NCBI RefSeq assembly: GCF_054482525.1
Contig: NZ_JBTHVG010000003.1
Length of the DNA: 64,000 nt
Strand: one strand, 5' to 3'
Source of the DNA: a plasmid
Part shown: positions 1-64,000 of the stretch, piece by piece
How the letters are laid out: each line of letters begins with the position of its first letter
How positions within the stretch are numbered: the stretch's first letter is position 1
Program-made: the position numbers and the translations under genes
Notes under the pieces: model-generated
What the model saw: the letters and a program-made list of their open reading frames with translations, nothing else
What the model was told of the DNA's origin: nothing
The model's database searches: none

Positions 1-10272: not shown

Positions 10273-10704
10273 TGATGATCTCCTGTCTTGTGAGAGACCA
10301 GTTATATCAGGGTGATTCAGTATTTCCGTTTAGAAAAGAGTACTAATTTGGCCCTGTTCGATCTTAATTTGCCATCCGGGAAAAAGTCATAGGGATAGGC
10401 CTGCCAGAGTCAATAACTTCCAGTGATCTGGAGGAGACCCCGGCTCTCTGAGCCCTCATGGATGGTACGGCTTTACCCCCTGTAAACAGATTCACGTTCC
10501 GCAGGACAAACATCGACTACTGACGTCTCATATTTGCTGACGCTAATCCGACGTCTCATTGCCGTCTGCTTGTTTTCTTTAAAGGGTGTATTAGACGAAT
10601 ATCAAATCGGAATGGTAGGGGATGTGTGGGCACCATGCCCGGCCCTCTTTGAGCATCTGAGAGATTGGAGACCTAGCCGGGTAAGATAGCTACTTTCTTA
10701 CGGG

Positions 10705-11073
10705 TTACCCTTCAAATCCAAAGACGAAACGGACGCTGCCGTTCTCCACGTGGAGACGCTTTACTTCTTCGACAAATTCCTGGATCACCTCTCCGGCGTT
10801 ATCGGGTGGTATGGCTGACAAAATTTCTTCCGAAGTCAGCCATGAGTATGAATGTTCACCGAATAAATCATCATCTTCGGACGGTATATCATCAGGTAAT
10901 CCGCGTAATGCGTGGATAAAAACTGCTGATGTGCTCGCCCTTTCACGATCTACATCAAATCCGAGCCAGGCAAAGTGGAGATATGATCGGTCCCCTTTAT
11001 AATTGCTTGATAAATTAATCCATTTACCAGGCTTTTCTTCCCTTTGAAATCGCCAGCAGATATCAACGCCCAT
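10705..11073 (-). CDS. Hypothetical protein
   Basis: GGAG upstream of ATG; 122 aa. Confidence 0.45.
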   Translation of the reverse strand: MGVDICWRFQREEKPGKWINLSSNYKGDRSYLHFAWLGFDVDRERASTSAVFIHALRGLPDDIPSEDDDLFGEHSYSWLTSEEILSAIPPDNAGEVIQEFVEEVKRLHVENGSVRFVFGFEG

Positions 11074-11237
11074 TAAGAAACTCCATTACTATCGTTCGTA
11101 TGAGATAACTATCATTTCAGAATACTATGACTTCTTCCCGTATAGAACTAATCGCTCACGCCAACTGGGCGAAGCCAACCGGTTCCGCCACTTCGCTCAT
11201 TGGTTTTTAGGCGTAAGCACTGAAGCCAGTCTCCATG

Positions 11238-11780
11238 CTAACTGGCGAGCCTGCGAAAGTCAGACTCGTTGTTATAAAGCGGCATATCGTAAGCGGTGTC
11301 TGAAATGAACATGCGGATCTGCTCAAGCGTCATGCCACAATGAAAACGGTTTACGCTCACATTGGCCCGGGGGAAGTCAGCACAAAACGCATTCAAAACA
11401 TTTTCATGGACAATGCCAATGTTGATCAACGCAGCTGGCCCGTTGTCACGGAAGGATACGACACGGAATCCCCCATACCAGCCTGAATGGGAGAAAAATG
11501 AAAATGCGCCGGATGCCAGACCATTAGACAGGTCATAGCGCAATTTCCCGCACAGAGACTGGCTGTCTTTGCTGTACACGCGATTAATGAAAATACCGGG
11601 ACCAACTTCTACCGGCTGCTTGTTGCTTGCTAAACACGGAAAGCCCACCAGCGAAACCTCCCTTTCTCCTGACCAGTTTACCTGATACCCGGCAGTGAGA
11701 AAGTCCGTCAGTTCTACGCCAGAAAGAGCATTAATGGCCGCGATATCGGTAGTCAAAATATTTACGTTTTTCATATTCAT
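11238..11780 (-). CDS. Hypothetical protein
   Basis: 180-aa ORF in the unidirectional block. Confidence 0.45.
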   Translation of the reverse strand: MNMKNVNILTTDIAAINALSGVELTDFLTAGYQVNWSGEREVSLVGFPCLASNKQPVEVGPGIFINRVYSKDSQSLCGKLRYDLSNGLASGAFSFFSHSGWYGGFRVVSFRDNGPAALINIGIVHENVLNAFCADFPRANVSVNRFHCGMTLEQIRMFISDTAYDMPLYNNESDFRRLAS

Positions 11781-11841
11781 CTCATCTTTATTCTAAAGTG
11801 CGTTTTTTGTCTATCAGCCCGAGGATTGAAAATTTGAATAT

Positions 11842-12279
11842 TTAATGTGACAGATAAATACCTGTCACTTTTTCAAAAACAGCCTGTAATTGAATATCGA
11901 GAGAGTTCATTTTAAAATCCACCAGCTCAGCTTTATTATCGCAAACCAAATAAAAATAGGAGTCAAATGCGTCTGTATCTTCATCTTTAAAAATACGGAA
12001 GGAATTAATTTTATCATGCCCTTCAAATTCGGCATGAATACCATAGCGAACCGAGCCGTCATCGAACTGAACAACCCGTCGTACAGAATTAATCCGGACG
12101 TACTGTTTTAAGGCCCTCGCGAAATCGGCATTTAACGCCAACGCTCGTAAGATTGAATCAGCGGTTTCATTCTGCTTTTTACGATCGTATTCAAATATCC
12201 CACAGCCGGTGTTACGAAAGACCGGCTGAAGAGCATTAACCAGGTTGAAGGAATCCACGTTTCTGTCGTTTCTGTACAT
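11842..12279 (-). CDS. Hypothetical protein
   Basis: 145-aa ORF; AGGAG upstream of ATG. Confidence 0.45.
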   Translation of the reverse strand: MYRNDRNVDSFNLVNALQPVFRNTGCGIFEYDRKKQNETADSILRALALNADFARALKQYVRINSVRRVVQFDDGSVRYGIHAEFEGHDKINSFRIFKDEDTDAFDSYFYLVCDNKAELVDFKMNSLDIQLQAVFEKVTGIYLSH

Positions 12280-12323
12280 GAGATATCTCCTGCCCCTCCG
12301 CTATACGAAGGGGCTTGATAGGG

Positions 12324-12620
12324 TTACTGCCAGGCTGCGATCACTTCTTCGCACTGGAAATGAGATAAGCACTGCTGGAGTAGAAGAGCCAGCACCGCTG
12401 TGTTAGGGACGCGATTGTTACACCACGCGTTGAAAAGCAGCTGCCATGGACCGGCATAATACCCGGCCAGTTTCTTTTTTTGTTTAGCTGTACGGCAGCG
12501 GGAAATGGCCTGCTGATAAAGGCTTTCATTCTCATCACCAGCCCGTTTTTGCAGAGTGCGATAAATATACGAATAAAGACTGTCAGAACAGTTTGAAGCG
12601 TACGCCAGTTGTTTTTTCAT
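12324..12620 (-). CDS. Hypothetical protein
   Basis: 98-aa ORF; conserved promoter cassette about 45 nt upstream. Confidence 0.45.
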   Translation of the reverse strand: MKKQLAYASNCSDSLYSYIYRTLQKRAGDENESLYQQAISRCRTAKQKKKLAGYYAGPWQLLFNAWCNNRVPNTAVLALLLQQCLSHFQCEEVIAAWQ

Positions 12621-12639
12621 AATACCTCCTGTTTAGAAG

Positions 12640-12676
12640 TATTATATGTAAACAGCCTCAGCGGCTAATAACCCGT
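12640..12676 (-). promoter_or_regulatory. Conserved promoter cassette
   Basis: Coding strand GGGTTATTAGCC, 16 nt, TATAAT, then RBS and ATG at 12620. Confidence 0.45.
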
Positions 12677-12740
12677 AGCAATATAATTTGCATTTTTTCT
12701 ATTTCTGAAGACGCTTTTTAAATTAATATTTACTGAGTTA

Positions 12741-13019
12741 TCACAACTTATTATTCTTCCCGTCTGCTGTTTTATTAATCCCCCAGTTAGTAATCACGCC
12801 AAGTCGGCGCAATTTTTCACGTTGTTCATAAATAAAAAAATCGCCAAGGCAGTCTTTTAAAACTTCACTATCCTGATATTTTATTTTTTGAAGCATCCTC
12901 GCAACTATGGCGCGTTTCAGGAATATGGCTGCATCAGACTCAAGCATTTGTGAGGACTGTCTGACGGTCTCCTGCATGTCGACGATACTGCTGAGCTTTC
13001 GTCTGACCACGCTTAGCAT
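12741..13019 (-). CDS. Hypothetical protein
   Basis: 92-aa ORF. Confidence 0.35.
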   Translation of the reverse strand: MLSVVRRKLSSIVDMQETVRQSSQMLESDAAIFLKRAIVARMLQKIKYQDSEVLKDCLGDFFIYEQREKLRRLGVITNWGINKTADGKNNKL

Positions 13020-13203
13020 AGTGTCCGGGAACCGCTTAGCGGCTGAATGTAACCCGCAACAACGTTACGCATTGTTTTACTCACTGCAATTTTCCATTTA
13101 AGTCTGTTTGTTCCACCAGCTGCTAACATCAGCGTTATTCATCCTGAGGTTTCGCCCGCGATTGACAGATCAGAGGCAGCATGGATGAAATTGCCAGAGT
13201 AGA

Positions 13204-13485
13204 TCACTGCATACGCGAATAGTGGTTTGTATTCAGTTCTGCGTTTGCCTGCTTTTCCAGTGCTGTCATAACCCGGCGGAGCATCGCCAGAGCCTGAACA
13301 GGCGAGCTCCCAAACTGCACTTTCACTTCAGCCGTATCATGATCCTGAATCAGGTCGAGTATATTCACTTCGATCCCTGCCCCGTTTTCATCTTTTGCCG
13401 TGCACTGAATACTTACCCGGGTCACCGAATCCGTCAGGACTGGCAGTGGGTTAGTTTTGTCTACGTTGATAACAGCCTTCTTCAT
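13204..13485 (-). CDS. Hypothetical protein
   Basis: 93-aa ORF immediately downstream of the ParB-like gene. Confidence 0.45.
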   Translation of the reverse strand: MKKAVINVDKTNPLPVLTDSVTRVSIQCTAKDENGAGIEVNILDLIQDHDTAEVKVQFGSSPVQALAMLRRVMTALEKQANAELNTNHYSRMQ

Positions 13486-13550
13486 TGCCCTGTTTCCCCT
13501 TGTCCTGAAAAAGTTACCGACCCGTCCGGATGGAGGGGTCGGTCAGAAAA

Positions 13551-14735
13551 TCATGACTGTCCCTTGTTCATCTTATCAGCATGCTTACGCAGGTACTCTT
13601 TCAGGTCAGCATGAGCGTTGATGATATCGTTCATTTCATCATTGGTCAGAACAAGCGTGTAAGTATCAGTACTGACAGATTCACCTTCTTTAAGCTTGGC
13701 TTCTTCAGCAATACGTTCAAAAATCGGGATCGCGGTGTCTGCAATGACGGTCACAGTCTTTTTGTTCAGAACGCTGGACATGGAAGGTGCTTTACCTGCC
13801 GGGTTCTGTTTAGGAGCGCTGTCCTTTGGAGCTGGAGCCGGTTCCTGTACCGGTGGCGTATCCAGCGTCTCCGTATTGCTTTCATCGTTCAGTTGATCCG
13901 GTACCGGGGTGTTATCGGTAGTATCATCTGCCGGTTGCTCAGCACCGATGTTTTCCGGAGTCTGCGGATCTGCCATGCGCTCTTCTACCTTGGCAGCTTT
14001 GACGAATTTCAGCGTGTTTTTCGTCGCCTTGCCATAGATGGAGATCGCTTTGTTGATGTTATCTACCGCATCCTCACCGCTGTACATATACTCGTCCAGT
14101 GCAACGTACATGCTCACCTGATCGCTCACAAGCATGGTCTGTAGTTCAGAAGGCAGGTCCAGTACGCGAACCATCTGGCGAAGATGCTGCTCTGATTTAC
14201 CACGTTTTTTTGCCAGTTCCGCAAAGGTCTTAGGCTCTTCTTTATCTTCAACCAGACGCTTAATTGAAAGCGCTTCAGCTACGACAGACAGCGCCAGGTT
14301 GGAGTTGCCGGTCAGGGTGAAGAGTTCTGCTTTTGAAGCGCTACCGCGAAACTCTTCGCAGCGAATACGAGTAATGCGTTCACGCCCTTCTGCTTCCAGC
14401 TGGCGGTTTGCAATAGCGATGGAACGGATACGGCAAGCCCCCTGACGCAGTACAGGTACGCCATTAACCATCTGAACAACGATAGGCGTCACGCTGAACG
14501 GGTCTTCCATGTAGGCATCGGCCAGGCTGTTCAGGTGTTCCACAACGTGAGGCATTGAATAGTAGAGCTCGCCCATACCGGCCGTGCGGGTGTTAAAGCC
14601 TTCCTGCTCTACAACAACCGAAGGGTCAATGATAAGGCCGTTGCCTTTACGGGCACCGTTACCAGTGCGTTCCAGGTAACCACGAAGGCTGATTTCGTTG
14701 CTGTTGTTTTTTACTTCAGTTTCGATTGCGGACAT
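13551..14735 (-). CDS. ParB/KorB-family DNA-binding protein (orphan, no adjacent ParA)
   Basis: ParB N-terminal-like segment PIVVQMVNGVPVLRQGACRIRS (compare GERRxRA); HTH-like segment LRQMVRVLDLPSELQTMLVSDQVS; Pro/Ala-rich linker; two copies of the 13-bp palindrome lie just upstream. Confidence 0.6.
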   Translation of the reverse strand: MSAIETEVKNNSNEISLRGYLERTGNGARKGNGLIIDPSVVVEQEGFNTRTAGMGELYYSMPHVVEHLNSLADAYMEDPFSVTPIVVQMVNGVPVLRQGACRIRSIAIANRQLEAEGRERITRIRCEEFRGSASKAELFTLTGNSNLALSVVAEALSIKRLVEDKEEPKTFAELAKKRGKSEQHLRQMVRVLDLPSELQTMLVSDQVSMYVALDEYMYSGEDAVDNINKAISIYGKATKNTLKFVKAAKVEERMADPQTPENIGAEQPADDTTDNTPVPDQLNDESNTETLDTPPVQEPAPAPKDSAPKQNPAGKAPSMSSVLNKKTVTVIADTAIPIFERIAEEAKLKEGESVSTDTYTLVLTNDEMNDIINAHADLKEYLRKHADKMNKGQS

Positions 14736-14825
14736 TTTTGTTCTCTTTTTTGGTTGGTTGTTTAACTGCGCTACAACACAACAATACCAGGTTCGACATT
14801 TTTCCTAATAGGTTGCGGAGAAGAA

Positions 14826-14836
14826 AAAGTAACTTT
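14826..14836. promoter_or_regulatory. Palindrome copy, first of two upstream of the ParB-like gene
   Basis: AAAAAGTAACTTTTT about 90 nt upstream of the start at 14735. Confidence 0.5.
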
Positions 14837-14951
14837 TTTTAAAAATTTTCCTGAGGCAATACTACTCGATCCGTCCGTTTTAAATCTTCACAACAGTGGG
14901 CCGTTTTTACGTTTAAGCAAAATAACTGGTTCAGAAGGTGACTCAGAGAGA

Positions 14952-14962
14952 AAAGTTACTTT
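14952..14962. promoter_or_regulatory. Palindrome copy, second of two upstream of the ParB-like gene
   Basis: AAAAGTTACTTTTCCGG. Confidence 0.5.
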
Positions 14963-15150
14963 TCCGGTTGTCTGGGCCAGTGATGGGAGAGTGGCAGGAC
15001 AGGAATGGCTAAACCGGTGCGGGTCTCTTGTAAGTCGCAGGGGATTCAGGAGATATAGAGGTAAACTGGTACGTTCAGTTTTTGGATTGAGCCGGGCTTT
15101 TGGCCCGGGCTTAAGGAAGCAGAAATTTGAACGAACTGGCAGGTAATGCT

Positions 15151-15327
15151 TTATGCCGCCGACAGCTGGCCGTCAGTGCTTTGCTGTTCTGGTTTGACAG
15201 TTGGGGGATAACCGGCAGTTAGCCGCTGGCATTCCGCATCACAGAAAGCCCTGAGGTTGCTGAAGACGGACTCCATGAAATCAGCATGAGCATACGAGTC
15301 TACAGGACGTGTCTTGTTATCTTTCAT
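15151..15327 (-). CDS. Small hypothetical protein
   Basis: Internal ATG at 15327 preceded by GAGGAG; 58 aa. Confidence 0.35.
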   Translation of the reverse strand: MKDNKTRPVDSYAHADFMESVFSNLRAFCDAECQRLTAGYPPTVKPEQQSTDGQLSAA

Positions 15328-15836
15328 CTTGTTCTCCTCAATCATTATTAAAACCAGCGGATTTAGTTTCTGGCGCTCCATCTGCTGACCGGCTTTCCCA
15401 GAGAGCAGCGATGTGTCGGGTTCTTTTTCTCATTTTATCGTTTTCATCGGGCCCATCCGGGCGTATAAGAGACCGATTTGGCATGTTTAGGAAACGTACT
15501 GGCGTAATTAAAAGCTGAGGTTGGATTTGGAATAAAAGGATGCTTTTCCCGTTTGTCGGGTCTTTCGCCACCGCTGCACGATGATTCTGTCAGGCATTCT
15601 GCGCCCTCCCAGGCTGCACATCTGGAAACAAGCGTTGGGATGTTCCCTTCCCCTGCTCACCGTAGAAAGATCGGCAAGTCCCGACGGTCGTTCCGTACGA
15701 GCCGGGTCCAAATAATGAATAAATAAAACGCCGCTTCAATTGTATTGACAATAGAAGTCAGGAGGATCATAGTGTCATTCATGGTGCGGCTTTCACACCA
15801 CCGCCCCGGCGGTACCGGGCAGAACTGGAGTACCTC

Positions 15837-16781
15837 ATGAAACTTTCCCGTCAGACGACTTCTGATACTTCTGTTGATGGCCGTTCACGCGCATATGCCT
15901 GGGGCCGTGTCCATTATTTCATTATCGAACATGCACCAATGGCTGAGCTGGTCGCTATTGACGAGCTGCTGGAAAAAGCTGGCTGGAGCAATGACGGCTG
16001 TCCGAACTATGAGAAAGATGACGAGTTTGGTAATGCTGGTTACAGCTGTGGTTACTGGATCGATATTGACAGCGTGGGAAGCTTCAAGGCTGACTACAAA
16101 CGTCTTAAGGGGGAGATTAGTGCGCATATCGCCTCAAAGGCGGCAGAGGTGGAGATCCGCGTACTGGACTCGATGTCCGACAAAGAATGTAAAGATGTTG
16201 CCTCGGTGGCATCTACTGTTCGCCGTGACTTACGTACGCAGTCCGAATCGCTTCATTCACTGCGTACAATCGTAACGGTTGATCATTACAATCCCTATGT
16301 GACCACCAGCCGCCCGCTGAGCATTTCCGCCTGGACACTTATCCACGACTGTCTGAAAACAGGCACCATCAATGACGTCTGTTCACGGTTGAGTTCATTA
16401 ATCCTGCACTCTGAAGCCGCGATTGCCCGTTGTAAGGGAAGCTCCGACTACTCTTCGGAACACGCTCAGCTATCGTTTTTTGCTGGTAACGACTATGTCA
16501 CCAGACGCACCCTTGTTGATGCAGCTCACGAAGAGGCTCTGCGAATGAACCGCCGCTTTGATGAACGCATTGCAATGAACGCGGATTCTGATGCCAGAAG
16601 GCTCCAGTGCGAATTCAACCTTAGCAACCATGTCGTACAGCGTAGGACCGTTGAATCTGCTCATATCCAGGCACTCAATGAAGACGTCACCCGTTCACAG
16701 GCGGAACCACGCTGCCCTGGAAAGCTTCTTCTGAATATGACCAGTCATGAGGAAGTGCGGGACTCACTGAGCGCCTGTTAG
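15837..16781 (+). CDS. Hypothetical protein (first gene of a plus-strand 4-gene cluster)
   Basis: GGAG upstream; TTGACA-like -35 at about 15752; 314 aa. Confidence 0.5.
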   Translation: MKLSRQTTSDTSVDGRSRAYAWGRVHYFIIEHAPMAELVAIDELLEKAGWSNDGCPNYEKDDEFGNAGYSCGYWIDIDSVGSFKADYKRLKGEISAHIASKAAEVEIRVLDSMSDKECKDVASVASTVRRDLRTQSESLHSLRTIVTVDHYNPYVTTSRPLSISAWTLIHDCLKTGTINDVCSRLSSLILHSEAAIARCKGSSDYSSEHAQLSFFAGNDYVTRRTLVDAAHEEALRMNRRFDERIAMNADSDARRLQCEFNLSNHVVQRRTVESAHIQALNEDVTRSQAEPRCPGKLLLNMTSHEEVRDSLSAC

Positions 16782-16877
16782 TCCAGCGACACCCCCTGCG
16801 GCTCTACTACCGGGCCGCAGTCTGCTCCTGCCCAGATGGTGCCAGTGGTGTAATGAATTTGTTTAATAAGGCTAAGT

Positions 16878-17480
16878 ATGATGAATAAAGAACAACTAAT
16901 CGACAAACTGGAACGCGTGGTATGTGGTCAGTACTCCTACGAAATGCAGGAGCTTGCGTATTCGGCCCTCTGCTGCATTAAAGGCACCCCGGACGACTGC
17001 GCTAAGTTCCCTGTTACGCGTCCGCTGCCTGACACCTTAGTGGACGTATGGGACGAAATCGGGCAATACCTTGGCACAGGCAAAGCCATTGAAACTCGCA
17101 GTTGCGGCGTTTCGCTTCTGCTTCATGGACACTGCTACGATTCAAATCATGTGCTTTACTGGCGCAATGCTGGCGCACTTCCAGCAGCTTGCGATACGCC
17201 ACTGGCTGGTGGGTCTCGCAAACTGTTCACCTGCTCAGCCTGTGGAGTGGACGGTCTGGATGAACCACCTGAAACCAGTTGCCACTGCTGCACAGAGGGG
17301 GCCCACTGGGTTGAGAGCAGGCTCTTCACCTCCGGGCAGGCAGACCCTGAAGAATTTAGACCCGTGGCGGTCGTGAAAGAGTGTGCAGGCTCAACGCCGG
17401 ATGATCGGCTTATCTGGAGTGTGATTGAACAGCTCAACGGCGAACTGGCGGAAGGCGATAAACTATTTAAGCGACGCTGA
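16878..17480 (+). CDS. Cysteine-rich hypothetical protein
   Basis: 200 aa with many Cys (CxxC-like pairs). Confidence 0.5.
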   Translation: MMNKEQLIDKLERVVCGQYSYEMQELAYSALCCIKGTPDDCAKFPVTRPLPDTLVDVWDEIGQYLGTGKAIETRSCGVSLLLHGHCYDSNHVLYWRNAGALPAACDTPLAGGSRKLFTCSACGVDGLDEPPETSCHCCTEGAHWVESRLFTSGQADPEEFRPVAVVKECAGSTPDDRLIWSVIEQLNGELAEGDKLFKRR

Positions 17481-17533
17481 CAGATCACGGCAGCATTTAT
17501 AACAGACGAACTCCAGAATAATTTAAAGCAACC

Positions 17534-17890
17534 ATGAACATGAAAAAGCCCAAAGCTGCATTACAGAATGCCATGAAAGAAGATGTGCCAGCTGTGACAC
17601 AGATTCAGATGCGATCTACGGTTTCCAGAAAGGTTCGCTATGTAAAACAGGCAAATCGAGAGGGTCTGAAATTATCTGAGTGGATGTCGCGGCATCTCGA
17701 CGCTGTCTGTGATACCGCAGATGAGATTCATAAAGGCAAACGCTCAACTCCGGTTGCGCCTGGGAAGATTCCCCCAGAGGTATACCAGGTGATATACGAT
17801 CAGTGCGGCGGGTTCGTGGAGTGTGATGCTAATGCCCAGGTTATCTGGGAAGCCTGCCGTAATGCCATTCTTAACGGAGACAAAGGGTAA
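17534..17890 (+). CDS. Hypothetical protein
   Basis: 118-aa basic protein. Confidence 0.45.
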   Translation: MNMKKPKAALQNAMKEDVPAVTQIQMRSTVSRKVRYVKQANREGLKLSEWMSRHLDAVCDTADEIHKGKRSTPVAPGKIPPEVYQVIYDQCGGFVECDANAQVIWEACRNAILNGDKG

Positions 17891-17935
17891 ACGGCAGGTA
17901 TCGCCTGTCATTTTACCCTTGTGAGGACAATACTG

Positions 17936-18139
17936 ATGAACCATGAGAGCCGAACTGTATACCTGAACACGGCCATTGAGGCCCTGCTGAAAGCTGAGGC
18001 GGCTCTGAACGATCTGGCATTAGCCTATGAGCTTAAACCTGATGAAAAGGCAAGCGCATGCCATCCCAGAACCGGCACACTTTCCACTGCGTCCCAGGTA
18101 AAAAAACTCCGCCGTGTCCTTGAGAAGCAGAAGGTATGA
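17936..18139 (+). CDS. Small hypothetical protein
   Basis: ATG at 17936 with GAGGA upstream; 67 aa. Confidence 0.35.
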   Translation: MNHESRTVYLNTAIEALLKAEAALNDLALAYELKPDEKASACHPRTGTLSTASQVKKLRRVLEKQKV

Positions 18140-18545
18140 AGGGCTGCATCAGCCAGGCCCGGATATAAATACATGCTCTGCCAGGTGAGTACCACTGCCC
18201 GGTAGCCGAATGATAAGTTTTGATTTCACGGTTGCAATTTCTCCCTCTGGCATCACTGCTCCACGATGCACCCCGATCAGCTTAGCGTCTGAAAATGAAG
18301 ATGCACCGGACCTGCATGAAGCGGAACGGTGCCCAGCTGAGTGTTTGTGGGCACAATGAACCGCAATTTCATGATGGGAATGAAAGATGGCTGGTGGCCC
18401 GCTGATATGAACGCTTACCCTGCATAACGTTACTAACCACAATCTTTTCACTAAAAGAAAAAAGGGTTCCTCCGCTTTAGAGGAACCCTTTCAAAAGGTG
18501 CCGATGGCATACTAATCCACACCCTGAAAAGAGGGGGGTTGCCCC

Positions 18546-19884
18546 CATAAGCGCTAACTTAAGGGTTGTGGTATTACGCCTGATATGATTTAACGTGCCG
18601 ATGAATTACTCTCACGATAACTGGTCAGCAATTCTGGCCCATATTGGTAAGCCCGAAGAACTGGATACTTCGGCACGTAATGCCGGGGCTCTAACCCGCC
18701 GCCGCGAAATTCGTGATGCTGCAACTCTGCTACGTCTGGGGCTGGCTTACGGCCCCGGGGGGATGTCATTACGTGAAGTCACTGCATGGGCTCAGCTCCA
18801 TGACGTTGCAACATTATCTGACGTGGCTCTCCTGAAGCGGCTGCGGAATGCCGCCGACTGGTTTGGCATACTTGCCGCACAAACACTTGCTGTACGCGCC
18901 GCAGTTACGGGTTGTACAAGCGGAAAGAGATTGCGTCTTGTCGATGGAACAGCAATCAGTGCGCCCGGGGGCGGCAGCGCTGAATGGCGACTACATATGG
19001 GATATGATCCTCATACCTGTCAGTTCACTGATTTTGAGCTAACCGACAGCAGAGACGCTGAACGGCTGGACCGATTTGCGCAAACGGCAGACGAGATACG
19101 CATTGCTGACCGGGGATTCGGTTCGCGTCCCGAATGTATCCGCTCACTTGCTTTTGGAGAAGCTGATTATATCGTCCGGGTTCACTGGCGAGGATTGCGC
19201 TGGTTAACTGCAGAAGGAATGCGCTTTGACATGATGGGTTTTCTGCGCGGGCTGGATTGCGGTAAGAACGGTGAAACCACTGTAATGATAGGCAATTCAG
19301 GTAATAAAAAAGCCGGAGCTCCCTTTCCGGCACGTCTCATTGCCGTATCACTTCCTCCCGAAAAAGCATTAATCAGTAAAACCCGACTGCTCAGCGAGAA
19401 TCGTCGAAAAGGACGAGTAGTTCAGGCGGAAACGCTGGAAGCAGCGGGCCATGTGCTATTGCTAACATCATTACCGGAAGATGAATATTCAGCAGAGCAA
19501 GTGGCTGATTGTTACCGTCTGCGATGGCAAATTGAACTGGCTTTTAAGCGGCTCAAAAGTTTGCTGCACCTGGATGCTTTGCGTGCAAAGGAACCTGAAC
19601 TCGCGAAAGCGTGGATATTTGCTAATCTACTCGCCGCATTTTTAATTGACGACATAATCCAGCCATCGCTGGATTTCCCCCCCAGAAGTGCCGGATCCGA
19701 AAAGAAGAACTAACTCGTTGTGGAGAATAACAAAAATGGTCATCTGGAGCTTACAGGTGGCCATTCGTGGGACAGTATCCCTGACAGCCTACAAAACGCA
19801 ATTGAAGAACGCGAGGCATCGTCTTAACGAGGCACCGAGGCGTCGCATTCTTCAGATGGTTCAACCCTTAAGTTAGCGCTTATG
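18546..19884 (+). mobile_element. IS186 (IS4 family) insertion sequence, complete
   Basis: Terminal inverted repeats CATAAGCGCTAACTTAAGGGTTG at both ends; 11-bp direct target duplication GGGGTTGCCCC (18535-18545 and 19885-19895); inserted in a GC-rich palindrome. Confidence 0.9.
18595..19713 (+). CDS. IS186 transposase
   Basis: 372-aa ORF recognised as the IS186/IS4-family transposase, framed by the IS186 inverted repeats. Confidence 0.9.
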   Translation: MPMNYSHDNWSAILAHIGKPEELDTSARNAGALTRRREIRDAATLLRLGLAYGPGGMSLREVTAWAQLHDVATLSDVALLKRLRNAADWFGILAAQTLAVRAAVTGCTSGKRLRLVDGTAISAPGGGSAEWRLHMGYDPHTCQFTDFELTDSRDAERLDRFAQTADEIRIADRGFGSRPECIRSLAFGEADYIVRVHWRGLRWLTAEGMRFDMMGFLRGLDCGKNGETTVMIGNSGNKKAGAPFPARLIAVSLPPEKALISKTRLLSENRRKGRVVQAETLEAAGHVLLLTSLPEDEYSAEQVADCYRLRWQIELAFKRLKSLLHLDALRAKEPELAKAWIFANLLAAFLIDDIIQPSLDFPPRSAGSEKKN

Positions 19885-19907
19885 GGGGTTGCCCCCCTCT
19901 TTGTCAG

Positions 19908-20066
19908 CTACTTACCGGATTCGTAGGCCAGGATAGCAAATACCTCCCTTGTTCCGTCTTTCATCCGCAACTCGCAAAGCGAGTTTCGTGTGAGCCAGGT
20001 GAATATCAACAGCGTTAAACAAACTATTAATATGCACAAAACAATGGGTTGGTTCGGCATTTTCAT
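19908..20066 (-). CDS. hok: Hok/Gef-family type I toxin (plasmid hok/flm-like)
   Basis: [52 protein letters not shown] resembles plasmid Hok; upstream GCAAGGAGAAGAAGGCC-ATG and the overlapping mok-like start are conserved. Confidence 0.8.
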
Positions 20067-20164
20067 GGCCTTCTTCTCCTTGCATTTAAGCAGGCAAGAG
20101 GCTACGCTGTGTGTGACTAGCATACAGGGGCCTCGGGTTGTACTGACCCCAGAAAGTTGGACAG

Positions 20165-21016
20165 TTAAACACGAGGCATATAGGTCTGATTCCGATATTC
20201 AATTGGAGTCAGACCTTTTAATTTCAGGCTAATTCTTCTGCTGTTGTAGTATTCAATATATTCCGTAACAGCATCCTTCAGCTCGCTTATATTACTGAAC
20301 TCATCAAGATAAAAACACTCCGACTTTAAGGTTCCAAAGAAACACTCCACCACAGCATTATCCAGACAATTGCCTTTTCTGGACATGCTTTGTTTAATAC
20401 CATGTTCTTTAAGGATATTTTGATATCTTCTCATACGATACTGCCATCCCTGGTCAGAGTGCAGAACAGGATGCTCGTGAGGATTAAGCTTTTTGAATGC
20501 CTGATCGAGCATATTCTCGACCATGTTCATCACTGGTCTTTCCGAAAGGCTGTAAGAAATAACTTCGTTGTTGAAGAGATCTATTACTGGAGACAAATAC
20601 AGCTTGCGCCCATTGACTGCAAATTCAGTAACATCGGTAACCCACTTCTCGTTTGGCCGCGTAGCCTTGAAATCTCTTTGGAGAACATTGGGGGCGGTTT
20701 GCCCTACCTCTCCTCTGTAAGAGCGGTATCGCTTGACCTTAATCGCTGCCTTCAGTGAGAGGATTCCCATCAGGCGCTGAACAGCTTTATGGTTAATCTG
20801 TTTCCCTTCTCGATGAAGAGACAGCGTTACCCTACGGTATCCGTATCGGCCTCTATTCTCATGATAAATCTCACCAATACGCTTTTTAACGTCCGCATAC
20901 TTGTCAGGCTTGCTGAGAGCCTTTAGATGGTAATAAAACGTACTGCGCGGTATCTCCGCAGCCCTGAGAAGCTCATCAAGAGGATAAAACTGCCTTAGCT
21001 CGTTGAGTACTTTCAC
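20165..21016 (-). CDS. insK: IS150 orfB (InsK), DDE transposase domain
   Basis: 283 aa, IS3-family integrase/transposase core. Confidence 0.85.
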
Positions 21017-21534
21017 TTTTTCGTGGGATGAGCTAAGGCTTTCAGCTTTTTTAGATACACAAGCCGCGTTTCAAGAAATCGAACTTGCCTTTCAAGATCC
21101 TCAATGCGTCGGTCTTTTGACAGCTCCAATGCTGATGCCGCTTTTTCTGGATCAACTGATATTGCAATGTTTCTTTTGGTGCCAATCTTGAGCGCGCGTA
21201 AACCAGCTTCTCCGCGCTCTTCATAAACCTTCAGCCACCTGGCTACAGAACCACTACCAGCAAGCATAAAGTGAGCAGCAGCCTGATTAAGGGACATGTG
21301 CTGCTCGATCACCGCTTTCACGACCTTAATACGCAACTCAGGATCAGCACTAACACCTTTAGGTTTGGGAATTAAACCTTTTTCTCCATGTTTTTCATAG
21401 AGGGCAACCCATGTCCTGACCTGGGTTCGGGGGACACCAAAACGTGCCGAGATGATCCTGTAACCATCATCAGTAGTGAAGTAGTGATTCACGACTTCAA
21501 GGCGCTTTTCAAAAGGGTATTTTGGCTTTGACAT
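21013..21534 (-). CDS. insJ: IS150 orfA (InsJ)
   Basis: 173 aa with N-terminal HTH; overlaps orfB in the -1 frame. Confidence 0.85.
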   Translation of the reverse strand: MSKPKYPFEKRLEVVNHYFTTDDGYRIISARFGVPRTQVRTWVALYEKHGEKGLIPKPKGVSADPELRIKVVKAVIEQHMSLNQAAAHFMLAGSGSVARWLKVYEERGEAGLRALKIGTKRNIAISVDPEKAASALELSKDRRIEDLERQVRFLETRLVYLKKLKALAHPTKK

Positions 21535-21866
21535 ATCAGGGGCTATTCCATTTCATCGTCCAACAAAATGGGTGCAGTACAGGTTAATTGAAAAATTACT
21601 CGGGGCTTTCTGCTTTTACCACAGTCAAACAGTGTTACCGCTGGCTGGGGCAAAAGCCTCCAGCACCAGCGTCATTATATCACTCTGCCCTGATCAGCCA
21701 AACACCCTGCCTGCATAAATCATTGATTTATAATTTATTTGACATGAGTCACTTCCGGTTGTCGGAGACAGTCTTTTTACACTAAAGAAAAGGGTAACGG
21801 GCAGCTGCTTGGTCGGAACATACAGTGCAGTTCCTGCCCGTTTAATTTCCGGATGCAATGGTAGGA

Positions 21867-22472
21867 TCAGGAGGCACTGGTTCCGTTGATTAGGGAAAGC
21901 TTATGTGCCTGAATACGGCTGTATTCGAGATGGGATGGAATATTACAGATGCGCTCCAGTCGATCATGCAGCCTCGTGTAGGTCAGTCGATGAATACCGG
22001 ACATTTCATCAAGTAGCCAGCGCTTGATGTAAGGGTTACAGGAAAGCCGGGCAAGATCGTCGTCATCCACTTCGTCAAAGAACCAGTACTGCTCCATCGG
22101 GACTACCTGAAATATCCACGGCCGGGGATAGTCCCCTGTGACAACCAAAAACCATGCGAGAAAGCATAGACACAGCTCAACGATCATCAGCATCGAAAAT
22201 TGCGAATAACTTAGACCAGGCACATAGGGTGAACTATCCGCAACATACCCCCTGAACAATTCCGCCACAAGGTAGCCCAATAGCGACAAGGCCAGCATCA
22301 GGGTCAGGATTAATCCCCCATTAAACGCTACCGAAGCCTTTTGAACCCGATCAGGTGCTGTCCGGCTGCGATAGTTGGTCACTACTCTTTCTACAAGTGC
22401 CCTTATGGCAGCCTGTTCTTTACTGACATCAGCTCCGGAAAAACCGGACGGGCTTTTATTTAATTCAGTCAT
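21867..22472 (-). CDS. Hypothetical membrane protein
   Basis: AGGAG 7 nt upstream; two or three hydrophobic helices. Confidence 0.45.
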   Translation of the reverse strand: MTELNKSPSGFSGADVSKEQAAIRALVERVVTNYRSRTAPDRVQKASVAFNGGLILTLMLALSLLGYLVAELFRGYVADSSPYVPGLSYSQFSMLMIVELCLCFLAWFLVVTGDYPRPWIFQVVPMEQYWFFDEVDDDDLARLSCNPYIKRWLLDEMSGIHRLTYTRLHDRLERICNIPSHLEYSRIQAHKLSLINGTSAS

Positions 22473-22687
22473 ACCCCACTCCTGTTATGTGCTCTACTGA
22501 ACAAACACGTAGATCATACAGAGCTCACGGACGCACTCCTGCCAGATAAAGGAGGGAATTTGGCTGTAAGACGGTTAGCCAACAGTTCAGGTTATGCGTG
22601 GGATCCGGCCAGTCAGAAAGGATTCCGTTATTAACAGGCAAGGTTAAAGGCAGATGGACGTTGAAATTGTGGATGCTAAAAGGGGTA

Positions 22688-22969
22688 TTACTCTTTTTCC
22701 TGCATAGCGGCTTTTTCAGCCCGGGTGGCCAGGCGAGCATTTCCGAAAGGTTCACGGACAAGCAGGGGCTTCTCCTTCTTCCAGCCCCTGATAGCCGTTT
22801 CTCCAAAACGACGTGGTGCATTGCCGTTCCAGCGAGCAATCACATGATTATCATGAATTTCTATAATGACAACGGGGTGGACAATGACCGTTGTAATGGT
22901 GGTATTTCCCATTTTGGTACGGGTTACAGACCAAACCTGCATCCCGGATTCCAGCTGGCTGATTTTCAT
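22688..22969 (-). CDS. Hypothetical protein
   Basis: AGGA upstream; 93 aa; orientation matches the block. Confidence 0.35.
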   Translation of the reverse strand: MKISQLESGMQVWSVTRTKMGNTTITTVIVHPVVIIEIHDNHVIARWNGNAPRRFGETAIRGWKKEKPLLVREPFGNARLATRAEKAAMQEKE

Positions 22970-23343
22970 ATTATATCCTTAAGCCAACACGAACTGCGCC
23001 ACAAAAATTAATGTGGCGCAATTTACCATAAACAATAAACATCAGATACCCGTGAAGAGATTTCCCTTTATTTTAAAATTCTTCTGGAGAAAAAATGATA
23101 TTTCCAGAAGAAGTCAGCGAAATTCAGAAACGGCCATCACAATGGTGCTGCGCTGACGCTGGCGTTCTGCCTTGCGCTGCCTGCGGCGATAGATCTATTT
23201 TGCGCTGACGTAAGGGCAGTCCTCACGGGTATACCAGCAGCAGCCGCAAGGTTCGGGCCGGGGTTTTCCGGCAAGTCCAAATGGTTTCATCAAGTCACCT
23301 TTTTAATATTTTTAATGGCAAGATACTTCCCTAACACATTGTT

Positions 23344-23655
23344 TTATCGCATATAACGCTGTTGCATAAACAGATACAGATAACCCTCAGGAGAAAACAT
23401 GCAAAGGTTATCAGTGATAACCGCATCCAGATACCGAGTGTCAGTCTGTAAACGTTTTATCACCAGAAAATGTGCTGCCGCAGCCTTAATGCCAGAACTA
23501 CCGTTTACAACATTATGTATACCCGCTTCGAATAACGAACGAGCATGAATTACCTTTTCCCGGGCCGCTTCGATCTCCGCATTAATAACGCATTGCCGCG
23601 CCTGGATGACTGCCTCTCCGGTTAAATCGCGGAAATTCATTAGAGATGTGATCAT
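23344..23655 (-). CDS. Hypothetical protein
   Basis: 103 aa; variant promoter cassette with TTATAAT -10 upstream. Confidence 0.45.
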   Translation of the reverse strand: MITSLMNFRDLTGEAVIQARQCVINAEIEAAREKVIHARSLFEAGIHNVVNGSSGIKAAAAHFLVIKRLQTDTRYLDAVITDNLCMFSPEGYLYLFMQQRYMR

Positions 23656-23681
23656 GATTAACTCTCCAGATTATGTGGAAT

Positions 23682-23720
23682 CATTATAACAACTGGCATC
23701 CCGCCACAAATAACCTGAGA
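23682..23720 (-). promoter_or_regulatory. Conserved promoter cassette (variant -35)
   Basis: AGGTTATTTGTG then TTATAAT upstream of the gene starting at 23655. Confidence 0.4.
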
Positions 23721-23877
23721 AAAATTCTTTGAAATATTCCTATATATAAGGAATTACAGTCGGAAAAGAAACGATGAAATAGCGCCGACCGCTTAAAATC
23801 GATAAATTAAAATGGACGGCACTGGAATGAAAAACTGAAAGTAGTAAGACCGTAATTATCCTTCACGGATGTAAGCT

Positions 23878-24078
23878 TTATAAGAGGAGTACTGGCAAAG
23901 CTTTGCCAAGTACTTCGGCGGTTGTGTCTACGATTTTACGGATGTCATCGATCTGCGAAGGCTTATTCAACACCACCGTAAAAAGCTCTCCTTCGTTATC
24001 AGCCTGCTCGCAGTTTCCGTATCGGCTCCCGTCGTACAGCTGCACAATACGTGACATAGAAGACTTTGTTTGTTTCAT
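23878..24078 (-). CDS. Small hypothetical protein
   Basis: 66-aa ORF. Confidence 0.35.
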   Translation of the reverse strand: MKQTKSSMSRIVQLYDGSRYGNCEQADNEGELFTVVLNKPSQIDDIRKIVDTTAEVLGKALPVLLL

Positions 24079-24117
24079 GGCTTTGCACCTGCTTTTAGGC
24101 AGTTTGGTTACTGGTTA

Positions 24118-24342
24118 TCAGAAGCTGGTTTCATGCGCTTCCGGCTGGGACACGAACTGGTATTTGACGCCGCCAGGCACACCTACTGCTTCGGCAATAG
24201 AGTCGCAAAGCCGCGATAAATCATTTAGTGTCATCGGATATTCAATATCTACAGAATATAAAGCACCTGCATTTTCAGCATCTTCGATGTTTTTATACTG
24301 GGCACTAAATATAGCAATGGTCTGAATTTCGTGGTTATGCAT
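24118..24342 (-). CDS. Small protein, paralog family A (with 29307-29546)
   Basis: Shares the motif DIE-PMTLNDLS-LC-S-A-AVG-PGG-KY with the 79-aa protein at 29307-29546. Confidence 0.5.
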   Translation of the reverse strand: MHNHEIQTIAIFSAQYKNIEDAENAGALYSVDIEYPMTLNDLSRLCDSIAEAVGVPGGVKYQFVSQPEAHETSF

Positions 24343-24396
24343 GAACCGGTCCTTATTAAATTATAAAAGCCACCCGAGAGTGGCCTGAGTTGAAAC

Positions 24397-24600
24397 TTAA
24401 ATCTGTGAAGTATTTTTGAGAGATTTTTTGCGATCCAGATGCCGGGCAACAATGGTTCCGATAACAAGTAGCATGATGACCGCACTGAAGAAGGTGCTGT
24501 CAGGGACGCCCTGGAAAAAATCACTGAAACTGTAAACAATAAAAATCAATGCGCAAAAATAGAAAACGATACGAACATAAGGGGTAAAAAACATTTTCAT
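24397..24600 (-). CDS. Small membrane protein
   Basis: 67 aa with two hydrophobic helices. Confidence 0.4.
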   Translation of the reverse strand: MKMFFTPYVRIVFYFCALIFIVYSFSDFFQGVPDSTFFSAVIMLLVIGTIVARHLDRKKSLKNTSQI

Positions 24601-24740
24601 CGGTTGCCTTCCATTCAGGGAGAATTCTCAGTAATTACATCACACCTGAAGAGAAACTATTTTCGTATAAATGAGCATTTTCGACATATCAGAGGGGGGG
24701 TTTACTCATAAATGAGGTAGTAAGGGTCACACTTGAGGTG

Positions 24741-24751
24741 AAAGTTACTTT
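24741..24751. promoter_or_regulatory. Palindrome copy
   Basis: AAAGTTACTTTCCTGG, about 140 nt upstream of the gene starting at 24600. Confidence 0.5.
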
Positions 24752-24779
24752 CCTGGCTGCGAACGAACTATCTCAAATG

Positions 24780-25073
24780 TTAGAGGTGTGCGTTCGCCTT
24801 GAGAGCCTCATGCCCTGAGGAGCTCAACTTGAGCCGATAGTATAAACCTGGCTCCAGATGGCTTGCTGGCTGGCATAACTCCACGAGGCCGAGCCGGAAC
24901 AGGACCGGAGAGCTCCTGCACGTCACATCATCAGGATTCCCCATAAACGTACGCCGTTCTCTGGCCCGTCTGAAATTGCCAGAGATATCATAGACCGTGC
25001 CGGATGCCATCCGTCGTAACACGTAAATCTGTGCCATTGTAAGCTTCTGGGCGGAACTGCTTAAACCTGACAT
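24780..25073 (-). CDS. Hypothetical protein
   Basis: 97-aa ORF. Confidence 0.35.
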   Translation of the reverse strand: MSGLSSSAQKLTMAQIYVLRRMASGTVYDISGNFRRARERRTFMGNPDDVTCRSSPVLFRLGLVELCQPASHLEPGLYYRLKLSSSGHEALKANAHL

Positions 25074-25152
25074 ACCTTCCCCTCCTTATATAAAACAATC
25101 CGCCAGCAGCTCGACTGGCGGACAATGTTTGACTGGCAACAGCAAGGACATA

Positions 25153-25644
25153 CTATTTAGTGACAAGTTTGATCTTGGTTTCACTCATTCGAAGTCGAAA
25201 CTCCTGAAAACCCTGCTCTACCGCTAACTCCAGCCACTCAACGGGAATGGTATAGCTACAATCAGACCCACCCAAAGCGGCATCACAAGCGTAATCCCAG
25301 TCCTCATCCAGTTTTGGATTCATCCCCTGGGCGTAAGCCACAGTATCGCGGGATGCGGGAGAGCCCTCAAGCTCAGCATTAGTGATCAGGTATACACCAT
25401 GACTGTGCGCGAGAAGCACTTTTGGCACCAGATGTGTGCTGGCAATTTTTGAGGATGAGGGAAAGAAAACCCTACCAGCTTTACGCGCCTCTTCTTCAGT
25501 CTGTCCCTCAGCGTTAAGGAGGGCTCCCCCCGGATAGCATGCCGGGTCATAGATCTGATCTGCGGTGACCGAAAACGTTTTTGCGGTGCGAATTTCTTCG
25601 ATCAGTTTATTAATATCCGCCATTTCAAATACGAGAGTGGTCAC
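25153..25644 (-). CDS. Hypothetical protein
   Basis: 163-aa ORF; start overlaps or abuts the next gene. Confidence 0.5.
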   Translation of the reverse strand: MTTLVFEMADINKLIEEIRTAKTFSVTADQIYDPACYPGGALLNAEGQTEEEARKAGRVFFPSSSKIASTHLVPKVLLAHSHGVYLITNAELEGSPASRDTVAYAQGMNPKLDEDWDYACDAALGGSDCSYTIPVEWLELAVEQGFQEFRLRMSETKIKLVTK

Positions 25645-25648
25645 AGGC

Positions 25649-25960
25649 TTACTCTCCCTCTTCAGTGGACAACATCAGATACTTTGTTGCCAGCAGAAGC
25701 TCTCCCACATCCTTGAGGGACAATTCAGCTTTGCCTTCTACGGCAAGCTGCAAGCGCTGTCGAATTGCATGAACAGAATCTGAAGATAAAGATGCCATTT
25801 TGCGCAAAACGGCATTAGCCTTTTCTACAGCAGGATACAGAATTTCTGAGTTGGTATTATCTTCGTCATTATCAAAGATAATTTCAGAATCCATATTGAT
25901 GTTATCTTCAAGCCAGCTTGAAAGCACTTCAAGTAATGACATCACCTTTTCAATTTGCAT
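25649..25960 (-). CDS. Small acidic hypothetical protein
   Basis: ATG at 25960 with AGGAGG 5 nt upstream; strongly acidic (D/E-rich). Confidence 0.45.
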   Translation of the reverse strand: MQIEKVMSLLEVLSSWLEDNINMDSEIIFDNDEDNTNSEILYPAVEKANAVLRKMASLSSDSVHAIRQRLQLAVEGKAELSLKDVGELLLATKYLMLSTEEGE

Positions 25961-25985
25961 ATCGCCTCCTCTGTTAATGTGAAAC

Positions 25986-26024
25986 AAATATAACAAAGTG
26001 GCTTACCCGGCTAATAACCTGAGC
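25986..26024 (-). promoter_or_regulatory. Conserved promoter cassette
   Basis: CTCAGGTTATTAGCC then TATATT upstream of the ATG at 25960. Confidence 0.45.
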
Positions 26025-26475
26025 AGAAAGTTTTCGCACTTTGTTTGAAAACAACTTTTCTGCTCAGGTTAATGTTAAAGTCGCTGTGTAAAAGATAAAG
26101 GGCACTAAAGATGATTTAAGCATCAAACAGACTAAATCGGATTCCGTCTTTTATATCGCTTTTAAAATAGAATGAATGAAATATAAATTTAGCGTTTATG
26201 ATTGAACGCTGTAGAGGTTGATTTATCCAGTGATATTCAGTTTGGGGCCTTAAAAAGGTTTTATTTTGGATTCGAATTACAAAGGGAGCACCGACATTTT
26301 TCTGGGGGCTCCCGCAGAGAAAAAGCGGTGAGGCTATGAAGACGAAGAGGAGGTATTCGACGAAATACTGTATGGCCACAGGAGAGCTTCAGCACCCATA
26401 TCCTGCCGTCTCGCTCGCCTGTAATGATTTCAACATGTACAACGTCATACCACGTAGTTGTATTTCTCACTTTGT

Positions 26476-26796
26476 TTATGCTTCCTGACACCGTGTGAAC
26501 GCAATCTTCGTCTGGATGCGTTCATAGATGGAAAACTGCCTTTCAATGGAACCGGCATTAGACAGTAATTCATGAAGCTCAGCAGAGTCTGTATCGGGAA
26601 CGATAGCTACAGAAACTCCATATCTCCGTCCAATTTTGATTAGGTGCGCAAGCTGTTCTTTTTCGGATTCTGTGAGCATTGCCAGATCTCTTCCGGACAC
26701 CTGCTCTATAAACGAACCAAGGTTTTTGGGAAAAAAGGGTTCGGCATCAGAGTTATGTGCTGGGCGCGTCTGCGGCTTATCGAAGCTATTGGGCAT
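26476..26796 (-). CDS. Hypothetical protein
   Basis: 106-aa ORF. Confidence 0.45.
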   Translation of the reverse strand: MPNSFDKPQTRPAHNSDAEPFFPKNLGSFIEQVSGRDLAMLTESEKEQLAHLIKIGRRYGVSVAIVPDTDSAELHELLSNAGSIERQFSIYERIQTKIAFTRCQEA

Positions 26797-26947
26797 GAAT
26801 AGAACCTATACAGTTAGAGAACTGGAGAATGGATAAAGACTCTATGAAAATCAGTTGTGCTACACTCGAATGCTAATCAAGCTTTATGATGGCTTTAGTA
26901 GGGATGGCCGTCAACTTAAACCGATAAGAAGGGAGCCATTTATCGTT

Positions 26948-26958
26948 AAAGTAACTTT
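26948..26958. promoter_or_regulatory. Palindrome copy
   Basis: AAAGTAACTTTCCCGG, about 150 nt upstream of the gene starting at 26796. Confidence 0.5.
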
Positions 26959-26975
26959 CCCGGATGATGCTCTTT

Positions 26976-27203
26976 TTACGAAATAAGTTTCTCACACTCC
27001 TGTATAAGAGTCGCCCTGGAACGAGATCGACTGGCTTTGCTTAATGAAGAGCGTAGTTGATGTTCATCAACCCCATCAGCGATAAACTGACCGATTTTTG
27101 TTTCAAGCCGCTGCATTGCCTCGTAAAGCTTGGCATCCGCATTATTTTTAAGAAACCTCAGTATATAATCAGCAATAATTTGGACGGGAGTGAACTTATA
27201 CAT
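26976..27203 (-). CDS. Small hypothetical protein
   Basis: 75-aa ORF. Confidence 0.4.
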   Translation of the reverse strand: MYKFTPVQIIADYILRFLKNNADAKLYEAMQRLETKIGQFIADGVDEHQLRSSLSKASRSRSRATLIQECEKLIS

Positions 27204-27430
27204 TATGTATCCTTAAGACGTTGTGTTAAATGATTCAAAAAAATTTATAACCAGACGTAAATTATTATACATAAGTAAGCACTTTAGCTAACAAGCTGGA
27301 GGAGTGAATTTCGGTTAGCAACTATATTTTAGAAGCTGATTGCTGAATAGACAAAGCCCGGCTTACCGGGCATTCATTTAATTAGATGCTAGAAATCTGA
27401 CCCGTCGTCTGACTTTTATTCCAGGCAGAG

Positions 27431-28042
27431 TTAGGAACTAATAATGATGGCCTGGTCAGTTTGAGGAAGCCGGTTTCCTCTGATAAATGCAGGGTGGTTT
27501 AAACGAGAAGAAGAAATGGTCATCGCCAGAAATGTCTCTTCACGCGAACGCAGAAATTCCCCCCATGAATAGGTTTCCCATACGTCGTGAGAAAGGTCGG
27601 ATTCCTTTATGTACCGGGATTGCATTGTTGGCTCAAAATCGACAGGGGCTAAACTGTCATAGGATGGATGAACACGGTACCCCAATCCCTCCTCCGTCTG
27701 ATGGTATGCATGTGCCAAAAGGACATCGTGGGAGACCAGGTCATAGTCGTTGTCCTGAACGAGCGTTTTTACGGTATGACTAATTTCCCCAAAGCCGTCT
27801 ATTTCCCAGAGCGTTATCATTGTGAACTCAGCTAAAGTTCGTGGGCTCTTTACCAGAAAGCCATTTAATGCTCGTCGCCCCTTCAGCATGCCAACGTGGT
27901 AGGTCTTGTTGGGATAGGGTTTCATTGCCACCAGCGAATCAGCTTTAAGCTCAAGTGACAATTCAGGGACAGACACGGACATGAGAGTACACTTGTTTTT
28001 CATATGGTGAAGAATACGTGGCACAAGATGCAGATACATCAT
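27431..28042 (-). CDS. Hypothetical protein
   Basis: 203-aa ORF. Confidence 0.45.
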   Translation of the reverse strand: MMYLHLVPRILHHMKNKCTLMSVSVPELSLELKADSLVAMKPYPNKTYHVGMLKGRRALNGFLVKSPRTLAEFTMITLWEIDGFGEISHTVKTLVQDNDYDLVSHDVLLAHAYHQTEEGLGYRVHPSYDSLAPVDFEPTMQSRYIKESDLSHDVWETYSWGEFLRSREETFLAMTISSSRLNHPAFIRGNRLPQTDQAIIISS

Positions 28043-28153
28043 TTTCTCCTTTTATGGATATAACTGGCAGATCCTCAGCAGCATCAAAATAGTTAATAGA
28101 CTTTTTTAATTGGTTAACCACTGTTGATTGACTTGTTTTATGTCTCTGAGAAA

Positions 28154-28720
28154 TTATTCGTTTTGTTTCTGTTCGTTATACTGCTCAAACCAGAAGACGA
28201 CCGGTTTTACTACAATATGAAGCAAACCAAAACGTTCTGCGGTACGGAAATTCACGCTATATGCGCGAGCCCGTTCAACCTGTTTGGTAATTTCATTTCT
28301 CATTCCTTCAACACTAAAAGCTCCTTTAAAAAGGTTGCAGGGAGCGCATGATGGAAATAAGTTTTCTATTGCATGCAGTTCAGGGTGCATAACCTTACCC
28401 GTACTTCGGGCAACATGAGTTACGCCGCTGCCGACCGGGGCTCTCACCAGTTCAAAGTCGCGTCGAACAGGCTCAACATGATCGGCATGCCACCCTTTTT
28501 CAGGAAGCTTGCAACCACAATAGGCACAACGCCCCCCAAATTTCATTCGCAGCTCAGCTCGCTGTATTTTAGAGATCTTATTTTTAGGTTTTGAGAACCT
28601 ACCATCAGGTGATTCCGCTTTGGATAACTTTGCTGAGGGCTCAGGTAACTCAACTAAATTCCCGTTGATATTTATCACCTTGACCATATCATTTTCCGCC
28701 TTTACTAATCTCACGGGCAC
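28154..28720 (-). CDS. HNH endonuclease-domain protein
   Basis: HNH signature CAYCGCKLPEKGWHADHVEPV ... NLFPSCAPCNLFK. Confidence 0.6.
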   Translation of the reverse strand: MPVRLVKAENDMVKVININGNLVELPEPSAKLSKAESPDGRFSKPKNKISKIQRAELRMKFGGRCAYCGCKLPEKGWHADHVEPVRRDFELVRAPVGSGVTHVARSTGKVMHPELHAIENLFPSCAPCNLFKGAFSVEGMRNEITKQVERARAYSVNFRTAERFGLLHIVVKPVVFWFEQYNEQKQNE

Positions 28721-28747
28721 AGGAGCTGGCTTAAGTAACCGCTGAAG

Positions 28748-28936
28748 TTAACAGCCACTGACTGCCTCTACCCAGACCTTCTGTTTATACTCAATAGGCC
28801 ACCCCTCTTTATCTGCCCGGATGACGCAATCATTTACCGTGGTGCGTGACCGGATACGAACATCAAGCGGAAGCGAATCGTTATCCACACGAGCCTGTGC
28901 CTCATTTAAAATGCGTAAAAACATCTCTTTGGTCAT
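28748..28936 (-). CDS. Small hypothetical protein
   Basis: 62 aa; its start overlaps the stop of the upstream gene. Confidence 0.35.
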   Translation of the reverse strand: MTKEMFLRILNEAQARVDNDSLPLDVRIRSRTTVNDCVIRADKEGWPIEYKQKVWVEAVSGC

Positions 28937-29244
28937 TCAGATACCCCCTCAACTTTGCGAATTTTGATCAGATGAGGGCGATTCAGTTTACAAAGTTGTT
29001 CTGTCGCTTCATCAATCGAATTGAACCGATGAGCCTCTTCGATATTTAAAGTCCAGTATTTCGCTTTCCCTTCTCCCAGATCGGACTCAAAATAATTTCG
29101 CTTTACATCCATTTTTTTAGGCCTGCCATTTATCTTGACGACATTATGTCTGTCATCAAAAAGAAATTCGTCCCCCTCAAAAGTGATTAATACAAATGGC
29201 CCCTCAGGCTTGGAAGTCCGGGGACTTCCCATTTTCAAAGTCAT
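28933..29244 (-). CDS. Hypothetical protein
   Basis: 103-aa ORF. Confidence 0.4.
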   Translation of the reverse strand: MTLKMGSPRTSKPEGPFVLITFEGDEFLFDDRHNVVKINGRPKKMDVKRNYFESDLGEGKAKYWTLNIEEAHRFNSIDEATEQLCKLNRPHLIKIRKVEGVSE

Positions 29245-29306
29245 ACTTCAGCCTCTCGATAGAACTCATGAAACCTCAAATTAAAATGGACTCACACCAC
29301 ACTGAT

Positions 29307-29546
29307 TCAGTATTCCTCCTGAACCCCATTAGGCTCTGTTGTGATTTCATATTTAATACCGCCAGGTGCTCCCACAGCGTCCGCGACCGACTCACACAGC
29401 AGCGAGAGATCGTTGAGGGTCATTGGGTGTTCAATGTCCAGCGTGAAGAGTTTCCCGGCTTGCTTGGCGGCTGTCTTGTCAGCATGTTCAGCATTAAAAA
29501 GGTATACGGTGTGTTTTTCCTGAGCGGGGGTATTTTGATTTTGCAT
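29307..29546 (-). CDS. Small protein, paralog family A (with 24118-24342)
   Basis: Shares the conserved core DIEHPMTLNDLSLLCESVADAVGAPGGIKY with 24118-24342. Confidence 0.5.
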   Translation of the reverse strand: MQNQNTPAQEKHTVYLFNAEHADKTAAKQAGKLFTLDIEHPMTLNDLSLLCESVADAVGAPGGIKYEITTEPNGVQEEY

Positions 29547-29678
29547 TGATGATCCTTTTGTTTAGTTCCCCGATTCCGGGGGTGAGTGAATTAATTTAAA
29601 TTTATATTTGTCTGGTTTAATTAGAACGTTTCCAGGCTATGCGTAAACAGGTAATGCAAAGGCTGTATCAACAGGATT

Positions 29679-29689
29679 AAAGTTACTTT
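29679..29689. promoter_or_regulatory. Palindrome copy
   Basis: AAAGTTACTTTTCTGG, about 135 nt upstream of the gene starting at 29546. Confidence 0.5.
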
Positions 29690-29795
29690 TCTGGATGCAG
29701 CAACGCTTGGACATGATGTCCACATTACATCACGATCAAAGCTAAGTTTTTTTTGTATAACCCCTTCATTTTCGTGTGTTTCGCGTTTCAGACGC

Positions 29796-32180
29796 TTATA
29801 CGACCTGCCTGACCATCCTCATCAGAAGGCGGTTTAACAGTCCTTTCGCTGTCGGGCGATTGCTATCGACATAGTAAAAACCTGTTTTGGTCGTACCGTG
29901 AGCACTGCTCAGCACCCTCAGTTCCCAGATAACGTCACGGATAACGCCGCCATTTTCTGGCTTAAGGCATTCAGATAAATGGCGCATGAAACGAGCTCTT
30001 ACGGCACGGTAATAGCGGAACTCCTCTGGCTGGTTAGTATTTTCTTTCACCCGGAGTCGCTGGTTACACAGAGTTAGAACTGCATCCATCATTCCCGCCT
30101 TCAGCTTCGCCTGGATCGCACCTTGTTGCTGTTCCCTCTCACCTTCGAGTAACGTTAAGATTCTTTCTCCGAGTGCCGTCTTGTTGTGTACGTGCAACTG
30201 TACACAGGCAGCTACGCATGCCCAGAATCTGAACTTTTTTATCTGTCCACGCAATTTCCGGGCTACAACCTGACGGTATGCAGTATCGCTGAGTATTTTA
30301 AAACGCCGACTGGCAACCAGCTCTGGAAGCGACACTCTTTCGCCTATCCCCAGGCGGGAAAAGGTTTGTCCCCGTTGTGCGAGACGATGATAGACAGCGC
30401 CCTTCCCTTTTGAAATTCGGACCGCGCCATAACGAAGAAGATACTGAGCAGCAGTCGTTGGAGTAAACTCACCGTCAGCGATGCTCTGGCGTAACCCGTC
30501 GTATTCATGCCAGATAATCCAGGACGCCGTATCTTCTTCAACAGTCAGCTCATCCTCTTCCTCGAATGCCACGACGACAGAACTGCTCTCTCCGGTCTTT
30601 AGGCTACGTGAAGCCCTGGGGTCAGCCTGCCCGTCAAAATAGGTCATCAGCGGCAACGTATCAGTCAGTCCATCATAAGCTGTACCGAACCGGCCTCCGG
30701 GCAGTTTCATCCAGAGTGGAGCTGGCATTGGTGTACGGGCCACAGGCAGCATGTCAGGCTCATCCTCAAGAAGGTCCAGATCGGCCTCTTCCCAGACTCT
30801 GCGATAGATCTCAATTGCCCGAAACGGGCGAGGGTTGAAACAGTGCAACGACCAGAGGAAATCAACGTGGATCACGTTTGCTTCATGTACAAGCCGAAAT
30901 TGTGGCTCAGCCATACGACGGTTATAAGCCGTATCGTCCACCTCGCCGGAAAGTAGCTTTCTGCGATGCTTTGCCGCACGTCTGGCTTCAACATAATCAA
31001 GGCTGCAACAGACATGAAAAAGACGTTCAGTCAGGGACGAAGAAAAGATATTGGGTTGAAGACGCACATACCCGCCTTCGAACACTTTACGACCGATATA
31101 ATCCCGCAGGCTCCAGTCGTACTGGATCTTAGAAAGAAATCGCTGAAGACGACTTAGGCCTGCCTGATAACCATATTTCTCAGGGTCAGTGCGAAGGAGC
31201 GTTTCCATTGAATGGTCAACCCCTACGGCTGTGCAAAGCGAGCACCCATATCTAGCCCCACAAGCTGAGGTTCGCGTGGGTTTCTCCGGCGACCAGATAC
31301 ACTCTCCGGTGGCGTCTTTATAAAGCGTTGCCAGGCTGAAGTTATCCGGCATAAAGCTTGGTAAAGGGAAGCGGGATTCGGAACCACAGGCCATTAGAAA
31401 AGACCAGATGTCCTGAGTGCGCCACTCCTTTACTGGATAGAGTTCACCACCGTGCTCAGTCAGGGTTACTTTCCTCGCCTGCCCTCCCATTTTGAGGATA
31501 TTTCCGGCCCTTCGGGCACTTTCATCATCCCTGGAGCCCAGCATCAGGCATACCCTGCTTCGTACGGATGCCGGGGCGTTTTTTAGATAACGAGCTTTGG
31601 CCTTGCGCAGGGGGGCGATTTTGTAGTCGGTTGAGCACTGACGGGTTGAAGAATTAGTCCAGGTCGGAAGTCCACGTCCAGTCAGAATGCGGCCTACCCA
31701 GCTCTGCGTAAGAGACGGTTGGGCGACAAGGACTGTGACCGGTAGCTGGTGTTCAGCAATGAACATTCTAAGCTGGTTGAGAACCTGTGAAGCCTGATAG
31801 TGCATCTCAGGGTTTTCGATCAGCGTATCGGACATCTGAATGAAATGATGTTCGCTGATATTTGTGCCGTTACGTACTGCCCTGATCAATGCCATCAGAA
31901 ATAGGTGAAGAAGAGAATGGGAGTCTTTACCGCCACTGTATCCCACGCACATCGTCCATCCGTCCGTAATAGCCTGATAAATAGCAGATGTGGCTGACGT
32001 GACCAGAGAAGAAAGACTCACAGTCTCCTTTTCATCGGTATAGTTCAGATCGGCATCGGTTGTCAGGGTCTCCCAAACATCAGCCCATTTATCATGTTTC
32101 AAAATGGCAGCATTAGCCGCCTCAGGAAAAATAACTTCTGAGGGTAATTCAAGGAATGAGTCACTTTTTTCAATAAACAT
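29796..32180 (-). CDS. PP-loop ATP-pyrophosphatase (PAPS-reductase/DndC-like) domain protein with ~450-aa C-terminal extension
   Basis: PP-loop motif VGYSGGKDSHSLLHL; Cys cluster ACGARYGCSLCT; 794 aa; no dndA/B/D/E-like partners seen nearby. Confidence 0.55.
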   Translation of the reverse strand: MFIEKSDSFLELPSEVIFPEAANAAILKHDKWADVWETLTTDADLNYTDEKETVSLSSLVTSATSAIYQAITDGWTMCVGYSGGKDSHSLLHLFLMALIRAVRNGTNISEHHFIQMSDTLIENPEMHYQASQVLNQLRMFIAEHQLPVTVLVAQPSLTQSWVGRILTGRGLPTWTNSSTRQCSTDYKIAPLRKAKARYLKNAPASVRSRVCLMLGSRDDESARRAGNILKMGGQARKVTLTEHGGELYPVKEWRTQDIWSFLMACGSESRFPLPSFMPDNFSLATLYKDATGECIWSPEKPTRTSACGARYGCSLCTAVGVDHSMETLLRTDPEKYGYQAGLSRLQRFLSKIQYDWSLRDYIGRKVFEGGYVRLQPNIFSSSLTERLFHVCCSLDYVEARRAAKHRRKLLSGEVDDTAYNRRMAEPQFRLVHEANVIHVDFLWSLHCFNPRPFRAIEIYRRVWEEADLDLLEDEPDMLPVARTPMPAPLWMKLPGGRFGTAYDGLTDTLPLMTYFDGQADPRASRSLKTGESSSVVVAFEEEDELTVEEDTASWIIWHEYDGLRQSIADGEFTPTTAAQYLLRYGAVRISKGKGAVYHRLAQRGQTFSRLGIGERVSLPELVASRRFKILSDTAYRQVVARKLRGQIKKFRFWACVAACVQLHVHNKTALGERILTLLEGEREQQQGAIQAKLKAGMMDAVLTLCNQRLRVKENTNQPEEFRYYRAVRARFMRHLSECLKPENGGVIRDVIWELRVLSSAHGTTKTGFYYVDSNRPTAKGLLNRLLMRMVRQVV

Positions 32181-32352
32181 ATATTTTCCTGAACCACGGC
32201 ATATGCTGCATCACTGATATTTTTATTAGAACTTTAAAATAACTACAGCGCAACCATTTAGCGAAATTATATTAAATCAAAATCACGCAAATTTAATTCT
32301 TAAATAGATTTAAAATAAAAACCCATTGTAATTTAATCTCCCAGCACAGCTA

Positions 32353-32802
32353 TTAGATATAGGTTGGTGGTGTAATAAAAGCCGTGACATTTGTTTTCAA
32401 CTCAGACAGCGGAATTGAAGGAGTGTTAAGAGTCATGTCATCACCACAATGGCGTGGTAGAGCAGAAAGCTGAAATGAATCTTTCATCACCCTAATAACC
32501 GGGCATTCCGTACGTGCTGATGGCATTACTTCCCGCAGCATCGCTTCCTGCCTTGTGCTATCGCTATGCTTATATTCATCCTGGTCTGTTATTTCTTGAA
32601 TTTCATCTTCACCACAAAATGACCAGTTAGCGTCATAGAAGTAAAACTCAGTTAACTGAAGATCGTTTTTTTTCACGTATGTCGCCAATTTGCGGATACG
32701 CTGTTCAAGCATTGTATCTATCCGTAAGGAAACACTTTGCGGAACATCACTTGCAAAGTCATTGATGCAAACAACGGTAGATACTATGAATTTATTGGTC
32801 AT
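32353..32802 (-). CDS. Hypothetical protein
   Basis: 149-aa ORF. Confidence 0.45.
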   Translation of the reverse strand: MTNKFIVSTVVCINDFASDVPQSVSLRIDTMLEQRIRKLATYVKKNDLQLTEFYFYDANWSFCGEDEIQEITDQDEYKHSDSTRQEAMLREVMPSARTECPVIRVMKDSFQLSALPRHCGDDMTLNTPSIPLSELKTNVTAFITPPTYI

Positions 32803-32853
32803 GGCAGGCTCCAGGCCACCGGGGGAACCGGTGGCTACGGTTATCAGGCAGGC

Positions 32854-33645
32854 TTATGCGCCGCAAAGGGTGTCAAGGGAAGGAAGAAGCTTGCTCAGCT
32901 TGTCGTAATCGAGCGGAGACAGTTCTGTAACGAGTTCGACCGAAAGACTGGTGTTGTCTTCTTCACTCAGAATATAGATTCCGTCTTCTGGCTCTTTTCC
33001 GGCACATGCCTTCAGTCGTCTGTTAACGACCTCCTGGGCTGAATCCGCTACGTCGCAGCTCAGGACATAGCTTGCCACATAGCTGCTCTCACCGTGGTAA
33101 TGCGTCACTTTACACAGAGCATACTGGATACCGGCTTTGTGAGCCTCATTCATGAGACGAGAAAACTGACAGCCATCCTGGTAATAGTGGGTATCCTTTG
33201 TGACCAGAATAGTCATACCCCCAAATTCATCTGTCCGGCTTTTACTGCATGTAAATGCAGCAGTAATTGTTACCATTTCCGGGAGGTCGAATACCGACAG
33301 CACGGCAGTTGTGAGGCAAATTGCATGGTCAAGATCAATAGTCTCTCCATGAAAAACTGACAGCCCACTGCTGTTAACTTCTGTTGCGAACGACAGTTCA
33401 TAATTACAGTCTGGGCAGGATGGTTGCCCAAAGCTCGGCTCTGAAGGGTCATACTCAGGGTGGTTCTCAATAATACTGAGAATCAGCTTCTCAGTCAGAG
33501 AACAATCTGCCAGTGGCTTATCAATCAAACGCTCACCTTCTGCAATTTCTGCTTCGGTAACGAATGTGATTGCTTCTTGTGCCATTTTAGCCTGCTCCTG
33601 AGTGCAGGGAATAATAAACGACGCCAGAGTATAATTATCTGCCAC
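32854..33645 (-). CDS. Hypothetical protein (GTG start)
   Basis: 263 aa; AAGGAG upstream of GTG; conserved promoter cassette about 65 nt upstream. Confidence 0.5.
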   Translation of the reverse strand: MADNYTLASFIIPCTQEQAKMAQEAITFVTEAEIAEGERLIDKPLADCSLTEKLILSIIENHPEYDPSEPSFGQPSCPDCNYELSFATEVNSSGLSVFHGETIDLDHAICLTTAVLSVFDLPEMVTITAAFTCSKSRTDEFGGMTILVTKDTHYYQDGCQFSRLMNEAHKAGIQYALCKVTHYHGESSYVASYVLSCDVADSAQEVVNRRLKACAGKEPEDGIYILSEEDNTSLSVELVTELSPLDYDKLSKLLPSLDTLCGA

Positions 33646-33686
33646 AGTTGACTCCTTGATTATTTAATTAATGTATTTGATGAGAA

Positions 33687-33726
33687 GATCATAACAAACA
33701 CACTACTACCAACTAATAACCTGAAG
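33687..33726 (-). promoter_or_regulatory. Conserved promoter cassette
   Basis: TCAGGTTATTAGTT then TATGAT upstream of the GTG at 33645. Confidence 0.45.
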
Positions 33727-33871
33727 TCGTTTTTTTAGAAAAAATATTAAGAAGAATATGAACACCACCTCATCTTAAATTAATATTGTTCAGGATTAAT
33801 ATTCATTTTTGCAAATAAAAACCGCCAGACGGCGGCTTTTATAAAGAGGGAAATATCATTGGAAGCTGAAA

Positions 33872-34129
33872 TTACTTCACGGCAGGCCGACAAATTACGC
33901 GACTGCTGTGAGCTGAAGCGAAACTTGTAGAGGAAACTATAATCACCTTTTCTAAGTCGTCGGCACTGTCGGCAATATGATGCCGAAAAGCCTCCTCTGC
34001 ATCACCAGGGGAATCGGCTTCGACCGGGTAGGCCTGATCATCATCATCAAACATAATGCGCCCGGAAATGAGATAAAGTCGGCTCAAATCTGGCGTCGCT
34101 GCGCTCGTGCTTCGTTCGTTCAGATTCAT
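33872..34129 (-). CDS. Small acidic hypothetical protein
   Basis: 85 aa, Asp-rich (FDDDDQ). Confidence 0.35.
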   Translation of the reverse strand: MNLNERSTSAATPDLSRLYLISGRIMFDDDDQAYPVEADSPGDAEEAFRHHIADSADDLEKVIIVSSTSFASAHSSRVICRPAVK

Positions 34130-34194
34130 TTTTTCTCCGTCTGTTGCTCGTAAAAAGAATGACGCCGGTTTAAAAGGCGTCGCCAGGGTTCAGG

Positions 34195-34521
34195 CTAAAA
34201 CGCAGGGTTGCCATCGAGGAAGCTCATTGGCTGGCCAATAGCGGATGCCACCCTGAGAATTTCACCTGGTGTGGCATAGCGCAGCATTTCTGAGCGTCCA
34301 AATTTCTGATACTCATCTACTGACATCTTTCTCCACTCGGGGTGAGGATCTTTTCCGCACAGTGACCAGTTGCTTTCAGAGGAATCACGACGGAGAACGT
34401 ACACATCAAGCGAGGCTGTAAGCCCGCTTCCATATCCCCGCTGCGCTACAATACGAACCTGAGAACCATCGTCGCGTTGCAACGTCTGGGTTAATTTCGT
34501 GATAGGATCCTGAGAATGCAT
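34195..34521 (-). CDS. Hypothetical protein
   Basis: 108 aa; variant promoter cassette upstream. Confidence 0.45.
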   Translation of the reverse strand: MHSQDPITKLTQTLQRDDGSQVRIVAQRGYGSGLTASLDVYVLRRDSSESNWSLCGKDPHPEWRKMSVDEYQKFGRSEMLRYATPGEILRVASAIGQPMSFLDGNPAF

Positions 34522-34558
34522 GCCATTTACCTCGTTTTTAAAAGAATTACCGTAAGTA

Positions 34559-34598
34559 AATGATACCGAATCGAGAATTCTGGCTAATAGGTCAGAAG
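34559..34598 (-). promoter_or_regulatory. Conserved promoter cassette (variant)
   Basis: GACCTATTAGCC then TATCAT upstream of the start at 34521. Confidence 0.35.
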
Positions 34599-34727
34599 AA
34601 AAAATATTGCATATTTTTGAAGTGTAGGATAATGATTAGAATAAAATGGCCTGAATAAATCGTTAGCTTTAACTCTGCTTATTTCAGAAAAACTCTGAAT
34701 TAGTAGTGATGGAAAACGACGCGGTGA

Positions 34728-34738
34728 AAAGTAACTTT
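34728..34738. promoter_or_regulatory. Palindrome copy
   Basis: AAAAGTAACTTTT, about 205 nt upstream of the gene starting at 34521. Confidence 0.5.
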
Positions 34739-35363
34739 TACACCGCAATTCAGAAAAAAGTTTCAGTTAGTCACATTACGAATAACCCGGCTTACTTTCG
34801 CATGTGCGTTCCCCTGCATGTTAAAGTAAAGCCCTCCGGGCAGACTCGTCGCCCACTTAACGCCTCGCTCAGCCATACGCTTCGGTGTTTCCAGCCAACC
34901 ACGAGGAATATTGCCCGGAACGTTACCGATAACCCGTCAAATGCATGCTGCTACCCGGATGCCGCCGGGAATATCGCATTTGGATTCAACAATATGCATG
35001 ACCTCAGATAAAGCACCATGCCGCTGGACATGATCGCCAATGTGCAACTCGATAGGAGAAGCCATTTCTGAATCTGACTTCATATCTGTCCACCTTTAAT
35101 TTAGAAACCGTCTAAATTACCAAATTAGTTAATCCAACAACATCTGTATCACAACCATCAATTTGTTTTTGTTGGGTCTATATCGTAGAAACAAGTGAAT
35201 AATGAATACACTCGTTAATACAGACAACCGGAAATGAATGACTACCTGATTATCTCAGCGGTATATGCTAAGCCGTTAATATTGCCATTCTCTGGTGGAA
35301 CCACTGCTAAATGAATAAACCGTTTGTCGCTTCAAACCACTTTATCAAAACCGTTAACTTGCA

Positions 35364-36614
35364 TTAAGTCCGATACAGTTCGGCGAGCTCATCCAGCATG
35401 GGGTTACTCTTATATCCCGGTGCGGCCGTAAAAAGGTTTCGGGAAATCGCCAGCCACTCCATGATTTTGTCCGTCGCCAGCCAACGTCTGCCAAGTCGCT
35501 CGGCTGCGATGGGGACTTTATGCAAGCCAGCGAAGGGATCTACAACAAGATCTCCCGGCTCTGTCAAAAACTCAATCAGAAACGCTGCAAGCCTGGTAGG
35601 AGACGTTGCACCGTGCAGCGGAAAACCGAGCTCGCGGGCAATGGAATGGCAAAATCTCGTATCAGCGCAGCTATTGCCGTAAAACAAAGTATTCTTGGGG
35701 ATCGTTCCTTCTGTTTTATTTCCAAAGGAACCGCTTTTAAGCTGGTACGCCCCATCACCATAAAAGGTCGTGCGATTTTCACCGCCTGCTGCCTGCAATT
35801 TTAGATGCTGGTCTGAATGCGGTTGTAGTACACGTAAGTTGTTTGAACGAACCTTACTCGCATCATTGGTAAACCACAGCACAGGCTCATACGATGAGCA
35901 GAGCTGCACCCGTTGCTTACATGCCCAGTGCGTTGGCGATGGGGGCTTACTGCGATTCACCCACTGAAGCCTGTCCATGAGCTCAAGCCCCAGCTTGTCA
36001 CATAATGCCAGTGTCAGACGCTCCAGATACAGAGAACGTGAAGGCCTACCCCTATTAAAGCTATCTTGAGTGATATTCAATGCCACACTTGCGCCCGGTA
36101 CAAGCTGTTTCACGATCGGTTCGAGGATACGCAGAAGCCAGTCAATATAAGCCTGCTCGCCACGCCCCCCTCCGTGCCCGTAGTCTCTTGAATTTCGAAG
36201 GAGGTAAGGTGGCGAGGTCAGGCAAAGATGAATTTGCTCGGTGATATTGCTGAAGAAGGCATAGGCGTTTCCAAAAACCGATGCCCCAAGAGAAGTTGAG
36301 AAACCGACAACACAGAGCTTTTCCCATGACTCATGCAGGTTTGTTTTCGTCTTAGAGGCGTATCTCCAGACGCCCCGTTTTTCTGGAACGCGTTCGATGA
36401 CCCCGGCCTGACGGAGAGTCTGCTGAAACCAGCGAACCTTATGTTTGACGCCGCTGGTTCTGGTTTTATCTGACCCAAATTCTTTCAGTTCGTGCAATTC
36501 GGCATCCGACATGCCAGTTTTACGCTGCACTTCGCGATAAAGCTCGTCGTTGGTCAACGGCGATTCGGAGGCAGCGTAGATATGCGCAATTAAGTCCGTA
36601 TTAATCGTACTCAT
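35364..36614 (-). CDS. DNA methyltransferase (amino-methyltransferase, N6-adenine or N4-cytosine, beta-class order)
   Basis: Motif IV TSPPY precedes the SAM-binding motif DPFAG near the C-terminus; 416 aa; no adjacent restriction endonuclease recognised. Confidence 0.65.
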   Translation of the reverse strand: MSTINTDLIAHIYAASESPLTNDELYREVQRKTGMSDAELHELKEFGSDKTRTSGVKHKVRWFQQTLRQAGVIERVPEKRGVWRYASKTKTNLHESWEKLCVVGFSTSLGASVFGNAYAFFSNITEQIHLCLTSPPYLLRNSRDYGHGGGRGEQAYIDWLLRILEPIVKQLVPGASVALNITQDSFNRGRPSRSLYLERLTLALCDKLGLELMDRLQWVNRSKPPSPTHWACKQRVQLCSSYEPVLWFTNDASKVRSNNLRVLQPHSDQHLKLQAAGGENRTTFYGDGAYQLKSGSFGNKTEGTIPKNTLFYGNSCADTRFCHSIARELGFPLHGATSPTRLAAFLIEFLTEPGDLVVDPFAGLHKVPIAAERLGRRWLATDKIMEWLAISRNLFTAAPGYKSNPMLDELAELYRT

Positions 36615-36782
36615 CAGCCATCCTAATGGGGATACAGTTATTATATCGGCCTGATGGTTGGAAGTGAGATTACTAAATCAGACCGATCTGGTTTGTTGAA
36701 GACTTTGCCAAATCATGCAGCACAGCTGGGCTTGCACAGAGCGAGCCGGGCTCCTTTAGCGGAGACACCTTCGCAAGTTGGA

Positions 36783-37403
36783 TTAATCAGCCTCAAGATT
36801 CTGGAACTCAATGAGCTTTTGCTCACACTCCTCCCTGCCCCACGATCCCTGCCAGTCACAGATGTCCCGGTACTTACTTTCCAGCTTATCCATCTGTGCG
36901 AGATTAGCTGTTGCGAAGTCTGTCCATATGTCATGCCAGCAAGCGTTGTACGTAACGCCAGCTGGTGGACAATACTCCATTGCATCAGCATTAATAATTT
37001 CAACGCGAAGATCGGTTGCAAACGAGGCTGCAACGAGGTTAATAACATCCTGTTCTTTTTCGATTACCGTGACATGGGTTACATCGTCTTTCTGAAGAAT
37101 GGCGTGGAGCACCATACCAAGACCAAGACCATTAATGAGCACCCGCCCGGTGGCTCGCTCTATAAAATCCTGGCAGGTTCGGATCTCCATCGGGGTATTG
37201 GACATCACCACATCCCAGCCGTTGGACAAGCGGCGATATCTACCGGGCGGGATAAACTCATCTGTATTACCAGTACACTCGGCACGAAGGGCGAGGGTCA
37301 GCGCCTTATCTGTGGTAATTTCGAAAGTGTCCAGTTTCCAAGTTCCGGACTTGCCGTCTTTAACGGGTAAATCAGAAAAGCAGCTCTTCATCGAGGCAAC
37401 CAA
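36783..37403 (-). CDS. Putative class I SAM-dependent methyltransferase
   Basis: Gly-rich loop VLINGLGLGMV followed by an acidic residue (VTVIEKE); 206 aa. Confidence 0.4.
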   Translation of the reverse strand: MVASMKSCFSDLPVKDGKSGTWKLDTFEITTDKALTLALRAECTGNTDEFIPPGRYRRLSNGWDVVMSNTPMEIRTCQDFIERATGRVLINGLGLGMVLHAILQKDDVTHVTVIEKEQDVINLVAASFATDLRVEIINADAMEYCPPAGVTYNACWHDIWTDFATANLAQMDKLESKYRDICDWQGSWGREECEQKLIEFQNLEAD

Positions 37404-37546
37404 AATTCCAGTAGTTTTGTTACGCTGAACCTACCACAAACCCGCTCTTAATGAAGGCATCAGGAGCGATAGCGATCTTTGAGGCATCGTTTAAAACAGC
37501 GGCATCCTGTAACAGACACCCGATATTTTTTTTAATGCCGCAGGTG

Positions 37547-37804
37547 TTAAAGGTAGCGTTGCAAAGTTGCAACATCTTCAGGGGCAACCTCCACGCAGCT
37601 CCTGACACTGTAGTGATTTTCGCCGTTGTAGTCATAAACCCCACCGTCTTCAAAACTCAGCTGTTCAACCTCGCCAGCACACTCGGAAATCAGTGCCGTC
37701 TGGCAAGCATTTTTCTCACAATCGCTGACGAGTATACGAACATAGCTTTTCTCATGGTCGCCGTTACGGTTCTGGATCTTTACGATAAAGTGTTTTTCAG
37801 ACAT
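37547..37804 (-). CDS. Small hypothetical protein
   Basis: 85-aa ORF. Confidence 0.4.
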   Translation of the reverse strand: MSEKHFIVKIQNRNGDHEKSYVRILVSDCEKNACQTALISECAGEVEQLSFEDGGVYDYNGENHYSVRSCVEVAPEDVATLQRYL

Positions 37805-37868
37805 TTGTGCCTCCAGCTCAGGTTGAGGTTAATTTAGCGTTGCCCCGGTTCACCGGGGCAAGAATAAA

Positions 37869-38297
37869 TCAACCCTTAATGAAATTGTGCCCCCAGGTGT
37901 TAGGCTTAAATGCCTGCTCTTTGATATATGTTTTCATTACCTTGCAGGTTTTTTTCAGGGCTTTGGTATTGGCATCGGTTACTGGGATAAAATGGCGAGA
38001 ATGACGGTTTTCCCGGTACTGCTTATCAGCGTTTGGGTCAATTGCTTCGCTTTGCAGGAGCCCTTCGTGCCTGCCAATTACTATTACGTAGTTCATTTCA
38101 CCTGAAACACGATCCGTGAGTAATTGAAGGGAAATATCAGCTGCTCGCGTGGCCTGGCTTGCAGATATTTTTGCATGCAAGAAAGCCCCCTTTCTGAATT
38201 TGGCCGGAGTTAGCCCTGTAATATCCTCAACACTAAAATTAAGTGAGGAAAGAATTGAAAATAAGTCGCAGCTAATGACTTCAGTATTATTAGGCAT
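37869..38297 (-). CDS. Hypothetical protein (size and context compatible with a small anti-restriction protein; unverified)
   Basis: 142 aa; promoter cassette upstream; no motif I can assign with certainty. Confidence 0.4.
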   Translation of the reverse strand: MPNNTEVISCDLFSILSSLNFSVEDITGLTPAKFRKGAFLHAKISASQATRAADISLQLLTDRVSGEMNYVIVIGRHEGLLQSEAIDPNADKQYRENRHSRHFIPVTDANTKALKKTCKVMKTYIKEQAFKPNTWGHNFIKG

Positions 38298-38319
38298 TTT
38301 ACCCGTCCCCGTCCATATT

Positions 38320-38370
38320 CATGATACGGTAATGATACCAGGTCGATATCATTACCTAATAACTTGGTGA
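38320..38370 (-). promoter_or_regulatory. Conserved promoter cassette (variant)
   Basis: AAGTTATTAGGT then TATCAT upstream of the start at 38297. Confidence 0.4.
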
Positions 38371-38391
38371 AAGAAAATCTGTAATTTTTAG

Positions 38392-38769
38392 TTAACTAAA
38401 ATTAATAGTCTCAATACTGCTCAAGAATTCTTTTTTTACGTCCGGTGTAAAAGGTATACGTTCAATGTATTTATAAAGTGTCGCAAATGTTTTGGGTTCA
38501 ATGTTTCGGGAGATAATGTCATCAATCGGATCTTCGAACATATTGATAAAGATATCGACATGCTGCTCTCCGCTTTCTGATGCCTTTGAAAGAAGACTGA
38601 CCACTTCAATGTAGCGATTATCCTGCTCTGCAATGAACAACCAGTGCCCTTCGTTAAAGGCGGGTGCAGCGCTGTAGCGTTTAACAACAATTTCTGAAAG
38701 ATTATATCCTGCCTGATTCAGCAGATTATTAAAGTTGAGTTGAGTTGAAATCACGTCTAACGTTTTCAT
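38392..38769 (-). CDS. Hypothetical protein
   Basis: 125 aa; AGGAGG upstream; promoter cassette with TATAAT -10. Confidence 0.45.
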   Translation of the reverse strand: MKTLDVISTQLNFNNLLNQAGYNLSEIVVKRYSAAPAFNEGHWLFIAEQDNRYIEVVSLLSKASESGEQHVDIFINMFEDPIDDIISRNIEPKTFATLYKYIERIPFTPDVKKEFLSSIETINFS

Positions 38770-38791
38770 AAAACCTCCTTTTCATCTGTAC

Positions 38792-38829
38792 TTATTATAC
38801 TGTTACCCAACCCCCAGCTAATAACCTCC
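38792..38829 (-). promoter_or_regulatory. Conserved promoter cassette
   Basis: GGAGGTTATTAGCT, about 17 nt, TATAAT upstream of the start at 38769. Confidence 0.45.
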
Positions 38830-38939
38830 CAGCAAATTTTCAGAAAAAAAACACCGCCTTTTATTTAAGATTGAACACATCCTTTTTAAATACCAACAAT
38901 GATTATGAAACCACAATGTAAGTGAAGCGCCATTATGGA

Positions 38940-38950
38940 AAAGTAACTTT
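38940..38950. promoter_or_regulatory. Palindrome copy
   Basis: AAAAGTAACTTTT, about 170 nt upstream of the gene starting at 38769. Confidence 0.5.
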
Positions 38951-39176
38951 TGTGCAGCTCATAAATTTTATTTATTAGTTACGTTCCTTTGTCTTGTGGT
39001 CGAAGTTCATCAGGCGAGGCCTAAGAAGAATATGTGTGGTTTCAGCCAATGCGGTGATCGGGCATTATAATTTGGTCGGGCTATTATACGTGGGTAAAGG
39101 TAGTGGTAGGGAGAGGATCAGGTTAAATTGCATTTTCCCGGTTGCCTTCCCTGGCCTACCGGTTTCAGGTCAGACG

Positions 39177-40124
39177 CTAAGACCAGCGGTAATACTTAAA
39201 GTAGTCCTCATTTACAGCCAAAAACTCCCTTAAACCGTTCATTAATCCCTTTTCAAACGCTGTAACGATAAACCGGTATCCGTCCAGTGTTTCAATGTAG
39301 TAGATCCCGCCCGGTGTTATTCCAACATGCAACACCTCGGCTGTCATCATAAACTGGCCTTCCGGAAAATCATGCGACAGGTATATAAAACCCGTCGTGG
39401 CCGGTGCGGGTGTGGCATTCACTAAGACACCGTTAAACTGCTGCCCGTGCCTCGCCGGTACAAGCTCACTTCCCCTGGTTGACTTATCGAGCAGCCCCTT
39501 AACATCTTTTTGCTCTTTAGATGAGGTATAGCCCCGCACATCACTCCCATCACCTGGGCGAGAGCCGGTGCCGACATGTGCAAGACGACGGTAAGCGCTG
39601 CGCATATTGATGTGGCAGGATGCCCCGGCTCTACCCTGAAGCCTTACGCCAAAATCTTCGCAAAGTAATAAAATCTGACGTAGCTGGTGTTCATACACGG
39701 ACGCAGAAAGTGAAAGGTTGAAACTGGAAAAGGTCAGTTCTAAAACCTTTTCCCGTTTGTCATTGAAATGTGCTTCCAGCCTGATGATTGGCTTTTCCGA
39801 CATTGCAAAAGCTTTGTCCGTTGCTCTGTACCGGCATTCATCTCCGAAACATTCTTCAACAACGCTGGCTATAACCGTGTCGTGATCGCCATCTTCCGGA
39901 GCTGGCACAAAGATTTCAAATTGTGCCGGTGTCTCCGGCTCCAGCAGAACGGGATATAAACGCGGAGAATTAAGCAATGCGCATTCAGAATTAATGAGCT
40001 TAACCCAGGCGCTTTTGTCGTCCGGATCCTTAAGCTGCTGTCCAAGGTTATCGCAAAAGTCTACTATCTGACGGGTATGCTCATCCGTGACTGCACAGAT
40101 CAGGTTAAGACCATGCGTGGCCAT
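39177..40124 (-). CDS. Hypothetical protein (about 315 aa from ATG at 40124; the listed ORF extends to a TTG at 40220)
   Basis: Long ORF downstream of the HigB-like gene; start uncertain. Confidence 0.45.
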   Translation of the reverse strand: MATHGLNLICAVTDEHTRQIVDFCDNLGQQLKDPDDKSAWVKLINSECALLNSPRLYPVLLEPETPAQFEIFVPAPEDGDHDTVIASVVEECFGDECRYRATDKAFAMSEKPIIRLEAHFNDKREKVLELTFSSFNLSLSASVYEHQLRQILLLCEDFGVRLQGRAGASCHINMRSAYRRLAHVGTGSRPGDGSDVRGYTSSKEQKDVKGLLDKSTRGSELVPARHGQQFNGVLVNATPAPATTGFIYLSHDFPEGQFMMTAEVLHVGITPGGIYYIETLDGYRFIVTAFEKGLMNGLREFLAVNEDYFKYYRWS

Positions 40125-40366
40125 ACTCAATTCCCGGGTTCGGGACTGGGAATTGATCGACCAGGGGTTAAGTGAAAGCGAAATAGGGCTTATGGAAGGG
40201 ACGACCGTCTCATTCTGCAAATCTGTAAGCTGGCAGTTCGCAGTAGGCTTCGGGGAAAGGGTACTAAATATGTAACTTGCCTATTGTTTAGTACTGGCCT
40301 GGATATAAAACATCGCGTCCATGCTTGTATCCCGGGATGAAATTGAAAATAGCTTCATTTTTAACC

Positions 40367-40663
40367 TTAATGGATGAGCGATTTATAGTCATGTGCTGAC
40401 AAATGGACATTATGTGCGCCATCATTCCATTCAAAGAATAATCGATACTTAGAGTTTACTCGAATGGAGGAATAACGGTTTGACGTCATTCTTAAGCGTT
40501 CATAACGCAAGCTGTTGGATAATAACTCCCGCTCACTCTGGACATTATCCAGCGTTTCGAGTCGACACAGAATCGCGTTAATAATTTCAGAAGGAATACC
40601 TGCCGTTGTTTTTCCATTACGGAAGAACTTTTCAAGCCGTCTGTCTTTAAATGAATGGATCAT
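40367..40663 (-). CDS. HigB-like toxin (RelE/ParE superfamily, plasmid-killer type)
   Basis: MIHSFKDRRLEKFF...GIPSE...SIRVNSKYRLFFEWNDGAHNVHLSAHDYKSLIH follows the HigB pattern MIKSFKHKGLKLLF...SITVRANWRITFQF..GDAYILNYEDYH. Confidence 0.6.
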   Translation of the reverse strand: MIHSFKDRRLEKFFRNGKTTAGIPSEIINAILCRLETLDNVQSERELLSNSLRYERLRMTSNRYSSIRVNSKYRLFFEWNDGAHNVHLSAHDYKSLIH

Positions 40664-40712
40664 AGTTCCTCCGTAATAATTGACCTTAAAATTAAATTAA
40701 AAGGGCTTTGAA

Positions 40713-41183
40713 TTAATGAATCCCTAAAATGCGGGCGGCGACTGCCAGCTGCTTATCACTTAACTGACGCTGGTGGGTTAAAGAAGACTTAAGGCTTTCC
40801 AGAAAATTATTACTGCTGGATTGCTGGGTGATTGCATCAACCATTTTTTGATGAGATCTGCACCATGCATTGAACGCAGAGTTGTGGGCGTTTTCAGTCC
40901 TCAAACGCTCGTTTTGCAAGGATGCTGACACTTTGCGGGCAGCTTGAGCATTAATGCGGTACAGCGCATTCAGCGTGTAAGCAGTGCGGGTCGTTTCGAG
41001 GCTGTAACCCGTGGCTTTACAAGCCATACAGCGACTTCTATAAAAATGCTTACGCTCTCCCCGACCATTGCATTTATCGCAAAGAATACGAAAAGTATAT
41101 TCCGCAGTACCTTTTACAGAATCAACACAGCGGATTTTTGCGCTGGAGATTTCAATTCCACTGCGATCATAATATTTGGTCAT
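40713..41183 (-). CDS. Zinc-ribbon hypothetical protein
   Basis: CDKCNGRG and CMACKATG Cys pairs; GGAGGAA upstream of ATG; 156 aa. Confidence 0.45.
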   Translation of the reverse strand: MTKYYDRSGIEISSAKIRCVDSVKGTAEYTFRILCDKCNGRGERKHFYRSRCMACKATGYSLETTRTAYTLNALYRINAQAARKVSASLQNERLRTENAHNSAFNAWCRSHQKMVDAITQQSSSNNFLESLKSSLTHQRQLSDKQLAVAARILGIH

Positions 41184-41199
41184 AATGTGATTCCTCCGG

Positions 41200-41252
41200 T
41201 TAGTTCTGGAGTAATCATGACAGAATGAATCTACTGGCTAATAACCTGAGAG
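41200..41252 (-). promoter_or_regulatory. Conserved promoter cassette
   Basis: CTCAGGTTATTAGCC upstream of the start at 41183; the -10 element is less clear. Confidence 0.4.
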
Positions 41253-41617
41253 TAAATATTTTAAAAAAACATTGAGAGAGGGTCTGCAAATTTATACACG
41301 AAGGATTCAAATATAATTTTGTTTAAAAAATTAAGAGCATTCTGAAGTAAAAGTGCATCAAAAAGCATTCATGGATAAATCATGTACTGGTGCCAGCCAT
41401 TTAAACGCGGGCATTGTTCCGGAGTGATTAAACGGTTTAGCATCATAGATTAAAACCAAAAGGAAGGCGTCCTTCCCGTCTCGGGAATATTACTTTCCCG
41501 TTTGCAATTTAAGAGCCACTTAATGAGAAAGTAATAATTAAGTCATGCTCAACTCTACATATTACATTGAGGATGGCGTAACAGGGTACGGCATACTACC
41601 GCACCCTTCTGAAGAGC

Positions 41618-44008
41618 TTATGTTTGAGGGAATTCTATAGCAAATGTGGCCGTGCCAGATTGACCACTTACAGCGGGAGTAACGGGATACGTGCGCTCTT
41701 CACCATTACCAAGATCCAGTGACAGCGATTTAGTTTCACCAGGCTGGACCGTAACTCCGGCAACCGTAACGCCGAACTGGGCATTTTTCTGAACAGTCAG
41801 GGTTCCGTTTAACTGTCCGGTAATGATAGAACCGTCCTGACGCCGCAACACACTGGTTCGGATGATGGCCAGCGGCGTGTTGTCCGTTGCTTTCAGTGCT
41901 ACGGCTGTGGCCAGCGTCTTGAGATTATCCAGCATAATCAGATTCGCAGGCTGGTAGGTAAAATTAAGCGTTTTAGTGGTCCGGTTACCTGATTCGTCAA
42001 TAGCCAGTGCCTCCAGATGATACATCTGTCCCGATTCGTCAGTGTTGGGGAAGATTCTGGGGTATTCCGGAATAAAGACATCCTTGGATAACGGCGTGAA
42101 TGCCAGGGTGACCTTTTCAGAGTTAGGTCCACCAGCGAGCTGAAGCGATGTCAGGGAAGCATCCCCAGAGGCATCAGTAACGCTTATGCGAAGGTTCTCA
42201 AGCCCTTTAACCAGTTTTCCTTCTGCGTCTGCGCCATTAAAACTGAACGCGATAACCGGAAGCGTTGAGTCAATTTTCAGCGGTGCATTAAGCGTTTTGG
42301 TTCCGGTGTTTCCAACAAGATCCGTGGCAGAGACGCTAACCACCGTATAATCCCCGTCCGGTAGACCAGCGTATGAGAAGGTGGCGTTTTTGGTTTTATA
42401 ATCGCTTTCACTGACGGTCACAGGCTTCAGCGTGAAAGGTTCCCCCCGGGCATTTTTAAGGGTGGCTTCGAAAACTTTGGTATCCCAGTAGCTGATGTTC
42501 CAGGCGTTGACGCGATCATTATCGGTGGCCGTCATAGTGATTGTCTTGGAGGCCTTGTTTACCTGAGCGACATTAACCACCGGTGGGTTGTTATCCCAGA
42601 TAACCGTAAAATTACCAGCAAGCGCATCGAATATGCTGTCACCATCTTTTCCCGAGTAAAGGTGCAGATACTCAAATCCTTTGTCACTGGTGTAGTTGAA
42701 GTTAACCGTCATCTCGCATGAACTTTGTCCGATAGGTATAGTGCAGAACCAGGCTGCATTTTTTACCGTTCTGAACTTTTGCACGTATGGTCGGGGTTCA
42801 GCGGTTACCTTTATGCGGCTAATGGTGGCGGTTTTAACGCTGATTGAGGCCTGAGTTAACCACTCACTGGTATCACTCCGGTACATCTCTTTAGCCACTA
42901 TCTTCGGGGCTATTTCCATCGCCGGGGCTGGAGTGAAGTTGAGGGAGTTATGATGAATTCGTCTTACTCCTCCTGCCAGAGTCTGGAATTCATGATAAGT
43001 ATCCCCCACATTGGGATATATGTATTTGAAAGTATAAATATTATAAGTGCTATCGGACGTCTGGAAATTCGAGTCCGCCCAGCCATATTTGGAACCGTTA
43101 ACAGCAGTAAAGTCACTTTTTTTCCTTAATACCCGTACGGAAATAGGGTTCTGGAAGACGGTCATGCCAGACTGATAAGTGACCCATGATCCGGTAGTGG
43201 CGTCCTGCACCTGGATGATATCGTCAGGCTTAACCCGATCAATTACGCTTCGGCGGCTTAGTTCGATCCTGTTTCCCGCTTTGTCATAAAGGTAGATCCC
43301 CACTTTATATTCAGAGCGGTTTTCCGGTGCCAGGGCATTGCTGCTTGCGTCGGCGACTTGAACGGTTACGCTACCTTCCACTGTATTAATTTCCGCTGGC
43401 TTTTTACGCTCCACTCCAGCGGCATCGGTTATGAAATATTCAGCATTAGCAAGCCCGGAACCTTTATCACTCAGTCCATTAAAGACCAGTGCCTGGACGC
43501 TGGCGTACTGCATACCGGCTGGTACTGAAGTGAAGATCGCTTCGCTGCCAAAGTTCCACCCGTTTCTCGTATAACTTATGGTACCCGTTGCCGGAGGCGT
43601 TCGGTCAATTGCAAGCGGGTAATCCTGCCGGGAGACCTCCTTCCCTTGCAAGTCGGTAATCACCTCTCTGAGGGTGAAGCTATCTTCTCCCATCGCTGGT
43701 ACGGTCAGAGTCTTGCCGTAATAATCAAAGCCTGTCGAAGATGTGGTACGGTCATCTACGGTAACCAGGCTGCTTTTCGTGCTCCAGATGAGGCTCCCGT
43801 CACTTTTCAGCAGACTGAGCGTAATATAACGGTCCAGACCGGAAATAACGGCAACGTCAAAGCTCGTTACCGGATTAATCCATACGGATGCAGGCGATAC
43901 GGTCTTTTTAACGTTCAGGGTATCTTTAAAGCTGAATTCTGCGATTTCAGCGGAAGCTCCTGCGCTGAAACCTGCAAATGCAATAAGCAGGGCTAGTTTG
44001 ATTTTCAT
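41618..44008 (-). CDS. Secreted Ig-like (Big-domain) surface protein, paralog 1 of 3
   Basis: Signal peptide MKIKLALLIAFAGFSAGASA with AGGAG upstream; repeated D-x-(A/S)GN Ig-like motifs; conserved ISGLDRY N-terminal and LDLGNGEERTYPV C-terminal segments shared with the other two. Confidence 0.6.
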   Translation of the reverse strand: MKIKLALLIAFAGFSAGASAEIAEFSFKDTLNVKKTVSPASVWINPVTSFDVAVISGLDRYITLSLLKSDGSLIWSTKSSLVTVDDRTTSSTGFDYYGKTLTVPAMGEDSFTLREVITDLQGKEVSRQDYPLAIDRTPPATGTISYTRNGWNFGSEAIFTSVPAGMQYASVQALVFNGLSDKGSGLANAEYFITDAAGVERKKPAEINTVEGSVTVQVADASSNALAPENRSEYKVGIYLYDKAGNRIELSRRSVIDRVKPDDIIQVQDATTGSWVTYQSGMTVFQNPISVRVLRKKSDFTAVNGSKYGWADSNFQTSDSTYNIYTFKYIYPNVGDTYHEFQTLAGGVRRIHHNSLNFTPAPAMEIAPKIVAKEMYRSDTSEWLTQASISVKTATISRIKVTAEPRPYVQKFRTVKNAAWFCTIPIGQSSCEMTVNFNYTSDKGFEYLHLYSGKDGDSIFDALAGNFTVIWDNNPPVVNVAQVNKASKTITMTATDNDRVNAWNISYWDTKVFEATLKNARGEPFTLKPVTVSESDYKTKNATFSYAGLPDGDYTVVSVSATDLVGNTGTKTLNAPLKIDSTLPVIAFSFNGADAEGKLVKGLENLRISVTDASGDASLTSLQLAGGPNSEKVTLAFTPLSKDVFIPEYPRIFPNTDESGQMYHLEALAIDESGNRTTKTLNFTYQPANLIMLDNLKTLATAVALKATDNTPLAIIRTSVLRRQDGSIITGQLNGTLTVQKNAQFGVTVAGVTVQPGETKSLSLDLGNGEERTYPVTPAVSGQSGTATFAIEFPQT

Positions 44009-44505
44009 GGGTTGTCTCCTGATCAGGTTCCCCATGATACTTTTTCAGTGTTCGAGATCTTTTCGGGAAAATAGCTAATTTTAATGTTTTTCTTTTCTGC
44101 CCGGCGGGACCTGTTTTGTTCCATTTTTATCAGTGAATGTAATGAGACCGATTCGTCCACTGTTAACAGTGTAAAAGCGAGGTTGAAAGCCAGCTTTGAG
44201 AAGGTTTTCAATAGCTGAAAAAAAATCTTTTTTGAGCATTGGTTTCAAGATGGTTTTCCTTTTATGCCCGGTGCCGCCGGGACGGTGGCATTAAATATAC
44301 GCCATGTAAGTAAATTAATTTTTACCCATTTGATTGTCAATACAAACAAAAAATAAACCATGTTTATTATTTTACCAGCGATGCTATTTTAAAGTCCGTC
44401 TAAAATAAAAAACCAAAAAGTTAAATTTGAAGCCATCCTTCCTAAATTCATTTCTTGCGCATATTAGCCCCTGCTTTAAGTATATAATTTTTGAAAAAGT
44501 TGTCT

Positions 44506-44545
44506 GGAGGTTATTAGCTCGTGCATCTGGATTGTTAATATAAAG
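44506..44545 (+). promoter_or_regulatory. Conserved promoter cassette, plus-strand copy
   Basis: GGAGGTTATTAGCTC then about 17 nt to TAATAT, upstream of the gene at 44569. Confidence 0.45.
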
Positions 44546-44568
44546 CCAACACAGAAAAGGAAAACAAA

Positions 44569-45333
44569 ATGTATAAATTAGTATCTCCTCGTGAACTGAC
44601 TGAGATTATTACCGGTTTACTGCTTAAACCTGAACTCCTTGGTGAGCTGGACTCACCAGAAAAGCATCGGATGTTTATGGCAGATTTAGGCCGGGTGGTG
44701 GCAGAACATTGTGGAGGTCTGGTAAACAGCGTCGTCTTGCCAGGAGCTGAAGTTACAGTGCCGGATGGGTTACCGCTTAACGGCCAGCCAGTACGTTATC
44801 TCGGAATCAAAGAGAGCATCCCTCACCTCCTTGTAGAGCCTGATGCTTCCTTACCTTCGCTCGCTAAAAACGTCTGGATGTATGCAGATCCTGAAGGCTG
44901 GAAAGAACATTTTGGAGCTGAGGAAGACTGCCTTACTCATGAAATGATGCAGCTGTTCCGTAAAGGTATCCAGGCTCTTCAGAAGGAGCATGATACCCCT
45001 GAAATTAGCCTCACACTTCAGGACTGGCGCCTGGAGGAGGAAACACTGAGAGAAGAGGACAGTCAGGCCTATCAGGTCAGCGTTACCGGCCAACATAACA
45101 TCCACTGTGAAGTTGTTAACAAGGAAGGTAACCCCTGTTTTGGTGTCATGTTCGAAATCGATCAGGGTGTGCCTGCCTTACACATCAACACCGGCGGGGA
45201 TATGTTGCTCCACATTCATTGCGCCCATAACGGACTCGTTCTGACCCCTGATGCAAGCGGTCAGCGATTTGAGAAGGCTCCCGTTGACCGCTTCGCTTAT
45301 AACAGCCCATCCCTGCTGTTGTCTGCCGACTAA
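44569..45333 (+). CDS. Hypothetical protein
   Basis: 254 aa; AAAGGAAAA upstream. Confidence 0.5.
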   Translation: MYKLVSPRELTEIITGLLLKPELLGELDSPEKHRMFMADLGRVVAEHCGGLVNSVVLPGAEVTVPDGLPLNGQPVRYLGIKESIPHLLVEPDASLPSLAKNVWMYADPEGWKEHFGAEEDCLTHEMMQLFRKGIQALQKEHDTPEISLTLQDWRLEEETLREEDSQAYQVSVTGQHNIHCEVVNKEGNPCFGVMFEIDQGVPALHINTGGDMLLHIHCAHNGLVLTPDASGQRFEKAPVDRFAYNSPSLLLSAD

Positions 45334-45413
45334 CCAAGGCCAAATCTGAATTGTCCTGTTTAAGTAACCAACCCGCTGCCGCCAGGCGGGTAAATCCTCT
45401 TAATGGAGTTTTA

Positions 45414-46175
45414 ATGCAAATCTCAACTGAAGTTCTGAACGTCTTATCTCGCTGCCGTGCTGAAGGGAACTTTCTTTTCCTGGCCGACCAGCTCGACCGC
45501 AGCATTTATGTTAAGACAAACAAAGTGCTGGAAGCTGCCGGTGGCAAATGGAACCGAAAAGAGCAGGCACATATTTTTACGGCGGATGCAGCTGAGCGTA
45601 TCGAGCAAATCATTCTGACAGGTTCGGTCGACATCCCACGTGATTTGTTCAATTTCTTCCCTACCCCTGAGAATTTAGTCACAGATATGGTTCTACGCGC
45701 TGAACCAGCTGCCGGGGAACGTGTTCTGGAGCCTGAGTTTGGTGATGGCCGCATTCTGAAAGCCTTAAAACTGGCGGCTCCGGATGCATTGATTACCGGG
45801 ATCGAATTGAACGATGAGCGATTCCTTGCAGTGAAGAACGATAGTGTCCTTAGCACAGGGGCCGAGCTGGTGCATACCGACTTTCTTGGGTACCAGCCCG
45901 ATGAAACTTTTGATGTTATCGTTATGAATCCACCATTCCTTAAACGCTCTGACGTTAAACATGTCATGCATGCCATCGCAATGCTCGCTAAGCGAGGTCG
46001 CTTACAGGCCATTCTGTCAGCTGGGGTATTGTTCCGGGAAGACACACTGACAAAAGCGCTCAGGGAGCGAGTCAAACAACTTGGCGGACAAATTTCGCCT
46101 CTTCCGGATGATACATTTAGGGAGTCCGGAACAAAGGTCAAAACAGCCCGCCTTGAAATTGATCTTCGCCGCTAA
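45414..46175 (+). CDS. N6-adenine DNA methyltransferase (gamma-like motif order), orphan
   Basis: Motif I LEPEFGDGRI and motif IV VIVMNPPF; GGAG upstream of the ATG at 45414; homologous to the C-terminal domain of the gene at 62502-64000. Confidence 0.6.
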   Translation: MQISTEVLNVLSRCRAEGNFLFLADQLDRSIYVKTNKVLEAAGGKWNRKEQAHIFTADAAERIEQIILTGSVDIPRDLFNFFPTPENLVTDMVLRAEPAAGERVLEPEFGDGRILKALKLAAPDALITGIELNDERFLAVKNDSVLSTGAELVHTDFLGYQPDETFDVIVMNPPFLKRSDVKHVMHAIAMLAKRGRLQAILSAGVLFREDTLTKALRERVKQLGGQISPLPDDTFRESGTKVKTARLEIDLRR

Positions 46176-46268
46176 CTGACAAGCAACCGGAAAGAAATCT
46201 TAATACGAGTAGCCGGTTAAAGTTACCTGACCGGCTTAACTGACTAAATCAATAAAGAGTGAACAGAA

Positions 46269-46532
46269 ATGACGCATACTGCCGTTTCTCAGGCTAATAG
46301 TGCTTTGCAGCTACCCACGCTGGAGCATGTCTACGCACTTCTGAAAGCAAATTGTAAACCTGACCGCTTTGACGGGCGTGACGGACCCGTGTGGGGCCAG
46401 GAATACTCGTGGAATCTGGCAAAAGATCGCTTACAGGATCTGGAGAAATACGGTAAGGCATATGTCTCCCGTCATGAAGACCGTATGGGGGAAGGATTTA
46501 GTTTTGGTCCTGACCTGTTAATTATTCGCTAA
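46269..46532 (+). CDS. Small hypothetical protein
   Basis: 87-aa ORF. Confidence 0.4.
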   Translation: MTHTAVSQANSALQLPTLEHVYALLKANCKPDRFDGRDGPVWGQEYSWNLAKDRLQDLEKYGKAYVSRHEDRMGEGFSFGPDLLIIR

Positions 46533-46552
46533 CGCTCTTAAGGCCTGATGAT

Positions 46553-47164
46553 ATGGTAAGCACAACTGGAAAAAATATGTTTTCAAAGCCTATGACCACT
46601 TTCACACCAGAACGTATTGAACAAATTTTGGAATTTTCCGAGGGTAGTAACCCAAGCGAAGCAATGAGTCTTAGAGCTGACGAAGTTGCTGTACTGGCAC
46701 GTATTGGAAAGGCAGTTATGTCGATTGCGCCTGTTTATCAGTGCGAGTTTTGCCACCATGACGCAACCGGGCAACTTCAGTGGCACTGGGAAGATGTGAA
46801 CAAAGCTTTTTATGATAAATACGATCCAGACAGACGCGGAAGACGTCGAATCCTCTATACCGCCCCGCCGATGCCTTTAGTTTCGGCTGACCTGCTTAAC
46901 ATGGCTTCATCTGCTATTGAAGACTTGCTCACTAACAAAGACAGAAGTGGTGCGGGAATGTGGAATGACATTCCAGAACAGCTACGACGCGCAGCAGAAC
47001 TGGTAATGGATAATAGCCGGGCCGCTGAAATAGAAGCGATGCTGATGCGTCTTTATGTAGAATGTGACACCGGTGAGCGCAGAGGCAACGGCAGTCAATC
47101 TGGCGTAGCAATGCCTTCGTGGCAAACCGTTGAAGAGGCACGTGTGTTGCTGGGGGTGAAATGA
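46553..47164 (+). CDS. Hypothetical protein
   Basis: 203-aa ORF. Confidence 0.45.
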   Translation: MVSTTGKNMFSKPMTTFTPERIEQILEFSEGSNPSEAMSLRADEVAVLARIGKAVMSIAPVYQCEFCHHDATGQLQWHWEDVNKAFYDKYDPDRRGRRRILYTAPPMPLVSADLLNMASSAIEDLLTNKDRSGAGMWNDIPEQLRRAAELVMDNSRAAEIEAMLMRLYVECDTGERRGNGSQSGVAMPSWQTVEEARVLLGVK

Positions 47165-47628
47165 TGCAGTTCTCGCCAGGGCAGTTTGTAATTCACAACA
47201 AGAAGCGCCTTGCGGAACGAAGGTAGACGTACTGACTGAGGTTCACTCCCCTCTCGACTGGTGGCGTAATACCGCCAGGTTTTGATTCATATATGCCGTC
47301 CGTTAACGCATTTATATCTGTCATACCTAATTTATCCTGATTCTTTTTTACACAAAGTAAAAGCATCACTTAATGCGATATGTGGATGCCGATAGTTTCA
47401 GGCTAATGTTATAAGTTTTGCAATCGTTGCCAGTTTGGATACCACAGCAATGTCAGATGTAATTCCAAAAAGAAAGATTTACGTCCTGAACGCACAATAA
47501 GGTTTGTCGAAAGGCAAATTATAGATTTGTAATTTCGAGCACCATATGGAGAAGTTTTTTATACTTTTACGAACATAGTGACCTTTAGGAAAAGCTTAAA
47601 ATAACACCAAACCTAAAGGGGAATAAGA

Positions 47629-50049
47629 ATGAAACATCTCGCTTTTATTACTGCTGTAGCCGGACTCGGTATGTCTGTTCAGGCCCCAGCTCAGATATAT
47701 GAATCGGCCTTTAAGGACACGAACGGTATTGAGATCCACGCCCCGTCTTCTCGTCTTATGCTTAATCCGGCATCACCGGTAACTTTGACACTTATTTCAG
47801 GTCTTGATCGTTTCGTTAATGTCAAAGTCACGAAAGACACTGGAACTGTCATTCTTAATACTACGACTACACGGACGGGTGTATCAGACCGACTAACAGC
47901 TGCTGACGGTAGTGAGTTCTACGGCAAAAAAGTAACTTTGCCTGCTTTGGGTGAAGGCAAATTTGTCGTTCAGATAAACGTGTTAGATCTCAATCAGAAG
48001 CCTGTAGCGACCTATAACTATAACTGGCTAATTGATGTCACCCCTCCAGCGGCAAATGCTCTTACCGCTAATACTGGTTCTGGCTCTACCGCTGGTGACG
48101 TGTGGAAGCTTGGATTAGAGGCAACGGGGCAGTATGACTTCACCTCTTCGGGCGTAAGTGATGCAAATGGTATTGATAAGGGCCTAATATATATTTACAG
48201 GCAGGACGGTAGCCTCTACAGCACTACACAGATGCAGTATGACGTATCCGGCCAAAAGATGTACCACACTTACTCTAAGAATTCAGTTAAGGGAACCGGA
48301 ATACCAGACAGCAACCTGGATGAAGACTTTACTGCAAAAGTTGTTATCTTCGATAACGCAGGTAATAGCCGAACGCTGCCAACTCAAAAATTTCGCTACG
48401 ACAACACGCTGGGTGAGATGACACTGTGGGCCGTTCATGATCCAAATACGTCTTCCAGCGTCGTACCCGGGGTTTCTAATTATCCGGCTTACAAAGCCGG
48501 TATGGTCGTTAACGAAAACCCTATTCGATTAGTCTACCGGATCCCAAAATCTAACTACCGTGCTTATTCAGAAGGTGGGCTTCAGTTCATCAATCAATAT
48601 TCCGCCCCCAAAGAGATAGCTGTAGACAGCACTTATGCTTATGTTGAAATGACTCTTCCCTATGGCTCAATTAATGGGGATATGGCTCGTATGGCGAACT
48701 TTGGCCAGTGGGGAGGGTATTATCCGTCATACAGCCTCGTTCTAAACCCATCTGCAAACCAAACGCCTGCATTTGCGGGTACCTGGGTAGATTTCCTCGA
48801 TGATAAGGGGAACTGGGTTAAGTGGAAGGATTTTGAGAGTGTGGCTTCATCACGACTGCCAATTAAAATTTCCCGACTTCGTTTTAACGTTGAAGCCCGG
48901 CCCTTTGCACAGGAGATCGGCGGTAAGGCGACCTGCACCATTCCGGCAGGAAAAACCTCGTGTGAAGCGCCTGAGACGTTTGATATGGCCTTGGGTACCC
49001 AGGGCTACAATAGAATCCTTTACTTCGTTCGCAGCATCAGCAATCCCATTTTGCGGTCTGAGCAATGGATTATGACACGCTGGAACAATAAACAACTGCC
49101 GGTAATAAACTCGATATCATATGACGAGACTAACAAGCAGCTGGATGTACTGGCGTCACTTGAAGGCGATGGTAACTGGTTCGACTCGGTCTCATTGAGG
49201 GAATTTTATCTTTCCGATAAGAACACCGGTACCCGGATGTCACCAACAGGCGTAATCAAATCTCGTATCTCAGGTAACTACACGATTGCTTATGATTTAT
49301 CCCGTCAGTCTGAAGGAAAATACAACGTTGAGGTCAACATCAGGGACTTCTTCCAGAACCAGACCAATAAAACTTTCGGAGAAATTGCTCTGGATAACAC
49401 TCCTCCGACAGTGGCCATAACATTCGACGGAAAGCCGGTAAAAGACGATACGGTAGTGTACGGCCTGGAGAACCTCAGGATCGCTCTGGCAGATAATCTG
49501 ACAACCCCGAGGATAACCCGTCTTCAGCTCGTAGGTGGCCCCACAGCTGATAACGTTGAGCTTACGTGGTCACCGGCAGGCAAAGATACATACATGCCTG
49601 AGTATCCGAGGCTGTTCCCAAATTTCGAACCATCTGAAAATTATTCAATTAGCGTAACAGTTGCCGATAGTCAGTCGAATACCAAAACCTATACTCAGAA
49701 GTTCAGTTATCTACCGAATAACCTTGTGCAGTTACATAATCTACGCACATTGTCGGTCAGTTCACCTCTCAAAACGACAGATGGCGTACCACTTGCGTAC
49801 CTGTCCACTAACGTTCTGCGTAAGACAAATGGAGAAATTGCTAAAGGGGTCCAGAACGCAACGCTGACTGTGCGGAAGGATGCAGCCTTCGGTATTAAAT
49901 TTAATGGGGCACAGGCGGCTCCAGGCGAGTCAGTTGAGGTGCAAATAGATATGGGCCAGGGGGATAATCTTCTGTTACCCGTTTATCCTTCCGAAAATGG
50001 GAAAGTTGGCACCTCAGAATTCATGATTCAGATCGACGAGTTGAAGTAA
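47629..50049 (+). CDS. Secreted Ig-like (Big-domain) surface protein, paralog 2 of 3
   Basis: Signal peptide; ISGLDRF; D-x-AGN repeats; C-terminal IDMGQGDNLLLPVYP. Confidence 0.6.
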   Translation: MKHLAFITAVAGLGMSVQAPAQIYESAFKDTNGIEIHAPSSRLMLNPASPVTLTLISGLDRFVNVKVTKDTGTVILNTTTTRTGVSDRLTAADGSEFYGKKVTLPALGEGKFVVQINVLDLNQKPVATYNYNWLIDVTPPAANALTANTGSGSTAGDVWKLGLEATGQYDFTSSGVSDANGIDKGLIYIYRQDGSLYSTTQMQYDVSGQKMYHTYSKNSVKGTGIPDSNLDEDFTAKVVIFDNAGNSRTLPTQKFRYDNTLGEMTLWAVHDPNTSSSVVPGVSNYPAYKAGMVVNENPIRLVYRIPKSNYRAYSEGGLQFINQYSAPKEIAVDSTYAYVEMTLPYGSINGDMARMANFGQWGGYYPSYSLVLNPSANQTPAFAGTWVDFLDDKGNWVKWKDFESVASSRLPIKISRLRFNVEARPFAQEIGGKATCTIPAGKTSCEAPETFDMALGTQGYNRILYFVRSISNPILRSEQWIMTRWNNKQLPVINSISYDETNKQLDVLASLEGDGNWFDSVSLREFYLSDKNTGTRMSPTGVIKSRISGNYTIAYDLSRQSEGKYNVEVNIRDFFQNQTNKTFGEIALDNTPPTVAITFDGKPVKDDTVVYGLENLRIALADNLTTPRITRLQLVGGPTADNVELTWSPAGKDTYMPEYPRLFPNFEPSENYSISVTVADSQSNTKTYTQKFSYLPNNLVQLHNLRTLSVSSPLKTTDGVPLAYLSTNVLRKTNGEIAKGVQNATLTVRKDAAFGIKFNGAQAAPGESVEVQIDMGQGDNLLLPVYPSENGKVGTSEFMIQIDELK
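47928..47938. promoter_or_regulatory. Palindrome copy inside the CDS of Ig-like paralog 2
   Basis: AAAAAAGTAACTTTG. Confidence 0.35.
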
Positions 50050-50152
50050 CTACCCGGAGCCGACAGTAAAACTGACGGCTTCAATTTTACTGCCCTCCTC
50101 GACTCCGATCAGCCAGTACGTCTTCAGAGATTCGCAAGGAAGAACCGAAAGA

Positions 50153-50163
50153 AAAGTTACTTT
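50153..50163. promoter_or_regulatory. Palindrome copy 3' of Ig-like paralog 2
   Basis: AAAAGTTACTTTA. Confidence 0.45.
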
Positions 50164-50290
50164 AATCGTACGTTTCCAGCGATGCTTTCAAAAGACAATG
50201 CATACTCGTTGATTACGACAATGGGAGTGAGTGTCGAACCCCTTGAGTAAGGATACCTGGTAAATATACAGCCCCGGGGATTCTCTTCCT

Positions 50291-50700
50291 TCAACCGGGG
50301 ATGACAACGGGAGTGAGTCCGGCAACTCACACCTGTTGTCACTTCTCTGACATATCGTCATACGAGCTTACTCAAGCGCATCCACAAAGATGGGATCGTT
50401 TTGAATCTAAACTGGTACTGGTTAGCCAGTCACTTGCATCTACTCCCCCGTCGATATTTAAGTGACAATTGTAGTGATCTGCAATACTGGTGTCTCAGAA
50501 ACACTGACGACGGTAGAGACTCAATACCCTAACCCCTGACAACAGAAGTGAGCTTAGAGGTGTTACGCTGCTGTCACCTAATGCTTGGGAATTGCCTGAC
50601 TCACAACCATTGTCATCCGGAGCTACTGATTAACGTTGAACCGCTGGACTTTAATGACAGTGGTAGTGATGGATAGGCTCATTTCCATTGTCGTCATTTT
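50291..50700. repeat. Three or four further iteron-like inverted pairs on the far side of the IS91-family element
   Basis: gacaacgggagtgag...ctcacacctgttgtc and similar copies at about 50291, 50526, 50581 and 50650. Confidence 0.5.
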
Positions 50701-50759
50701 ATCGGAGAACCACGGCAGCCTGGCGGCTGCAAATTGAAAACCGCCCCGGTTCGTCCTGT

Positions 50760-52410
50760 TGTTGCCGCACGCCCCGCAGAATATGTATGCTCTGAGGACC
50801 TGTTTTATTAAGGACTCATCCCCTTATGTTGACCCGCAAAAGTATCGATACAGTTCTGCTCTCTGTTGGTGCTGAGAAGCTCTCACAACGAGAATGGGAC
50901 TGGATGAAAATGCTCAAACCCATGGACCCACCACCTGCGATGGTGACGACCTCCATCCTGAAGCGCCGTGGCGATACAGCAGCCCTTACCCTGCTACAGG
51001 ATACCGGGGTTTAATCCATCCTCATGTTGTCCGGTTTTACTCCCCGCCCTCTGAAACGTCTGTTCACAGCCAACCAGTGCTGGACGTCCTTCCTGGATGC
51101 GGGCGGTCTGCGCGATATCGAGGTTGAAGCCGTCACCAAAATGCTGGCCTGCGGCACACGGATACTGGGTGTAAAAGAGTTCGGGTGTGATAACCCGGAC
51201 TGTCAGCACGTAAAGTACCTGACCAACTCATGCGGCAGCCGTGCCTGCCCGTCCTGCGGAAAGAAGGCCACAGACCTGTGGACAGCAACACAGCTGAATC
51301 GTCTTCCTGACTGCGACTGGGTACATCTGGTCTTCACCCTGCCGGACACGCTGTGGCCGGTGTTCGAAAGCAACCGCTGGCTGCTGAATGACGTGTGCCG
51401 TCTGGCGGTGGAGAATCTGCTGTATGCCGCCCGAAAACGGGGGCTGGAACCCGGTATCTTCTGCGCCATCCACACGTATGGCCGTCGTCTCAACTGGCAT
51501 CCGCATGTACATGTGTCTGTAACCTGTGGAGGTCTGAATAAGCATGGTCAGTGGAAAAAGCTGAGCTTCCTGAAAGACGCGATGCGTTCACGGTGGATGT
51601 GGAATATGCGGCAGCTGCTTCTGAAAGCGTGGTCAGAGGGGATGGCAATGCCGGAGTCGTTGTCACATATCACGACGGAATCACAGTGGAGAAGCCTGGT
51701 GCTGAAATCCGGCGGAAAATACTGGCATGTGTACATGTCGAAGAAGACAGCCGGAGGGCGGAATACGGCACGCTACCTGGGTCGTTATCTGAAGAAGCCA
51801 CCAATAGCGGCTTCCCGACTGGCTCATTACAACGGAGGGGCAAGCCTGAGCTTCCGTTACCTGGACCACAAAACGGGAGAAACGGCGACGGAAACGCTGA
51901 CACAGCGTGAGCTGGTCGCGAGGCTGAAACAGCACATCCCGGAGAAGTTTTTTAAGATGGTGAGGTACTTCGGGTTCCTTGCCAACCGTGTGTGTGGAGA
52001 GAAGCTGCCGCAGGTGTACCGTGCACTGGGGATGGATAAACCGGAACCAGTGGCGAAAGTGTGCTATGCACAAATGGTGAAACAGTTCCTGAGTCGTGAC
52101 CCGTTCGAATGCGTGCTGTGTGGCTGCCGGATGGTATACCGCCGGGCCATTGCGGGGCTGAATGTATCAGGGCTGAAGAAAAACGCGCGGGATATCAGTC
52201 TACTGAGGTATATGCCGGCCTGACACAGGCTAAGTGTGCCCGGGAATCGGTGAAAGTATAAAAAACAGCCTGTTACGGTATAAAAATCGACCATACAGAG
52301 AGGGAAACCACCGGAGTGGTGGGAAAAGCAGAAAGGCTCACGTGGCATAAGGCGTGGACAATGGTATCGACTGGTTTTTCAATTTCCTATACGTCAAGCC
52401 TCTTCGTCCT
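50760..52410 (+). mobile_element. IS91-family (rolling-circle) insertion element; boundaries approximate
   Basis: IS91-like transposase gene plus a putative oriIS-like end (tttttcaatttcctatacgtcaagcc, about 52373-52400); the element sits between two blocks of iteron-like repeats. Confidence 0.4.
51024..52223 (+). CDS. IS91-family transposase (HUH Y2 type)
   Basis: N-terminal Zn-binding Cys cluster CGSRACPSCGKK and HUH motif WHPHVHVSV; an in-frame TAA separates it from the upstream ORF 50826-51014, which may belong to the same gene or to an orf121-like gene. Confidence 0.7.
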   Translation: MLSGFTPRPLKRLFTANQCWTSFLDAGGLRDIEVEAVTKMLACGTRILGVKEFGCDNPDCQHVKYLTNSCGSRACPSCGKKATDLWTATQLNRLPDCDWVHLVFTLPDTLWPVFESNRWLLNDVCRLAVENLLYAARKRGLEPGIFCAIHTYGRRLNWHPHVHVSVTCGGLNKHGQWKKLSFLKDAMRSRWMWNMRQLLLKAWSEGMAMPESLSHITTESQWRSLVLKSGGKYWHVYMSKKTAGGRNTARYLGRYLKKPPIAASRLAHYNGGASLSFRYLDHKTGETATETLTQRELVARLKQHIPEKFFKMVRYFGFLANRVCGEKLPQVYRALGMDKPEPVAKVCYAQMVKQFLSRDPFECVLCGCRMVYRRAIAGLNVSGLKKNARDISLLRYMPA

Positions 52411-52422
52411 ACAGGTTTAAGC

Positions 52423-53660
52423 TGACAATGGTAGTGATTGGATGATCTCACTACTGTTGTCACTCAGTTCTTTGAGCGGACCCTTCCCTCGGTTGGTCGG
52501 CATTAACAACGGTAGTGACTCGATTGGCTCACTGCCATTGTCATCGTGTAAATGACGTACCTTATCAGCTCAGCTGAAAGCAATGACAACGGTAGTGACT
52601 CTAATTGCTCACTGCCATTGTCGTCGTGTCTATTGAGAGCCTTATCAGTGCACCTGAAAAGCAATGACAACGGTAGTGATTCTAATGGCTCACTACCGTT
52701 GTCACCGTGTGTATTGAGAGGATGGTCCACTTAACTGGACGTATATGACAATGGTAGTGACTTTAATAGCTCACTACCATTGTCGGTGTGTGAATTGAGA
52801 GGATGAGCAGCTCAGCTGTACGTCCATGACAATGGTAATGACTTAATGAGCTCACTACCGTTGTCACCCTGTTAATTAAGAGGCTCATCTGCTCTTCTGG
52901 AAGGCTATGACAACGGAAGTGACTTGCTGGGCTCACTGCCATTGTCGCCGTATGAATTGAGAGGATCATCCGCTCTTCTGGATGGCAATGACAACGGTAA
53001 TGACTTAATAGGCTCACTACCATTGTCACCCTGTGAATTGAGAGGATGATCTGCTTAACCAGACGGCCATGACAACGGTAGTGACTTTCTGGGCTCAATA
53101 CCGTTGTCACCCTGTGAGTTAAGAGGTTGACCCGCTCTACTGGACGGCCATGACAACGGTAGTCACTTTCTGGGCTCACTACCGTTGTCGCCATATAGAA
53201 TGAGAGGAGCATCAGCTCAACTGAACGGCAATGACTACAGTAATGAGCTGGATGAAGCATAACCATTGACATCTGGCCCAACCGGAAGCCGTATTCGCCA
53301 ATCCAATCGAGATTCACAATGGCCGTGACTCGCCGCATTAAGTTCCGGTGTCCTCCCAAAGCTGAACGCACACTCGGAGGACAATGACAATGCCAGTAAG
53401 GTACACATCATTACCATTGTCACTATAGCTACCAGAGAAGCCGGGATTTGAATGTCGATGGTAGTGAGTGGGTCAACTCACTGCCATTGTCACCCCGTTA
53501 CGATATTTTCCGTTGGATGTACTGGCCAATGAAGTAAAGCGTAGAAACCGGGTGTTAACAGGTGACTCAGGAGAAAGCGTTGAATTTCGCAATCTCGATC
53601 TACATAGGGTGGTAGAGAACAATGACAACGGTAATGACTTTTGACTCATTACCGTTGACG
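52423..53660. repeat. Tandem array of about 15 units (~80 bp each), each containing an inverted pair of iteron-like 15-mers
   Basis: tgacaacggtagtgac...ctcactaccgttgtca repeated at roughly 80-bp spacing; lies 3' of repA, comparable to incA-type copy-control iteron arrays. Confidence 0.7.
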
Positions 53661-53734
53661 TGAAAGAGCGGGCTGGGACTAACGAAAATCGAAGAAGTAA
53701 TTTAGCACCCGGAGCCTAAACCGCCGGGTTAACT

Positions 53735-54823
53735 TTAGCTGGCGTTGCTGTTCTTTTTCTGGCTTCGAAGACTACGAATATAGCGCAGTTCTTCAGCGGT
53801 TAAATCATGGACGGTAAGAACATCATCGCCGTCAATCGGGTCAGCTGGTGGGCATAACTCACCTTCTAAAACAGAAGACCCTGAGTTCTCTTCTTCATCT
53901 TCAACCACTTCTAAAGGAGGCTGAGTATTGTTCAAATTCAGATCGGGATCCCGCTTATGAATCTGGAAGTATACTTTTCCGTCTTTCTTAATTTCGGTGT
54001 ACTTGAGGTATCCTATCGATGCCAACTCTTCAAGAGCCTTTCTCACGGTAGCATTCTGACTATTTGCTCGTGTTTTGAGGTTCAGACGATTTTTCAGCCG
54101 AGTAAGGGATATCGGTATAGGATTTGGCGGTAATGACTCTATGAACGTATAGAGAGCCTGGGCGCTTTCCTTCTTGGCCAACTCCTTAATTGCCTTCAGC
54201 TGCATCAAAACCTTATGATCGTATTGATAGAGCTCGAAAATCTTAGGATCAACCTGAAGGACAACCTGATCTGATTCCGGGTCTAACAGGGCAGACTGTA
54301 CCAGATGCGTTGTATAGACTTTGGACGAGTTATTACTGGTGAACGACAAGGTAACGGATGCTAACCTGCGTAAGGAGGCGTCTATACGTTTTCTGGACGC
54401 TGTAGATGAGCGATAATTTTCAGGCGTACATAGCTTGAGGAATTCAGTGAATTTTAAGCTTATCGTGTCATTGTTAATCGGATGATTGGCATAGGTTCGA
54501 ATGATGCCCATCCACGTCTTAAAATCTACTGACATATTAAGACGCTCACCGACAATTGAAATATTGGTGAACCCCTCGCTCTCCATTAAAGAGAGCGTCT
54601 GTAACTCTTTCGTTGCGTCAAAGCCAACCGTTTTATATTCCCGATTTTGACGCCCCACACTCTTTGGTGATGGGACGAACAGCCCGAGCCGCATCAAAGC
54701 AATAGACTGCACCGTACGGTTGCTGTTAGGACGCAAAATGATGTCTTTACCTGATTCTTTCTCTCTAACAGAGAAAGCCCTGGTGACCAGGTCCTGCTGC
54801 TCAGTATCTTTCTCTTTAGTCAT
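53735..54823 (-). CDS. repA: Replication initiator RepA (RepFIB/P1 RepA family, iteron-binding)
   Basis: LMRLGLFVP, DFKTWMGII, LVQSALLDPESDQVVLQVDPKIFELYQYDHKVLMQLKAI and ESAQALYTFIESLP match the RepFIB RepA pattern; iterons on both sides. Confidence 0.8.
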   Translation of the reverse strand: MTKEKDTEQQDLVTRAFSVREKESGKDIILRPNSNRTVQSIALMRLGLFVPSPKSVGRQNREYKTVGFDATKELQTLSLMESEGFTNISIVGERLNMSVDFKTWMGIIRTYANHPINNDTISLKFTEFLKLCTPENYRSSTASRKRIDASLRRLASVTLSFTSNNSSKVYTTHLVQSALLDPESDQVVLQVDPKIFELYQYDHKVLMQLKAIKELAKKESAQALYTFIESLPPNPIPISLTRLKNRLNLKTRANSQNATVRKALEELASIGYLKYTEIKKDGKVYFQIHKRDPDLNLNNTQPPLEVVEDEEENSGSSVLEGELCPPADPIDGDDVLTVHDLTAEELRYIRSLRSQKKNSNAS

Positions 54824-54892
54824 AATAAGTTATCACTGAATGTGTAAACAGATTGGTGAATAGTAAGCCCCAGCGAACTCTATGTCACTGGA

Positions 54893-55575
54893 TGGATCAT
54901 TGTGATGATCCATATCTGTGCATAAGTTCTACCTAAAAAAACGACTCCACTCATTAAAACTTGGCAAAAACTCTTTGCATACAATGACCTGCAACTCTTA
55001 TCAACAACGGATCAGATCAAGTTAAAAAGATCTAATGAAAAGTCACTACTATTGTCGCTCTGATCACTACTGATGTCAAAAAACTCATTACCAACGTTAT
55101 AATAATCACTACTAATGTCAAAATAATCACTACTGTTGTCACTGATCACGTCTCAGGCCTTGTGCCGTCTGGCCTGGAGGCAGCGGGGATCTCTTTTGAT
55201 CTATCAGGAACACTAAGGTACTAATTATTGGAACTACCTTGTGGAAAATGGGGATAAATAAATGCTTAGTTCTTATACAGGTCTCAACTTGCCTCCCTGA
55301 TAAAAACTGTCGTCAAAGCTAAATCGCAGCCACAGGCATTTTCGGTGGATAAATTTTTGAGAAATAGAAGCATACATGCAGACTCGTGTCGCAAGTAATT
55401 GAAAGTAATGATTTATTTAAATAATGCGAGTCACCTTACCTCACAGTGGAAGTTTAAGTCTAACCTCACTACCATTGTCACTTAAAATCATTACCAACGT
55501 CGAAATAGTCTCTACCATTGTCTTTTAAGTCACTCCCGTTGTCACTTATGTCGCTACTGTTGTCAGTGACAATGC
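54893..55575 (-). promoter_or_regulatory. Putative replication origin and repA control region
   Basis: GATC cluster (54893-55040); five direct ~21-bp iterons TCACTACnnTTGTC (55043-55145); DnaA-box-like GGTGGATAA (55345-55353) within an AT-rich stretch; five more iterons (55466-55575). Confidence 0.55.
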
Positions 55576-55930
55576 TCCAGCCCAGTAACCATGCGGCCTA
55601 CAGCGTACCGGGATCTTCTTTGTACTCTCTGGCACCTTTGGGATCATTTATTGGATCTACATGAGGGATAAAATCTTTTGACGATTTCGTAGTGCAGTTA
55701 TACCAGCGACTTAGCAAGACAAAAGCTGCAATTTAGTGACGAGTTACTAGTCTGCCCAACAAGAGCAATGCAGAGAAGATATGTGGTGAAATGACCATGG
55801 TAGTGAGTCTAATCACTACCATGGTCCGCAGTAAGCGTTACTTACGCAATGAACGTCGGACTGATTTGCAACAACATGGGCTACGGCGCATCAGAAGGCG
55901 GCCGTTGTGCTTCAGCAAAACAGCCCTGCT

Positions 55931-58387
55931 TTATTTTAATTCTTCAATGTTAATCATGAACTCAGATCTGCCAGTAAGGCCGGATACAGCAGGGAAAATA
56001 GGAAAGCTACGGCTGTCCCCGAGCCCCAAATCCAGTTGAAGCTCTTTGCTTTCACCTGGCATCGCAGAAACGCCATTTACAGTCACGCCGAATGCAGCGT
56101 CCTTACGGACAGTAAGCACTGCGTCCTGAAGCCCTGTAGCGATTGAACCATCCTTTTTACGCAGCTGGCTGGCATACAGAACAGCCAGAGCAGTATTGTC
56201 AGATGTTTTGAGAGAAGCATTGACAGCTAAGGTTTTCAGATTCTCTAGCCTGACGAGATTGTTTGGAAGGTAGTTAAATTCGACTGAGCTTTCTTTAACG
56301 TTGTTCATCTCATCTTTGGCCTGAACTGTGAGAGTGTATGTTTCGCCTTCATTAAGAGACGGAAAGATCTTGGGATAATTAGGTGCATACAGGTTGTTTC
56401 CCAGATTCACCCAAGACAATTCCACCGCATCAGAAACAGGGCCACCGCGAAGAGTCATACGGCTTAAGGATGGTTTAGTTAGAGCATCGGTGAGCTGTAT
56501 ACGGACGTTCTCCAGCCCATATACTGTTACGTTTTTGCTGATCGGTTTTCCTTCGTAGCTAATACTTACAGATGGTGCTGTATTATCAACGACAACTGTT
56601 TGATAAGGGAGGTTACCGGTATTGTTGAATGTATCTTGGGCATTAATCACCACGTTATAACTGCCTTCTGGTACCTCTTTCATGTTGAACTCATACGTGT
56701 AGTTCCCAGACGCCATATTTCTACCTGTTTGTTTGCCGGTTACGCTTATTTCTGCGTTGTTACGGTTTTTATCTGACAACCAAACTCGATTTACATAAAC
56801 ATGGTCGAAATATGAACCATCTCCAGGTTGATTCACGTAAACCTGGAGAATGTTGGTGGTTTCATTGTAATCAAATCCAGTGACGGAGGGACCCAGTGTA
56901 TGCCAGGCTATATTCTCCCATATAGGGGCAAAGAAGGTTGCTTCGGTGGTTGACCTTACTTCATAGCCACTATGAAGATAACCGGTAGTGCCATTTATAA
57001 TATCCTGGGGCAAAGAGACGGTACAGGTTGTTGAGCCAGCTGGAATACTGCATGTTGCTCCGCCAGTGATTTTTTGATCATATGGCCTGGCCTGTACATT
57101 GAATCGGATATTAGTAAGTTTTATAGGCATATCAGATGCCTTGAACAGGTTCCAGTTTACGCTGTTGAACCATGTTCCATCAGCCTTTTGTCGTTCTATG
57201 GGTGAACTTCCCCAAGCCGGACTCTTTACAGAGGCAGGATCCCAGTTGAGCCAGCTGGCATACTGACCAAGATCTCCTCCAGACCATTGATATGTATTCA
57301 CAGGTCTATAGTAGTTTCCATCTAAGGCACCCTGTGGCAGCTTAACTTCCACGTAGACATAGGTGGCATCTTCGGAAAGGACCTGTACTCCGCCATAGTT
57401 ATTGGTAATGCTCATGCCACCATTTCGATATGGCTTCCAGTTAGTTCTTGGGATACGTATAACCAACTTGTAGGGGTTTTCCAGCACTGTAAGGCCTCGT
57501 TTAAACGGGACGTATCCCGAAGAAATGCCGGGTACAACACTGGTGCTTACACGTGAGTCATGAACTGCAAATGGCGTAAATTCTCCCATTTGATCGTCAT
57601 ATAAAAACCGCTGGGGAGGAATGTTAAGCGTATTTCCTGCCAGGTCCGTAACGATGAAATTGAAGGTGAATTCTTCATCAAGATCACTTGAGGGCATGCC
57701 AGCCTGGGTGTTCATATCTTTAATCCACGGATAGACCGCACGTTTATTGGCTGTGTCATAACTCAGGTTATTGTCGGAGACCACAGAACCATTACTTCGT
57801 TTAATGACAAGACGGATCTTGTCAATTCCACTAGCATCCTCAATACCGTCTGCAAATATAGAAAACTGGCCACTACCGCCTCGGCCCAACTCCCAAAGTG
57901 GCCCAGAAAGTACCATGTCGTAACCTGCGTTTTGACTCGGATAAATACTCTTATAGCGTGGAGGAGTTGTATCAACGATGAAATGATAAGTAGATGTGCT
58001 CACTACAGTCTGGCGAATATCCAGAGTTTCATTGACTACAGTAAAGGTCCCTTCTCCGAGCGCCGGTAGAACCATATCCTTTCCATAGTATTCTGTTCCA
58101 TCGGCAGCAACGATACGATCTGCAACGCTCGTTTTGGTCGAGACGGAGGAATACATAACCTTTTTATCGCTGTCTCGTGTGACCGTCACTCGCTCGTACC
58201 GATCAAGACCCGATATCAAGTTCAGAGTCAAAACACCAGCGGGATTAAGATATGTTTGTGTTGCAGGTTTGATATTCCGAACAGCCTTATTGGTATCTGT
58301 AAATGAGTAGCTAAATACCTGAGCATGTGCCGAAGATACAGTAGCAAGGGCAGTTGCAACCATGCAGCCAATTAGAGTTTTACGCAT
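55931..58387 (-). CDS. Secreted Ig-like (Big-domain) surface protein, paralog 3 of 3
   Basis: Signal peptide; ISGLDRY; D-x-AGN repeats; C-terminal LDLGLGDSRSFPIFP; GGAG upstream of ATG. Confidence 0.6.
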   Translation of the reverse strand: MRKTLIGCMVATALATVSSAHAQVFSYSFTDTNKAVRNIKPATQTYLNPAGVLTLNLISGLDRYERVTVTRDSDKKVMYSSVSTKTSVADRIVAADGTEYYGKDMVLPALGEGTFTVVNETLDIRQTVVSTSTYHFIVDTTPPRYKSIYPSQNAGYDMVLSGPLWELGRGGSGQFSIFADGIEDASGIDKIRLVIKRSNGSVVSDNNLSYDTANKRAVYPWIKDMNTQAGMPSSDLDEEFTFNFIVTDLAGNTLNIPPQRFLYDDQMGEFTPFAVHDSRVSTSVVPGISSGYVPFKRGLTVLENPYKLVIRIPRTNWKPYRNGGMSITNNYGGVQVLSEDATYVYVEVKLPQGALDGNYYRPVNTYQWSGGDLGQYASWLNWDPASVKSPAWGSSPIERQKADGTWFNSVNWNLFKASDMPIKLTNIRFNVQARPYDQKITGGATCSIPAGSTTCTVSLPQDIINGTTGYLHSGYEVRSTTEATFFAPIWENIAWHTLGPSVTGFDYNETTNILQVYVNQPGDGSYFDHVYVNRVWLSDKNRNNAEISVTGKQTGRNMASGNYTYEFNMKEVPEGSYNVVINAQDTFNNTGNLPYQTVVVDNTAPSVSISYEGKPISKNVTVYGLENVRIQLTDALTKPSLSRMTLRGGPVSDAVELSWVNLGNNLYAPNYPKIFPSLNEGETYTLTVQAKDEMNNVKESSVEFNYLPNNLVRLENLKTLAVNASLKTSDNTALAVLYASQLRKKDGSIATGLQDAVLTVRKDAAFGVTVNGVSAMPGESKELQLDLGLGDSRSFPIFPAVSGLTGRSEFMINIEELK

Positions 58388-58543
58388 ATGATGCTCCGGG
58401 AATAGGTTATAGCCTTATTCTACGGATTCAGCCTACAAGGTCCGGTCGGATAAAGTGATAATTTGCCTGTTAAAAGAGACATCAAGTGAGAAAGCAACCA
58501 ACGTACAGAATGCAAAATGGCGGCAGTGCATCTGGATGACGCA

Positions 58544-58554
58544 AAAGTAACTTT
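58544..58554. promoter_or_regulatory. Palindrome copy upstream of Ig-like paralog 3
   Basis: AAAAGTAACTTTTT, about 160 nt upstream of the start at 58387. Confidence 0.5.
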
Positions 58555-58608
58555 TTGTATCCACTTTTTTGGATTTTAGCCTTCAAAATGAGTATTCAAC
58601 CAATCATA

Positions 58609-58619
58609 AAAGTAACTTT
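58609..58619. promoter_or_regulatory. Palindrome copy upstream of Ig-like paralog 3
   Basis: AAAAGTAACTTTTG, about 225 nt upstream of the start at 58387. Confidence 0.5.
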
Positions 58620-58881
58620 TGATAGACGCTGCTCCTTTATGTTTGCCAATTGTGCTGATATGTTTGTAAATTCAAGGAAGCGAGATTTTAAAAGCATCTG
58701 TTGAGTCAAATTTATGTAAAATAACAGGGAAACCATCACTTCTAGGTTGAGGAAACCCAATGTTATACATGCTCTTATGCTGTTTTCTGATAGACTGGCC
58801 CCCTGAATCTCCAGACAACCAATATCACTTAAATAAGTGATAGTCTTAATACTAGTTTTTAGACTAGTCATTGGAGAGCAG

Positions 58882-59247
58882 ATGATTGATGTCTTAGGAC
58901 CGGAGAAACGCAGACGGCGTACTACACAGGAAAAGATCGCTATTGTTCAGCAGAGCTTTGAACCGGGAATGACGGTCTCCCTTGTTGCCCGGCAACACGG
59001 TGTGGCAGCCAGCCAGTTATTTCTCTGGCGCAAGCAATACCAGGAGGGAAGTCTTACTGCTGTGGCCGCAGGAGAACAGGTCGTTCCTGCCTCTGAACTT
59101 GCTGCTGCCATGAAGCAGATTAAAGAACTCCAGCGCCTGCTCGGCAAAAAAACGATGGAAAATGAACTCCTTAAAGAAGCCGTTGAATACGGGCGTGCAA
59201 AAAAGTGGATAGCGCACGCGCCCTTATTGCCCGGGGATGGGGAGTAA
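58882..59247 (+). CDS. insC: IS2 orfA (InsC)
   Basis: [18 protein letters not shown]...; GGAGAG upstream. Confidence 0.85.
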
Positions 59248-60110
59248 GCTTAGTCAGCCGTTGTCTCCGGGTGTCGCGTGCGCAGTTGCACGTCATTCTC
59301 AGACGAACCGATGACTGGAAAGATGGTCGCCGCAGCCGTCACTCAGATGATACGGATGTGCTTCTCCGTATACACCATGTTATCGGAGAGCTGCCCACGT
59401 ATGGTTATCGTCGGGTATGGGCGCTGCTTCGCAGACAGGCCGAACTTGATGGTATGCCTGCTATCAATGCCAAACGTGTTTACCGGATCATGCGCCAGAA
59501 TGCGCTGTTGCTTGAGCGAAAAACCGCTGTACCGCCATCGAAACGGGCACATACTGGCAAAGTGGCCGTGAAAGAAAGCAATCAACGATGGTGCTCTGAC
59601 GGGTTCGAGTTCCGCTGTGATAACGGAGAAAAACTGCGAGTCACGTTCGCGCTGGACTGCTGTGACCGTGAGGCACTGCACTGGGCAGTCACTACGGGCG
59701 GCTTCGACAGTGAAACAGTACAGGACGTAATGCTGGGAGCGGTGGAACGCCGCTTCGGCAACGAGCTTCCGGCGTCTCCAGTAGAGTGGCTGACGGATAA
59801 TGGTTCATGCTACCGGGCTAATGAAACACGGCAGTTTGCCCGGATGTTGGGGCTTGAACCGAAGAACACGGCGGTGCGGAGTCCGGAGAGTAACGGCATA
59901 GCAGAGAGCTTCGTGAAAACGATAAAGCGTGACTACATCAGTATCATGCCTAAACCAGACGGGTTAACGGCAGCAAAGAACCTTGCAGAGGCGTTCGAGC
60001 ATTATAACGAATGGCATCCGCATAGTGCACTGGGTTATCGCTCGCCACGGGAATATCTACGGCAGCGGGCCAGTAATGGGTTAAGTGATAACAGGTGTCT
60101 GGAAATATAG
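59205..60110 (+). CDS. insD: IS2 orfB (InsD), DDE transposase
   Basis: 301 aa; overlaps orfA in the -1 frame. Confidence 0.85.
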
Positions 60111-60264
60111 GGGCAAATCCATCTGATGCTCAACAGTACATTCGTTATGTTCAGAGCAATGTCTGCAATAAGTAAAGGATCCGCTAAAGAAAACCGGTCT
60201 GAAATATCGCTGATAGTCCTAGCAACACTTGGAATCGCATCACCATTCAGGTAATGACTCCAAC

Positions 60265-60768
60265 TTATTGATAGTGTTTTATGTTCAGATAATGCCCGAT
60301 GACTTTGTCATGCAGCTCCACCGATTTTGAAAACGACAGCGACTTCCGTCCCAGCCGTGCCAGGTGCTGCCTCAGATTCAGGTTATGCCGCTCAATTCGC
60401 TGCGTATATCGCTTGCTGATTACGTGCAGCTTTCCCTTCAGGCGGGATTCATACAGCGGCCAGCCATCCGTCATCCATATCACCACGTCAAAGGGTGACA
60501 GCAGGCTCATAAGACGCCCCAGCGTCGCCATAGTGCGTTCACCGAATACGTGCGCAACAACCGTCTTCCGGAGCCTGTCATACGCGTAAAACAGCCAGCG
60601 CTGGCGCGATTTAGCCCCGACGTATCCCCACTGTTCGTCCATTTCCGCGCAGACGATGACGTCACTGCCCGGCTGTATGCGCGAGGTTACCGACTGCGGC
60701 CTGAGTTTTTTAAGTGACGTAAAATCGTGTTGAGGCCAACGCCCATAATGCGGGCGGTTGCCCGGCAT
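60265..60768 (-). CDS. insB: IS1 InsB (expressed as an InsAB' frameshift fusion)
   Basis: 167-aa ORF overlapping insA. Confidence 0.85.
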
Positions 60769-60962
60769 CCAACGCCATTCATGGCCATATCAATGATTTT
60801 CTGGTGCGTACCGGGTTGAGAAGCGGTGTAAGTGAACTGCAGTTGCCATGTTTTACGGCAGTGAGAGCAGAGATAGCGCTGATGTCCGGCGGTGCTTTTG
60901 CCGTTACGCACCACTCCGTCAGTAGCTGAACAGGAGGGACAGCTGATAGAAACAGAAGCCAC
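60687..60962 (-). CDS. insA: IS1 InsA
   Basis: 91 aa with Zn-finger CPSC...CSHC. Confidence 0.85.
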
Positions 60963-61034
60963 TGGAGCACCTCAAAAACACCATCATACACTAAATCAGT
61001 AAGTTGGCAGCATCACCCACCATTCATTGTCGCA

Positions 61035-61499
61035 ATGATTACTATTAATGAAAGTATGACATCTAAAACAGTAACAGATTTTTCTTTGGGTGCTCAGTGG
61101 TACGGAATGGTTTCAGCGGTAGCGCTAATGGGGTTATATGCTCGACGCGTTTGGAAAGAGAAGAAGTCCTTATTTACTGGCGCTTTCCTGGCCTCTTCCT
61201 TAATGGCCTTTATTTTTACTGACAGCCTTGTTTTCGTATCCCAGAAGGACACCGGCGTTCTGGCTACTTTCGTACTCGATAAAAACGCTGGAGATATTGA
61301 TTGTAGTCGCCCGGCTATGATTGTCCATTACAGTAAAGGTGTTCCAACGGACTGGCGTTGCCCAACCAGTATCATGTTGATGGCGTATTCTTCATATCCT
61401 TTTTTACCCTGGCCTGAGTATAGCCATGGTACCAGCCAGTCTCTTACGGTTGTTATTGATACATTTATGGAAAACGCTGTTAATCTCAGCCAAAAATAA
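61035..61499 (+). CDS. Hypothetical membrane protein
   Basis: 154 aa with hydrophobic helices; begins 18 nt after the IS1 end. Confidence 0.4.
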   Translation: MITINESMTSKTVTDFSLGAQWYGMVSAVALMGLYARRVWKEKKSLFTGAFLASSLMAFIFTDSLVFVSQKDTGVLATFVLDKNAGDIDCSRPAMIVHYSKGVPTDWRCPTSIMLMAYSSYPFLPWPEYSHGTSQSLTVVIDTFMENAVNLSQK

Positions 61500-61556
61500 A
61501 AAATAAACCTCACTAGTGAGAGGTTTTATAAACCTGAGCCACCAATCTAATTAACT

Positions 61557-61838
61557 CTATATTTTTGTTTTAGCTTTTTTAAAGATAGACTTACCGAATA
61601 AAACAGCAATTATAGAGCAAAGGCCTGGCGTTAGGACAAAAGCTAATAATGCACTGCCAAAACTTGTCATTTCAGGCACCAGGAACCAGCTGATAGGCCA
61701 CGTCAGGGCTGGTAAATTTAGCGGATCATAAAGCGCATGTAGAGCGCTTAACACACAGTAAAGTGCTAAAAAGCAAACTAGATAAACAACGATCCACATT
61801 TTAATTTGCTCAGCAATTTCAAATTTTGGACTGCCCAT
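61557..61838 (-). CDS. Small membrane protein
   Basis: 93 aa, three hydrophobic segments; overlaps the upstream gene by 20 nt. Confidence 0.4.
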   Translation of the reverse strand: MGSPKFEIAEQIKMWIVVYLVCFLALYCVLSALHALYDPLNLPALTWPISWFLVPEMTSFGSALLAFVLTPGLCSIIAVLFGKSIFKKAKTKI

Positions 61839-62280
61839 GCTTTACCTCAGTGGCTGAATATTGATGGTTAATATCTTTAATCACCCGTAAGCACTTAGTG
61901 CATACCTTAGTTCGATTTGTCTGCTTGTCCAGAGTGTATTTAACTTCAAGTTGACCTCCAGCATTAAGCAAAGTGAGCATCTCATCTTCTAACACGCTTC
62001 GGTAAATGGTCTTGGCCGAGAGTGTGCCCGGTAACGAGTACTCAACATAATTGTTTGAAACTCTTACCGATTTAGGGATTTTACCACTGAGCTGGGTTTC
62101 ATTCGTTGAAGGCATTACAGTTACTTTAATCACAGTTGCCGGTGACCAGAAATCCTGATAACGCACTTTATGAATTTTATCAGCTCTAAGGCCTAACCAC
62201 ACATTTCCGGCGATAAGAACAATAAGCAATCCATAAACTGATCGTCGAATGTTACGCCTTTTAATCACAATGTCCCCCAT
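61819..62280 (-). CDS. Hypothetical protein with N-terminal transmembrane anchor
   Basis: 153-aa ORF. Confidence 0.45.
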   Translation of the reverse strand: MGDIVIKRRNIRRSVYGLLIVLIAGNVWLGLRADKIHKVRYQDFWSPATVIKVTVMPSTNETQLSGKIPKSVRVSNNYVEYSLPGTLSAKTIYRSVLEDEMLTLLNAGGQLEVKYTLDKQTNRTKVCTKCLRVIKDINHQYSATEVKHGQSKI

Positions 62281-62328
62281 CCCTCAAATATCATTCTAAA
62301 TAACTGCACCAGGATATCATGAGCGTAA

Positions 62329-62505
62329 TTAATAGAATTCTTCATAACCGGGGTTTTCAGTTGAGTTTGCGGACTCTTTACTTTGCGGTTTCTCACCCTC
62401 TAGTTGAGTATCCCTGACAGGCTTGGATTTACCCATGCTCCTCTGAAAGGTATCCATAACAAACTCAATATCTTCTTCTGGCAGGCTGGTGGGTTGGTTG
62501 CTCAT
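62329..62505 (-). CDS. Small acidic protein (58 aa), translationally coupled to the upstream methyltransferase gene
   Basis: ATG overlaps the TGA of the upstream gene (ATGA); hand-translated as MSNQPTSLPEEDIEFVMDTFQRSMGKSKPVRDTQLEGEKPQSKESANSTENPGYEEFY; below the ORF-track size cut-off. Confidence 0.3.
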   Translation of the reverse strand: MSNQPTSLPEEDIEFVMDTFQRSMGKSKPVRDTQLEGEKPQSKESANSTENPGYEEFY

Positions 62506-64000
62506 AGGACTTCCTCTTGTTGAATACGTTCGGCGTACAGGATGCGAACCGAAACGGTCGTGTTTTCAAACTCGTTCTCAAAAACGTCCATCCATTCCGT
62601 CCGGAATTCTTCCCCCAAAAGGTTATCGAGCCCCTGAAGAGATAATGGAAGAACGGCTGCTAGAGATCCCCCGGCTGCGAGATGAGATGCAGCTGCCTGG
62701 AGATGCAGCCTGGCCCGGTTATCGGCAAAAGGTGGGTTCATCACGACATAATCAAACTTCTTCTGTTGATTAGACTTAGACCATGTGAGGAAGTCAGCTT
62801 CTGTCGTATCGTATCCCTTAGCCCGGGAGATAAGGCAATTCAAAGTATCAAGCTCGATGCCAGTAACGATCACACCGGCAGGGAATGATTTAAGCAAATC
62901 CGCATGGCCAATATTAGGCTCCAGGAGGGTATCCCCTTCCCCTGCACCAAGCAGGGAAGATACATATTCGCTGATTCGGCAAGATGAAGGGTAAAACTGA
63001 TGCGATACAATATCAGGCATCTCCCCTATCTGGCCGATGTAACGAATAACCTCACACGGATCATAGGAAAATGTCACATCGTATTTTGTTACTGTTGCCC
63101 CTAAGAACCGAAGGGTGTCAGCGGCAACACTCGAAGATTTGCGTTCGGCGAGAGACCCTAAAGATGTCCAGCAACTCCATTTATTGTCCCCGTCATTTTT
63201 AAACATCAGTTCAGAAAGCTGCATCCGGGTATCAAAGTCGATGCACTGCTTAAGTACAGGGAATGCCTCCAAAGATTTCTTGCTATGAGCCATACGGTCG
63301 GCAGGTAATGCCAGCGGTACGATAGCTGATAAAATATTGTTAAGCCGCTCGGCGATATCAGGGTGGACGTCAATATGCATTGATCCATTTTTGTAAACCC
63401 TGAAACGAATACTGTTGCCATCGATGCAGATCCATTTTCTGAACCCCTCATGTTCGACCAACGCCTCAACCAATGATTTGGTGTTATGGATCGCCTTCAC
63501 CTGTTCGCCACGGAAGAATGCGCATATAACGCGGAGCTCGCTCAGCGGTGAAATGCCAGACTCTTTAAAATCCACCCTTAATTTCTGCCAGGGGTATTTA
63601 GACGGCTCGCAAACTCCGGTAGTGATCATGCGGGTGGAGAACCCAAAAGCTTTGTTTGTCTTGTGACTGCGGCTCAGAGACTGGAAGACGTCGTAAACCC
63701 TTTCTTTAATAAATTGATTGCGGTCATTAAGCAAAGCAACGACTGTGCCCACTACAGCGTCAGCTGTGAAATCAGGGATCACCTGAGGCGGCATAATATA
63801 ACGGTCGGCCGTAAACTGCTTATCCCATTCGTTACGTTTGGCATCCGACATGATAGGCAAAACATCAGTGAGTGCCATAACGCATTTCCAGTATTCTGAT
63901 CTCAGAGCGTTTTCTGCGAACAAAGCATCCGCTTCTGAGATGCTGTGGTTGTAGCCTGAGAGATAAGAATAAAGTTTCTGGTGATTGTGGGTTTTGAACT
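62502..64000 (-). CDS. Protein with C-terminal N6-adenine methyltransferase domain; N-terminus outside the window
   Basis: Motif I LEPNIGHADL and motif IV YVVMNPPF in the C-terminal third; the frame stays open upstream of the listed TTG through nt 64000. Confidence 0.55.
   Translation of the reverse strand, partial: FKTHNHQKLYSYLSGYNHSISEADALFAENALRSEYWKCVMALTDVLPIMSDAKRNEWDKQFTADRYIMPPQVIPDFTADAVVGTVVALLNDRNQFIKERVYDVFQSLSRSHKTNKAFGFSTRMITTGVCEPSKYPWQKLRVDFKESGISPLSELRVICAFFRGEQVKAIHNTKSLVEALVEHEGFRKWICIDGNSIRFRVYKNGSMHIDVHPDIAERLNNILSAIVPLALPADRMAHSKKSLEAFPVLKQCIDFDTRMQLSELMFKNDGDNKWSCWTSLGSLAERKSSSVAADTLRFLGATVTKYDVTFSYDPCEVIRYIGQIGEMPDIVSHQFYPSSCRISEYVSSLLGAGEGDTLLEPNIGHADLLKSFPAGVIVTGIELDTLNCLISRAKGYDTTEADFLTWSKSNQQKKFDYVVMNPPFADNRARLHLQAAASHLAAGGSLAAVLPLSLQGLDNLLGEEFRTEWMDVFENEFENTTVSVRILYAERIQQEEVL

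Follow-up and report, generated by a model that had tools for sequence, protein, structure and literature searches.

A Hok-type addiction module on an IncHI2 plasmid, dismembered by IS150 and IS186 and probably inactive

The window analyzed here, a stretch of 64,000 nucleotides, has the backbone of an IncHI2 plasmid. Analysis of one of its loci indicated, with a probability of about 0.8, a Hok-type addiction module that has been broken into three pieces by two separate transposition events, one of IS150 and one of IS186. Judged from its anatomy and from RNA folding, the locus is very probably dead as a killer module, because the promoter, the antidote RNA and the 3' control element have all been cut off from hok.

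Anatomy of the interrupted locus

The features of the locus are listed below by position in the window.

18460–18492, minus strand: intrinsic terminator hairpin of the hok mRNA, a 14-bp stem followed by a T run (terminator scan)
18497–18508, minus strand: fbi-like 3' element GCCATCGGCACC, predicted partner of the hok mRNA 5' end (tac)
18535–18545: left copy of the 11-bp IS186 target duplication GGGGTTGCCCC, the left half of the GC hairpin after hok
18546–19884, plus strand: IS186 (annotated IS421 family), 1339 bp, complete, with 23-bp perfect inverted repeats
18595–19713, plus strand: IS186 transposase reading frame
19885–19895: right copy of the 11-bp IS186 target duplication GGGGTTGCCCC
19908–20066, minus strand: hok toxin reading frame, intact, 52 aa, C-terminal end AYESGK
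19908–20123, minus strand: mok-like reading frame, 71 aa, in frame with hok, start codon kept
20080–20108, plus strand: Sok promoter-like site TTGCAT-17-TACGCT, placed through sokC homology and the RF01794 alignment
20115–20138, plus strand: first ~24 nt of Sok, still joined to the Sok promoter and split from the remainder of Sok
20131–20135, minus strand: mok Shine-Dalgarno (SD) sequence CGAGG (RF01794 alignment and junction table)
20136–20138 and 21582–21584: 3-bp IS150 target duplication GGT
20139–21581, minus strand: IS150, 1443 bp, complete, transcribed in the hok direction
20165–21016, minus strand: IS150 orfB, 283 aa, intact
20170–20179, plus strand: subterminal IS150 box CACGAGGCAT, which repeats the mok SD box but is inverted with respect to the flanking mok SD
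20182–20216, plus strand: terminator-like hairpin inside IS150, a 15-bp stem followed by a T run, inward-facing
21013–21534, minus strand: IS150 orfA, 173 aa, intact
21585–21617, plus strand: displaced 3' part of Sok, a stem-loop and T run (sokC/RF01794 homology; fold of the reconstructed Sok)
21585–21668, minus strand: first 84 nt of the hok mRNA leader, displaced (fold, and alignment of the intact allele to RF01794)
21601–21606, minus strand: anti-SD (ucb) GCCCCG, inside the displaced leader
21660–21667, minus strand: tac element, inside the displaced leader
21674–21701, minus strand: hok promoter TTGGCT-16-TATAAT with upstream TG (promoter scan, 10/12 matches)

The hok reading frame and its mok-like upstream start are intact, as the preliminary description of this DNA had claimed. 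The 52-aa toxin matches the NCBIfam model NF007279 (Hok family toxin) over positions 1–52 of 52 with 122.8 bits (cutoff 73) and so belongs to the Hok/Gef toxins, which are ~50 aa long and have an N-terminal transmembrane segment. The mok-like frame begins at the ATG at 20123, and its in-frame arrangement is shared with mokC/hokC of K-12. The allele free of insertion sequences (IS) agrees at 100% identity with the window in both reading frames, in the two Shine-Dalgarno sequences and in the Sok promoter. Sok is an antisense RNA of ~60 nt that has a promoter and terminator of its own; here the promoter-like site scores under the threshold of the consensus scan.

IS150 shares 98.8% identity with the K-12 element, its terminal inverted repeats are imperfect, and the frameshift motif A AAA AAG lies at element position 530. 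In a profile search its transposase matches NF033516 at 348 bits, and the element shows all features of the IS150 group of the IS3 family, namely a length of ~1.44 kb, TGTACTG ends, the orfA/orfB frameshift and a 3-bp duplication. The GGT duplication had been correctly recognized beforehand, and the distance between IS150 and the hok ATG, earlier put at about 70 nt, is 72 nt. IS150 is located exactly between the anti-SD hairpin, which doubles as the Sok terminator when read on the opposite strand, and the mok Shine-Dalgarno sequence, which is now 3 nt away from the right end of the element; the anti-SD/SD assignment of the hok leader was taken from PMC9841398. As a result of this position, mok/hok is parted from the hok promoter, from the 5' tac element and from the anti-SD, and the Sok gene is severed after ~24 nt. 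The severing of Sok was absent from the preliminary description, as were the parallel with K-12 hokA, hokC and hokE and the recurrence of both insertion sites. The separation of the coding part from its leader and promoter had been proposed from the sequence, with the displaced leader expected at about 21585–21720, and both pieces were indeed found beyond IS150, where the hok promoter is now directed into the left end of the element. The coordinates given in the preliminary description were all exact or within a few bases.

IS186 is 100% identical to K-12 IS186A, and its transposase matches the IS4-family model NF033592 with 133 bits; IS421 family is the annotation that this IS186 carries in identical plasmids. 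The element has the characters of IS186: it is ~1.34 kb long, has 23-bp repeats, encodes one transposase, and lies in a palindromic, GC-rich target with a duplication in the range of ~10–12 bp. IS186 prefers GC-rich palindromes of the form GGGG(N6-7)CCCC, which it enters in either orientation with variable duplications of ~10 bp, and the target in the window, GGGG-GGTTGCC-CCCC, fits this form. Once restored, the target is the palindrome AAAGAGGGGGG-TTG-CCCCCCTCTTT, in agreement with the insertion into a GC-rich palindrome with an 11-bp duplication that had been suggested earlier. The accompanying distance of 20 nt past the hok stop was right as to proximity and wrong in the exact figure, with the duplication beginning 12 nt and the IS end lying 23 nt from the stop. 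IS186 occupies the GGGG..CCCC hairpin after the hok stop and cuts off from hok both the fbi element and the terminator hairpin, the latter closing the 3' end of the reconstructed mRNA in its predicted fold.

The intact sister allele (L002) was aligned with the leader family RF01794 of Rfam over the full length of the model (positions 1–157) with 81.1 bits (gathering threshold 59), in support of the earlier expectation that the reconstructed flanks form a genuine hok leader. An Rfam scan of the whole window returned no match to any family at the gathering threshold. RF01794 is missed since the leader is interrupted by IS150 close to model position 83; we rejected this silence as evidence against hok/sok, since the split leader explains it and the intact allele matches. 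RNA structures were predicted as minimum-free-energy folds and by partition function. The reconstructed mRNA has 415 nt; its minimum-free-energy fold predicts that nt 2–9 pair with nt 369–376 (tac/fbi), and also contains the pairing of the anti-SD (ucb) with the mok SD. The partners of both pairings sit on different fragments in the window.

Alleles in related plasmids and recurrent insertion sites

Deletion in silico of both IS elements and of one copy of each duplication yielded a locus of 545 nt. Other IncHI2 plasmids (matches H31–H33) carry this sequence without interruption and with 100% identity, which indicates that the anatomy is not due to chance. The preliminary description had called for a search for such an uninterrupted allele, and the related plasmids in fact display four states: free of IS (for example in pM160133_p1), with IS150 only, with IS186 only, and with both. 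The IS186-only state occurs in pSA26-MCR-1, the IS150-only state is common (H50–H62 among the matches listed), and the double insertion was found in 65 records. Given >65 independent assemblies, it is very unlikely that the IS elements are assembly chimeras. The double arrangement would then have been inherited within one successful IncHI2 lineage. Among the matches listed, the sole close relative of the allele is an IncHI1 allele with 84% identity. That alleles bearing an IS are so frequent could be due to hitch-hiking on successful resistance plasmids and not to a benefit.

Sequence comparison shows that both insertion sites are recurrent hot spots. IS186 is found at this IncHI2 hairpin in both orientations with the same duplication, having entered the hairpin independently each way. 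On plasmids, at least five hok families have IS150-group elements at the IS150 spot, without exception in the same orientation, and these insertions fall within ~12 nt of each other, mostly within 4 nt. ISKpn8, another member of the IS150 group, is inserted at the identical nucleotide in a diverged R478-like allele, and IS150 or ISKpn8 is located at this position or no more than ~12 nt from it in hok loci of the IncF R1 type, of Klebsiella IncF plasmids and of the srnB-like type. A junction of this kind is present in 873 plasmids. The survey is a sample, comprising 11 of 11 sampled plasmid copies, the 873 junction-positive plasmids and the matches listed in a genome scan. No description of the fixed orientation of IS150, or of the SD-box copy within it, was found in the literature consulted.

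Comparison of the hok leader with the IS150 ends revealed several short matches (p 0.007–0.025 over 20 tests), and the box CACGAGGCAT matches the R1-type leader at 10/10 positions (p about 0.007 by shuffling, one of the 20 tests). Such similarity is suggestive, not decisive, as a targeting cue, and the SD-box similarity might also steer the target choice of IS150. The box GCCTCGTG lies in the last codons of IS150 orfB. Targeting of an inverted-repeat-like sequence in the manner of IS911 is unsupported, the flank being unlike the tip of the IS150 inverted repeat. Among Firmicutes relatives of the group, a T5 run was found in 43% of the flanks and in 6.9% of the controls, and the empty target sites of four complete Firmicutes elements displayed no clear hairpins.

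Fate of the module and alternative readings

In the proposed course of events, insertion of IS150 with its 3-bp duplication took the hok promoter, tac and anti-SD away from mok/hok and cut Sok, and insertion of IS186 with its 11-bp duplication removed fbi and the terminator. The hok RNA would then be obtainable solely by read-through across IS150, from the hok promoter or from the element itself. Folding predicts that subterminal sequence of IS150 would mask the mok SD of such a read-through transcript. The cell may still produce a chimeric Sok-IS150 RNA, which the inner hairpin at 20182–20216 could terminate, for a predicted plus-strand product of ~105–110 nt between about 20115 and about 20222; the box CACGAGGCAT is the predicted partner of the mok SD in the read-through RNA and of the Sok 5' arm in the chimeric RNA. 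A promoter scan found no hybrid outward promoter at the right end of IS150. The earlier view that the toxin is silent, or expressed by read-through from IS150 only, is reasonable as an inference from this anatomy. Residual activity may nevertheless persist, as the reading frames, Shine-Dalgarno sequences and Sok promoter are intact, and transcription from both the hok promoter and IS150 runs toward hok.

These intact parts could also belong to a locus that is rewired and not dead, with a read-through mok/hok RNA free of the fbi lock under the control of the chimeric Sok-IS150 RNA, so that the plasmid would keep a modified toxin-antitoxin activity, such as killing on plasmid loss or phage exclusion. 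Consistent with this, a terminator scan found no terminator on the hok-direction strand between the hok promoter or IS150 and hok, and in the predicted chimeric Sok a stem and a strong terminator hairpin are present, while the 5' tail, which is complementary to the start of mok, stays free. However, the mok SD is wholly paired with IS150 sequence in the predicted read-through RNA (probability unpaired 0.00), and killing requires a stable, slowly processed mRNA pool that depends on the tac/fbi lock (PMC9841398), the two halves of which are here on separate fragments. In addition, K-12 loci bearing the same insertions are considered inactive (Pedersen & Gerdes 1999, Mol Microbiol 32:1090, as cited in PMC11551753). 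Rewiring, together with retained activity, is therefore quite improbable in our judgment. A different origin of the arrangement, in which an IS-flanked hok block was imported by recombination from a chromosomal IS-disrupted locus and was not hit in place, draws on the presence in K-12-type chromosomes of hok loci beside an identical IS186 and a near-identical IS150. It is effectively refuted by sequence comparison: removal of the IS elements restores the plasmid's own intact allele base for base, with clean 3-bp and 11-bp duplications, the toxin scores 122.8 bits on the general Hok model but just 52.4 on the HokA model (cutoff 89), and the leader region is only ~76% identical to the sokC/hokC region of K-12.

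The recurrence of IS150 at a single spot can be read in two ways. One, which we hold tentatively and as a possibility, is that the proteobacterial IS150 group (IS150, ISKpn8 and relatives) is specialized for hok/sok leaders, inserting in one orientation at the 3' foot of the anti-SD/Sok-terminator hairpin. The right end of the element, with its inverted mok SD box and inward terminator, would rebuild an anti-SD hairpin and a Sok-like RNA and so disarm the toxin without the killing that follows Sok loss, and the hok/sok loci of conjugative plasmids would serve these elements as safe landing pads and as vehicles. The other is survivorship, in which IS150 inserts widely and the host remains viable only if hok loses its promoter while the Sok 5' domain still works, so that no other site or orientation comes to be observed. 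Cells that lose Sok but keep hok die (PMC9841398), the observed site preserves the Sok promoter and 5' tail, and the lone case in the opposite orientation, K-12 hokA, also lacks the mok SD region and a clean duplication. Yet insertions between the hok promoter and the Sok end, or inside hok, should be viable too, and the events are nonetheless clustered within ~12 nt, mostly 4 nt, across at least five hok families. The use of an identical nucleotide by two different IS species and the non-random flanks of the Firmicutes relatives likewise speak against survivorship, which appears unlikely.

For this plasmid, whose IncHI2 resistance backbone has spread globally, the result means that an addiction module listed in the annotation probably does not work. 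The majority of plasmids with this hok allele are affected, and a census that scores hok presence by the reading frame alone overcounts working systems. The data join scattered reports, on the K-12 hok loci, on the natural sokE::IS150 insertion and on evolution experiments, into a combined picture in which the IS150 group and IS186 each favor their own structural target in the RNA control regions of hok/sok, and in which IS150 may bring toxin-neutralizing sequences on arrival. If confirmed, this would clearly exemplify a transposable element that has adapted to a toxin-antitoxin locus, and would help to account for the frequently decayed look of hok loci.

Comparison with known hok loci and insertion sequences

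IS-disrupted hok loci are an already known kind, represented in K-12 by sokA::IS150 and by hokC and hokE with IS186 (Pedersen & Gerdes 1999, as cited in PMC11551753). The window locus shows the anatomy of this kind, with IS elements near and not inside the reading frame, RNA elements split off, and an IS-free allele in relatives. Our literature searches did not find an IS-disrupted IncHI2 hok locus described, an absence that does not prove it unpublished.

The reconstructed locus follows the order of R1 hok/sok (parB), F flm and srnB, with promoter, tac, anti-SD (ucb), Sok target hairpin, mok and hok, followed by the GC hairpin, fbi and terminator, and its leader belongs to the same family, RF01794. 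In contrast to these systems, its sequence has diverged and the module is dismembered. The mok frame of R1 is out of frame with hok, whereas that of the window is in frame.

At K-12 hokA/sokA::IS150, as in the window, IS150 lies in the leader and splits sok at the hairpin foot after the AGCCCC anti-SD box, leaving the hok frame intact. The K-12 locus differs in being chromosomal, in the opposite orientation of IS150 and in having no clean 3-bp duplication; its mok SD and start are missing, with 32 nt left upstream of the ATG, whereas the insertion in the window is clean and mok is intact. Other IS150 cases are likewise chromosomal, in contrast to the plasmid-borne locus studied here. According to PMC11551753, an identical sokE::IS150 insertion occurs in >400 natural E. 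coli isolates, and PMC5419217 records that IS150 repeatedly inserted de novo beside hokC, hokE and mokB during evolution experiments. A laboratory insertion in sokC is placed there at REL606 coordinate 16,972, which corresponds to the ACC directly 5' of the mokC SD and is homologous to the duplication triplet of the window. The table columns of that article, as extracted, are unreliable, and the hokC coordinate alone was used; those for hokE (582,237) and mokB (1,272,468) were dropped, as they land in cusA and chaB of REL606. A preprint (bioRxiv 10.1101/527788) places hok/sok homologues near hot spots of mobile-element insertion.

At K-12 hokC (gef) and hokE, IS186A and IS186B, 100% identical to the element in the window, occupy the first GC-rich hairpin and part hok from its 3' end. 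They lie 18–19 nt past the two stops (23 nt in the window), in the homologous GC hairpin, whose target reads GGCGGGGA..TCCCCGCC in hokC and GCGGGGAGTAATCCCCGC in hokE. The K-12 loci are different chromosomal paralogues with one IS each, whereas the window holds both IS types in one plasmid locus. In a known case of IS186 entering a promoter, the target was the promoter itself, in contrast to the toxin mRNA hairpin here. IS1397 and ISKpn1 of the IS3 family insert specifically into palindromic units (REP/BIME). Their targeting of hairpin palindromes is analogous to the entry of IS150 and ISKpn8 into the anti-SD/SD palindrome, with a different palindrome as the target.

Structure of the disrupted hok/sok locus

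The hok gene lies on the minus strand of the window, and its hok/sok module is interrupted by two insertion sequences. The following features were located:

21701-21674, sigma-70-type hok promoter, TTGGCT-16-TATAAT with TG (promoter scan)
20139-21581, IS150, 1443 bp, with intact orfA and orfB and an A AAA AAG frameshift motif
20123, minus strand, start ATG of a mok-like ORF in frame with hok
19908-20066, minus strand, hok, encoding the 52-aa Hok toxin
18546-19884, IS186, 1339 bp, with 23-bp perfect inverted repeats
18492-18460, strong terminator hairpin (terminator scan)

The hok frame and a mok-like upstream start had been described as intact, and both were confirmed: the 52-aa Hok matched the family model NF007279 over its full length (122.8 bits, cutoff 73) in a profile search, and the ATG at 20123 is in frame, the same arrangement as in K-12 mokC/hokC. 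RefSeq/PGAP annotates a 39-aa product (WP_223165953.1, 120 nt, 19908-20027); because the 52-aa ORF aligns with this model over its entire length, the annotated start probably lies too far downstream. IS150 shares 98.8% identity with the K-12 copy, and its GGT duplication lies at 20136-20138 and 21582-21584; IS186 matches K-12 IS186A at 100%, with GGGGTTGCCCC repeated on either side of it (18535-18545 and 19885-19895). The coordinates and the 3-bp and 11-bp target duplications of the preliminary description are borne out in the sequence. Its placement of both elements was also correct, with the distances refined: the IS150 end is exactly 72 nt (rather than about 70) from the hok ATG, and the IS186 site, given as 20 nt after the hok stop, is 12 nt from it to the duplication and 23 nt to the IS186 end.

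IS150 is inserted between ...GCCCCG-AGTAATTTTTCAATTAACC and CGAGGCCCC-TGT-ATG, 3 nt ahead of the mok Shine-Dalgarno (SD) sequence and at the inner hairpin's 3' foot. The hok promoter, which places the mRNA start at ~21668, the 5' element tac and the anti-SD now face into the IS150 left end, and mok and hok retain their SDs and start codons with no promoter of their own. The antisense antidote RNA Sok, on the opposite strand with a start near 20115 by homology with sokC, has only ~24 nt left before IS150, its stem-loop and terminator (21585-21617) lying on the far side. IS186 splits the post-stop hairpin AAAGAGGGGGG-CAA-CCCCCCTCTTT and leaves the 3' element fbi (18497-18508) and the terminator 1.3 kb from hok.

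The intact allele and its insertion states in IncHI2 plasmids

When the two IS elements were removed in silico together with a single copy of each duplication, a 545-nt locus resulted, which is present uninterrupted and 100% identical in other IncHI2 plasmids, such as pM160133_p1, confirming that related plasmids carry the uninterrupted allele. This intact allele aligned with known hok leaders, matching Rfam RF01794 (named 'sok', yet modelling the hok mRNA leader as far as the hok AUG) over its full length (positions 1-157, 81.1 bits, gathering threshold 59); the positive controls sokC and sokE scored 118 and 84 bits. In the window itself the leader is broken by IS150 near model position 83, and for this reason no RF01794 match reached the gathering threshold there. 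Folding of the reconstructed 415-nt hok mRNA by minimum free energy predicted a tac/fbi fold-back (nt 2-9 paired with nt 369-376), a small hairpin enclosed by pairing of the anti-SD GCCCCG with the mok SD CGAGGC, and a GC hairpin after the stop codon. The same three elements are described for R1 hok, in whose anti-SD/SD stem C74 lies opposite A106 (PMC9841398). The reading of a hok/sok locus dismembered by IS150 and IS186 is thus supported by the reconstruction, RF01794 and the intact relatives.

Among plasmids with the identical allele, all four states were found: intact, IS186 only, IS150 only, and both. In pSA26-MCR-1, IS186 alone is present, with position, orientation and duplication as in the window. 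IS150 only was the most frequent class (13 of 60 rows in an evenly spaced sample of the matches), and the double insertion occurs in 65 records, each covering at least 80% of the 4.4-kb query. R478-like IncHI2 plasmids contain an intact allele of 95.5% identity, and pHCM1 and other IncHI1 plasmids one of 84%. In many R478-like IncHI2 plasmids, a segment with relBE replaces the hok promoter, leader, sok and mok start, reaching 14 nt before the hok ATG; in pIMPIncH12_334kb (2417-3272 of the compared locus), the segment ends in the relBE type II toxin-antitoxin pair. This replacement is a third, IS-independent route by which IncHI2 hok has lost its control region.

The window represents an IncHI2 plasmid backbone. 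The 4.4 kb around the hok locus is found at 100% identity in numerous IncHI2A/MOBH plasmids of 210-390 kb from E. coli, Salmonella, Citrobacter, Kluyvera and Klebsiella, and the full length of the window aligns collinearly with NZ_CP082955.1, except for two additional IS elements in the window:

50707-52394, 1688-bp insertion, with a 399-aa ORF at 51024-52223
60250-61017, IS1, 768 bp, ends GGTAATGACTCC... and ...GGCAGCATCACC, 9-bp duplication CACCATTCA

The 399-aa ORF is taken to be a putative IS91-family (IS1294-like) transposase on the basis of its size and N-terminal Cys-rich motif. A 93-aa hypothetical protein (22688-22969, minus strand) carries an RGI prediction in PLSDB of 'Brucella suis mprF, defensin resistance, identity 100%', a label that looks spurious for so small a protein. 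The annotation of the collinear record places a RelE/ParE-family type II toxin gene at ~40367-40663 (minus strand), so the backbone retains other candidate addiction modules despite the hok/sok disruption.

Recurrent insertion at the two hairpins

An R478-like IncHI2 allele carries a 94.4%-identical element at the exact same nucleotide and orientation, with the same ACC duplication. Copies on Klebsiella and Raoultella IncF plasmids match this element with at least 99.9% identity, which identifies it as ISKpn8 and therefore, most simply, as an insertion event separate from the window IS150. All 11 sampled IS150/ISKpn8 copies on other plasmids (nine IncF, one another IncHI2) occupy a hok locus, their transposase directed toward hok, most with an annotated Hok CDS directly downstream; in three loci (L012, L014 and, on the IncHI2 plasmid, L019) a further IS breaks the hok side and the leader still adjoins the element. 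All their junctions fall within the anti-SD/SD palindrome. Junction comparison distinguished R1-type hok events with the duplication CCA, with TTC 12 nt upstream, and one with an adjacent deletion; further distinct events affect a Klebsiella IncF hok and an srnB-like locus. In the IncF plasmid NZ_CP020519.1 (1432-3042 of locus L009), the left IS150 junction is at ~+6 of the R1-type hok mRNA and the right junction in the hairpin; the loss of ~90 nt of leader there suggests either that adjacent sequence was deleted or that a second event took place. Overall, an IS150-group right end is joined to a hok leader in 873 of the 1410 plasmids holding a near-complete element. A laboratory insertion reported at REL606 coordinate 16,972 (PMC5419217) maps to the ACC that directly precedes the mokC SD.

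For IS186, the window-type junction was found in 160 plasmids, and an opposite-orientation junction built in silico was found with 100% identity in 155. Direct inspection of pEC129_1 revealed an inverted IS186 with the same 11-bp duplication. Both orientations with one duplication therefore indicate, as judged from the junctions, that the IncHI2 site has been hit at least twice independently. Because IS186 also occupies an unrelated GGGG..CCCC hairpin in an IncF/IncI plasmid, a structural or sequence preference, rather than something hok-specific, fits the data.

Within IS150, CACGAGGCAT occurs 31-41 nt from the right tip (window 20170-20179, plus strand) and matches the mok SD box of R1-type loci at 10/10 positions (p about 0.007 in a shuffling test). 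Insertion leaves this box in inverted orientation to the adjacent mok SD, with which it is predicted to pair in read-through RNA, and on the other strand with the Sok 5' arm. The box may serve in targeting, in detoxification or in neither. A scan of species-representative genomes gave the matches listed as L027-L146, among which at least two further Enterobacterales elements (L095 and L138) adjoin hok leaders. The divergent L138 element has another subterminal sequence, GGCCTCGGT, the exact complement of its own hok flank ACCGAGGCC; two other listed proteobacterial copies (L079 and L137) lie away from hok. Among the listed matches, the 25-nt right-end tip is exactly conserved in Streptococcus, Clostridia, Alistipes and Leptotrichia elements, in which OrfB is about 50% identical and the CACGAGGCAT box is absent; tblastn confirmed the matched end as the true right end in five of them. 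A T5 run within 25 nt occurs in 43% of the 118 unique right-end flanks of these listed relatives, versus 6.9% of control windows, which hints at group-wide insertion beside terminator-like hairpins. In one Alistipes MAG, the majority of copies adjoin one GGAGGTGGCTAA...TTAGTCACCTCC palindrome. IS150-group elements may be adapted to hok/sok leaders, a proposal that is cheap to test.

Likely functional consequence and known precedents

Post-segregational killing requires a stable mRNA locked by tac/fbi pairing and an unstable Sok. In the window, mok/hok has been parted from tac, from fbi and from the 3' domain of Sok, so the module has most probably lost its function. Read-through transcripts could nevertheless extend into hok, because the hok promoter and IS150 transcription run in the hok direction; the terminator scan found no terminator on the hok-transcribing strand between these sources and hok. 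When such a read-through RNA was modelled, the probability that the mok SD is unpaired was 0.00; its predicted partner is GCCUCG, which derives from the right end of IS150 and is complementary to 20170-20179. A modelled Sok-IS150 chimera (20115 to ~20226) retains 15 unpaired nt at its 5' end, complementary to the mok start, a stem made with the box at 20170-20179, and a strong hairpin plus T run at 20182-20216. Both SD masking and the chimera are computational leads only.

Homologues of hok/sok in E. coli and K. pneumoniae lie close to mobile-element insertion hot spots (bioRxiv 10.1101/527788), and an evolution experiment is reported to have repeatedly yielded new IS150 insertions beside hokC, hokE and mokB (PMC5419217). 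The sokE::IS150 arrangement is reported in more than 400 natural isolates (PMC11551753), and the IS-bearing K-12 hok loci were described by Pedersen & Gerdes 1999, as cited in PMC11551753. The only K-12 IS150 copy sits in sokA/mokA, and IS186A and IS186B lie 19 nt past the hokC stop and 18 nt past the hokE stop, in the homologous GC hairpin (GGCGGGGAGTGATCCCCGCC in hokC, GCGGGGAGTAATCCCCGC in hokE). As no description of the IncHI2 hok locus as IS-disrupted was found in the literature searched, the window locus is a new plasmid-borne, doubly hit case of a kind already known from K-12.

What the first reader, a model, noticed from the sequence alone, without database searches (positions are those of the whole stretch)
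26009..26072. Promoter cassette embedded in a 16-bp-stem inverted repeat
At the promoter of the gene starting at 25960, CCTGAGCAGAAAGTT (26018-26032) is repeated in inverted orientation as AACTTTTCTGCTCAGG (26053-26068). The stem therefore contains part of the conserved -35 motif in both orientations. It could be a divergent promoter, a regulator binding site or a structured RNA element.
Basis: seen in the sequence. Interest (0 to 1): 0.3.

Follow-up and report, generated by a model that had tools for sequence, protein, structure and literature searches.

The report
Lineage-specific hairpin beside a plasmid promoter
A real, statistically unusual inverted repeat sits just upstream of a reused promoter on an IncHI2 resistance plasmid, but it looks like a one-off inverted copy of the promoter's own upstream flank that the promoter does not need, so it is ordinary and of low interest.

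Summary
The arms 26015-26029 and 26057-26071 are a perfect 15-bp inverted repeat, and a 4-nt bulge extends this to a 21-bp stem (RNA -27 kcal/mol, z about -5). None of 200 simulated sequences reaches 15 bp.

The window is an IncHI2 plasmid. The promoter-proximal arm is native sequence of a promoter cassette: a T/A tract, the box AGGTTATTAGC at -40..-30, 17 nt, then an extended -10. This cassette drives at least 7 genes here and at least 5 on the IncHI1 plasmid pHCM1. The distal arm is an inverted copy of positions -35..-55 of that cassette.

None of the other 13 cassette copies has such a repeat. The orthologous DUF957 promoters of IncHI1, IncHI1B and one further lineage keep the box and -10 but lack the palindrome, and have an ordinary terminator (less clear in the further lineage) about 100 nt upstream. 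Within IncHI2 the hairpin varies more than its flanks (14/57 against 11/104 variable columns). It decays to -11 to -13 kcal/mol in two lineages, and covariation is not significant.

It is not a divergent promoter, not an Frpo-type single-strand promoter, not a shared operator, not a repeated element and not an IS target. The most likely reading is a weakly selected or unselected inverted duplication that at most acts as a leaky transcript-boundary hairpin. Interest is low.

The parts
26015..26035 (-). Promoter-proximal arm of the hairpin (gene strand GAAAACTTTCTGCTCAGGTTA, about -35 to -55 from the inferred start). It is native upstream flank of the promoter cassette and overlaps the first 6 nt of the box.
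   Evidence: pairing; other cassettes carry similar sequence here, e.g. pHCM1 aaaaactttctttcAGGTTATTAGCC.
26036..26046 (-). 11-nt loop of the hairpin. It is among the most variable parts across IncHI2 lineages.
26047..26071 (-). Distal arm, an inverted copy of the proximal arm with a 4-nt bulge at 26053-26056 (about -67 to -91). Present only in IncHI2-type plasmids.
26010..26020 (-). Conserved 11-nt box AGGTTATTAGC occupying the -35 position (-30 to -40) of the promoter cassette.
   Evidence: 4 exact copies; 30 matches at up to 2 mismatches against 16.6 expected. (fixed 17-18 nt spacing to the -10). (same box and spacing in IncHI1 pHCM1).
25987..25995 (-). Extended -10 element TGTTATATT (TG, one base, then TATATT). 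The transcript start is inferred near 25980.
   Evidence: Invariant in all IncHI2 variants and conserved in IncHI1/HI1B.
25965..25971 (-). Ribosome-binding site GAGGAGG, 4 nt upstream of the ATG at 25960.
   Evidence: read directly.
25649..25960 (-). First gene of the unit, annotated in RefSeq as a DUF957 domain protein (103 aa).
   Evidence: No Pfam hit at E<=0.01, so the name rests on the RefSeq annotation.
25153..25644 (-). Second gene of the unit, a DUF3085 protein (163 aa).
   Evidence: PF11284, E 6.8e-10.
25098..25123 (-). Canonical terminator-like hairpin with a T-rich tail that closes the DUF957-DUF3085 unit.
   Evidence: 10 pairs, 6 GC, tail TGTTTTATAT.
26261..26796 (-). End of the upstream transcription unit: an annotated 106-aa hypothetical gene (26476-26796) plus an unannotated 69-76-aa ORF (26261-26491). 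This unit has no canonical terminator before the hairpin.
   Evidence: Searches find only a weak terminator-like site at 26210-26191.

Best explanation
The hairpin is an inverted duplication, restricted to IncHI2-type plasmids, of the upstream flank (about -35 to -55) of a conserved IncHI promoter cassette, placed 11 nt further upstream. The cassette itself is the working part and drives the DUF957-DUF3085 unit: a T/A tract, the box AGGTTATTAGC at -40..-30, a 17-nt spacer, the extended -10 TGTTATATT, a ribosome-binding site and the ATG. It does not need the distal arm. The sequence supports only one activity for the repeat: forming a stable stem-loop whenever the stretch is single-stranded. 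In RNA reading through from the upstream unit it would lie directly in front of the promoter, in the slot where sister plasmids carry a true terminator. There it could act as a leaky boundary or a 3'-end-protecting hairpin. I judge it weakly selected or unselected. Shown: the anatomy, the uniqueness, the phylogenetic distribution and the variation pattern. Inferred: the origin by strand-switch duplication, the transcript start, and any boundary effect.
For: The proximal arm resembles the corresponding flank of other cassette copies, and the distal arm is its reverse complement plus a 4-nt insertion. The cassette geometry recurs at 7 strong and 2 weaker sites in the window and at 5 or more sites in pHCM1. 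None of the other 13 copies has more than a 5-8 bp inverted repeat at the box. Orthologous DUF957 promoters in IncHI1, IncHI1B and a further lineage keep the box, spacer length and -10 but have no palindrome. IncHI1 and IncHI1B have a classical terminator about 100 nt upstream. The hairpin is single-copy and confined to about 1000 IncHI2 records. Across 9 IncHI2 haplotypes, 14/57 hairpin columns vary against 11/104 flank columns (Fisher p 0.024). Gene-strand RNA energy ranges from -28 to -11 kcal/mol. Other units on the plasmid are bounded by canonical terminators, but the unit upstream of this promoter has none. A hairpin with only a 3-U tract works as a partial terminator on another conjugative plasmid (PMC11878559).
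Against: The 15-bp arms and the 6-bp inner stem are unchanged between the two main IncHI2 lineages, although the surrounding intergenic DNA differs by 4-14 per 100 nt. All three differences inside the hairpin fall in unpaired positions. Five of nine independent single stem substitutions give G-U pairs on the gene strand, and one pair shows a G-C to A-U double change. That is a weak hint of RNA-level constraint (p about 0.1). No transcript data exist to show whether any RNA ends or pauses here.
Confidence: 0.55

Rival explanations
1. Selected RNA element on the gene strand. The stem-loop would be an efficient noncanonical terminator, or an RNase III-type processing or stabilising hairpin, that ends the upstream transcript just before the DUF957 promoter and insulates the two units.
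For: The RNA hairpin is strong in 6 of 8 distinct IncHI2 haplotypes, at -22 to -28 kcal/mol. The L027-L029 lineage re-registers into a continuous 19-bp stem using G-U pairs. There are 5 G-U-compatible changes and 1 compensatory change. The hairpin occupies the slot of a terminator. A precedent exists for a short-U-tract terminator on a plasmid.
Against: There is no U-tract: the tail is UUAUUAGCC, and the site fails the terminator scan. The loop and bulge are large. The base of the stem is A-U rich. Covariation is not significant, with 212/500 and 107/500 shuffles doing as well. Two lineages have three or four pair-breaking changes each and z-scores of only -1.1 and -2.0. Stem columns vary more than the flanks.
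Confidence: 0.2
2. Double-stranded DNA operator. A dimeric or looping regulator would bind the two inverted arms, whose centres are 42 bp (four helical turns) apart, and control the DUF957 promoter by occluding or recruiting RNA polymerase at the -35 box.
For: The dyad symmetry is perfect and overlaps the -35-position box. The box itself looks like a factor-binding element, being conserved beyond any sigma-70 hexamer at a fixed distance from the -10. Most R27 non-tra genes are under HtdA control (PMC7366339).
Against: The arm sequence occurs nowhere else in the window beyond chance, nor at any other cassette. The arms vary more than the flanks and lose symmetry in several lineages. Orthologous promoters in IncHI1/HI1B lack the palindrome. 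The distal arm copies only AGGTTA of the box. A 27-nt gap between half-sites is unusual for an operator (general knowledge).
Confidence: 0.1
3. Single-stranded-DNA element used during conjugative entry. The hairpin would form on the transferred strand and serve as a priming signal or as part of a minimal single-strand promoter.
For: The hairpin folds as DNA on either strand, at -18 to -19 kcal/mol. The block consists of small same-strand genes of the kind found in establishment regions: Hok, HNH, PAPS-reductase family, DUF957 and DUF3085.
Against: Known single-strand promoters are large stem-loops that rebuild both -35 and -10. The mining threshold in PMC12672017 was below -75 kcal/mol. Here the -10 is never in a stem and only part of the box is. 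DNA stability falls to -6 to -14 kcal/mol in most variant lineages. oriT and the transfer direction are not known for this window, and in pHCM1 the homologous block lies next to the replicons and Tra2.
Confidence: 0.07
4. Divergent promoter. The distal arm would be a second cassette in the opposite orientation, firing a + strand transcript (an sRNA, or an antisense RNA to the upstream gene).
For: The distal arm reproduces CTCAGGTTA and an A/T tract in the + orientation. A weak stem plus T-run is visible by eye on the + strand near 26247-26270. It was not picked up by the scan.
Against: The pseudo-box AGGTTAATGTT has 4 mismatches and lacks TTAGC. At the cassette spacing the hexamer is GATAAA, with no T at position 6 and no TG. 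The site fails both my cassette scan and the sigma-70 scan. No credible + strand ORF or annotated feature follows. No Rfam family matches. In L013 and L021 the pseudo-box is degraded further.
Confidence: 0.04

Closest known systems
Rho-independent (intrinsic) terminators, including the short-U-tract internal terminator of hicAB on IncI2 plasmids (PMC11878559)
   Same: A stable RNA stem-loop downstream of a transcription unit and immediately before the next promoter. It fills the position held by a classical terminator in the IncHI1 and IncHI1B orthologous loci.
   Different: The stem is long (15+6 bp) and A-U rich at its base, with a 4-nt bulge and an 11-nt loop. The tail UUAUUAGCC is not a U-tract. 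It fails the consensus scan, and termination has not been shown.
Frpo/ssi single-strand promoters of conjugative plasmids (Masai and Arai 1997; PMC11541004; PMC12672017)
   Same: A hairpin overlapping promoter elements in a block of small same-strand plasmid genes. It folds as single-stranded DNA.
   Different: It is roughly an order of magnitude weaker and much shorter. Only part of the -35-position box is in the stem, and the -10 is never paired. It therefore cannot mimic a duplex promoter.
Palindromic operators overlapping plasmid promoters (e.g. the KorA and KorB operators of IncP plasmids; general knowledge)
   Same: Dyad symmetry overlapping the -35 region of a promoter on a large conjugative plasmid.
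   Different: KorA/KorB operators are short, contiguous palindromes reused at many promoters and strongly conserved. This one is a single copy with a 27-nt gap, varies more than its flanks, and is absent from orthologous promoters.
Quasi-palindromes generated and remodelled by template switching during replication (general knowledge)
   Same: One arm is pre-existing functional sequence and the other is its inverted copy a few bases away. Sequence turnover is elevated within the hairpin relative to the flanks, with occasional concerted changes in both arms.
   Different: The mechanism of origin is inferred only from the anatomy. No intermediate form without the distal arm was found within IncHI2.
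Phage T4 middle promoters (MotA box at -30 plus a sigma-70 extended -10; general knowledge). This is a comparator for the cassette, not for the hairpin.
   Same: A conserved box of 9-11 nt replaces the -35 hexamer at a fixed distance from a good, often TG-extended, -10.
   Different: The sequences are unrelated. No MotA/AsiA-like factor has been identified, and the box could equally be a repressor site. Nothing here was tested beyond the geometry.

Membership tests
IncHI promoter cassette (box + extended -10), proximal arm only | 11-nt box AGGTTATTAGC at a fixed 17-18 nt from a TATAAT-like hexamer | tested here: met
   Box match 11/11 at 26010-26020, then 17 nt, then TATATT with TG. The same geometry occurs at 8 other window sites and 5 or more pHCM1 sites.
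IncHI promoter cassette (box + extended -10), proximal arm only | Followed by a ribosome-binding site and the start codon of a gene, and conserved at the orthologous gene in other IncHI groups | tested here: met
   GAGGAGG then ATG at 25960. IncHI1, IncHI1B and a further lineage keep the box, spacer length and -10 upstream of DUF957.
Intrinsic terminator | Stem-loop with a short loop (3-8 nt) | tested here: not met
   The loop is 11 nt plus a 4-nt bulge, or 27 nt between the perfect arms. In L027-L029 the loop is 19 nt.
Intrinsic terminator | U-rich tract directly after the stem (at least 5 U in 8) | tested here: not met
   The gene-strand tail is UUAUUAGC (4 of 8) and the + strand tail is AUGUUAAA. 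The hairpin is not reported by the scan.
Intrinsic terminator | Transcripts actually end there | not testable with these tools
   No 3'-end or RNA-seq data for IncHI2 were found.
Frpo/ssi single-strand promoter | Large stem-loop of single-stranded DNA (mined at below -75 kcal/mol in PMC12672017) | tested here: not met
   The hairpin is 57 nt and folds at -18.2 kcal/mol. The 201-nt context gives only -26 to -27 kcal/mol, with z about -3.
Frpo/ssi single-strand promoter | -35 and -10 boxes both rebuilt as duplex within the stem | tested here: not met
   Only AGGTTA of the box is paired, and the -10 (25987-25992) is outside every predicted stem of the hairpin.
Frpo/ssi single-strand promoter | Lies in the leading region on the transferred strand | not testable with these tools
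   oriT and the transfer polarity are not identifiable in the window. In pHCM1 the homologous block lies beside the replicons and Tra2.
Palindromic operator | Dyad symmetry overlapping core promoter elements | tested here: met
   Arms at -35..-49 and -77..-91 overlap 6 nt of the box.
Palindromic operator | Arms conserved relative to surrounding non-coding DNA | tested here: not met
   10/42 stem columns vary against 11/104 flank columns, and for the whole hairpin 14/57 vary (p 0.024).
Palindromic operator | A cognate DNA-binding protein | not testable with these tools
   None has been identified. DUF957 and the neighbouring small proteins have no DNA-binding Pfam domain.
Divergent sigma-70 promoter | -35 and -10 hexamers 16-18 nt apart on the + strand, with a downstream gene | tested here: not met
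   No promoter-like site was found in 25500-26800 on either strand. The pseudo-box has 4 mismatches and the hexamer is GATAAA. There is no credible + strand ORF.
Repeated extragenic palindrome or MITE-like element | Many dispersed copies | tested here: not met
   There is one locus per plasmid; the second reported place is the self-match on the opposite strand. Apart from one 19-nt chance-level hit, it is found only in IncHI2 records. The arm motif is at chance level elsewhere in the window.

The most novel reading that the evidence does not exclude
The 11-nt box at the -35 position, conserved at 14 or more promoters of IncHI1 and IncHI2 plasmids together with an extended -10, could mark an undescribed plasmid-wide regulon run by a dedicated box-binding factor (a repressor or a sigma-appropriating activator). 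The DUF957 palindrome would then be a special two-site version: the inverted half-box 48 bp upstream, or the duplex it forms on incoming single-stranded DNA, would give that factor or RNA polymerase an extra hold, and so give this unit distinct timing after plasmid entry.
Probability: 0.08. Interest if true: 0.5.

Novelty: new member of a known kind. Interest (0 to 1): 0.15.

Why it matters
The hairpin itself matters little. It is a lineage-specific accessory of one promoter on IncHI2 plasmids, and the promoter evidently works without it in sister plasmids. What is useful is the by-product. IncHI plasmids are major carriers of mcr-1 and multidrug resistance. They organise a large block of small genes of unknown function into units of the form terminator, cassette, genes, terminator. 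All these units use one non-canonical promoter design (the box AGGTTATTAGC plus an extended -10), and an enriched palindrome AAAGTNACTTT occurs in the same block. I found neither motif described in the searchable literature. They are handles for finding the regulators of this block.

Tried and rejected
- **IS or transposon target:** six IS-bearing relatives were mapped. The insertions lie in DUF957, in DUF3085, in the upstream gene, in the next intergenic region and at 26197-26204. None is in the palindrome.
- **Known RNA family:** Rfam found nothing at gathering threshold anywhere in the window.
- **Larger Frpo-like fold:** the 201-nt and 311-nt contexts add no stem that captures the -10.
- **Split copy of the AAAGTNACTTT palindrome:** the AAAGT/ACTTT halves inside the arms might have been one. 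The distal AAAGT half is lost in L002, L013 and L021, so I rejected this.
it is not conserved. Position 35 of alignment A1 is G, C or A.
- **attC-like site:** the flanking heptamers do not fit RYYYAAC/GTTRRRY. This was read by eye against a consensus recalled from memory.
- **Strand-asymmetry test using G-U pairs:** five changes favour the gene strand and two favour the opposite strand (p 0.23), which is inconclusive.
- **Genome-contig scan:** the promoter-core pattern gave one IncHI1B-type locus and no new hairpin lineage.
- **Literature search for the box sequence:** it returned only unrelated primer coincidences.
- **DUF957 protein search of plasmids:** it found only IncHI2 (100%) and IncHI1/HI1B (73%) classes, so there were no intermediate lineages.

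Full report
**Observation.**
- The exact inverted repeat is 26015-26029 TAACCTGAGCAGAAA paired with 26057-26071 TTTCTGCTCAGGTTA, 15/15 complementary with 27 nt between the arms.
- The minimum-energy fold instead has 15 bp, a 4-nt bulge (26053-26056), a 6-bp inner stem (GTTTTC/GAAAAC) and an 11-nt loop.
- The energy is -27.2 kcal/mol as RNA and -18.2 kcal/mol as DNA, with z-scores of -4.9 to -5.8.
- It ties for the longest perfect short-range inverted repeat in the window. None of 200 first-order Markov simulations reaches 15 bp.

**Context.** The window is an IncHI2 conjugative plasmid.
- The 2.5 kb around the site is 100% identical to many E. coli and Salmonella IncHI2A plasmids of 220-280 kb, such as pSA186_MCR1. 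It is about 94.5% identical to the second main IncHI2 lineage, which I call R478-type because the R478 record groups at the same identity in that search.
- The hairpin lies in a roughly 300-500 bp gap between genes, all of which are on the minus strand. Downstream are DUF957 (25649-25960) and DUF3085 (25153-25644), followed by a canonical terminator at 25123-25098.
- Upstream are a 106-aa hypothetical gene (26476-26796) and an unannotated 69-76-aa ORF ending at 26261.

**The promoter cassette.** On the gene strand the hairpin is followed by AGGTTATTAGC (26020-26010), 17 nt, TGTTATATT (25995-25987), GAGGAGG and the ATG at 25960.
- The same design recurs at 12674, 23716, 33722, 38827 and 41247 on the minus strand and at 44508 on the plus strand. 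Weaker copies are at 27297 and 38365. The design is a T/A-rich tract, the 11-nt box, 17 (once 18) nt, a TATAAT-like hexamer (6 of 9 copies with TG), then a ribosome-binding site and a start codon.
- It also recurs at five or more promoters of the IncHI1 plasmid pHCM1.
- The box occupies -40..-30 and is a poor sigma-70 -35. It is conserved over 11 nt at a fixed distance from the -10, so it is a real promoter element, probably a factor-binding site.
- I found no description of it. The R27 transcriptome paper shows wide HtdA-dependent repression of non-tra genes but defines no motif.
- The inferred transcript start is near 25980. The hairpin therefore spans about -35 to -91 and is not part of the DUF957 mRNA made from this promoter.

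**What the hairpin is made of.** The sequence just upstream of the box in other cassette copies resembles the proximal arm. For example, pHCM1 has aaaaactttctttcAGGTTATTAGCC where the window has gaaaactttctgctcAGGTTATTAGCC.
- The proximal arm (26015-26035) is therefore native cassette flank.
- The distal arm (26047-71) is its reverse complement with a 4-nt insertion.
- Only AGGTTA of the box is duplicated. On the + strand the distal copy reads AGGTTAATGTT, which is 7/11 of the box.
- The simplest origin is a local inverted duplication (strand switch) of about 21 nt. That origin is an inference.

**Distribution.**
- None of the other 13 cassette copies examined has more than a 5-8 bp inverted repeat at the box.
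- The orthologous DUF957 promoters of IncHI1 (pHCM1), IncHI1B (a Klebsiella plasmid and a Pseudocitrobacter contig) and a further metagenomic lineage (L018/L020) keep GGTTATTAGCC, 11 nt, then TTTGTTATATT, but have no palindrome. IncHI1 and IncHI1B carry a classical terminator of a different upstream gene about 100 nt upstream.
- The hairpin is single-copy and confined to about 1000 IncHI2 records. Apart from one 19-nt chance-level hit, it occurs nowhere else in the plasmid collection, and its arm motif is at chance level elsewhere in the window.

**Variation within IncHI2.** A metagenome scan with the promoter core and a plasmid search with a divergent copy gave nine haplotypes (alignment A2).
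- The window-type and R478-type lineages have identical stems. Their three differences inside the hairpin all lie in the bulge or loop.
- L015 has one G-U pair.
- L027-L029 carry an A-to-G change (giving G-U), an AC-to-TT change that re-registers the stem into 19 continuous pairs, and either a further C-to-T change or a 1-nt insertion.
- L013 and L021 carry three or four pair-breaking changes each. L013 has a G-U pair where L021 has a G-C to A-U double change.
- Gene-strand RNA energies are -27, -28, -25, -26, -22 and -23 kcal/mol for the first six haplotypes, but -11 and -13 for L013 and L021 (z -1.1 and -2.0).
- Covariation is not significant: 212/500 and 107/500 shuffles do as well.
- The hairpin is more variable than its surroundings. 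14 of 57 columns vary, against 11 of 104 in the flanks (Fisher p 0.024). For the stem alone it is 10/42 (p 0.065).
- In L013 and L021 the hairpin segment is the most diverged part of the locus, at 87-88% identity against 93-95% for the rest of the intergenic region, 98% for the promoter core and 99-100% for the CDS.
- A G-U strand-asymmetry test gave five changes favouring the gene strand and two favouring the opposite strand (p 0.23), which is inconclusive.

**Tests of specific functions.**
- **Terminator:** there is no U-tract on either strand and the loop is oversized. The hairpin is not reported by the scan, which does find canonical terminators bounding other units at 27371-27356, 33833-33821, 41477-41461, 25123-25098 and 24386-24367. 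The unit upstream of this promoter has no canonical terminator, so a leaky boundary role remains plausible. An internal hairpin with only three U's reduces downstream RNA about tenfold on an IncI2 plasmid.
- **Divergent promoter:** not supported.
- **Single-strand promoter:** known examples are large stem-loops that rebuild -35 and -10. Here the -10 never pairs and the structure is small.
- **Operator:** disfavoured because the arms are unique, are absent from orthologues and vary more than the flanks.
- **IS target or mobile element:** rejected.

**Verdict.**
- With about 0.55 confidence, the feature is a lineage-specific inverted duplication of a promoter flank that is weakly selected or unselected, with at most a leaky transcript-boundary effect.
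- The rivals are a selected RNA boundary or processing element (0.2), an operator (0.1), a single-stranded-DNA element (0.07) and a divergent promoter (0.04).
- In kind it is an ordinary promoter-proximal hairpin. It has not been described before, but it is not a new type of element.
- The more interesting objects are the cassette box and the AAAGTNACTTT palindrome, which are separate findings.

Noticed in passing
window 12664-12674, 23706-23716, 26010-26020, 33712-33722, 38817-38827, 41237-41247 (all -), 44508-44518 (+); weaker copies at 27287-27297 and 38355-38365 (-); L026 (pHCM1) 18644 (+), 16982, 13603, 7928, 6732 (-): A reused promoter design. The 11-nt box AGGTTATTAGC sits at -40..-30 in place of a -35 hexamer. 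It lies a fixed 17-18 nt from a TATAAT-like -10 (often TG-extended) and has a T/A tract upstream. The design is conserved between IncHI2 and IncHI1. I found no description of it, and the factor that reads the box is unknown.
   Followed up: partly
window 1707, 3145, 4875, 9777, 14826, 14952, 24741, 26948, 29679, 34728, 38940, 43109, 47929, 50153, 58544, 58609 (11-mers); 13 sites in L026 1-50000: The palindrome AAAGTNACTTT is strongly over-represented: 34 strand-matches against 1.8 expected at up to 1 mismatch. Several sites extend to AAAGTWACTTTYCYGG and lie in gaps between genes. The motif is also enriched in IncHI1 pHCM1, including a site about 290 nt upstream of the first Tra2 gene listed. 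It looks like the site of a plasmid-wide DNA-binding protein.
   Followed up: partly
window 26261-26491 (-): An unannotated ORF of 69-76 aa with conserved CxH...CxCxxC residues overlaps the end of the upstream gene. It stays open in three IncHI2 lineages, with 8 nonsynonymous and 6 synonymous differences in one comparison. It has no Pfam match. It is possibly a small zinc-ribbon protein that annotation has missed.
   Followed up: partly
window about 25200-26040: Divergence between the two main IncHI2 lineages steps from about 3 differences in 800 nt to 4-14 per 100 nt right at the promoter and hairpin. The low-divergence block includes a DUF957 CDS that is 100% identical even at synonymous sites. 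This suggests a recombination boundary near 25978-26037 or unusual nucleotide-level constraint on DUF957.
   Followed up: partly
window 52423-53510, with related copies at 50302-50695 and 55018-55826: An array of about 11 tandem 81-bp units, each with a palindromic core (TGACAACGGTAGTGA...TCACTACCGTTGTCA), plus a 21-bp repeat array. These are probably iteron, incompatibility or partition repeats of the IncHI2 replicon region.
   Followed up: no
window 18528-18568 and 19862-19902: A pair of 41-bp inverted repeats (93% complementary) 1.3 kb apart, which looks like the ends of an insertion sequence.
   Followed up: no
window 25000-27500 in relatives (L005-L011): At least six different IS elements (IS1, an IS5-family element, an IS3-family element, IS600, ISApl1, ISKpn26) have inserted independently into this 2.5-kb block in different plasmids. 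They interrupt DUF957, DUF3085 and the upstream genes, so these genes are dispensable for plasmid maintenance.
   Followed up: yes
window 27356-27371, 33821-33833, 41461-41477, 25098-25123, 24367-24386 (-): Canonical terminator-like hairpins sit 60-230 nt upstream of cassette promoters or directly after unit-final genes. This gives the block a modular layout of terminator, cassette, genes, terminator.
   Followed up: partly

What the first reader, a model, noticed from the sequence alone, without database searches (positions are those of the whole stretch)
29796..32180. Isolated 794-aa PP-loop (PAPS-reductase/DndC-like) protein with a large uncharacterised C-terminal half
The N-terminal about 330 aa carry the PP-loop SGGKDS and a Cys cluster (ACGARYGCSLCT) typical of PAPS-reductase-like sulfur or adenylyl transferases such as DndC and SspD, which act in DNA modification systems. 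Here the gene stands alone, with no dndA/B/D/E- or ssp-like partners, and is fused to a further about 450 aa of unknown function. Neighbours are an HNH nuclease (28154-28720), small unknown genes and two DNA methyltransferases a few kb away. It is a candidate for a non-canonical DNA modification, anti-restriction or defence function.
Basis: partly seen in the sequence, partly recalled or inferred. Interest (0 to 1): 0.75.

Follow-up and report, generated by a model that had tools for sequence, protein, structure and literature searches.

The report
Stand-alone DndC-like enzyme on resistance plasmids
A conserved backbone gene of IncHI2 multidrug-resistance plasmids encodes a solitary relative of the DNA-phosphorothioation enzyme DndC, fused to a domain with no known structural relative; it probably modifies nucleic acid to help the plasmid establish in new hosts, but nobody has tested this.

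Summary
Window 29796-32180 (minus strand) encodes an intact 794-aa protein with the PP-loop SGGKDS and five invariant cysteines. The window is IncHI2 plasmid backbone.

The protein belongs to a distinct, fast-evolving sister clade of canonical DndC:
- It shares every conserved catalytic-domain residue with DndC, but fails the curated DndC score cut-offs.
- In 26 diverse loci it never has dndA, dndD or dndE nearby; 49 of 50 canonical dndC loci have dndD.
- No Dnd partner is found anywhere in the 64-kb window.

The "unknown C-terminal half" splits into three parts:
- residues 356-455, weakly DndC-like;
- residues 456-655, a clade-specific module under purifying selection, with no PDB fold match and only 461 representative clusters among 1.84 billion proteins;
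- residues 656-794, a variable basic helical tail.

The family lies on about 2,660 plasmid records (IncHI2, IncHI1, IncC and others), inside co-directional blocks that hold orphan methyltransferases and antirestriction genes. It is absent from phage records.

A published R27 deletion removes the ortholog without loss of plasmid stability.

Most likely it is a self-contained Fe-S, ATP-dependent sulfur-transfer enzyme acting on plasmid DNA as an establishment or anti-restriction function. That is inferred, not shown. I class it as a new variant of a known kind, with moderately high interest.

The parts
29796..32180 (-). Complete gene for the 794-aa solitary DndC-like protein (stop codon 29796-29798).
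   Evidence: ORF list. Identical in IncHI2 plasmids and annotated only as 'PAPS reductase family protein'. AF2 model has mean pLDDT 90.1.
32109..32180 (-). Residues 1-24, a disordered N-terminus.
   Evidence: pLDDT <50 for residues 1-24. Not aligned in distant homologs.
31116..32108 (-). Residues 25-355: PP-loop ATP-pyrophosphatase domain of the DndC / PAPS-reductase type, carrying the Fe-S cysteines.
31920..31937 (-). PP-loop motif SGGKDS (residues 82-87).
   Evidence: Translation. S82, G84, K85, D86 and S87 are invariant in 85 family members and in canonical DndC.
31635..31637 (-). Cys182, an invariant cysteine in the R-x-C-x4-K motif.
   Evidence: Translation. Invariant in the family and in canonical DndC.
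31233..31301 (-). Cysteine cluster C294, C307, C313, C316 (E-C...C-G-x-R-[FY]-G-C-x-x-C).
   Evidence: Translation. All four are invariant or nearly so in the family and in canonical DndC.
30816..31115 (-). Residues 356-455: beta-hairpin plus long helices, the part of the extension still shared with canonical DndC.
   Evidence: R359, R364, G370 and W443 are conserved in both clades. PADLOC DndC model PDLC02661 aligns through residue 474. dN/dS 0.035.
30216..30815 (-). Residues 456-655: clade-specific module, with an acidic sub-region (456-545) and a basic one (546-655) containing the invariant R603.
29799..30215 (-). Residues 656-794: variable, basic, all-helical tail, present only in the ~800-aa forms.
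   Evidence: Absent from the 580-670-aa homologs. Long helices. pI about 10. dN 0.45 against the IncHI1-type ortholog.
35364..36614 (-). 416-aa orphan DNA methyltransferase, the only neighbour that recurs next to distant family members. Associated context, not a proven partner.
   Evidence: phrog_67 DNA methyltransferase E 7.7e-19. Annotated as site-specific DNA-methyltransferase. Homologs lie within 10 kb of family members in L012, L016 (Azospirillum) and L020 (Thioalkalivibrio).

Best explanation
The gene encodes an active, self-contained member of a plasmid- and ICE-borne sister clade of DndC.

Domain by domain:
- Residues 25-355 are a PP-loop ATP pyrophosphatase. They carry the same five cysteines as DndC: the ligands of an Fe-S cluster plus the sulfur-relay pair.
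- Residues 356-655 are a clade-specific elaboration of the DndC C-terminus. A basic helical tail follows in the long forms. I propose this module does the substrate engagement that DndD and DndE provide in the Dnd system.

Proposed mechanism (inferred): sulfur comes from the host cysteine desulfurase IscS. The enzyme uses ATP to adenylate an oxygen on a nucleic-acid substrate and replaces it with sulfur. The most plausible substrate is the phosphate backbone of the plasmid's own DNA, giving a phosphorothioate-like mark.

Proposed role (inferred): an accessory establishment or anti-restriction function, comparable to the orphan methyltransferases encoded in the same co-directional gene blocks. 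It is dispensable for replication and stable inheritance.

What is shown: the homology, the conserved catalytic residues, the solitary status, purifying selection, mobile-element association, and dispensability of the R27 ortholog.

What is inferred: enzymatic activity, the DNA substrate, the sulfur chemistry and the benefit to the plasmid.
For: Homology and catalytic residues:
- DndC homology: PADLOC E 4e-38 and NCBIfam TIGR03183 E 6e-34 over residues 60-364.
- The PP-loop, C182, C294, C307, C313, C316, E122, K187, R217, E220, R224, R310, D322 and S324 are conserved in both the orphan clade and canonical DndC. The DndC cysteines are described as three Fe-S ligands plus a DndC-specific dyad (PMC10853773; PMC12839542).
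- These residues are retained across a clade that has diverged to 26% identity. dN/dS of 0.04-0.08 over residues 25-655 argues for a working enzyme rather than a decoy.

Solitary status:
- 0 of 26 orphan loci have DndD, DndE or DndA; canonical loci have them in 49, 33 and 24 of 50.
- No conserved small partner is found among the four genes on either side.
- Nothing Dnd-like is found in the window.

The extension:
- It always accompanies the PP-loop domain.
- It has basic sub-regions.

Context:
- About 2,660 plasmid records carry the family, 2,063 of them conjugative.
- Family members sit in co-directional blocks with orphan methyltransferases, an antirestriction gene, RadC/JAB, DUF1380, DUF4942 and toxin-antitoxin genes.
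- A 'PAPS reductase' family is listed among the unannotated families enriched in plasmid leading regions (PMC11541004, supplementary file 3).

Dispensability:
- R27 deletion 5 (67,055-74,086) removes the ortholog (69,684-72,059), and only deletion 16 destabilised the plasmid (PMC4853401).
- Truncated alleles exist in some IncHI2 lineages.
Against: - No biochemical or genetic test of this family was found in the searched literature.
- In canonical systems DndC has not been shown to work without DndD and DndE, and nothing shows that the C-terminal module binds DNA.
- The module matches no known DNA-binding fold.
- No phosphorothioate phenotype is known to me for hosts of IncHI or IncC plasmids (own knowledge).
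- Methyltransferase neighbours were detected in only 6 of 26 loci.
- I could not establish the position of the gene relative to the leading end of transfer. It lies about 27 kb beyond the relaxase and coupling-protein genes, and the one paper I could read places oriT differently.
- I could not verify that the leading-region 'PAPS reductase' family of PMC11541004 is this clade.
Confidence: 0.4

Rival explanations
1. It is the same enzyme type but acts on RNA (for example tRNA thiolation), a nucleotide or small molecule, or a protein terminus. It would then serve host manipulation or regulation rather than DNA modification, as with other PP-loop enzymes (TtcA, TtuA, NcsA, TilS, LarE, Cap9) or the IbrA-type regulators.
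For: - A weak TtcA / TilS PP-loop match.
- The clade-specific module has no recognisable DNA-binding fold.
- There is no DNA-handling partner.
Against: - DndC is by far the closest relative: E 1e-38, against 1e-3 for TtcA.
- The full DndC cysteine set is kept, including the dyad reported as unique to DndC.
- DUF3440, the IbrA hallmark, is absent.
- The gene neighbourhoods are rich in DNA-modification and antirestriction genes.
Confidence: 0.2
2. It is a counter-defence aimed specifically at phosphorothioate-based immunity (Dnd, Ssp, Pbe, BREX type 4). It would either mark plasmid DNA so that PT-dependent restriction treats it as self, or interfere with the host's DndC-dependent machinery.
For: - Close kinship to DndC.
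- One plasmid type encodes a DndB-like DGQHR protein two genes upstream.
- A 2026 preprint notes PAPS reductases in Aca-regulated phage anti-defence operons, and cites work in which a phage PAPS reductase promotes evasion of Dnd (10.64898/2026.07.27.740549). I did not see the cited paper itself.
Against: - PT-based systems are sporadic in the enterobacterial hosts of IncHI and IncC plasmids (own knowledge), yet the gene is a near-universal backbone component.
- Matching a host's sequence specificity without DndD and DndE is hard to explain.
- The DndB-like neighbour occurs in only 1 of 26 loci.
- The family is absent from phage records.
Confidence: 0.15
3. It is part of a plasmid-borne defence or exclusion system, for example a sulfur-mark 'writer' working with the nearby HNH nuclease as effector.
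For: - An HNH endonuclease lies 1 kb downstream on the same strand.
- That protein has weak similarity to retron / PtuB HNH effectors.
- Canonical DndC is itself part of a defence system.
Against: - The HNH gene is not a conserved neighbour: no shared cluster was found across the 26 loci, and none is annotated beside the R27, IncC or Citrobacter-plasmid homologs.
- PADLOC gives no system-level match beyond DndC.
- The HNH protein best matches a common phage homing-type HNH family (phrog_2118).
Confidence: 0.07
4. It is an ordinary sulfate-assimilation enzyme (PAPS/APS reductase or CysD-like) carried as plasmid cargo, or a decaying non-functional relic.
For: - The database name is 'PAPS reductase family protein'.
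- The fold resembles CysH and CysD.
- Truncated alleles exist in some lineages.
Against: - The Pfam PAPS_reduct match is weak (E 3.7e-05).
- No cys-operon context appears in any locus examined.
- Strong purifying selection and invariant catalytic residues across a deeply diverged clade.
- The intact allele is found in 1,754 plasmid records.
Confidence: 0.03

Closest known systems
DndC (DptC), the PP-loop / [4Fe-4S] sulfurtransferase of the DndABCDE DNA phosphorothioation system
   Same: - Catalytic domain is homologous at about 29% identity.
- Identical PP-loop; the same five cysteines and the same charged motifs.
- Weak similarity continues to about residue 455.
- Probably the same chemistry.
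   Different: - A separate clade in a neighbour-joining tree; 36% mean identity within the clade, against 64% within canonical DndC.
- Scores 118-130 bits against curated cut-offs of 290 and 536. Canonical DndCs score 650-680 bits over their full length.
- Never linked to dndD, dndE or dndA.
- Carries a clade-specific module of about 200 aa and often a 140-aa tail.
- Lives on plasmids and other mobile elements.
SspD and BrxP (PAPS-reductase-like components of SspABCD and BREX type 4)
   Same: PP-loop enzymes of DNA phosphorothioation systems with extra C-terminal domains.
   Different: - Only a marginal HMM match to BrxP (E 4.7e-06) and none to SspD.
- BrxP and SspD are reported to lack the DndC cysteine dyad that this protein keeps (PMC12839542).
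- No Ssp or Brx partners are annotated nearby.
[4Fe-4S]-dependent PP-loop thiolases (TtuA, NcsA, TtcA) and LarE
   Different: Sequence similarity is limited to the PP-loop (TtcA E 0.0016). They have different cysteine spacing and act on tRNA or a cofactor.
Assimilatory PAPS/APS reductase (CysH), CysD and the PAPS domain of FAD synthase
   Different: No metabolic gene context. The five-cysteine DndC signature and the 440-aa extension are absent from those enzymes.
IbrA-type proteins (PAPS reductase domain plus DUF3440, paired with ParB-like IbrB)
   Same: Solitary PAPS-reductase-like proteins on mobile elements. One plasmid type pairs the family with a ParB-superfamily DndB-like gene.
   Different: No DUF3440 match. 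The comparison with IbrA otherwise rests on my recollection and was not tested by sequence.
Orphan DNA methyltransferases and antirestriction genes of plasmid establishment (leading-region) islands
   Same: Same kind of genomic setting: long co-directional blocks of small genes with methyltransferases, antirestriction, RadC, DUF1380, hok and ParB-like genes. Dispensable for maintenance.
   Different: This is a functional analogy only. The chemistry would be sulfur or adenylyl transfer, not methylation. Early transfer and early expression were not established here.

Membership tests
Canonical DndC (Dnd system) | PP-loop ATP-pyrophosphatase motif SGGKDS | tested here: met
   Residues 82-87. Invariant in the family and in canonical DndC.
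Canonical DndC (Dnd system) | Conserved cysteine set (Fe-S ligands plus the DndC-specific cysteine dyad) | tested here: met
   C182, C294, C307, C313 and C316 align with invariant cysteines in 20 canonical DndCs. Sequence-level test only.
Canonical DndC (Dnd system) | Score above the curated family cut-off (NCBIfam TIGR03183 at 290.4 bits; NF005316 at 536 bits) | tested here: not met
   117.6 and 129.9 bits.
Canonical DndC (Dnd system) | Full-length match to DndC profiles, including the C-terminal region | tested here: not met
   PADLOC PDLC02662 covers only model positions 15-301 of 481 at 130 bits. Canonical DndCs cover 8-472 at 650-680 bits. Profile-profile comparison of the C-terminal regions is marginal (P 0.013).
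Canonical DndC (Dnd system) | Genomic linkage to dndD and dndE (usually also dndB, and dndA) | tested here: not met
   0 of 26 family loci have DndD, DndE or DndA, against 49, 33 and 24 of 50 canonical loci. No hit in the six-frame translated window.
Canonical DndC (Dnd system) | [4Fe-4S] cluster, ATP pyrophosphatase activity and phosphorothioate formation in DNA | not testable with these tools
   Needs biochemistry and mass spectrometry.
SspD / BrxP | Significant match to SspD or BrxP profiles | tested here: not met
   BrxP E 4.7e-06 over the PP-loop region only; no SspD hit.
SspD / BrxP | Linkage to sspB/sspC or brx/pglZ genes | tested here: not met
   None appears among the annotated genes of the matching IncHI2 record across the window. 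No recurrent neighbour in the 26 loci. No dedicated Ssp or Brx HMM scan of neighbours was run.
Assimilatory PAPS/APS reductase (CysH) | Membership in a sulfate-assimilation (cys) gene context | tested here: not met
   All contexts examined are plasmid or mobile-element blocks.
Assimilatory PAPS/APS reductase (CysH) | Strong match to Pfam PAPS_reduct over the whole domain | tested here: inconclusive
IbrA-like (PAPS reductase + DUF3440) | DUF3440 domain after the PAPS-reductase domain | tested here: not met
   The Pfam scan returns only PAPS_reduct and a sub-threshold ATP_bind_3.
Plasmid leading-region anti-defence genes (functional class) | Located within the first-transferred region and encoded so that the transferred strand is the template | tested here: inconclusive
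   The gene lies in a 35-kb minus-strand block that starts just past the relaxase (mobH) and traD operon and points towards it. The nick site and direction of transfer in IncHI2 could not be established. A 'PAPS reductase' family is listed as leading-region-enriched in PMC11541004, but I could not verify that it is this clade.
Plasmid leading-region anti-defence genes (functional class) | Measurable protection of the incoming plasmid from host defence | not testable with these tools
   Needs conjugation assays.

The most novel reading that the evidence does not exclude
A single polypeptide carries out DNA sulfur modification (phosphorothioate-type) with no DndD/DndE-like partner. Its clade-specific C-terminal module would provide DNA engagement. 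Major multidrug-resistance plasmids (IncHI2, IncHI1, IncC) would use it to mark their own DNA and escape restriction in new hosts. That would be a new, non-methyl kind of plasmid self-protection and a minimal phosphorothioate 'writer'.
Probability: 0.3. Interest if true: 0.85.

Novelty: new variant of a known kind. Interest (0 to 1): 0.6.

Why it matters
This gene is a near-universal backbone component of IncHI2 plasmids. Orthologs or homologs occur in IncHI1 (typhoid) plasmids, IncC plasmids and many other conjugative plasmids: about 2,660 of 72,556 plasmid records.

It carries only a misleading metabolic name, and no study of it was found in the searched literature.

If it is a self-sufficient DNA sulfur-modifying enzyme, three things follow:
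- It would show how broad-host-range resistance plasmids evade restriction by a route other than methylation.
- It would show which parts of the Dnd machinery are dispensable for the chemistry.
- It would provide a one-protein tool for installing backbone modifications.

Even if the substrate turns out to be different, the conserved C-terminal module of about 200 aa has no structural relative, and would be a new domain attached to a well-understood catalytic core.

Tried and rejected
- DUF3440 / IbrA-type architecture: the Pfam scan shows no such domain.
- Ordinary PAPS reductase: rejected on gene context, the weak Pfam score and the DndC-specific cysteines.
- A solved structure of a close relative: none by sequence or by profile.
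- A known fold for the C-terminal module:
  - Foldseek against AFDB50 returned only unannotated family members.
- Informative domain fusions in longer family members: P0214 (956 aa) showed only PAPS_reduct in Pfam.
- A hidden conserved partner gene: BLAST clustering and phmmer among the four genes on either side in 26 loci found none.
- A redox partner: the neighbouring gene annotated 'flavin reductase' (39177-40220) has no Pfam or NCBIfam support.
- Promoter and terminator scan around the gene: counts were not above shuffled expectation.
- Relation of the canonical DndC C-terminus to the clade-specific module: hhalign was only marginal (P 0.013).
- Literature: ten searches found no paper on this family. 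The polyvalent-protein survey, the early-conjugation transcriptome paper, the IncHI1 proteomics paper and the pSTM6-275 paper do not mention it.
- Leading or lagging position in IncHI2 and IncC: not resolved. The IncC record examined is interrupted by resistance islands.
It succeeded with a 16-sequence alignment.
Full report
**1. The observation**

SGGKDS is residues 82-87 and the cluster C294...ACGARYGCSLC316 is present; I checked the coordinates by translation.

The DNA is identical or nearly so in 991 plasmid records, 580 of them at >=99% identity. There it is annotated only as "phosphoadenosine phosphosulfate reductase family protein". A representative record, pSTM6-275, is typed IncHI2A, MOBH, MPF_F.

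The layout of the window is:
- It begins inside the mobH relaxase gene, followed by traD.
- From about 8.9 to 44 kb there is a long run of mostly small minus-strand genes. This block contains the finding.
- It ends near the Ig-like proteins and repHI2.

**2. Anatomy of the protein**

Profile searches recognise only the N-terminal part:
- Pfam gives a weak PAPS_reduct match at residues 78-264.
- NCBIfam gives DndC (TIGR03183, 117.6 bits, cut-off 290.4) and PRK06850 (129.9 bits, cut-off 536) over residues 60-364.
- PADLOC gives four DndC models at E down to 4e-38, one of them reaching residue 474, and BrxP only at 4.7e-06.
- PHROGs gives phage "PAPS reductases" only at 1e-13 or weaker.

Homologs as distant as 26-30% identity align from about residue 25 to about 650. 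Only the ~800-aa forms carry the last 140 residues.

I modelled the conserved extension (352-655) on its own, with pLDDT 91:
- In AFDB50 it finds only 182 proteins. The fifty shown are all unannotated members of the same family, including the pHCM1 (IncHI1) protein Q935R1.
- A profile of the extension, searched against 1.84 billion representative proteins, finds only 461 clusters. The domain almost always sits at about residues 300-600, behind an N-terminal domain.

So the extension defines the family and is not a mobile, reusable domain.

**3. Relation to canonical DndC**

A scan of one genome per species returned two kinds of loci:
- Family members whose match runs past residue 580.
- Canonical dndC genes (Nostoc, Streptomyces, Clostridia and others) that match only residues ~52-361.

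In a joint alignment of 20 sequences of each kind, every conserved catalytic-domain residue is shared. These are the PP-loop, C182, C294, C307, C313, C316, E122, P124, K187, R217, E220, R224, R310, D322 and S324. A few shared positions continue further (R359, R364, G370, W443). Beyond about residue 455, profile-profile comparison is only marginal (P 0.013).

On the catalytic domain the two groups form clean separate clades. Canonical DndCs are 64% identical to each other on average. The orphan clade averages 36%, with a minimum of 26%. Between the groups the figure is 29%.

Canonical DndCs score 650-680 bits over their full length on PADLOC DndC models; this protein scores 130 bits.

The literature describes DndC as a PP-loop ATP pyrophosphatase with a [4Fe-4S] cluster on three cysteines plus a distinctive cysteine dyad (PMC10853773). 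BrxP and SspD are reported to lack that dyad (PMC12839542). The protein here keeps all five cysteines.

**4. The gene is solitary, here and across the family**

I clustered all predicted proteins within 10 kb of the central gene:

| Neighbour | Canonical loci (n=50) | Orphan-clade loci (n=26) |
|---|---|---|
| DndD | 49 | 0 |
| DndB | 43 | 1 |
| DndE | 33 | 0 |
| DndA | 24 | 0 |

Cluster identities were confirmed with PADLOC.

A more sensitive phmmer comparison of the four genes on either side found only pairwise conservation between closely related elements, and no family-wide partner. HMMs for DndA, B, D and E built from the canonical loci find nothing in any frame of the 64-kb window.

The only neighbour that recurs across distant members is the 416-aa DNA methyltransferase (window 35364-36614). 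It reappears near members in Azospirillum and Thioalkalivibrio. Overall, methyltransferase-like neighbours were detected in 6 of 26 orphan loci and 0 of 50 canonical loci. The queries were four methyltransferases taken from three of those six loci, so the test has limited sensitivity.

**5. Where the family lives**

tblastn finds the family in 2,659 plasmid records, 2,063 of them predicted conjugative:
- IncHI2: about 990 records at >=95% identity.
- An IncHI1-type group at about 75% identity, including R27.
- IncC at 47% identity.
- Plasmids of Citrobacter, Aeromonas, Proteus, Burkholderia and Cupriavidus, among others.

No full-length member occurs in 50,697 phage records. The single apparent hit is an IncC plasmid record.

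Annotated contexts are long co-directional blocks of small genes:
- IncC: two DNA methyltransferases, a YfaE-like ferredoxin, a YfbR-type deoxynucleotidase and a primase.
- A Citrobacter MPF_F plasmid: a DndB-like DGQHR protein, Fic, JAB/RadC, an N6-methylase, DUF1419, an antirestriction protein, DUF1380 (twice), DUF4942 and toxin-antitoxin genes.
- IncHI2 and R27: methyltransferase, HNH, hok, DUF957, DUF3085, DUF905 and a weakly ParB-like protein.

These are the gene families typical of plasmid establishment and anti-restriction islands. Samuel and Burstein list a 73-member "PAPS reductase" family among unannotated families enriched in leading regions (PMC11541004, supplementary file 3, sheet "Other unknown leading families"). 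I could not verify that it is this clade.

I also could not determine whether the IncHI2 block is transferred early. It lies beyond the relaxase and traD genes and points towards them. No accessible paper settles the nick site or the polarity of transfer.

**6. Constraint and dispensability**

Against the IncHI1-type ortholog (76% aa identity), dN/dS is:
- 0.05 for the catalytic domain.
- 0.035 for residues 356-455.
- 0.076 for residues 456-655.

dS is near saturation, so these values are rough. The tail evolves fast (dN 0.45).

Some lineages carry truncated or internally deleted alleles, and one allele is interrupted by ISVsa5.

In R27 the ortholog is at 69,684-72,059. Published deletion 5 spans 67,055-74,086. 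The authors report that deletions 1-17 and 19 were all obtained, and that only deletion 16 reduced stability in E. coli MG1655 (PMC4853401).

The gene is therefore a selected accessory function, not a maintenance function.

**7. Most likely mechanism**

The catalytic residues are retained across a deeply diverged, fast-evolving, mobile-element clade. That points to an active enzyme with DndC-type chemistry: ATP-dependent activation followed by sulfur transfer from an Fe-S / cysteine relay, with the host's IscS as the probable sulfur source.

Because DndD and DndE are never present, I suggest the clade-specific module takes over substrate engagement. The module has an acidic sub-region (456-545), a basic sub-region (546-655) containing the invariant R603, and a basic tail.

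The closest homology and the gene company both favour DNA as the substrate and plasmid self-protection as the benefit.

My confidence by claim:
- A distinct, active, solitary DndC-clade enzyme of mobile elements: about 0.85.
- The specific claim of DNA sulfur modification serving establishment or anti-restriction: about 0.35-0.4.

The rivals are:
- A non-DNA substrate.
- Counter-defence aimed at phosphorothioate-based immunity. A preprint notes PAPS reductases in phage anti-defence operons.
- A defence module working with the HNH gene. The HNH gene is not a conserved neighbour.
- A metabolic or decayed gene. This is effectively excluded.

**8. Novelty**

The catalytic core is a known kind. What is new:
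- The clade as a whole.
- Its obligate solitary state.
- Its private C-terminal module with no structural relative.
- Its near-universal presence on clinically dominant resistance plasmids.

No paper among those searchable addresses it. I class it as a new variant of a known kind, with an interest score of 0.6.

Noticed in passing
window 29307-29546 (-), 24118-24342 (-), 23878-24078 (-): Three small paralogous genes (79, 74 and 66 aa) of unknown function lie in the same minus-strand block; one is immediately downstream of the DndC-like gene. The first two are 50% identical (E 2e-26) and the third is a distant copy (E 1e-05). None matches NCBIfam or PHROGs.
   Followed up: partly
window 35364-36614 (-); L016 7783-9132; L020 2429-3688: The 416-aa orphan DNA methyltransferase has close relatives next to very distant members of the DndC-like clade, in Azospirillum and Thioalkalivibrio (phmmer E 7e-29 and 1.5e-114). 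This may mean the two genes travel together.
   Followed up: partly
window 39177-40220 (-): This gene is annotated 'flavin reductase' in the RefSeq plasmid record, but has no supporting Pfam or NCBIfam match here. The name looks unreliable.
   Followed up: yes
window 13551-14735 (-): A 394-aa hypothetical protein has a weak ParB/Spo0J-type domain (TIGR00180, E 5e-07, below cut-off). ParB-like genes are typical of plasmid leading regions.
   Followed up: no
window 28154-28720 (-): The HNH endonuclease matches a phage HNH family strongly (phrog_2118, E 1.7e-55) and retron/PtuB HNH effectors only weakly. It is not conserved beside homologs of the DndC-like gene on other plasmid types.
   Followed up: partly
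window 29796-32180 versus its flanks: The DndC-like gene lies in a 2-kb bin with 52% G+C, while the flanking bins of small genes have 42-44%. This suggests a different origin or a different coding constraint from the AT-rich IncHI backbone.
   Followed up: no
window 18595-19713 (+) and 20165-21534 (-): IS421-type and IS150-type insertion sequences sit next to a hok-family toxin gene inside the block of small backbone genes, as in pSTM6-275.
   Followed up: no
window 41618-44035 (-) and 47629-50049 (+): Two ~805-aa proteins with Ig-like domains flank the end of the block. R27 carries similarly annotated Ig-like proteins in the syntenic region, plus the separate 1,432-aa RSP protein; papers listed link such IncHI Ig-like proteins to conjugation.
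   Followed up: no
plasmid records NC_012555.1, NZ_CP088223.1 and others; proteins P0009, P0018, P0029: Several IncHI2 lineages (R478-like Enterobacter and Klebsiella plasmids) carry alleles that lack the PP-loop domain: only residues 312-794, or an internal deletion of residues 170-345. Two records have an ISVsa5 insertion in the gene. So the gene is repeatedly lost.
   Followed up: partly
PADLOC model PDLC03333 ('MTase_II'): This model, labelled a type II methyltransferase, scores 335-358 bits on bona fide DndC proteins and 79 bits on the protein studied here. It appears to be a DndC-like model with a misleading name.
   Followed up: no
L004 1492-1716 (IncC plasmid): A 74-aa YfaE-like 2Fe-2S ferredoxin gene lies about 6 kb upstream of the IncC homolog, in the same co-directional block. 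It could be an electron donor for an Fe-S enzyme, but no equivalent was found in the IncHI2 window.
   Followed up: no

Follow-up and report, generated by a model that had tools for sequence, protein, structure and literature searches.

The minus-strand segment 34763-35083 of an IncHI2 (MOBH) conjugative plasmid very probably represents the pseudogene of a small accessory gene conserved among IncHI plasmids, or at most an allele of that gene in heavily truncated form. According to this explanation, a C to G transversion would have converted the serine codon TCA at position 49 into TGA in the ancestral plasmid of the IncHI2 lineage that is carried mainly by Escherichia coli and Salmonella. Translation from the intact Shine-Dalgarno (SD) sequence and ATG should stop after 48 residues, and after the mutation the frame appears to have evolved without purifying selection. 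The other 521 bp of the surrounding gap would be two ordinary intergenic spacers, the 5' one carrying the SD sequence and a palindrome, and the 3' one carrying a hairpin and the lead-in to the next gene.

An interrupted frame between two minus-strand genes

The window, that is, the whole stretch of DNA analysed here, comprises 64,000 nucleotides of contig NZ_JBTHVG010000003.1 (assembly GCF_054482525.1). Genes for a MOBH (TraI_2) relaxase and a coupling protein lie at its start; oriT is not inside it. An earlier note, made from the letters and an ORF list, had singled out a gap between two minus-strand ORFs in which the only listed ORF lies on the plus strand, and both the flanking genes and this ORF were as described there. 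The features that concern the interrupted frame are as follows.

34522-35363, the gap, between the minus-strand ORFs 34195-34521 (108 aa) and 35364-36614 (416 aa) in the ORF list
34195-34521, minus strand, downstream neighbour: 108-aa ORF, WP_000556022.1, with an identical protein in the sister lineage
35364-36614, minus strand, upstream neighbour: DNA methyltransferase, Pfam N6_N4_Mtase (9e-22) plus Mrr_N
34763-35083, minus strand, whole probable pseudogene: 107-codon frame of 48 codons, TGA, 57 codons and TGA
34937-34939, minus strand, premature stop TGA at codon 49: TCA or TCG (Ser) in relatives, within AAC-x-SRL
34937-35083, minus strand, residual 48-aa ORF including the stop codon: hypothetical protein WP_001426334.1 in RefSeq/PGAP
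35090-35095, minus strand, SD sequence AGGTGG: 6-nt spacer to the ATG at 35083-35081, same in the sister lineage

The earlier note had also pointed to the minus-strand ATG at 35083 with AGGTGG upstream, and this motif was read directly at 35095-35090. The TGA-ended frame that it proposed is real, but holds 48 sense codons, one more than the 47 it had counted. Its estimate of about 57 further codons past the TGA proved exact: translation from 35083 to 34763 gives 57 codons and then a stop at 34763-34765. As judged from alignment, this continuation is evidently not due to chance, the whole 321-nt frame being collinear codon by codon with intact genes.

Intact orthologues in related plasmids

A pseudogene had been one of the options in the earlier note, which proposed to look for an intact gene of ~100 aa in related plasmids. 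Such genes were found (106 aa in a sister IncHI2 lineage and 102 aa in IncHI1-type plasmids), and the change from TCA to TGA at codon 49 relative to these intact orthologues favours that option.

The sister IncHI2 lineage, 92% identical and found mostly in Enterobacter and Klebsiella, encodes the intact 106-aa protein WP_000834113.1 at the same locus, with TCA at codon 49. We used Enterobacter hormaechei pQnrB4_020042 (NZ_CP028537.1, hereafter L002) as its reference. The locus resembles that of the window, with the methyltransferase upstream, WP_000556022.1 downstream, and the same SD sequence, ATG, stop position and terminator-like hairpin. Aligned with L002:1743-2063 (minus strand), the window frame showed 14 nucleotide differences in 321 and no indels (95.6% nucleotide identity), and the change from TCA to TGA was the sole frame-breaking difference. 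At the protein level, the window frame differs from WP_000834113.1 by the TGA and by eight amino-acid substitutions. Over 106 positions, the conceptual translation of 34763-35083 (minus strand) and the intact protein share 91.5% identity, and the family motifs are present in the former.

A more distant intact orthologue, WP_022652122.1 (102 aa), was found in IncHI1A/IncHI1B-type MOBH plasmids (L003 and L004; NZ_CP031135.1 and NZ_CP056587.1). It lies directly downstream of the orthologous methyltransferase, shares ~73% protein identity with the intact IncHI2 allele and contains all family motifs; its codon 49 is TCG (Ser). Unlike the IncHI2 loci, this locus has an unrelated upstream spacer, lacks the palindrome and has a Xre/RES toxin-antitoxin pair inserted downstream. 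Across 21 homologues, the codon-49 column, within AAC-x-SRL, holds Ser in 18, Cys in two (P0024 and P0037) and Ala in one. A member of the family should have an uninterrupted frame of ~96-115 codons for the core domain; in the window copy this frame is broken by the TGA at codon 49.

A very small family with a predicted barrel fold

The family motifs, SPIxLxxGDxV, AAC-x-SRL, IPR and GLYWNxQGN, extend over ~100 aa. A phmmer search run exhaustively over 1.84 billion cluster representatives returned 21 proteins at E<=1e-3; since some of these are fragments and at least one is a non-homologue, the family is very small. The family alignment has 22 members, and the column counts refer to 21 homologues. 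The family is unnamed, very rare and carried on plasmids and phage-like contigs. Neither intact orthologue matched Pfam-A at E<=0.1 or any NCBIfam model, and the intact protein matched nothing in PHROGs or PADLOC. Likewise, the family profile found no PDB sequence at E<=10, and tblastn against 50,697 GenBank phages gave no match.

Outside the IncHI plasmids, the surroundings of the homologues are long arrays of small genes that lack annotation and all point in one direction. Two of the contigs (L008 and L011) bear phage hallmarks (terminase, portal and Mu-F), and three others (L007, L010 and L012) are plasmid- or phage-like, with DndB, PAPS-reductase-like or C5-methylase genes close by. No neighbour was conserved across these non-IncHI contexts.

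Several matches were set aside or qualified. P0035 (420 aa) was rejected as a homologue: it is a repeat protein that has only a short 'IPEGLFSGVTGNA'-like motif in common with the family, and the resemblance of its repeat unit '...TSIPEGLFSGVTGNA...' to the family motif SLPEGLYFNIQGNA is a motif coincidence. P0028 (1557 aa) was matched by phmmer at the alignment level through 14 short stretches, all to query residues 70-89. Two apparent inactivations in the intact lineage were also discarded. P0008 (L014, JGI 3300045647, positions 1501-1825) was rejected as an independent inactivation and attributed to an assembly error because of three homopolymer deletions and a split neighbouring methyltransferase. 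The lone 1-nt deletion in P0004 (L013, ERR1841103, positions 1501-1825) is of doubtful reality and was not counted as a recurrent loss.

The AlphaFold2 model of the intact protein, computed from the 22-sequence alignment, had a pLDDT of 91.9 and a pTM of 0.82, and comprises six strands and two short helices. When the model was compared with the PDB using Foldseek, eIF5A or EF-P accounted for the top seven and nearly all of the 50 matches listed; the best had an E-value of 5.7e-3 and a TMq of ~0.55, and none of the matches listed was at E<=0.001. The closest solved structures were the N-terminal SH3/KOW-like domains of eIF5A, EfpL and EF-P. Matches in BFVD were uncharacterised phage proteins and giant-virus eIF5A. 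An hhalign comparison with E. coli EF-P gave a probability of 0.3%, that is, no sequence relationship.

In its predicted fold, the family shares the SH3/KOW-like barrel topology of EF-P/eIF5A domain I. In contrast to EF-P/eIF5A, the family protein is a single domain of 106 aa with two extra helices and without OB domains. In addition, the beta3-beta4 loop of EF-P and eIF5A has a modifiable Lys/Arg at its tip, whereas the corresponding loop of the family, by approximate equivalence and not by superposition, reads E-C-D-I-P-G-G. Distant homologues do not conserve this loop. Such fold resemblance is common among small SH3-like barrels. The likeness to EF-P/eIF5A domain I is a resemblance between a predicted fold and solved ones, and as such a lead, not membership. 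It is improbable, though conceivable on the model, that the family acts as a free-standing mimic of this domain that hits a host partner (for example an enzyme that modifies EF-P, or the E-site region of the ribosome), and that the IncHI2 plasmids of E. coli and Salmonella lost it adaptively, as a host-specific way of discarding an effector that was costly or of no use.

For the pseudogene itself, the model is informative about where the truncation falls. Residue 49 lies inside strand 4 (residues 44-52). Residues 1-48 thus comprise the first three strands and a portion of the fourth; the rest of strand 4, the final two strands and the two helices would be missing from the 48-aa remnant. Because the product would retain fewer than four of six strands and no helix, it is very unlikely to fold. 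We infer from the model that it would not fold and would be non-functional.

Distribution and age of the TGA allele

Using megablast, we found 989 PLSDB plasmids of ~200-400 kb that match positions 34100-35500. They are typed IncHI2A, MOBH and MPF_F, come mostly from Escherichia, Salmonella and Enterobacter, and fall into two identity blocks, with 590 records at >=99% and 397 at 90-95%. Over the central coding part only, another 59 plasmids, IncHI1-type or other MOBH, match at 60-80%. An exact 56-nt probe across the stop, in which the stop codon is the only inter-lineage difference, matched 587 PLSDB plasmids, and 395 others had at least one mismatch. Similarly, tblastn with the intact protein separated 392 plasmids at >=99% from 588 at 91.5%; the latter group is the TGA lineage and includes NC_009838.1 (E. 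coli APEC O1).

An 86-nt probe representing the window haplotype with TCA restored had no exact match among 982 plasmids. With 587 carriers and no TCA version of the window haplotype, the TGA allele is fixed in its lineage. The plasmids of this lineage are nearly identical at the locus and therefore represent approximately one mutational event, not 587. These sequence comparisons indicate an old, fixed, decaying pseudogene. A search of the literature for these accessions, or for any description of a pseudogene in IncHI2, returned nothing relevant.

The 982 probe-matching plasmids include 891 typed as conjugative, a figure that pools both alleles without a split between them. Because hundreds of plasmids of the TGA lineage persist and most locus-matching plasmids are typed conjugative, we infer that the gene is dispensable for the maintenance and spread of IncHI2 plasmids.

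Selective constraint on the interrupted frame

We compared codon differences between the window and L002 in the interrupted frame and in three neighbouring genes. The ratio of nonsynonymous to synonymous differences (N:S) was 9:4 in the interrupted frame and 10:37 in the neighbours pooled (Fisher p=0.002), made up of 9:29 for the methyltransferase, 0:4 for 34195-34521 and 1:4 for 33872-34129. Six of the nine replacements could be polarised with the IncHI1-type outgroup (S5, A8, stop49, N54, P56 and M89); in all six the derived state was that of the window branch, in none that of the sister branch (two-sided binomial p=0.03), counts that are small, though all in one direction. In addition, Phe26 is replaced by Ser in the window frame at a position that is hydrophobic in 21 of 21 homologues. 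Split around the stop, N:S was 4:1 before it and 4:3 after it. Neither the 48-aa fragment nor the downstream part looks to have been kept by selection, and with an N:S of 9:4 and six of six polarised replacements derived, the window frame does not show the purifying selection expected of a family member.

These data bear directly on whether the gene is recoded, as the earlier note had considered. The UGA would then be read as Trp (near-cognate) or as selenocysteine, and the full-length 106-aa protein would be made, perhaps at a regulated low level. We regard this as very unlikely. The derived replacements lie on both sides of the stop and include conserved positions, the opposite of what would be seen in a maintained recoded gene. 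The 57 codons after the UGA are still open, but in a nearly clonal lineage (590 records at >=99%) an open downstream frame is uninformative. Two distant homologues, P0024 and P0037, do have Cys in the codon-49 column; however, the ancestral codon is Ser TCA and not Cys, and it is a sense codon in all close relatives. The Cys that marks non-selenocysteine homologues of a selenoprotein was not found in the two closest orthologues, both of which have Ser. Furthermore, no SECIS-like hairpin was seen (a 76-nt fold at 34870-34945, minus strand, had a z of -0.41, and none started near the UGA), and cmscan of 30000-40000 on both strands gave no Rfam match at E<=1. UGA-C is a weak, relatively leaky stop context in E. 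coli, and slight full-length product with Trp or a similar residue at position 49 is therefore possible, although no sign points to programmed readthrough.

Another reading is that the 48-aa peptide is itself functional, as a neofunctionalised or dominant-negative fragment under selection. The peptide is probably still made, as the SD sequence, the ATG and the upstream palindrome are perfectly preserved. It is annotated as a CDS by PGAP, and its allele is fixed in a very successful plasmid lineage. Such fixation, however, follows from clonal descent. Codons 1-48 show an N:S of 4:1 against the sister lineage, and three changes are counted as derived here, S5, A8 and S26, the last at a universally hydrophobic position. 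The fragment also ends inside strand 4 of the six-strand barrel, and some plasmids have IS5-family elements separating the ORF from the methyltransferase, with no evident effect. We therefore consider a selected role for the peptide highly improbable and retain the decaying pseudogene as the explanation.

Spacers, hairpins and the opposite strand

The pseudogene is flanked by two spacers with the following features.

35084-35363, minus strand, upstream intergenic spacer, 280 nt: structurally unremarkable and lacking a strong sigma-70 match
34522-34762, minus strand, downstream intergenic spacer, 241 nt: fold z -1.13, ~93% identical in L002
35097-35119, minus strand, perfect 9-bp inverted repeat TAATTTAGA-CGGTT-TCTAAATTA: abuts the SD sequence and folds as a hairpin
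34721-34746, minus strand, terminator-like hairpin GCGGTG-T-AAAAG/CTTTT-CACCGC (GCGGTGTAAAAG-UUA-CUUUUCACCGC): present in both the MFE and the centroid structure
34711-34720, minus strand, GTCGTTTTCC tract after the hairpin: hairpin and tract together span 34711-34746

The inverted repeat at 35097-35119 is unique in the window, with 0 expected by chance. It is 100% conserved in L002 and absent upstream of the IncHI1-type orthologue, and could be a 5'-UTR hairpin or an operator. The hairpin at the other end starts 17 nt past the stop codon and is kept in L002. Together with its tract (34711-34746) it looks like an intrinsic terminator, but only a weak candidate because a consensus scan missed it. 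That scan for promoters and terminators found no sigma-70-like promoter, and its single terminator-like match falls inside the coding frame. The small gene may be read through from the methyltransferase. A repeat search returned only short families at chance level.

Insertions and deletions were observed in and around the spacers of related plasmids. A 1199-bp IS5-family element (IS5 or ISKpn26) lies in the upstream spacer of several TGA-lineage plasmids (H1-H4), and L009 (CP088806.1, positions 1484-2964) has a 1199-bp IS5 insertion between the methyltransferase and the ORF. A 15-nt indel, ATTAACATCCGGTAC, separates the window from L002 at ~35134 on the minus strand (alignment columns 231-245); it is flanked by an ATTAAC direct repeat and is consistent with slippage. 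In L003 and L004, positions 1745-2914 downstream of the intact orthologue hold a Xre/MbcA/ParS-antitoxin and RES-toxin pair and another small gene. Since the Xre/RES pair is inserted there in IncHI1A/B-type relatives, the intergenic site is a cargo insertion point. In the Enterobacter ludwigii MOBH plasmid NZ_CP094843.1 (L005, positions 2288-3131), an IS1 abuts the last 131 bp of the upstream spacer; here the methyltransferase is joined directly to traD/mobH, and the small gene and everything up to the Tra1 genes are deleted.

Both spacers were folded as RNA and, for either strand, as ssDNA, and with z-scores of -0.3 to -1.4 against dinucleotide shuffles they were ordinary. An Frpo-like ssDNA promoter, for which the ssDNA folds were considered, was rejected on these values. 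They also speak against the proposal, likewise raised in the earlier note, that the stretch is non-coding RNA or structured regulatory space (an sRNA, a riboswitch or an ssDNA promoter) in which the ORF fragments are incidental. It is true that 521 of the 842 bp are non-coding and that the 9-bp palindrome and the terminator-like hairpin are conserved in both IncHI2 lineages. However, the central 321 bp are accounted for by protein-level homology, no Rfam family was matched at E<=1, and the spacer folds lie within 0.3-1.4 sd of shuffles. Moreover, the spacers diverge more than the coding part between the lineages (about 7-8% versus 4.4%), and the upstream spacer is not conserved in IncHI1-type relatives and tolerates IS5 insertion. 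Taken together, this makes a non-coding origin extremely unlikely.

The remaining candidate is on the opposite strand.

34706-35011, plus strand, spurious antisense ORF, 101 aa: open in the window, interrupted in L002

Although the ORF list gives no other frame of 60 aa or more in the gap, there is virtually no chance that this one is the real gene of the stretch, as it has a GTG start, is antisense to a demonstrably homologous coding frame and is broken in L002 by a TGA exactly at the minus-strand Ser49 codon (...TDNP*NACC...). It is open only because the minus-strand change from TCA to TGA turns a plus-strand TGA into TCA; the earlier note, which had remarked that this ORF runs against the block, was right to distrust it, and it is an artefact of the same SNP that marks the pseudogene.

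Neighbouring genes

IncHI2 and IncHI1-type plasmids have both conserved the methyltransferase encoded at 35364-36614 (Mrr_N-like N-terminal domain plus N6_N4 MTase domain), and the small gene always follows closely downstream of it. With no restriction gene next to it, the enzyme has the appearance of an orphan methyltransferase. Farther along the minus strand, 29796-32180 encodes a 794-aa protein annotated as 'PAPS reductase family'. In PADLOC it matched DndC models (E 4e-38) and a Type II MTase model, with a weak match to BrxP as well, and it had no Pfam match at 1e-5; no other dnd genes are obvious beside it. The product may serve the IncHI2 backbone as a stand-alone enzyme of DNA modification or anti-restriction.

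On the other side of the methyltransferase, two long ORFs on opposite strands, 36654-37370 (plus) and 36783-37403 (minus), overlap almost fully. The minus-strand ORF is RefSeq WP_000833773.1, and its methyltransferase-like similarity in Pfam is only faint (E 1e-3 to 7e-2). The ORF on the plus strand (238 aa) is probably another antisense artefact.

Implications and comparison with known pseudogenes

The finding is an ordinary one of little biological weight, and its main value is as an annotation correction and a lineage marker. WP_001426334.1, listed for hundreds of resistance plasmids of the IncHI2 type, ought to be annotated as a pseudogene of WP_000834113.1. The codon-49 SNP is a clean marker that distinguishes the (mostly) E. 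coli/Salmonella branch of IncHI2 from the (mostly) Enterobacter/Klebsiella branch. Our results also suggest that the gene is dispensable for the persistence and transfer of IncHI2 plasmids, which would narrow the candidates for essential backbone functions. The intact family, with its confidently predicted barrel resembling EF-P domain I and its occurrence on mobile elements, could be a minor target for functional screens.

In its features, the interrupted gene resembles bacterial nonsense-mutation pseudogenes in general, which likewise have a single premature stop, a collinear frame, relaxed constraint and a short 'hypothetical protein' annotation. Compared with the usual nonsense pseudogenes, its only notable point is that the TGA allele is carried by a very widespread resistance-plasmid lineage.

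Follow-up and report, generated by a model that had tools for sequence, protein, structure and literature searches.

Partner-less methyltransferase genes on the IncHI2 plasmid backbone: three DNA methyltransferase genes and one methyltransferase-fold gene

The early-left operon of lambdoid phages, at the position of ral, houses phage anti-restriction and orphan Dam genes, and phage P1 carries in its capsid the methyltransferase-helicase DarB as an anti-restriction protein. In large conjugative plasmids, partner-less methyltransferase genes are usual, and a protective function is already an established idea for them. Orphan methyltransferases have been found to be a leading functional class among establishment genes (PMC11541004). 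Every tested plasmid above 90 kb carried at least one orphan methyltransferase, and a plasmid dcm gave protection from EcoRII (PMC11602122). An IncA/C plasmid without its three methylase genes lost its transfer (PMC6555945).

In our study, the window (the whole 64,000-nucleotide stretch of plasmid DNA that was analysed) was found to be a conserved conjugative backbone of IncHI2 (R478-type) that extends from the MobH relaxase gene to beyond RepHI2 (Table 1), with oriT and mobI immediately to its left. IncHI2 is a common type of resistance plasmid. Bases 35000-47500 are 100% identical with hundreds of IncHI2 plasmids, in which the RefSeq annotation carries the same genes. The four open reading frames that the first-pass annotation had presented as four DNA methyltransferase genes, here M1 to M4, are all present at the coordinates given. 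The count itself is off by one. As M2 is without DNA-methyltransferase motifs and is not recognisable as such an enzyme, the tally is three partner-less DNA methyltransferase genes and one methyltransferase-fold gene. Protective methylation is the best reading of these genes: M1, M3 and M4 are, at a probability of about 0.6, solitary modification genes of the IncHI2 backbone that protect the plasmid against restriction in new hosts.

Table 1. Positions of the methyltransferase genes and of the associated features in the window.
Feature	Position	Strand	Remarks
MobH relaxase gene, 3' part	1 to ~2856	+	
traD coupling-protein gene	2856-4940	+	
M1, solitary DNA methyltransferase, 416 aa	35364-36614	-	Pfam, PDB phmmer, PADLOC, motif positions
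M2, predicted class I SAM-methyltransferase-fold protein, 202 aa	36783-37391	-	AF2 model, motif scan
Hypothetical protein, 254 aa, directly upstream of M3	44569-45333	+	
M3, N6-adenine-type methyltransferase, 253 aa	45414-46175	+	motifs FFPTP, LEPxxG, NPPF; M.TaqI likeness
Two small co-oriented genes 3' of M3 (products of 87 and 195 aa)	46269-47164	+	phrog_11469, phrog_660
repHI2 initiator gene	53735-54823	-	
GATC cluster upstream of repHI2	54895-55198		9 GATC
M4, residues 67-563 of the 563-aa protein in the window	62502-64000 (gene to ~64193)	-	

M1 is a beta-class amino-methyltransferase, as had been proposed. Its residues 128-390 belong to the N6_N4_Mtase family (PF01555; Pfam E 1.3e-21), the PADLOC model MTase_II matches at 1.2e-46, and SPPY (residue 134) precedes VVDPFAG (residue 357), in the circularly permuted order of the beta class. 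The enzyme is homologous to M.PvuII of the PvuII Type II system (1boo; PDB phmmer E 2.3e-39), a proven m4C enzyme, whose residues 10-291 align with residues 105-392 of M1 in beta-class order, across the SPPY/SPPF catalytic motif, the inter-motif region and the C-terminal FxGxG SAM motif. Because of the SPPY motif and this homology, M1 is probably an N4-cytosine enzyme. Unlike M.PvuII, it has an additional N-terminal Mrr_N winged-helix domain (residues 17-84; Pfam E 1.8e-6) fused to the methyltransferase, and its neighbours have no likeness to pvuIIR or pvuIIC. CAGCTG need not be the target of M1; depletion of this PvuII site was not found (40 sites against 16 expected), and the count is uninformative on the target. 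M1-like genes are present in 2278 plasmid records, for the most part conjugative, and IncC plasmids carry a homologue of ~50% identity. On the IncHI2 plasmid of S. Senftenberg ATCC 43845 the gene is split into two CDSs, and M1 is thus dispensable for maintenance.

M2 shares the strand of M1 and is located 168 bp upstream of it; RefSeq places its start at 37391, and the start at 37403 given earlier is a TTG 4 codons upstream. Its sequence matches to methyltransferase families are weak. The AF2 model (pLDDT 96.8) predicts a class I SAM-methyltransferase fold, Rossmann-like with seven strands, in which the SAM loop is GxGxG and strand 2 is followed by an acidic residue. The first-pass wording "SAM-methyltransferase-like" therefore agrees with the predicted fold, and the wording "DNA methyltransferase" is not supported. 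The motif scan found GxGxG, and neither (D/N/S)PP(Y/F/W) nor PCQ/ENV, the catalytic motifs of DNA methyltransferases, was present; these enzymes were also absent from the top 60 structural neighbours. The closest structures are guanidinoacetate N-methyltransferase (GAMT), small-molecule O-methyltransferases and spermidine synthases. M2 resembles the GAMT/spermidine synthase (PABS) group in fold, but it shares 13% identity with GAMT, is only 202 aa long and, unlike that group, is a member of phrog_15480, a distinct family of phages and plasmids (4079 clusters). The substrate of M2 is most likely not DNA bases but, for example, a small molecule or a protein, and M2 is not counted in the DNA-modification set of the plasmid.

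M3 was annotated as a free-standing N6-adenine methyltransferase and the C-terminal domain of M4 as its paralog, and both assignments hold. M3 carries LEPxxG at residue 105 and NPPF at residue 172, and its best relative among solved structures is M.TaqI. The paralogy is evident from BLASTP (E 5e-12) and from hhalign, where residues 3-250 of M3 match residues 318-555 of M4 with 99.9% probability (E 9.2e-33). In M4, a DUF4942 domain (PF13708; residues 96-290, E 1.7e-21) precedes this NPPF module, and phrog_6263 matches the full-length protein at 1.4e-111. The common module has the gamma-type motif order X (FxxTP) - I (ExxxGxG) - IV (NPPF/Y) on a Rossmann fold, and only ~75 residues come after NPPF, which serve to complete the Rossmann sheet. 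A C-terminal target-recognition domain was not found after the catalytic domain in either protein, M3 being 253 aa long and the M4 module ending at residue 563. In this they differ from M.TaqI and the gamma-type N6-adenine enzymes M.BseCI, CamA and HsdM, and they have instead a conserved ~75-aa N-terminal subdomain, to which M4 adds DUF4942. Unlike M.TaqI-type systems, neither a cognate nuclease nor a specificity subunit is present. Full-length M3 occurs in 1185 records, and for M4 the number is 2112; the M4 family is found also in SSU5-like phage-plasmids, and the gene before M4 is ParB-like.

The family labels leave some room for M3 and M4 to be, like M2, modifiers of RNA or protein and not of DNA: their strongest Pfam match is the 'MTS' small-methyltransferase family, their best NCBIfam match is PrmC, and JGI labels their relatives 'predicted RNA methylase'. 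We consider this improbable, as the closest sequence relatives of solved structure are the DNA enzymes M.TaqI and 7vru and PADLOC Type II methyltransferase models match at 1e-12; the FxPTP / LEPxxG / NPPF motif set and the phage-early and ParB-adjacent contexts also fit DNA modification.

No cognate endonuclease gene was found beside the methyltransferases. None of the adjoining ORFs has a nuclease match in PADLOC, PHROGs, NCBIfam or Pfam, in line with the first-pass annotation, which had recognised no cognate endonuclease, though the absence of a match is not proof. Moreover, the flanks vary: homologues of M1 in IncC, IncHI1B and Pseudomonas plasmids have differing neighbours, and so do those of M3 in prophages. 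As no neighbour belongs to a nuclease family and the neighbours change from one homologue to another, the genes are taken to be solitary. M3 lies in a small operon. Directly upstream, on its strand, is the 254-aa gene, for which no family match was found; the co-oriented 87-aa and 195-aa genes lie downstream and are followed by a terminator-like hairpin at 47258-47278. Both phrog_11469 and phrog_660 are families with no assigned function.

Restriction enzymes are highly diverse and often missed by profile searches, so at least one of the genes could be part of a restriction or defence system that has escaped recognition, with its nuclease among the hypothetical neighbours; the candidates are the 254-aa, 87-aa and 195-aa proteins around M3, the small neighbours of M1 and M2, and the HNH protein at 28154-28687. 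In favour of this possibility, another IncH-type plasmid has kept the 254/258-aa and 87-aa genes beside M3, M3 and M4 match the PADLOC mad2 model, and IncHI2 plasmids alter the phage type of their hosts (PMC5320650). On the other hand, zero neighbours match nuclease or defence families, conservation of the partners does not extend beyond IncH plasmids (the 254-aa protein does not accompany M3 in prophages), 6.7 kb and many genes separate the HNH gene from M1, and the mad2 matches are confined to the methyltransferase core. Such a system is therefore judged very improbable.

The IncHI2 plasmid of S. Senftenberg ATCC 43845 carries identical M2 and M3, an intact variant of M4, and Dam. In the methylome of this strain all six m6A motifs were assigned to chromosomal genes (PMC5347186), and hence no site-specific methylation by M3 or M4 was visible in the conditions used. 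As no motif in this methylome is attributable to either gene, their expression is probably conditional. The same result would be expected if M3 and M4 were non-specific or single-strand-specific adenine methyltransferases that act only briefly, on the strand that enters the cell or is being replicated. They would then be functional analogues of M.EcoGIX and M.EcoGII from an unrelated, TaqI-like lineage, and protection would still be their role, by a differing mechanism. M.EcoGIX, which is inactive on double-stranded but active on single-stranded DNA, is a precedent (PMC7736820). The lack of a target-recognition domain, with M3 ending soon after NPPF, the restriction of structural matches to the catalytic domain, and the recurrence of the M3 module inside giant phage proteins (1259-3925 aa profile length) all point in this direction. 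However, sequence recognition could come from the conserved N-terminal subdomain and, in M4, from DUF4942 as well, absent expression explains the methylome equally well, and the genes are off the expected leading side. Such non-specific or single-strand action is thus an unlikely variant of the protective reading. Among the giant phage proteins, P1 DarB was considered as a relative of the M3 module and rejected, its sole match being 23 residues round motif IV (E 0.012); it is similar in being an adenine-methyltransferase-type domain of a mobile element directed against restriction, and the giant proteins that contain the M3 module are others.

The position of the genes with respect to transfer speaks against a leading-region role. 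From the layout of MobH, traD and oriT, the methyltransferase genes are placed 35-66 kb past mobI-mobH-traD, on the same side of oriT as the relaxase gene. The usual rule is that the relaxase side is lagging and transferred last, with the leading region on the opposite side (PMC11541004); by this rule none of the genes would fall in the first-transferred segment. M1, M2 and M4 lie in minus-strand arrays directed toward oriT and M3 on the plus strand, an arrangement that would bear on the use of the transferred strand as a template only if that strand were the plus strand.

The first-pass annotation had also offered epigenetic control linked to a GATC-rich origin. The cluster upstream of repHI2 is genuine, with a density of 9 GATC in ~300 bp where roughly 1.9 per 500 bp would be expected; the link to M1-M4 is unsupported, M1 being PvuII-like and M3 and M4 TaqI-like, and none of the four matching a Dam or other alpha-class model. 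GATC is already methylated by the host Dam. Further, a fifth gene, a true Dam homologue that had been missed earlier and the sole Dam-family gene of the region, lies outside the window, ~2 kb past its right end (L001:47010-47822). The replicon is flanked by M3 and M4, and transfer of some plasmids is affected by methylation (PMC11602122), so regulation of replication or transfer by these methyltransferases, for example through the GATC cluster, can be speculated. We regard it as improbable, since the Dam-family gene is a separate one and relatives of M3 are carried also by prophages without such an origin.

Protection against restriction thus remains the preferred role. M1, M3 and M4 would place m4C and m6A on the DNA of the plasmid itself and, incidentally, on that of the host; a plasmid entering a new cell may then resist the restriction enzymes of the recipient wholly or partly, and this would widen its host range. 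The first-pass suggestion of protective orphan methyltransferases fits what was found, namely solitary, conserved genes of a MOBH backbone with phage-early relatives, together with the plasmid literature; the protection itself we infer.

The role proposed here is one that orphan methyltransferases of phages and of other large conjugative plasmids have already been shown, or suggested, to play. Four prophages carry homologues of M3 (~250 aa, 46-49% identity) in the early-left region, between N/cI and cIII/recT or adjoining int, which is the region of the lambdoid anti-restriction genes; unlike these, M3 is on a plasmid, in an operon with IncH-specific genes of unassigned function. M.EcoGIX of pESBL, dcm1-3 of IncA/C and dam/dcm of pKAZ3 are likewise solitary genes of a large-plasmid backbone, several per plasmid, with a protective or establishment role shown or proposed, whereas the IncHI2 genes are uncharacterised and map to the relaxase side of oriT, not to a defined leading region.

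The methyltransferase genes described here belong to the backbone of a plasmid family that has been sequenced very often, since the window is conserved IncHI2 backbone. The segment 35000-47500 was found to be 100% identical to several hundred plasmids; in all, 1158 plasmid records were matched, mostly conjugative MOBH/MPF_F plasmids with an IncHI2A replicon in Escherichia, Salmonella and Enterobacter, and no phage matched this segment. Alignment with the IncHI2 plasmid NZ_CP024143.1 was collinear except for insertion sequences, four of which break the backbone, either relative to this reference or within the backbone itself. The gene mobI is present just left of the window, and we infer that oriT is also located there. 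Proteins of the same class as the three large Ig-like (Big) domain proteins are reported to be necessary for IncHI conjugation (PMC6764697). The long array of small genes resembles an establishment or anti-defence array, yet it is on the relaxase side of oriT. A RelE/ParE-family toxin gene is preceded by a gene for a 156-aa protein with a weak DnaJ-type CXXCXGXG zinc-finger signature (Pfam E 0.016, NCBIfam 5e-4), which makes this protein an unusual candidate antitoxin.

Features of the window and of its right flank (M1 to M4, the four methyltransferase-like genes; L001, a plasmid-record segment)
Feature	Coordinates	Strand	Remarks
MobH relaxase gene	window start to near 2856		window starts inside gene
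traD	2856-4940		directly after MobH relaxase gene
Small hypothetical genes	~8910-44248	nearly all -	~35 kb array, pointing towards Tra1/oriT
Block inside minus-strand array	~15837-18139	+	Hok and RelE/ParE toxins, DUF3085, DUF957, DUF6012
IS4-family element	18547-19883		ORF 18595-19713
HNH/endonuclease VII-like gene	28154-28687	-	177 aa; phrog_2118, 2e-55; in minus-strand array
DndC-like gene	29796-32180	-	794 aa
M1	35364-36614	-	416 aa
M2	36783-37391	-	202 aa
Toxin/candidate-antitoxin pair	40367-41183		both genes -; toxin gene 40367-40663
Ig-like (Big) domain gene	41618-44008	-	the three bracket M3 gene group and RepHI2
M3	45414-46175	+	253 aa
Small N-terminal domain, M3	45414-45638	+	residues 1-75; no family assignment
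Ig-like (Big) domain gene	47629-50049	+
IS91-family element	50707-52394		ORF 51024-52223; between Ig-like gene and repHI2
repHI2	53735-54823	-	flanked by the three Ig-like-domain genes; window extends past replicon
Ig-like (Big) domain gene	55931-58387	-
IS2	58837-60110
IS1	60250-61017
M4	62502 to beyond 64000	-	563 aa
Small N-terminal domain, M4			residues ~318-392; no family assignment
ParB-like gene	L001:45477-46640		directly upstream of M4, outside window
Dam-family (GATC-type) methyltransferase gene	L001:47010-47822 (window ~65974-66786)	+	PADLOC 1.4e-69

M1 had been described in the first-pass annotation as a beta-class amino-methyltransferase, and the domain analysis agrees with this. 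The Pfam family N6_N4_Mtase matches residues 128-390 (E 1.3e-21) behind an Mrr_N winged-helix domain (residues 17-84, E 1.8e-6), and, in the order of the beta class, the catalytic motif SPPY at residue 134 precedes the SAM motif VVDPFAG at residue 357. Of the proteins with solved structures, the N4-cytosine methyltransferase M.PvuII is the closest relative by a wide margin (E 2.3e-39); residues 105-392 of M1 align with PvuII residues 10-291, inter-motif region included. Ser-Pro-Pro-Tyr is the motif form typical of N4-cytosine enzymes and, because of this motif and the M.PvuII homology, M1 is probably an m4C methyltransferase. A CAGCTG bias, considered as a clue to its specificity, was uninformative (40 sites against 16 expected). 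Full-length homologues, winged-helix part included, are found in 2278 plasmid records, with an identity of ~50% in IncC, ~52% in IncHI1B and ~45% in Pseudomonas megaplasmids; their flanks all differ among these three contexts, which argues against a conserved partner. The 'N-6 DNA methylase' genes beside M1 homologues in IncC and Pseudomonas plasmids were considered as relatives of M3 and rejected at E 1e-4.

The earlier count of four DNA methyltransferases holds for M1, M3 and M4, which are DNA-type, and fails for M2. RefSeq has M2 start with the ATG at 37391, which is four codons downstream of the TTG chosen earlier. Its sequence-profile matches are weak (spermidine synthase 1e-5; Pfam E values 0.0017 or worse) and PADLOC gave no match, while phrog_15480 'methyltransferase' of PHROGs was matched at 4.6e-34. 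M2 is a genuine SAM-fold enzyme but does not belong in the count of DNA methyltransferases. Its family is large (4079 representative clusters at E <= 0.001), with members in phages of widely differing hosts, and this phage and plasmid family of about 4000 clusters could have a non-DNA target. The neighbours of M2 homologues gave no clue to the substrate, the metagenome contigs being too short and the phage contexts holding only small unknown genes. A Dam-family gene lying ~2 kb past the right end of the window, in the same plasmids, had been missed. Corrected, the count is thus three DNA-type enzymes and one enzyme with its substrate unassigned, to which the Dam gene outside the window adds a fifth.

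This fifth gene also bears on the earlier suggestion that M1 to M4 exert epigenetic control linked to a GATC-rich origin. The GATC cluster is real, with 9 sites in ~300 bp (54895-55198) immediately upstream of repHI2, against ~1.9 expected per 500 bp and a window average of 3.4 per kb. The origin-control reading is unsupported for M1 to M4 because none of them resembles Dam; any GATC-based control would go via host Dam or the Dam-family gene.

The absence of a recognisable restriction partner, also claimed from the first inspection, was borne out. Every flanking ORF was compared with PADLOC, PHROGs and NCBIfam, and also with Pfam after concatenation as two pseudo-proteins, and no nuclease or defence families were matched in any of the four databases. 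Many genes separate the HNH/endonuclease VII-like gene from M1, 6.7 kb away, and the other nearest recognisable nuclease, a NERD-type protein, is encoded where the Tra1 operon ends. The neighbours of relatives also vary. In four lambdoid prophages, M3 relatives of ~250 aa are placed in the early-left operon, between N/cI and cIII/recT or beside int, with different neighbours each and in one case near a phage Dam gene; others adjoin an integrase or YqaJ exonuclease, and in another IncH-type plasmid the genes around M3 have kept their order. Taken together, the scan and the context evidence indicate that the methyltransferases are solitary, with the usual caveat of unrecognisable nucleases, as restriction enzymes can escape recognition. 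Promoter and terminator scans of 34000-47600 gave counts no better than shuffles, one hairpin of the terminator scan being placed after the M3 gene group. The 794-aa protein of the same co-oriented array resembles DndC/PAPS-reductase PP-loop enzymes over residues 60-364 (DndC: PADLOC 4e-38; NCBIfam 6e-34, below cut-off), its C-terminal ~430 residues have no family assignment and dndA/B/D/E are missing from its neighbourhood; it could provide a further DNA-modification or anti-defence function.

M3 carries the motifs FFPTP, LEPEFG and NPPF, and matches the Pfam MTS family (8e-6), PADLOC Type II methyltransferase models (~1e-12) and mad2 (4e-14); its best solved relatives are M.TaqI and one other adenine DNA methyltransferase. 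M4, of which residues 67-563 of 563 are inside the window and identical to the reference plasmid, has DUF4942 at residues 96-290 (E 1.7e-21) and behind it a C-terminal NPPF methyltransferase; its whole length is matched by phrog_6263 'DNA methyltransferase' (1.4e-111). The proposed paralogy of the two was confirmed by BLASTP (E 5e-12) and by profile-profile comparison (99.9% probability, E 9.2e-33). As M3 residues 3-250, essentially the whole protein, align with M4 residues 318-555, the shared unit exceeds the Rossmann core and takes in a conserved subdomain of ~75 residues ahead of this core. The family motif of this small domain is LDRxLYxRTNKVLEAAGGKWNRKxKAHxF (core GGKWNRK..H.F), and it may be what binds DNA or a partner in these enzymes; behind motif IV, both lack a conventional target-recognition domain. 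The AlphaFold model of M4 (pLDDT 80) matches METTL5, M.BseCI, M.TaqI (26% identity), HsdM subunits and CamA, all confined to the catalytic domain, and no solved sequence relative of DUF4942 was found. PHROG matches to giant proteins raised a kinship of M3 and M4 with P1 DarB, which was rejected, as the BLASTP match covered only 23 residues (E 0.012).

Protective methylation, in which orphan methyltransferases would pre-empt restriction as the plasmid moves, is an already known idea and the best-supported reading of these genes. In the establishment regions of plasmids, few gene classes are as prominent as orphan methyltransferases (PMC11541004). In one experimental panel every large plasmid carried at least one, and one IncC plasmid had five, of which dcm protected against EcoRII (PMC11602122). 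An IncA/C plasmid without its three methylase genes lost transfer (PMC6555945), and some plasmid enzymes are active only on single strands at entry and otherwise silent, as found for M.EcoGIX, the single-strand-specific orphan methyltransferase of the conjugative plasmid pESBL (PMC7736820). The phage-early position of M3 relatives fits with restriction pre-emption.

Three observations temper the protective reading. By the published rule that the relaxase is on the last-transferred side (PMC11541004), the methyltransferase genes are outside the leading region. The minus-strand array pointing at oriT had suggested the label of leading-region genes, which is not claimed here, as the window begins in the relaxase gene and hence on the lagging side by that rule; a literature search found no paper on the transfer direction of IncHI plasmids. 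Secondly, in pSSE-ATCC-43845, an IncHI2 plasmid from S. Senftenberg ATCC 43845, M2 and M3 are identical, M4 is a variant and the Dam gene is present; in the SMRT methylome of this strain, each of the six m6A motifs listed was attributed to a chromosomal gene (PMC5347186). Accordingly, M3 and M4 either are not expressed in such conditions, act non-specifically or at a low level, or do not act on DNA. Thirdly, the M1 gene of pSSE-ATCC-43845 is disrupted into two CDSs of 204 bp and 1038 bp (segment L011:17335-18584), so M1 is dispensable there. A concrete output is that these genes occupy the relaxase side of oriT and were apparently silent in a single published methylome.

RefSeq labels M1 'site-specific DNA-methyltransferase', M3 'methyltransferase' and M4 'DUF4942 domain-containing protein', and the IncHI2 literature holds a passing mention of 'at least two DNA methylases' (PMC5320650). 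Our literature search found no paper characterising IncHI2 methyltransferases or naming their RefSeq accessions. The concept is established, and the present genes add uncharacterised examples, predicted from sequence, without changing it. Across E. coli, Salmonella and Enterobacter, IncHI2 plasmids rank among the main vehicles of mcr, ESBL and heavy-metal resistance genes, and their success owes partly to entering hosts with differing restriction systems. If host entry has its modification arm in M1, M3 and M4, these would be candidate host-range determinants and possible confounders of methylome studies.

A further useful output of our study is the definition of the module common to M3 and M4, which could go beyond the routine in that it has no target-recognition domain and was apparently silent in the host methylome. 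M3 and the C-terminal half of M4 may represent a widespread plasmid and phage TaqI-like module that is sequence-non-specific or acts only on single-stranded or newly entered DNA, an unlikely reading to which we give about one chance in five. It would explain why no motif was assigned to M3 or M4 in the host methylome and such a module would have reached the same end as M.EcoGIX a second time, by independent evolution.
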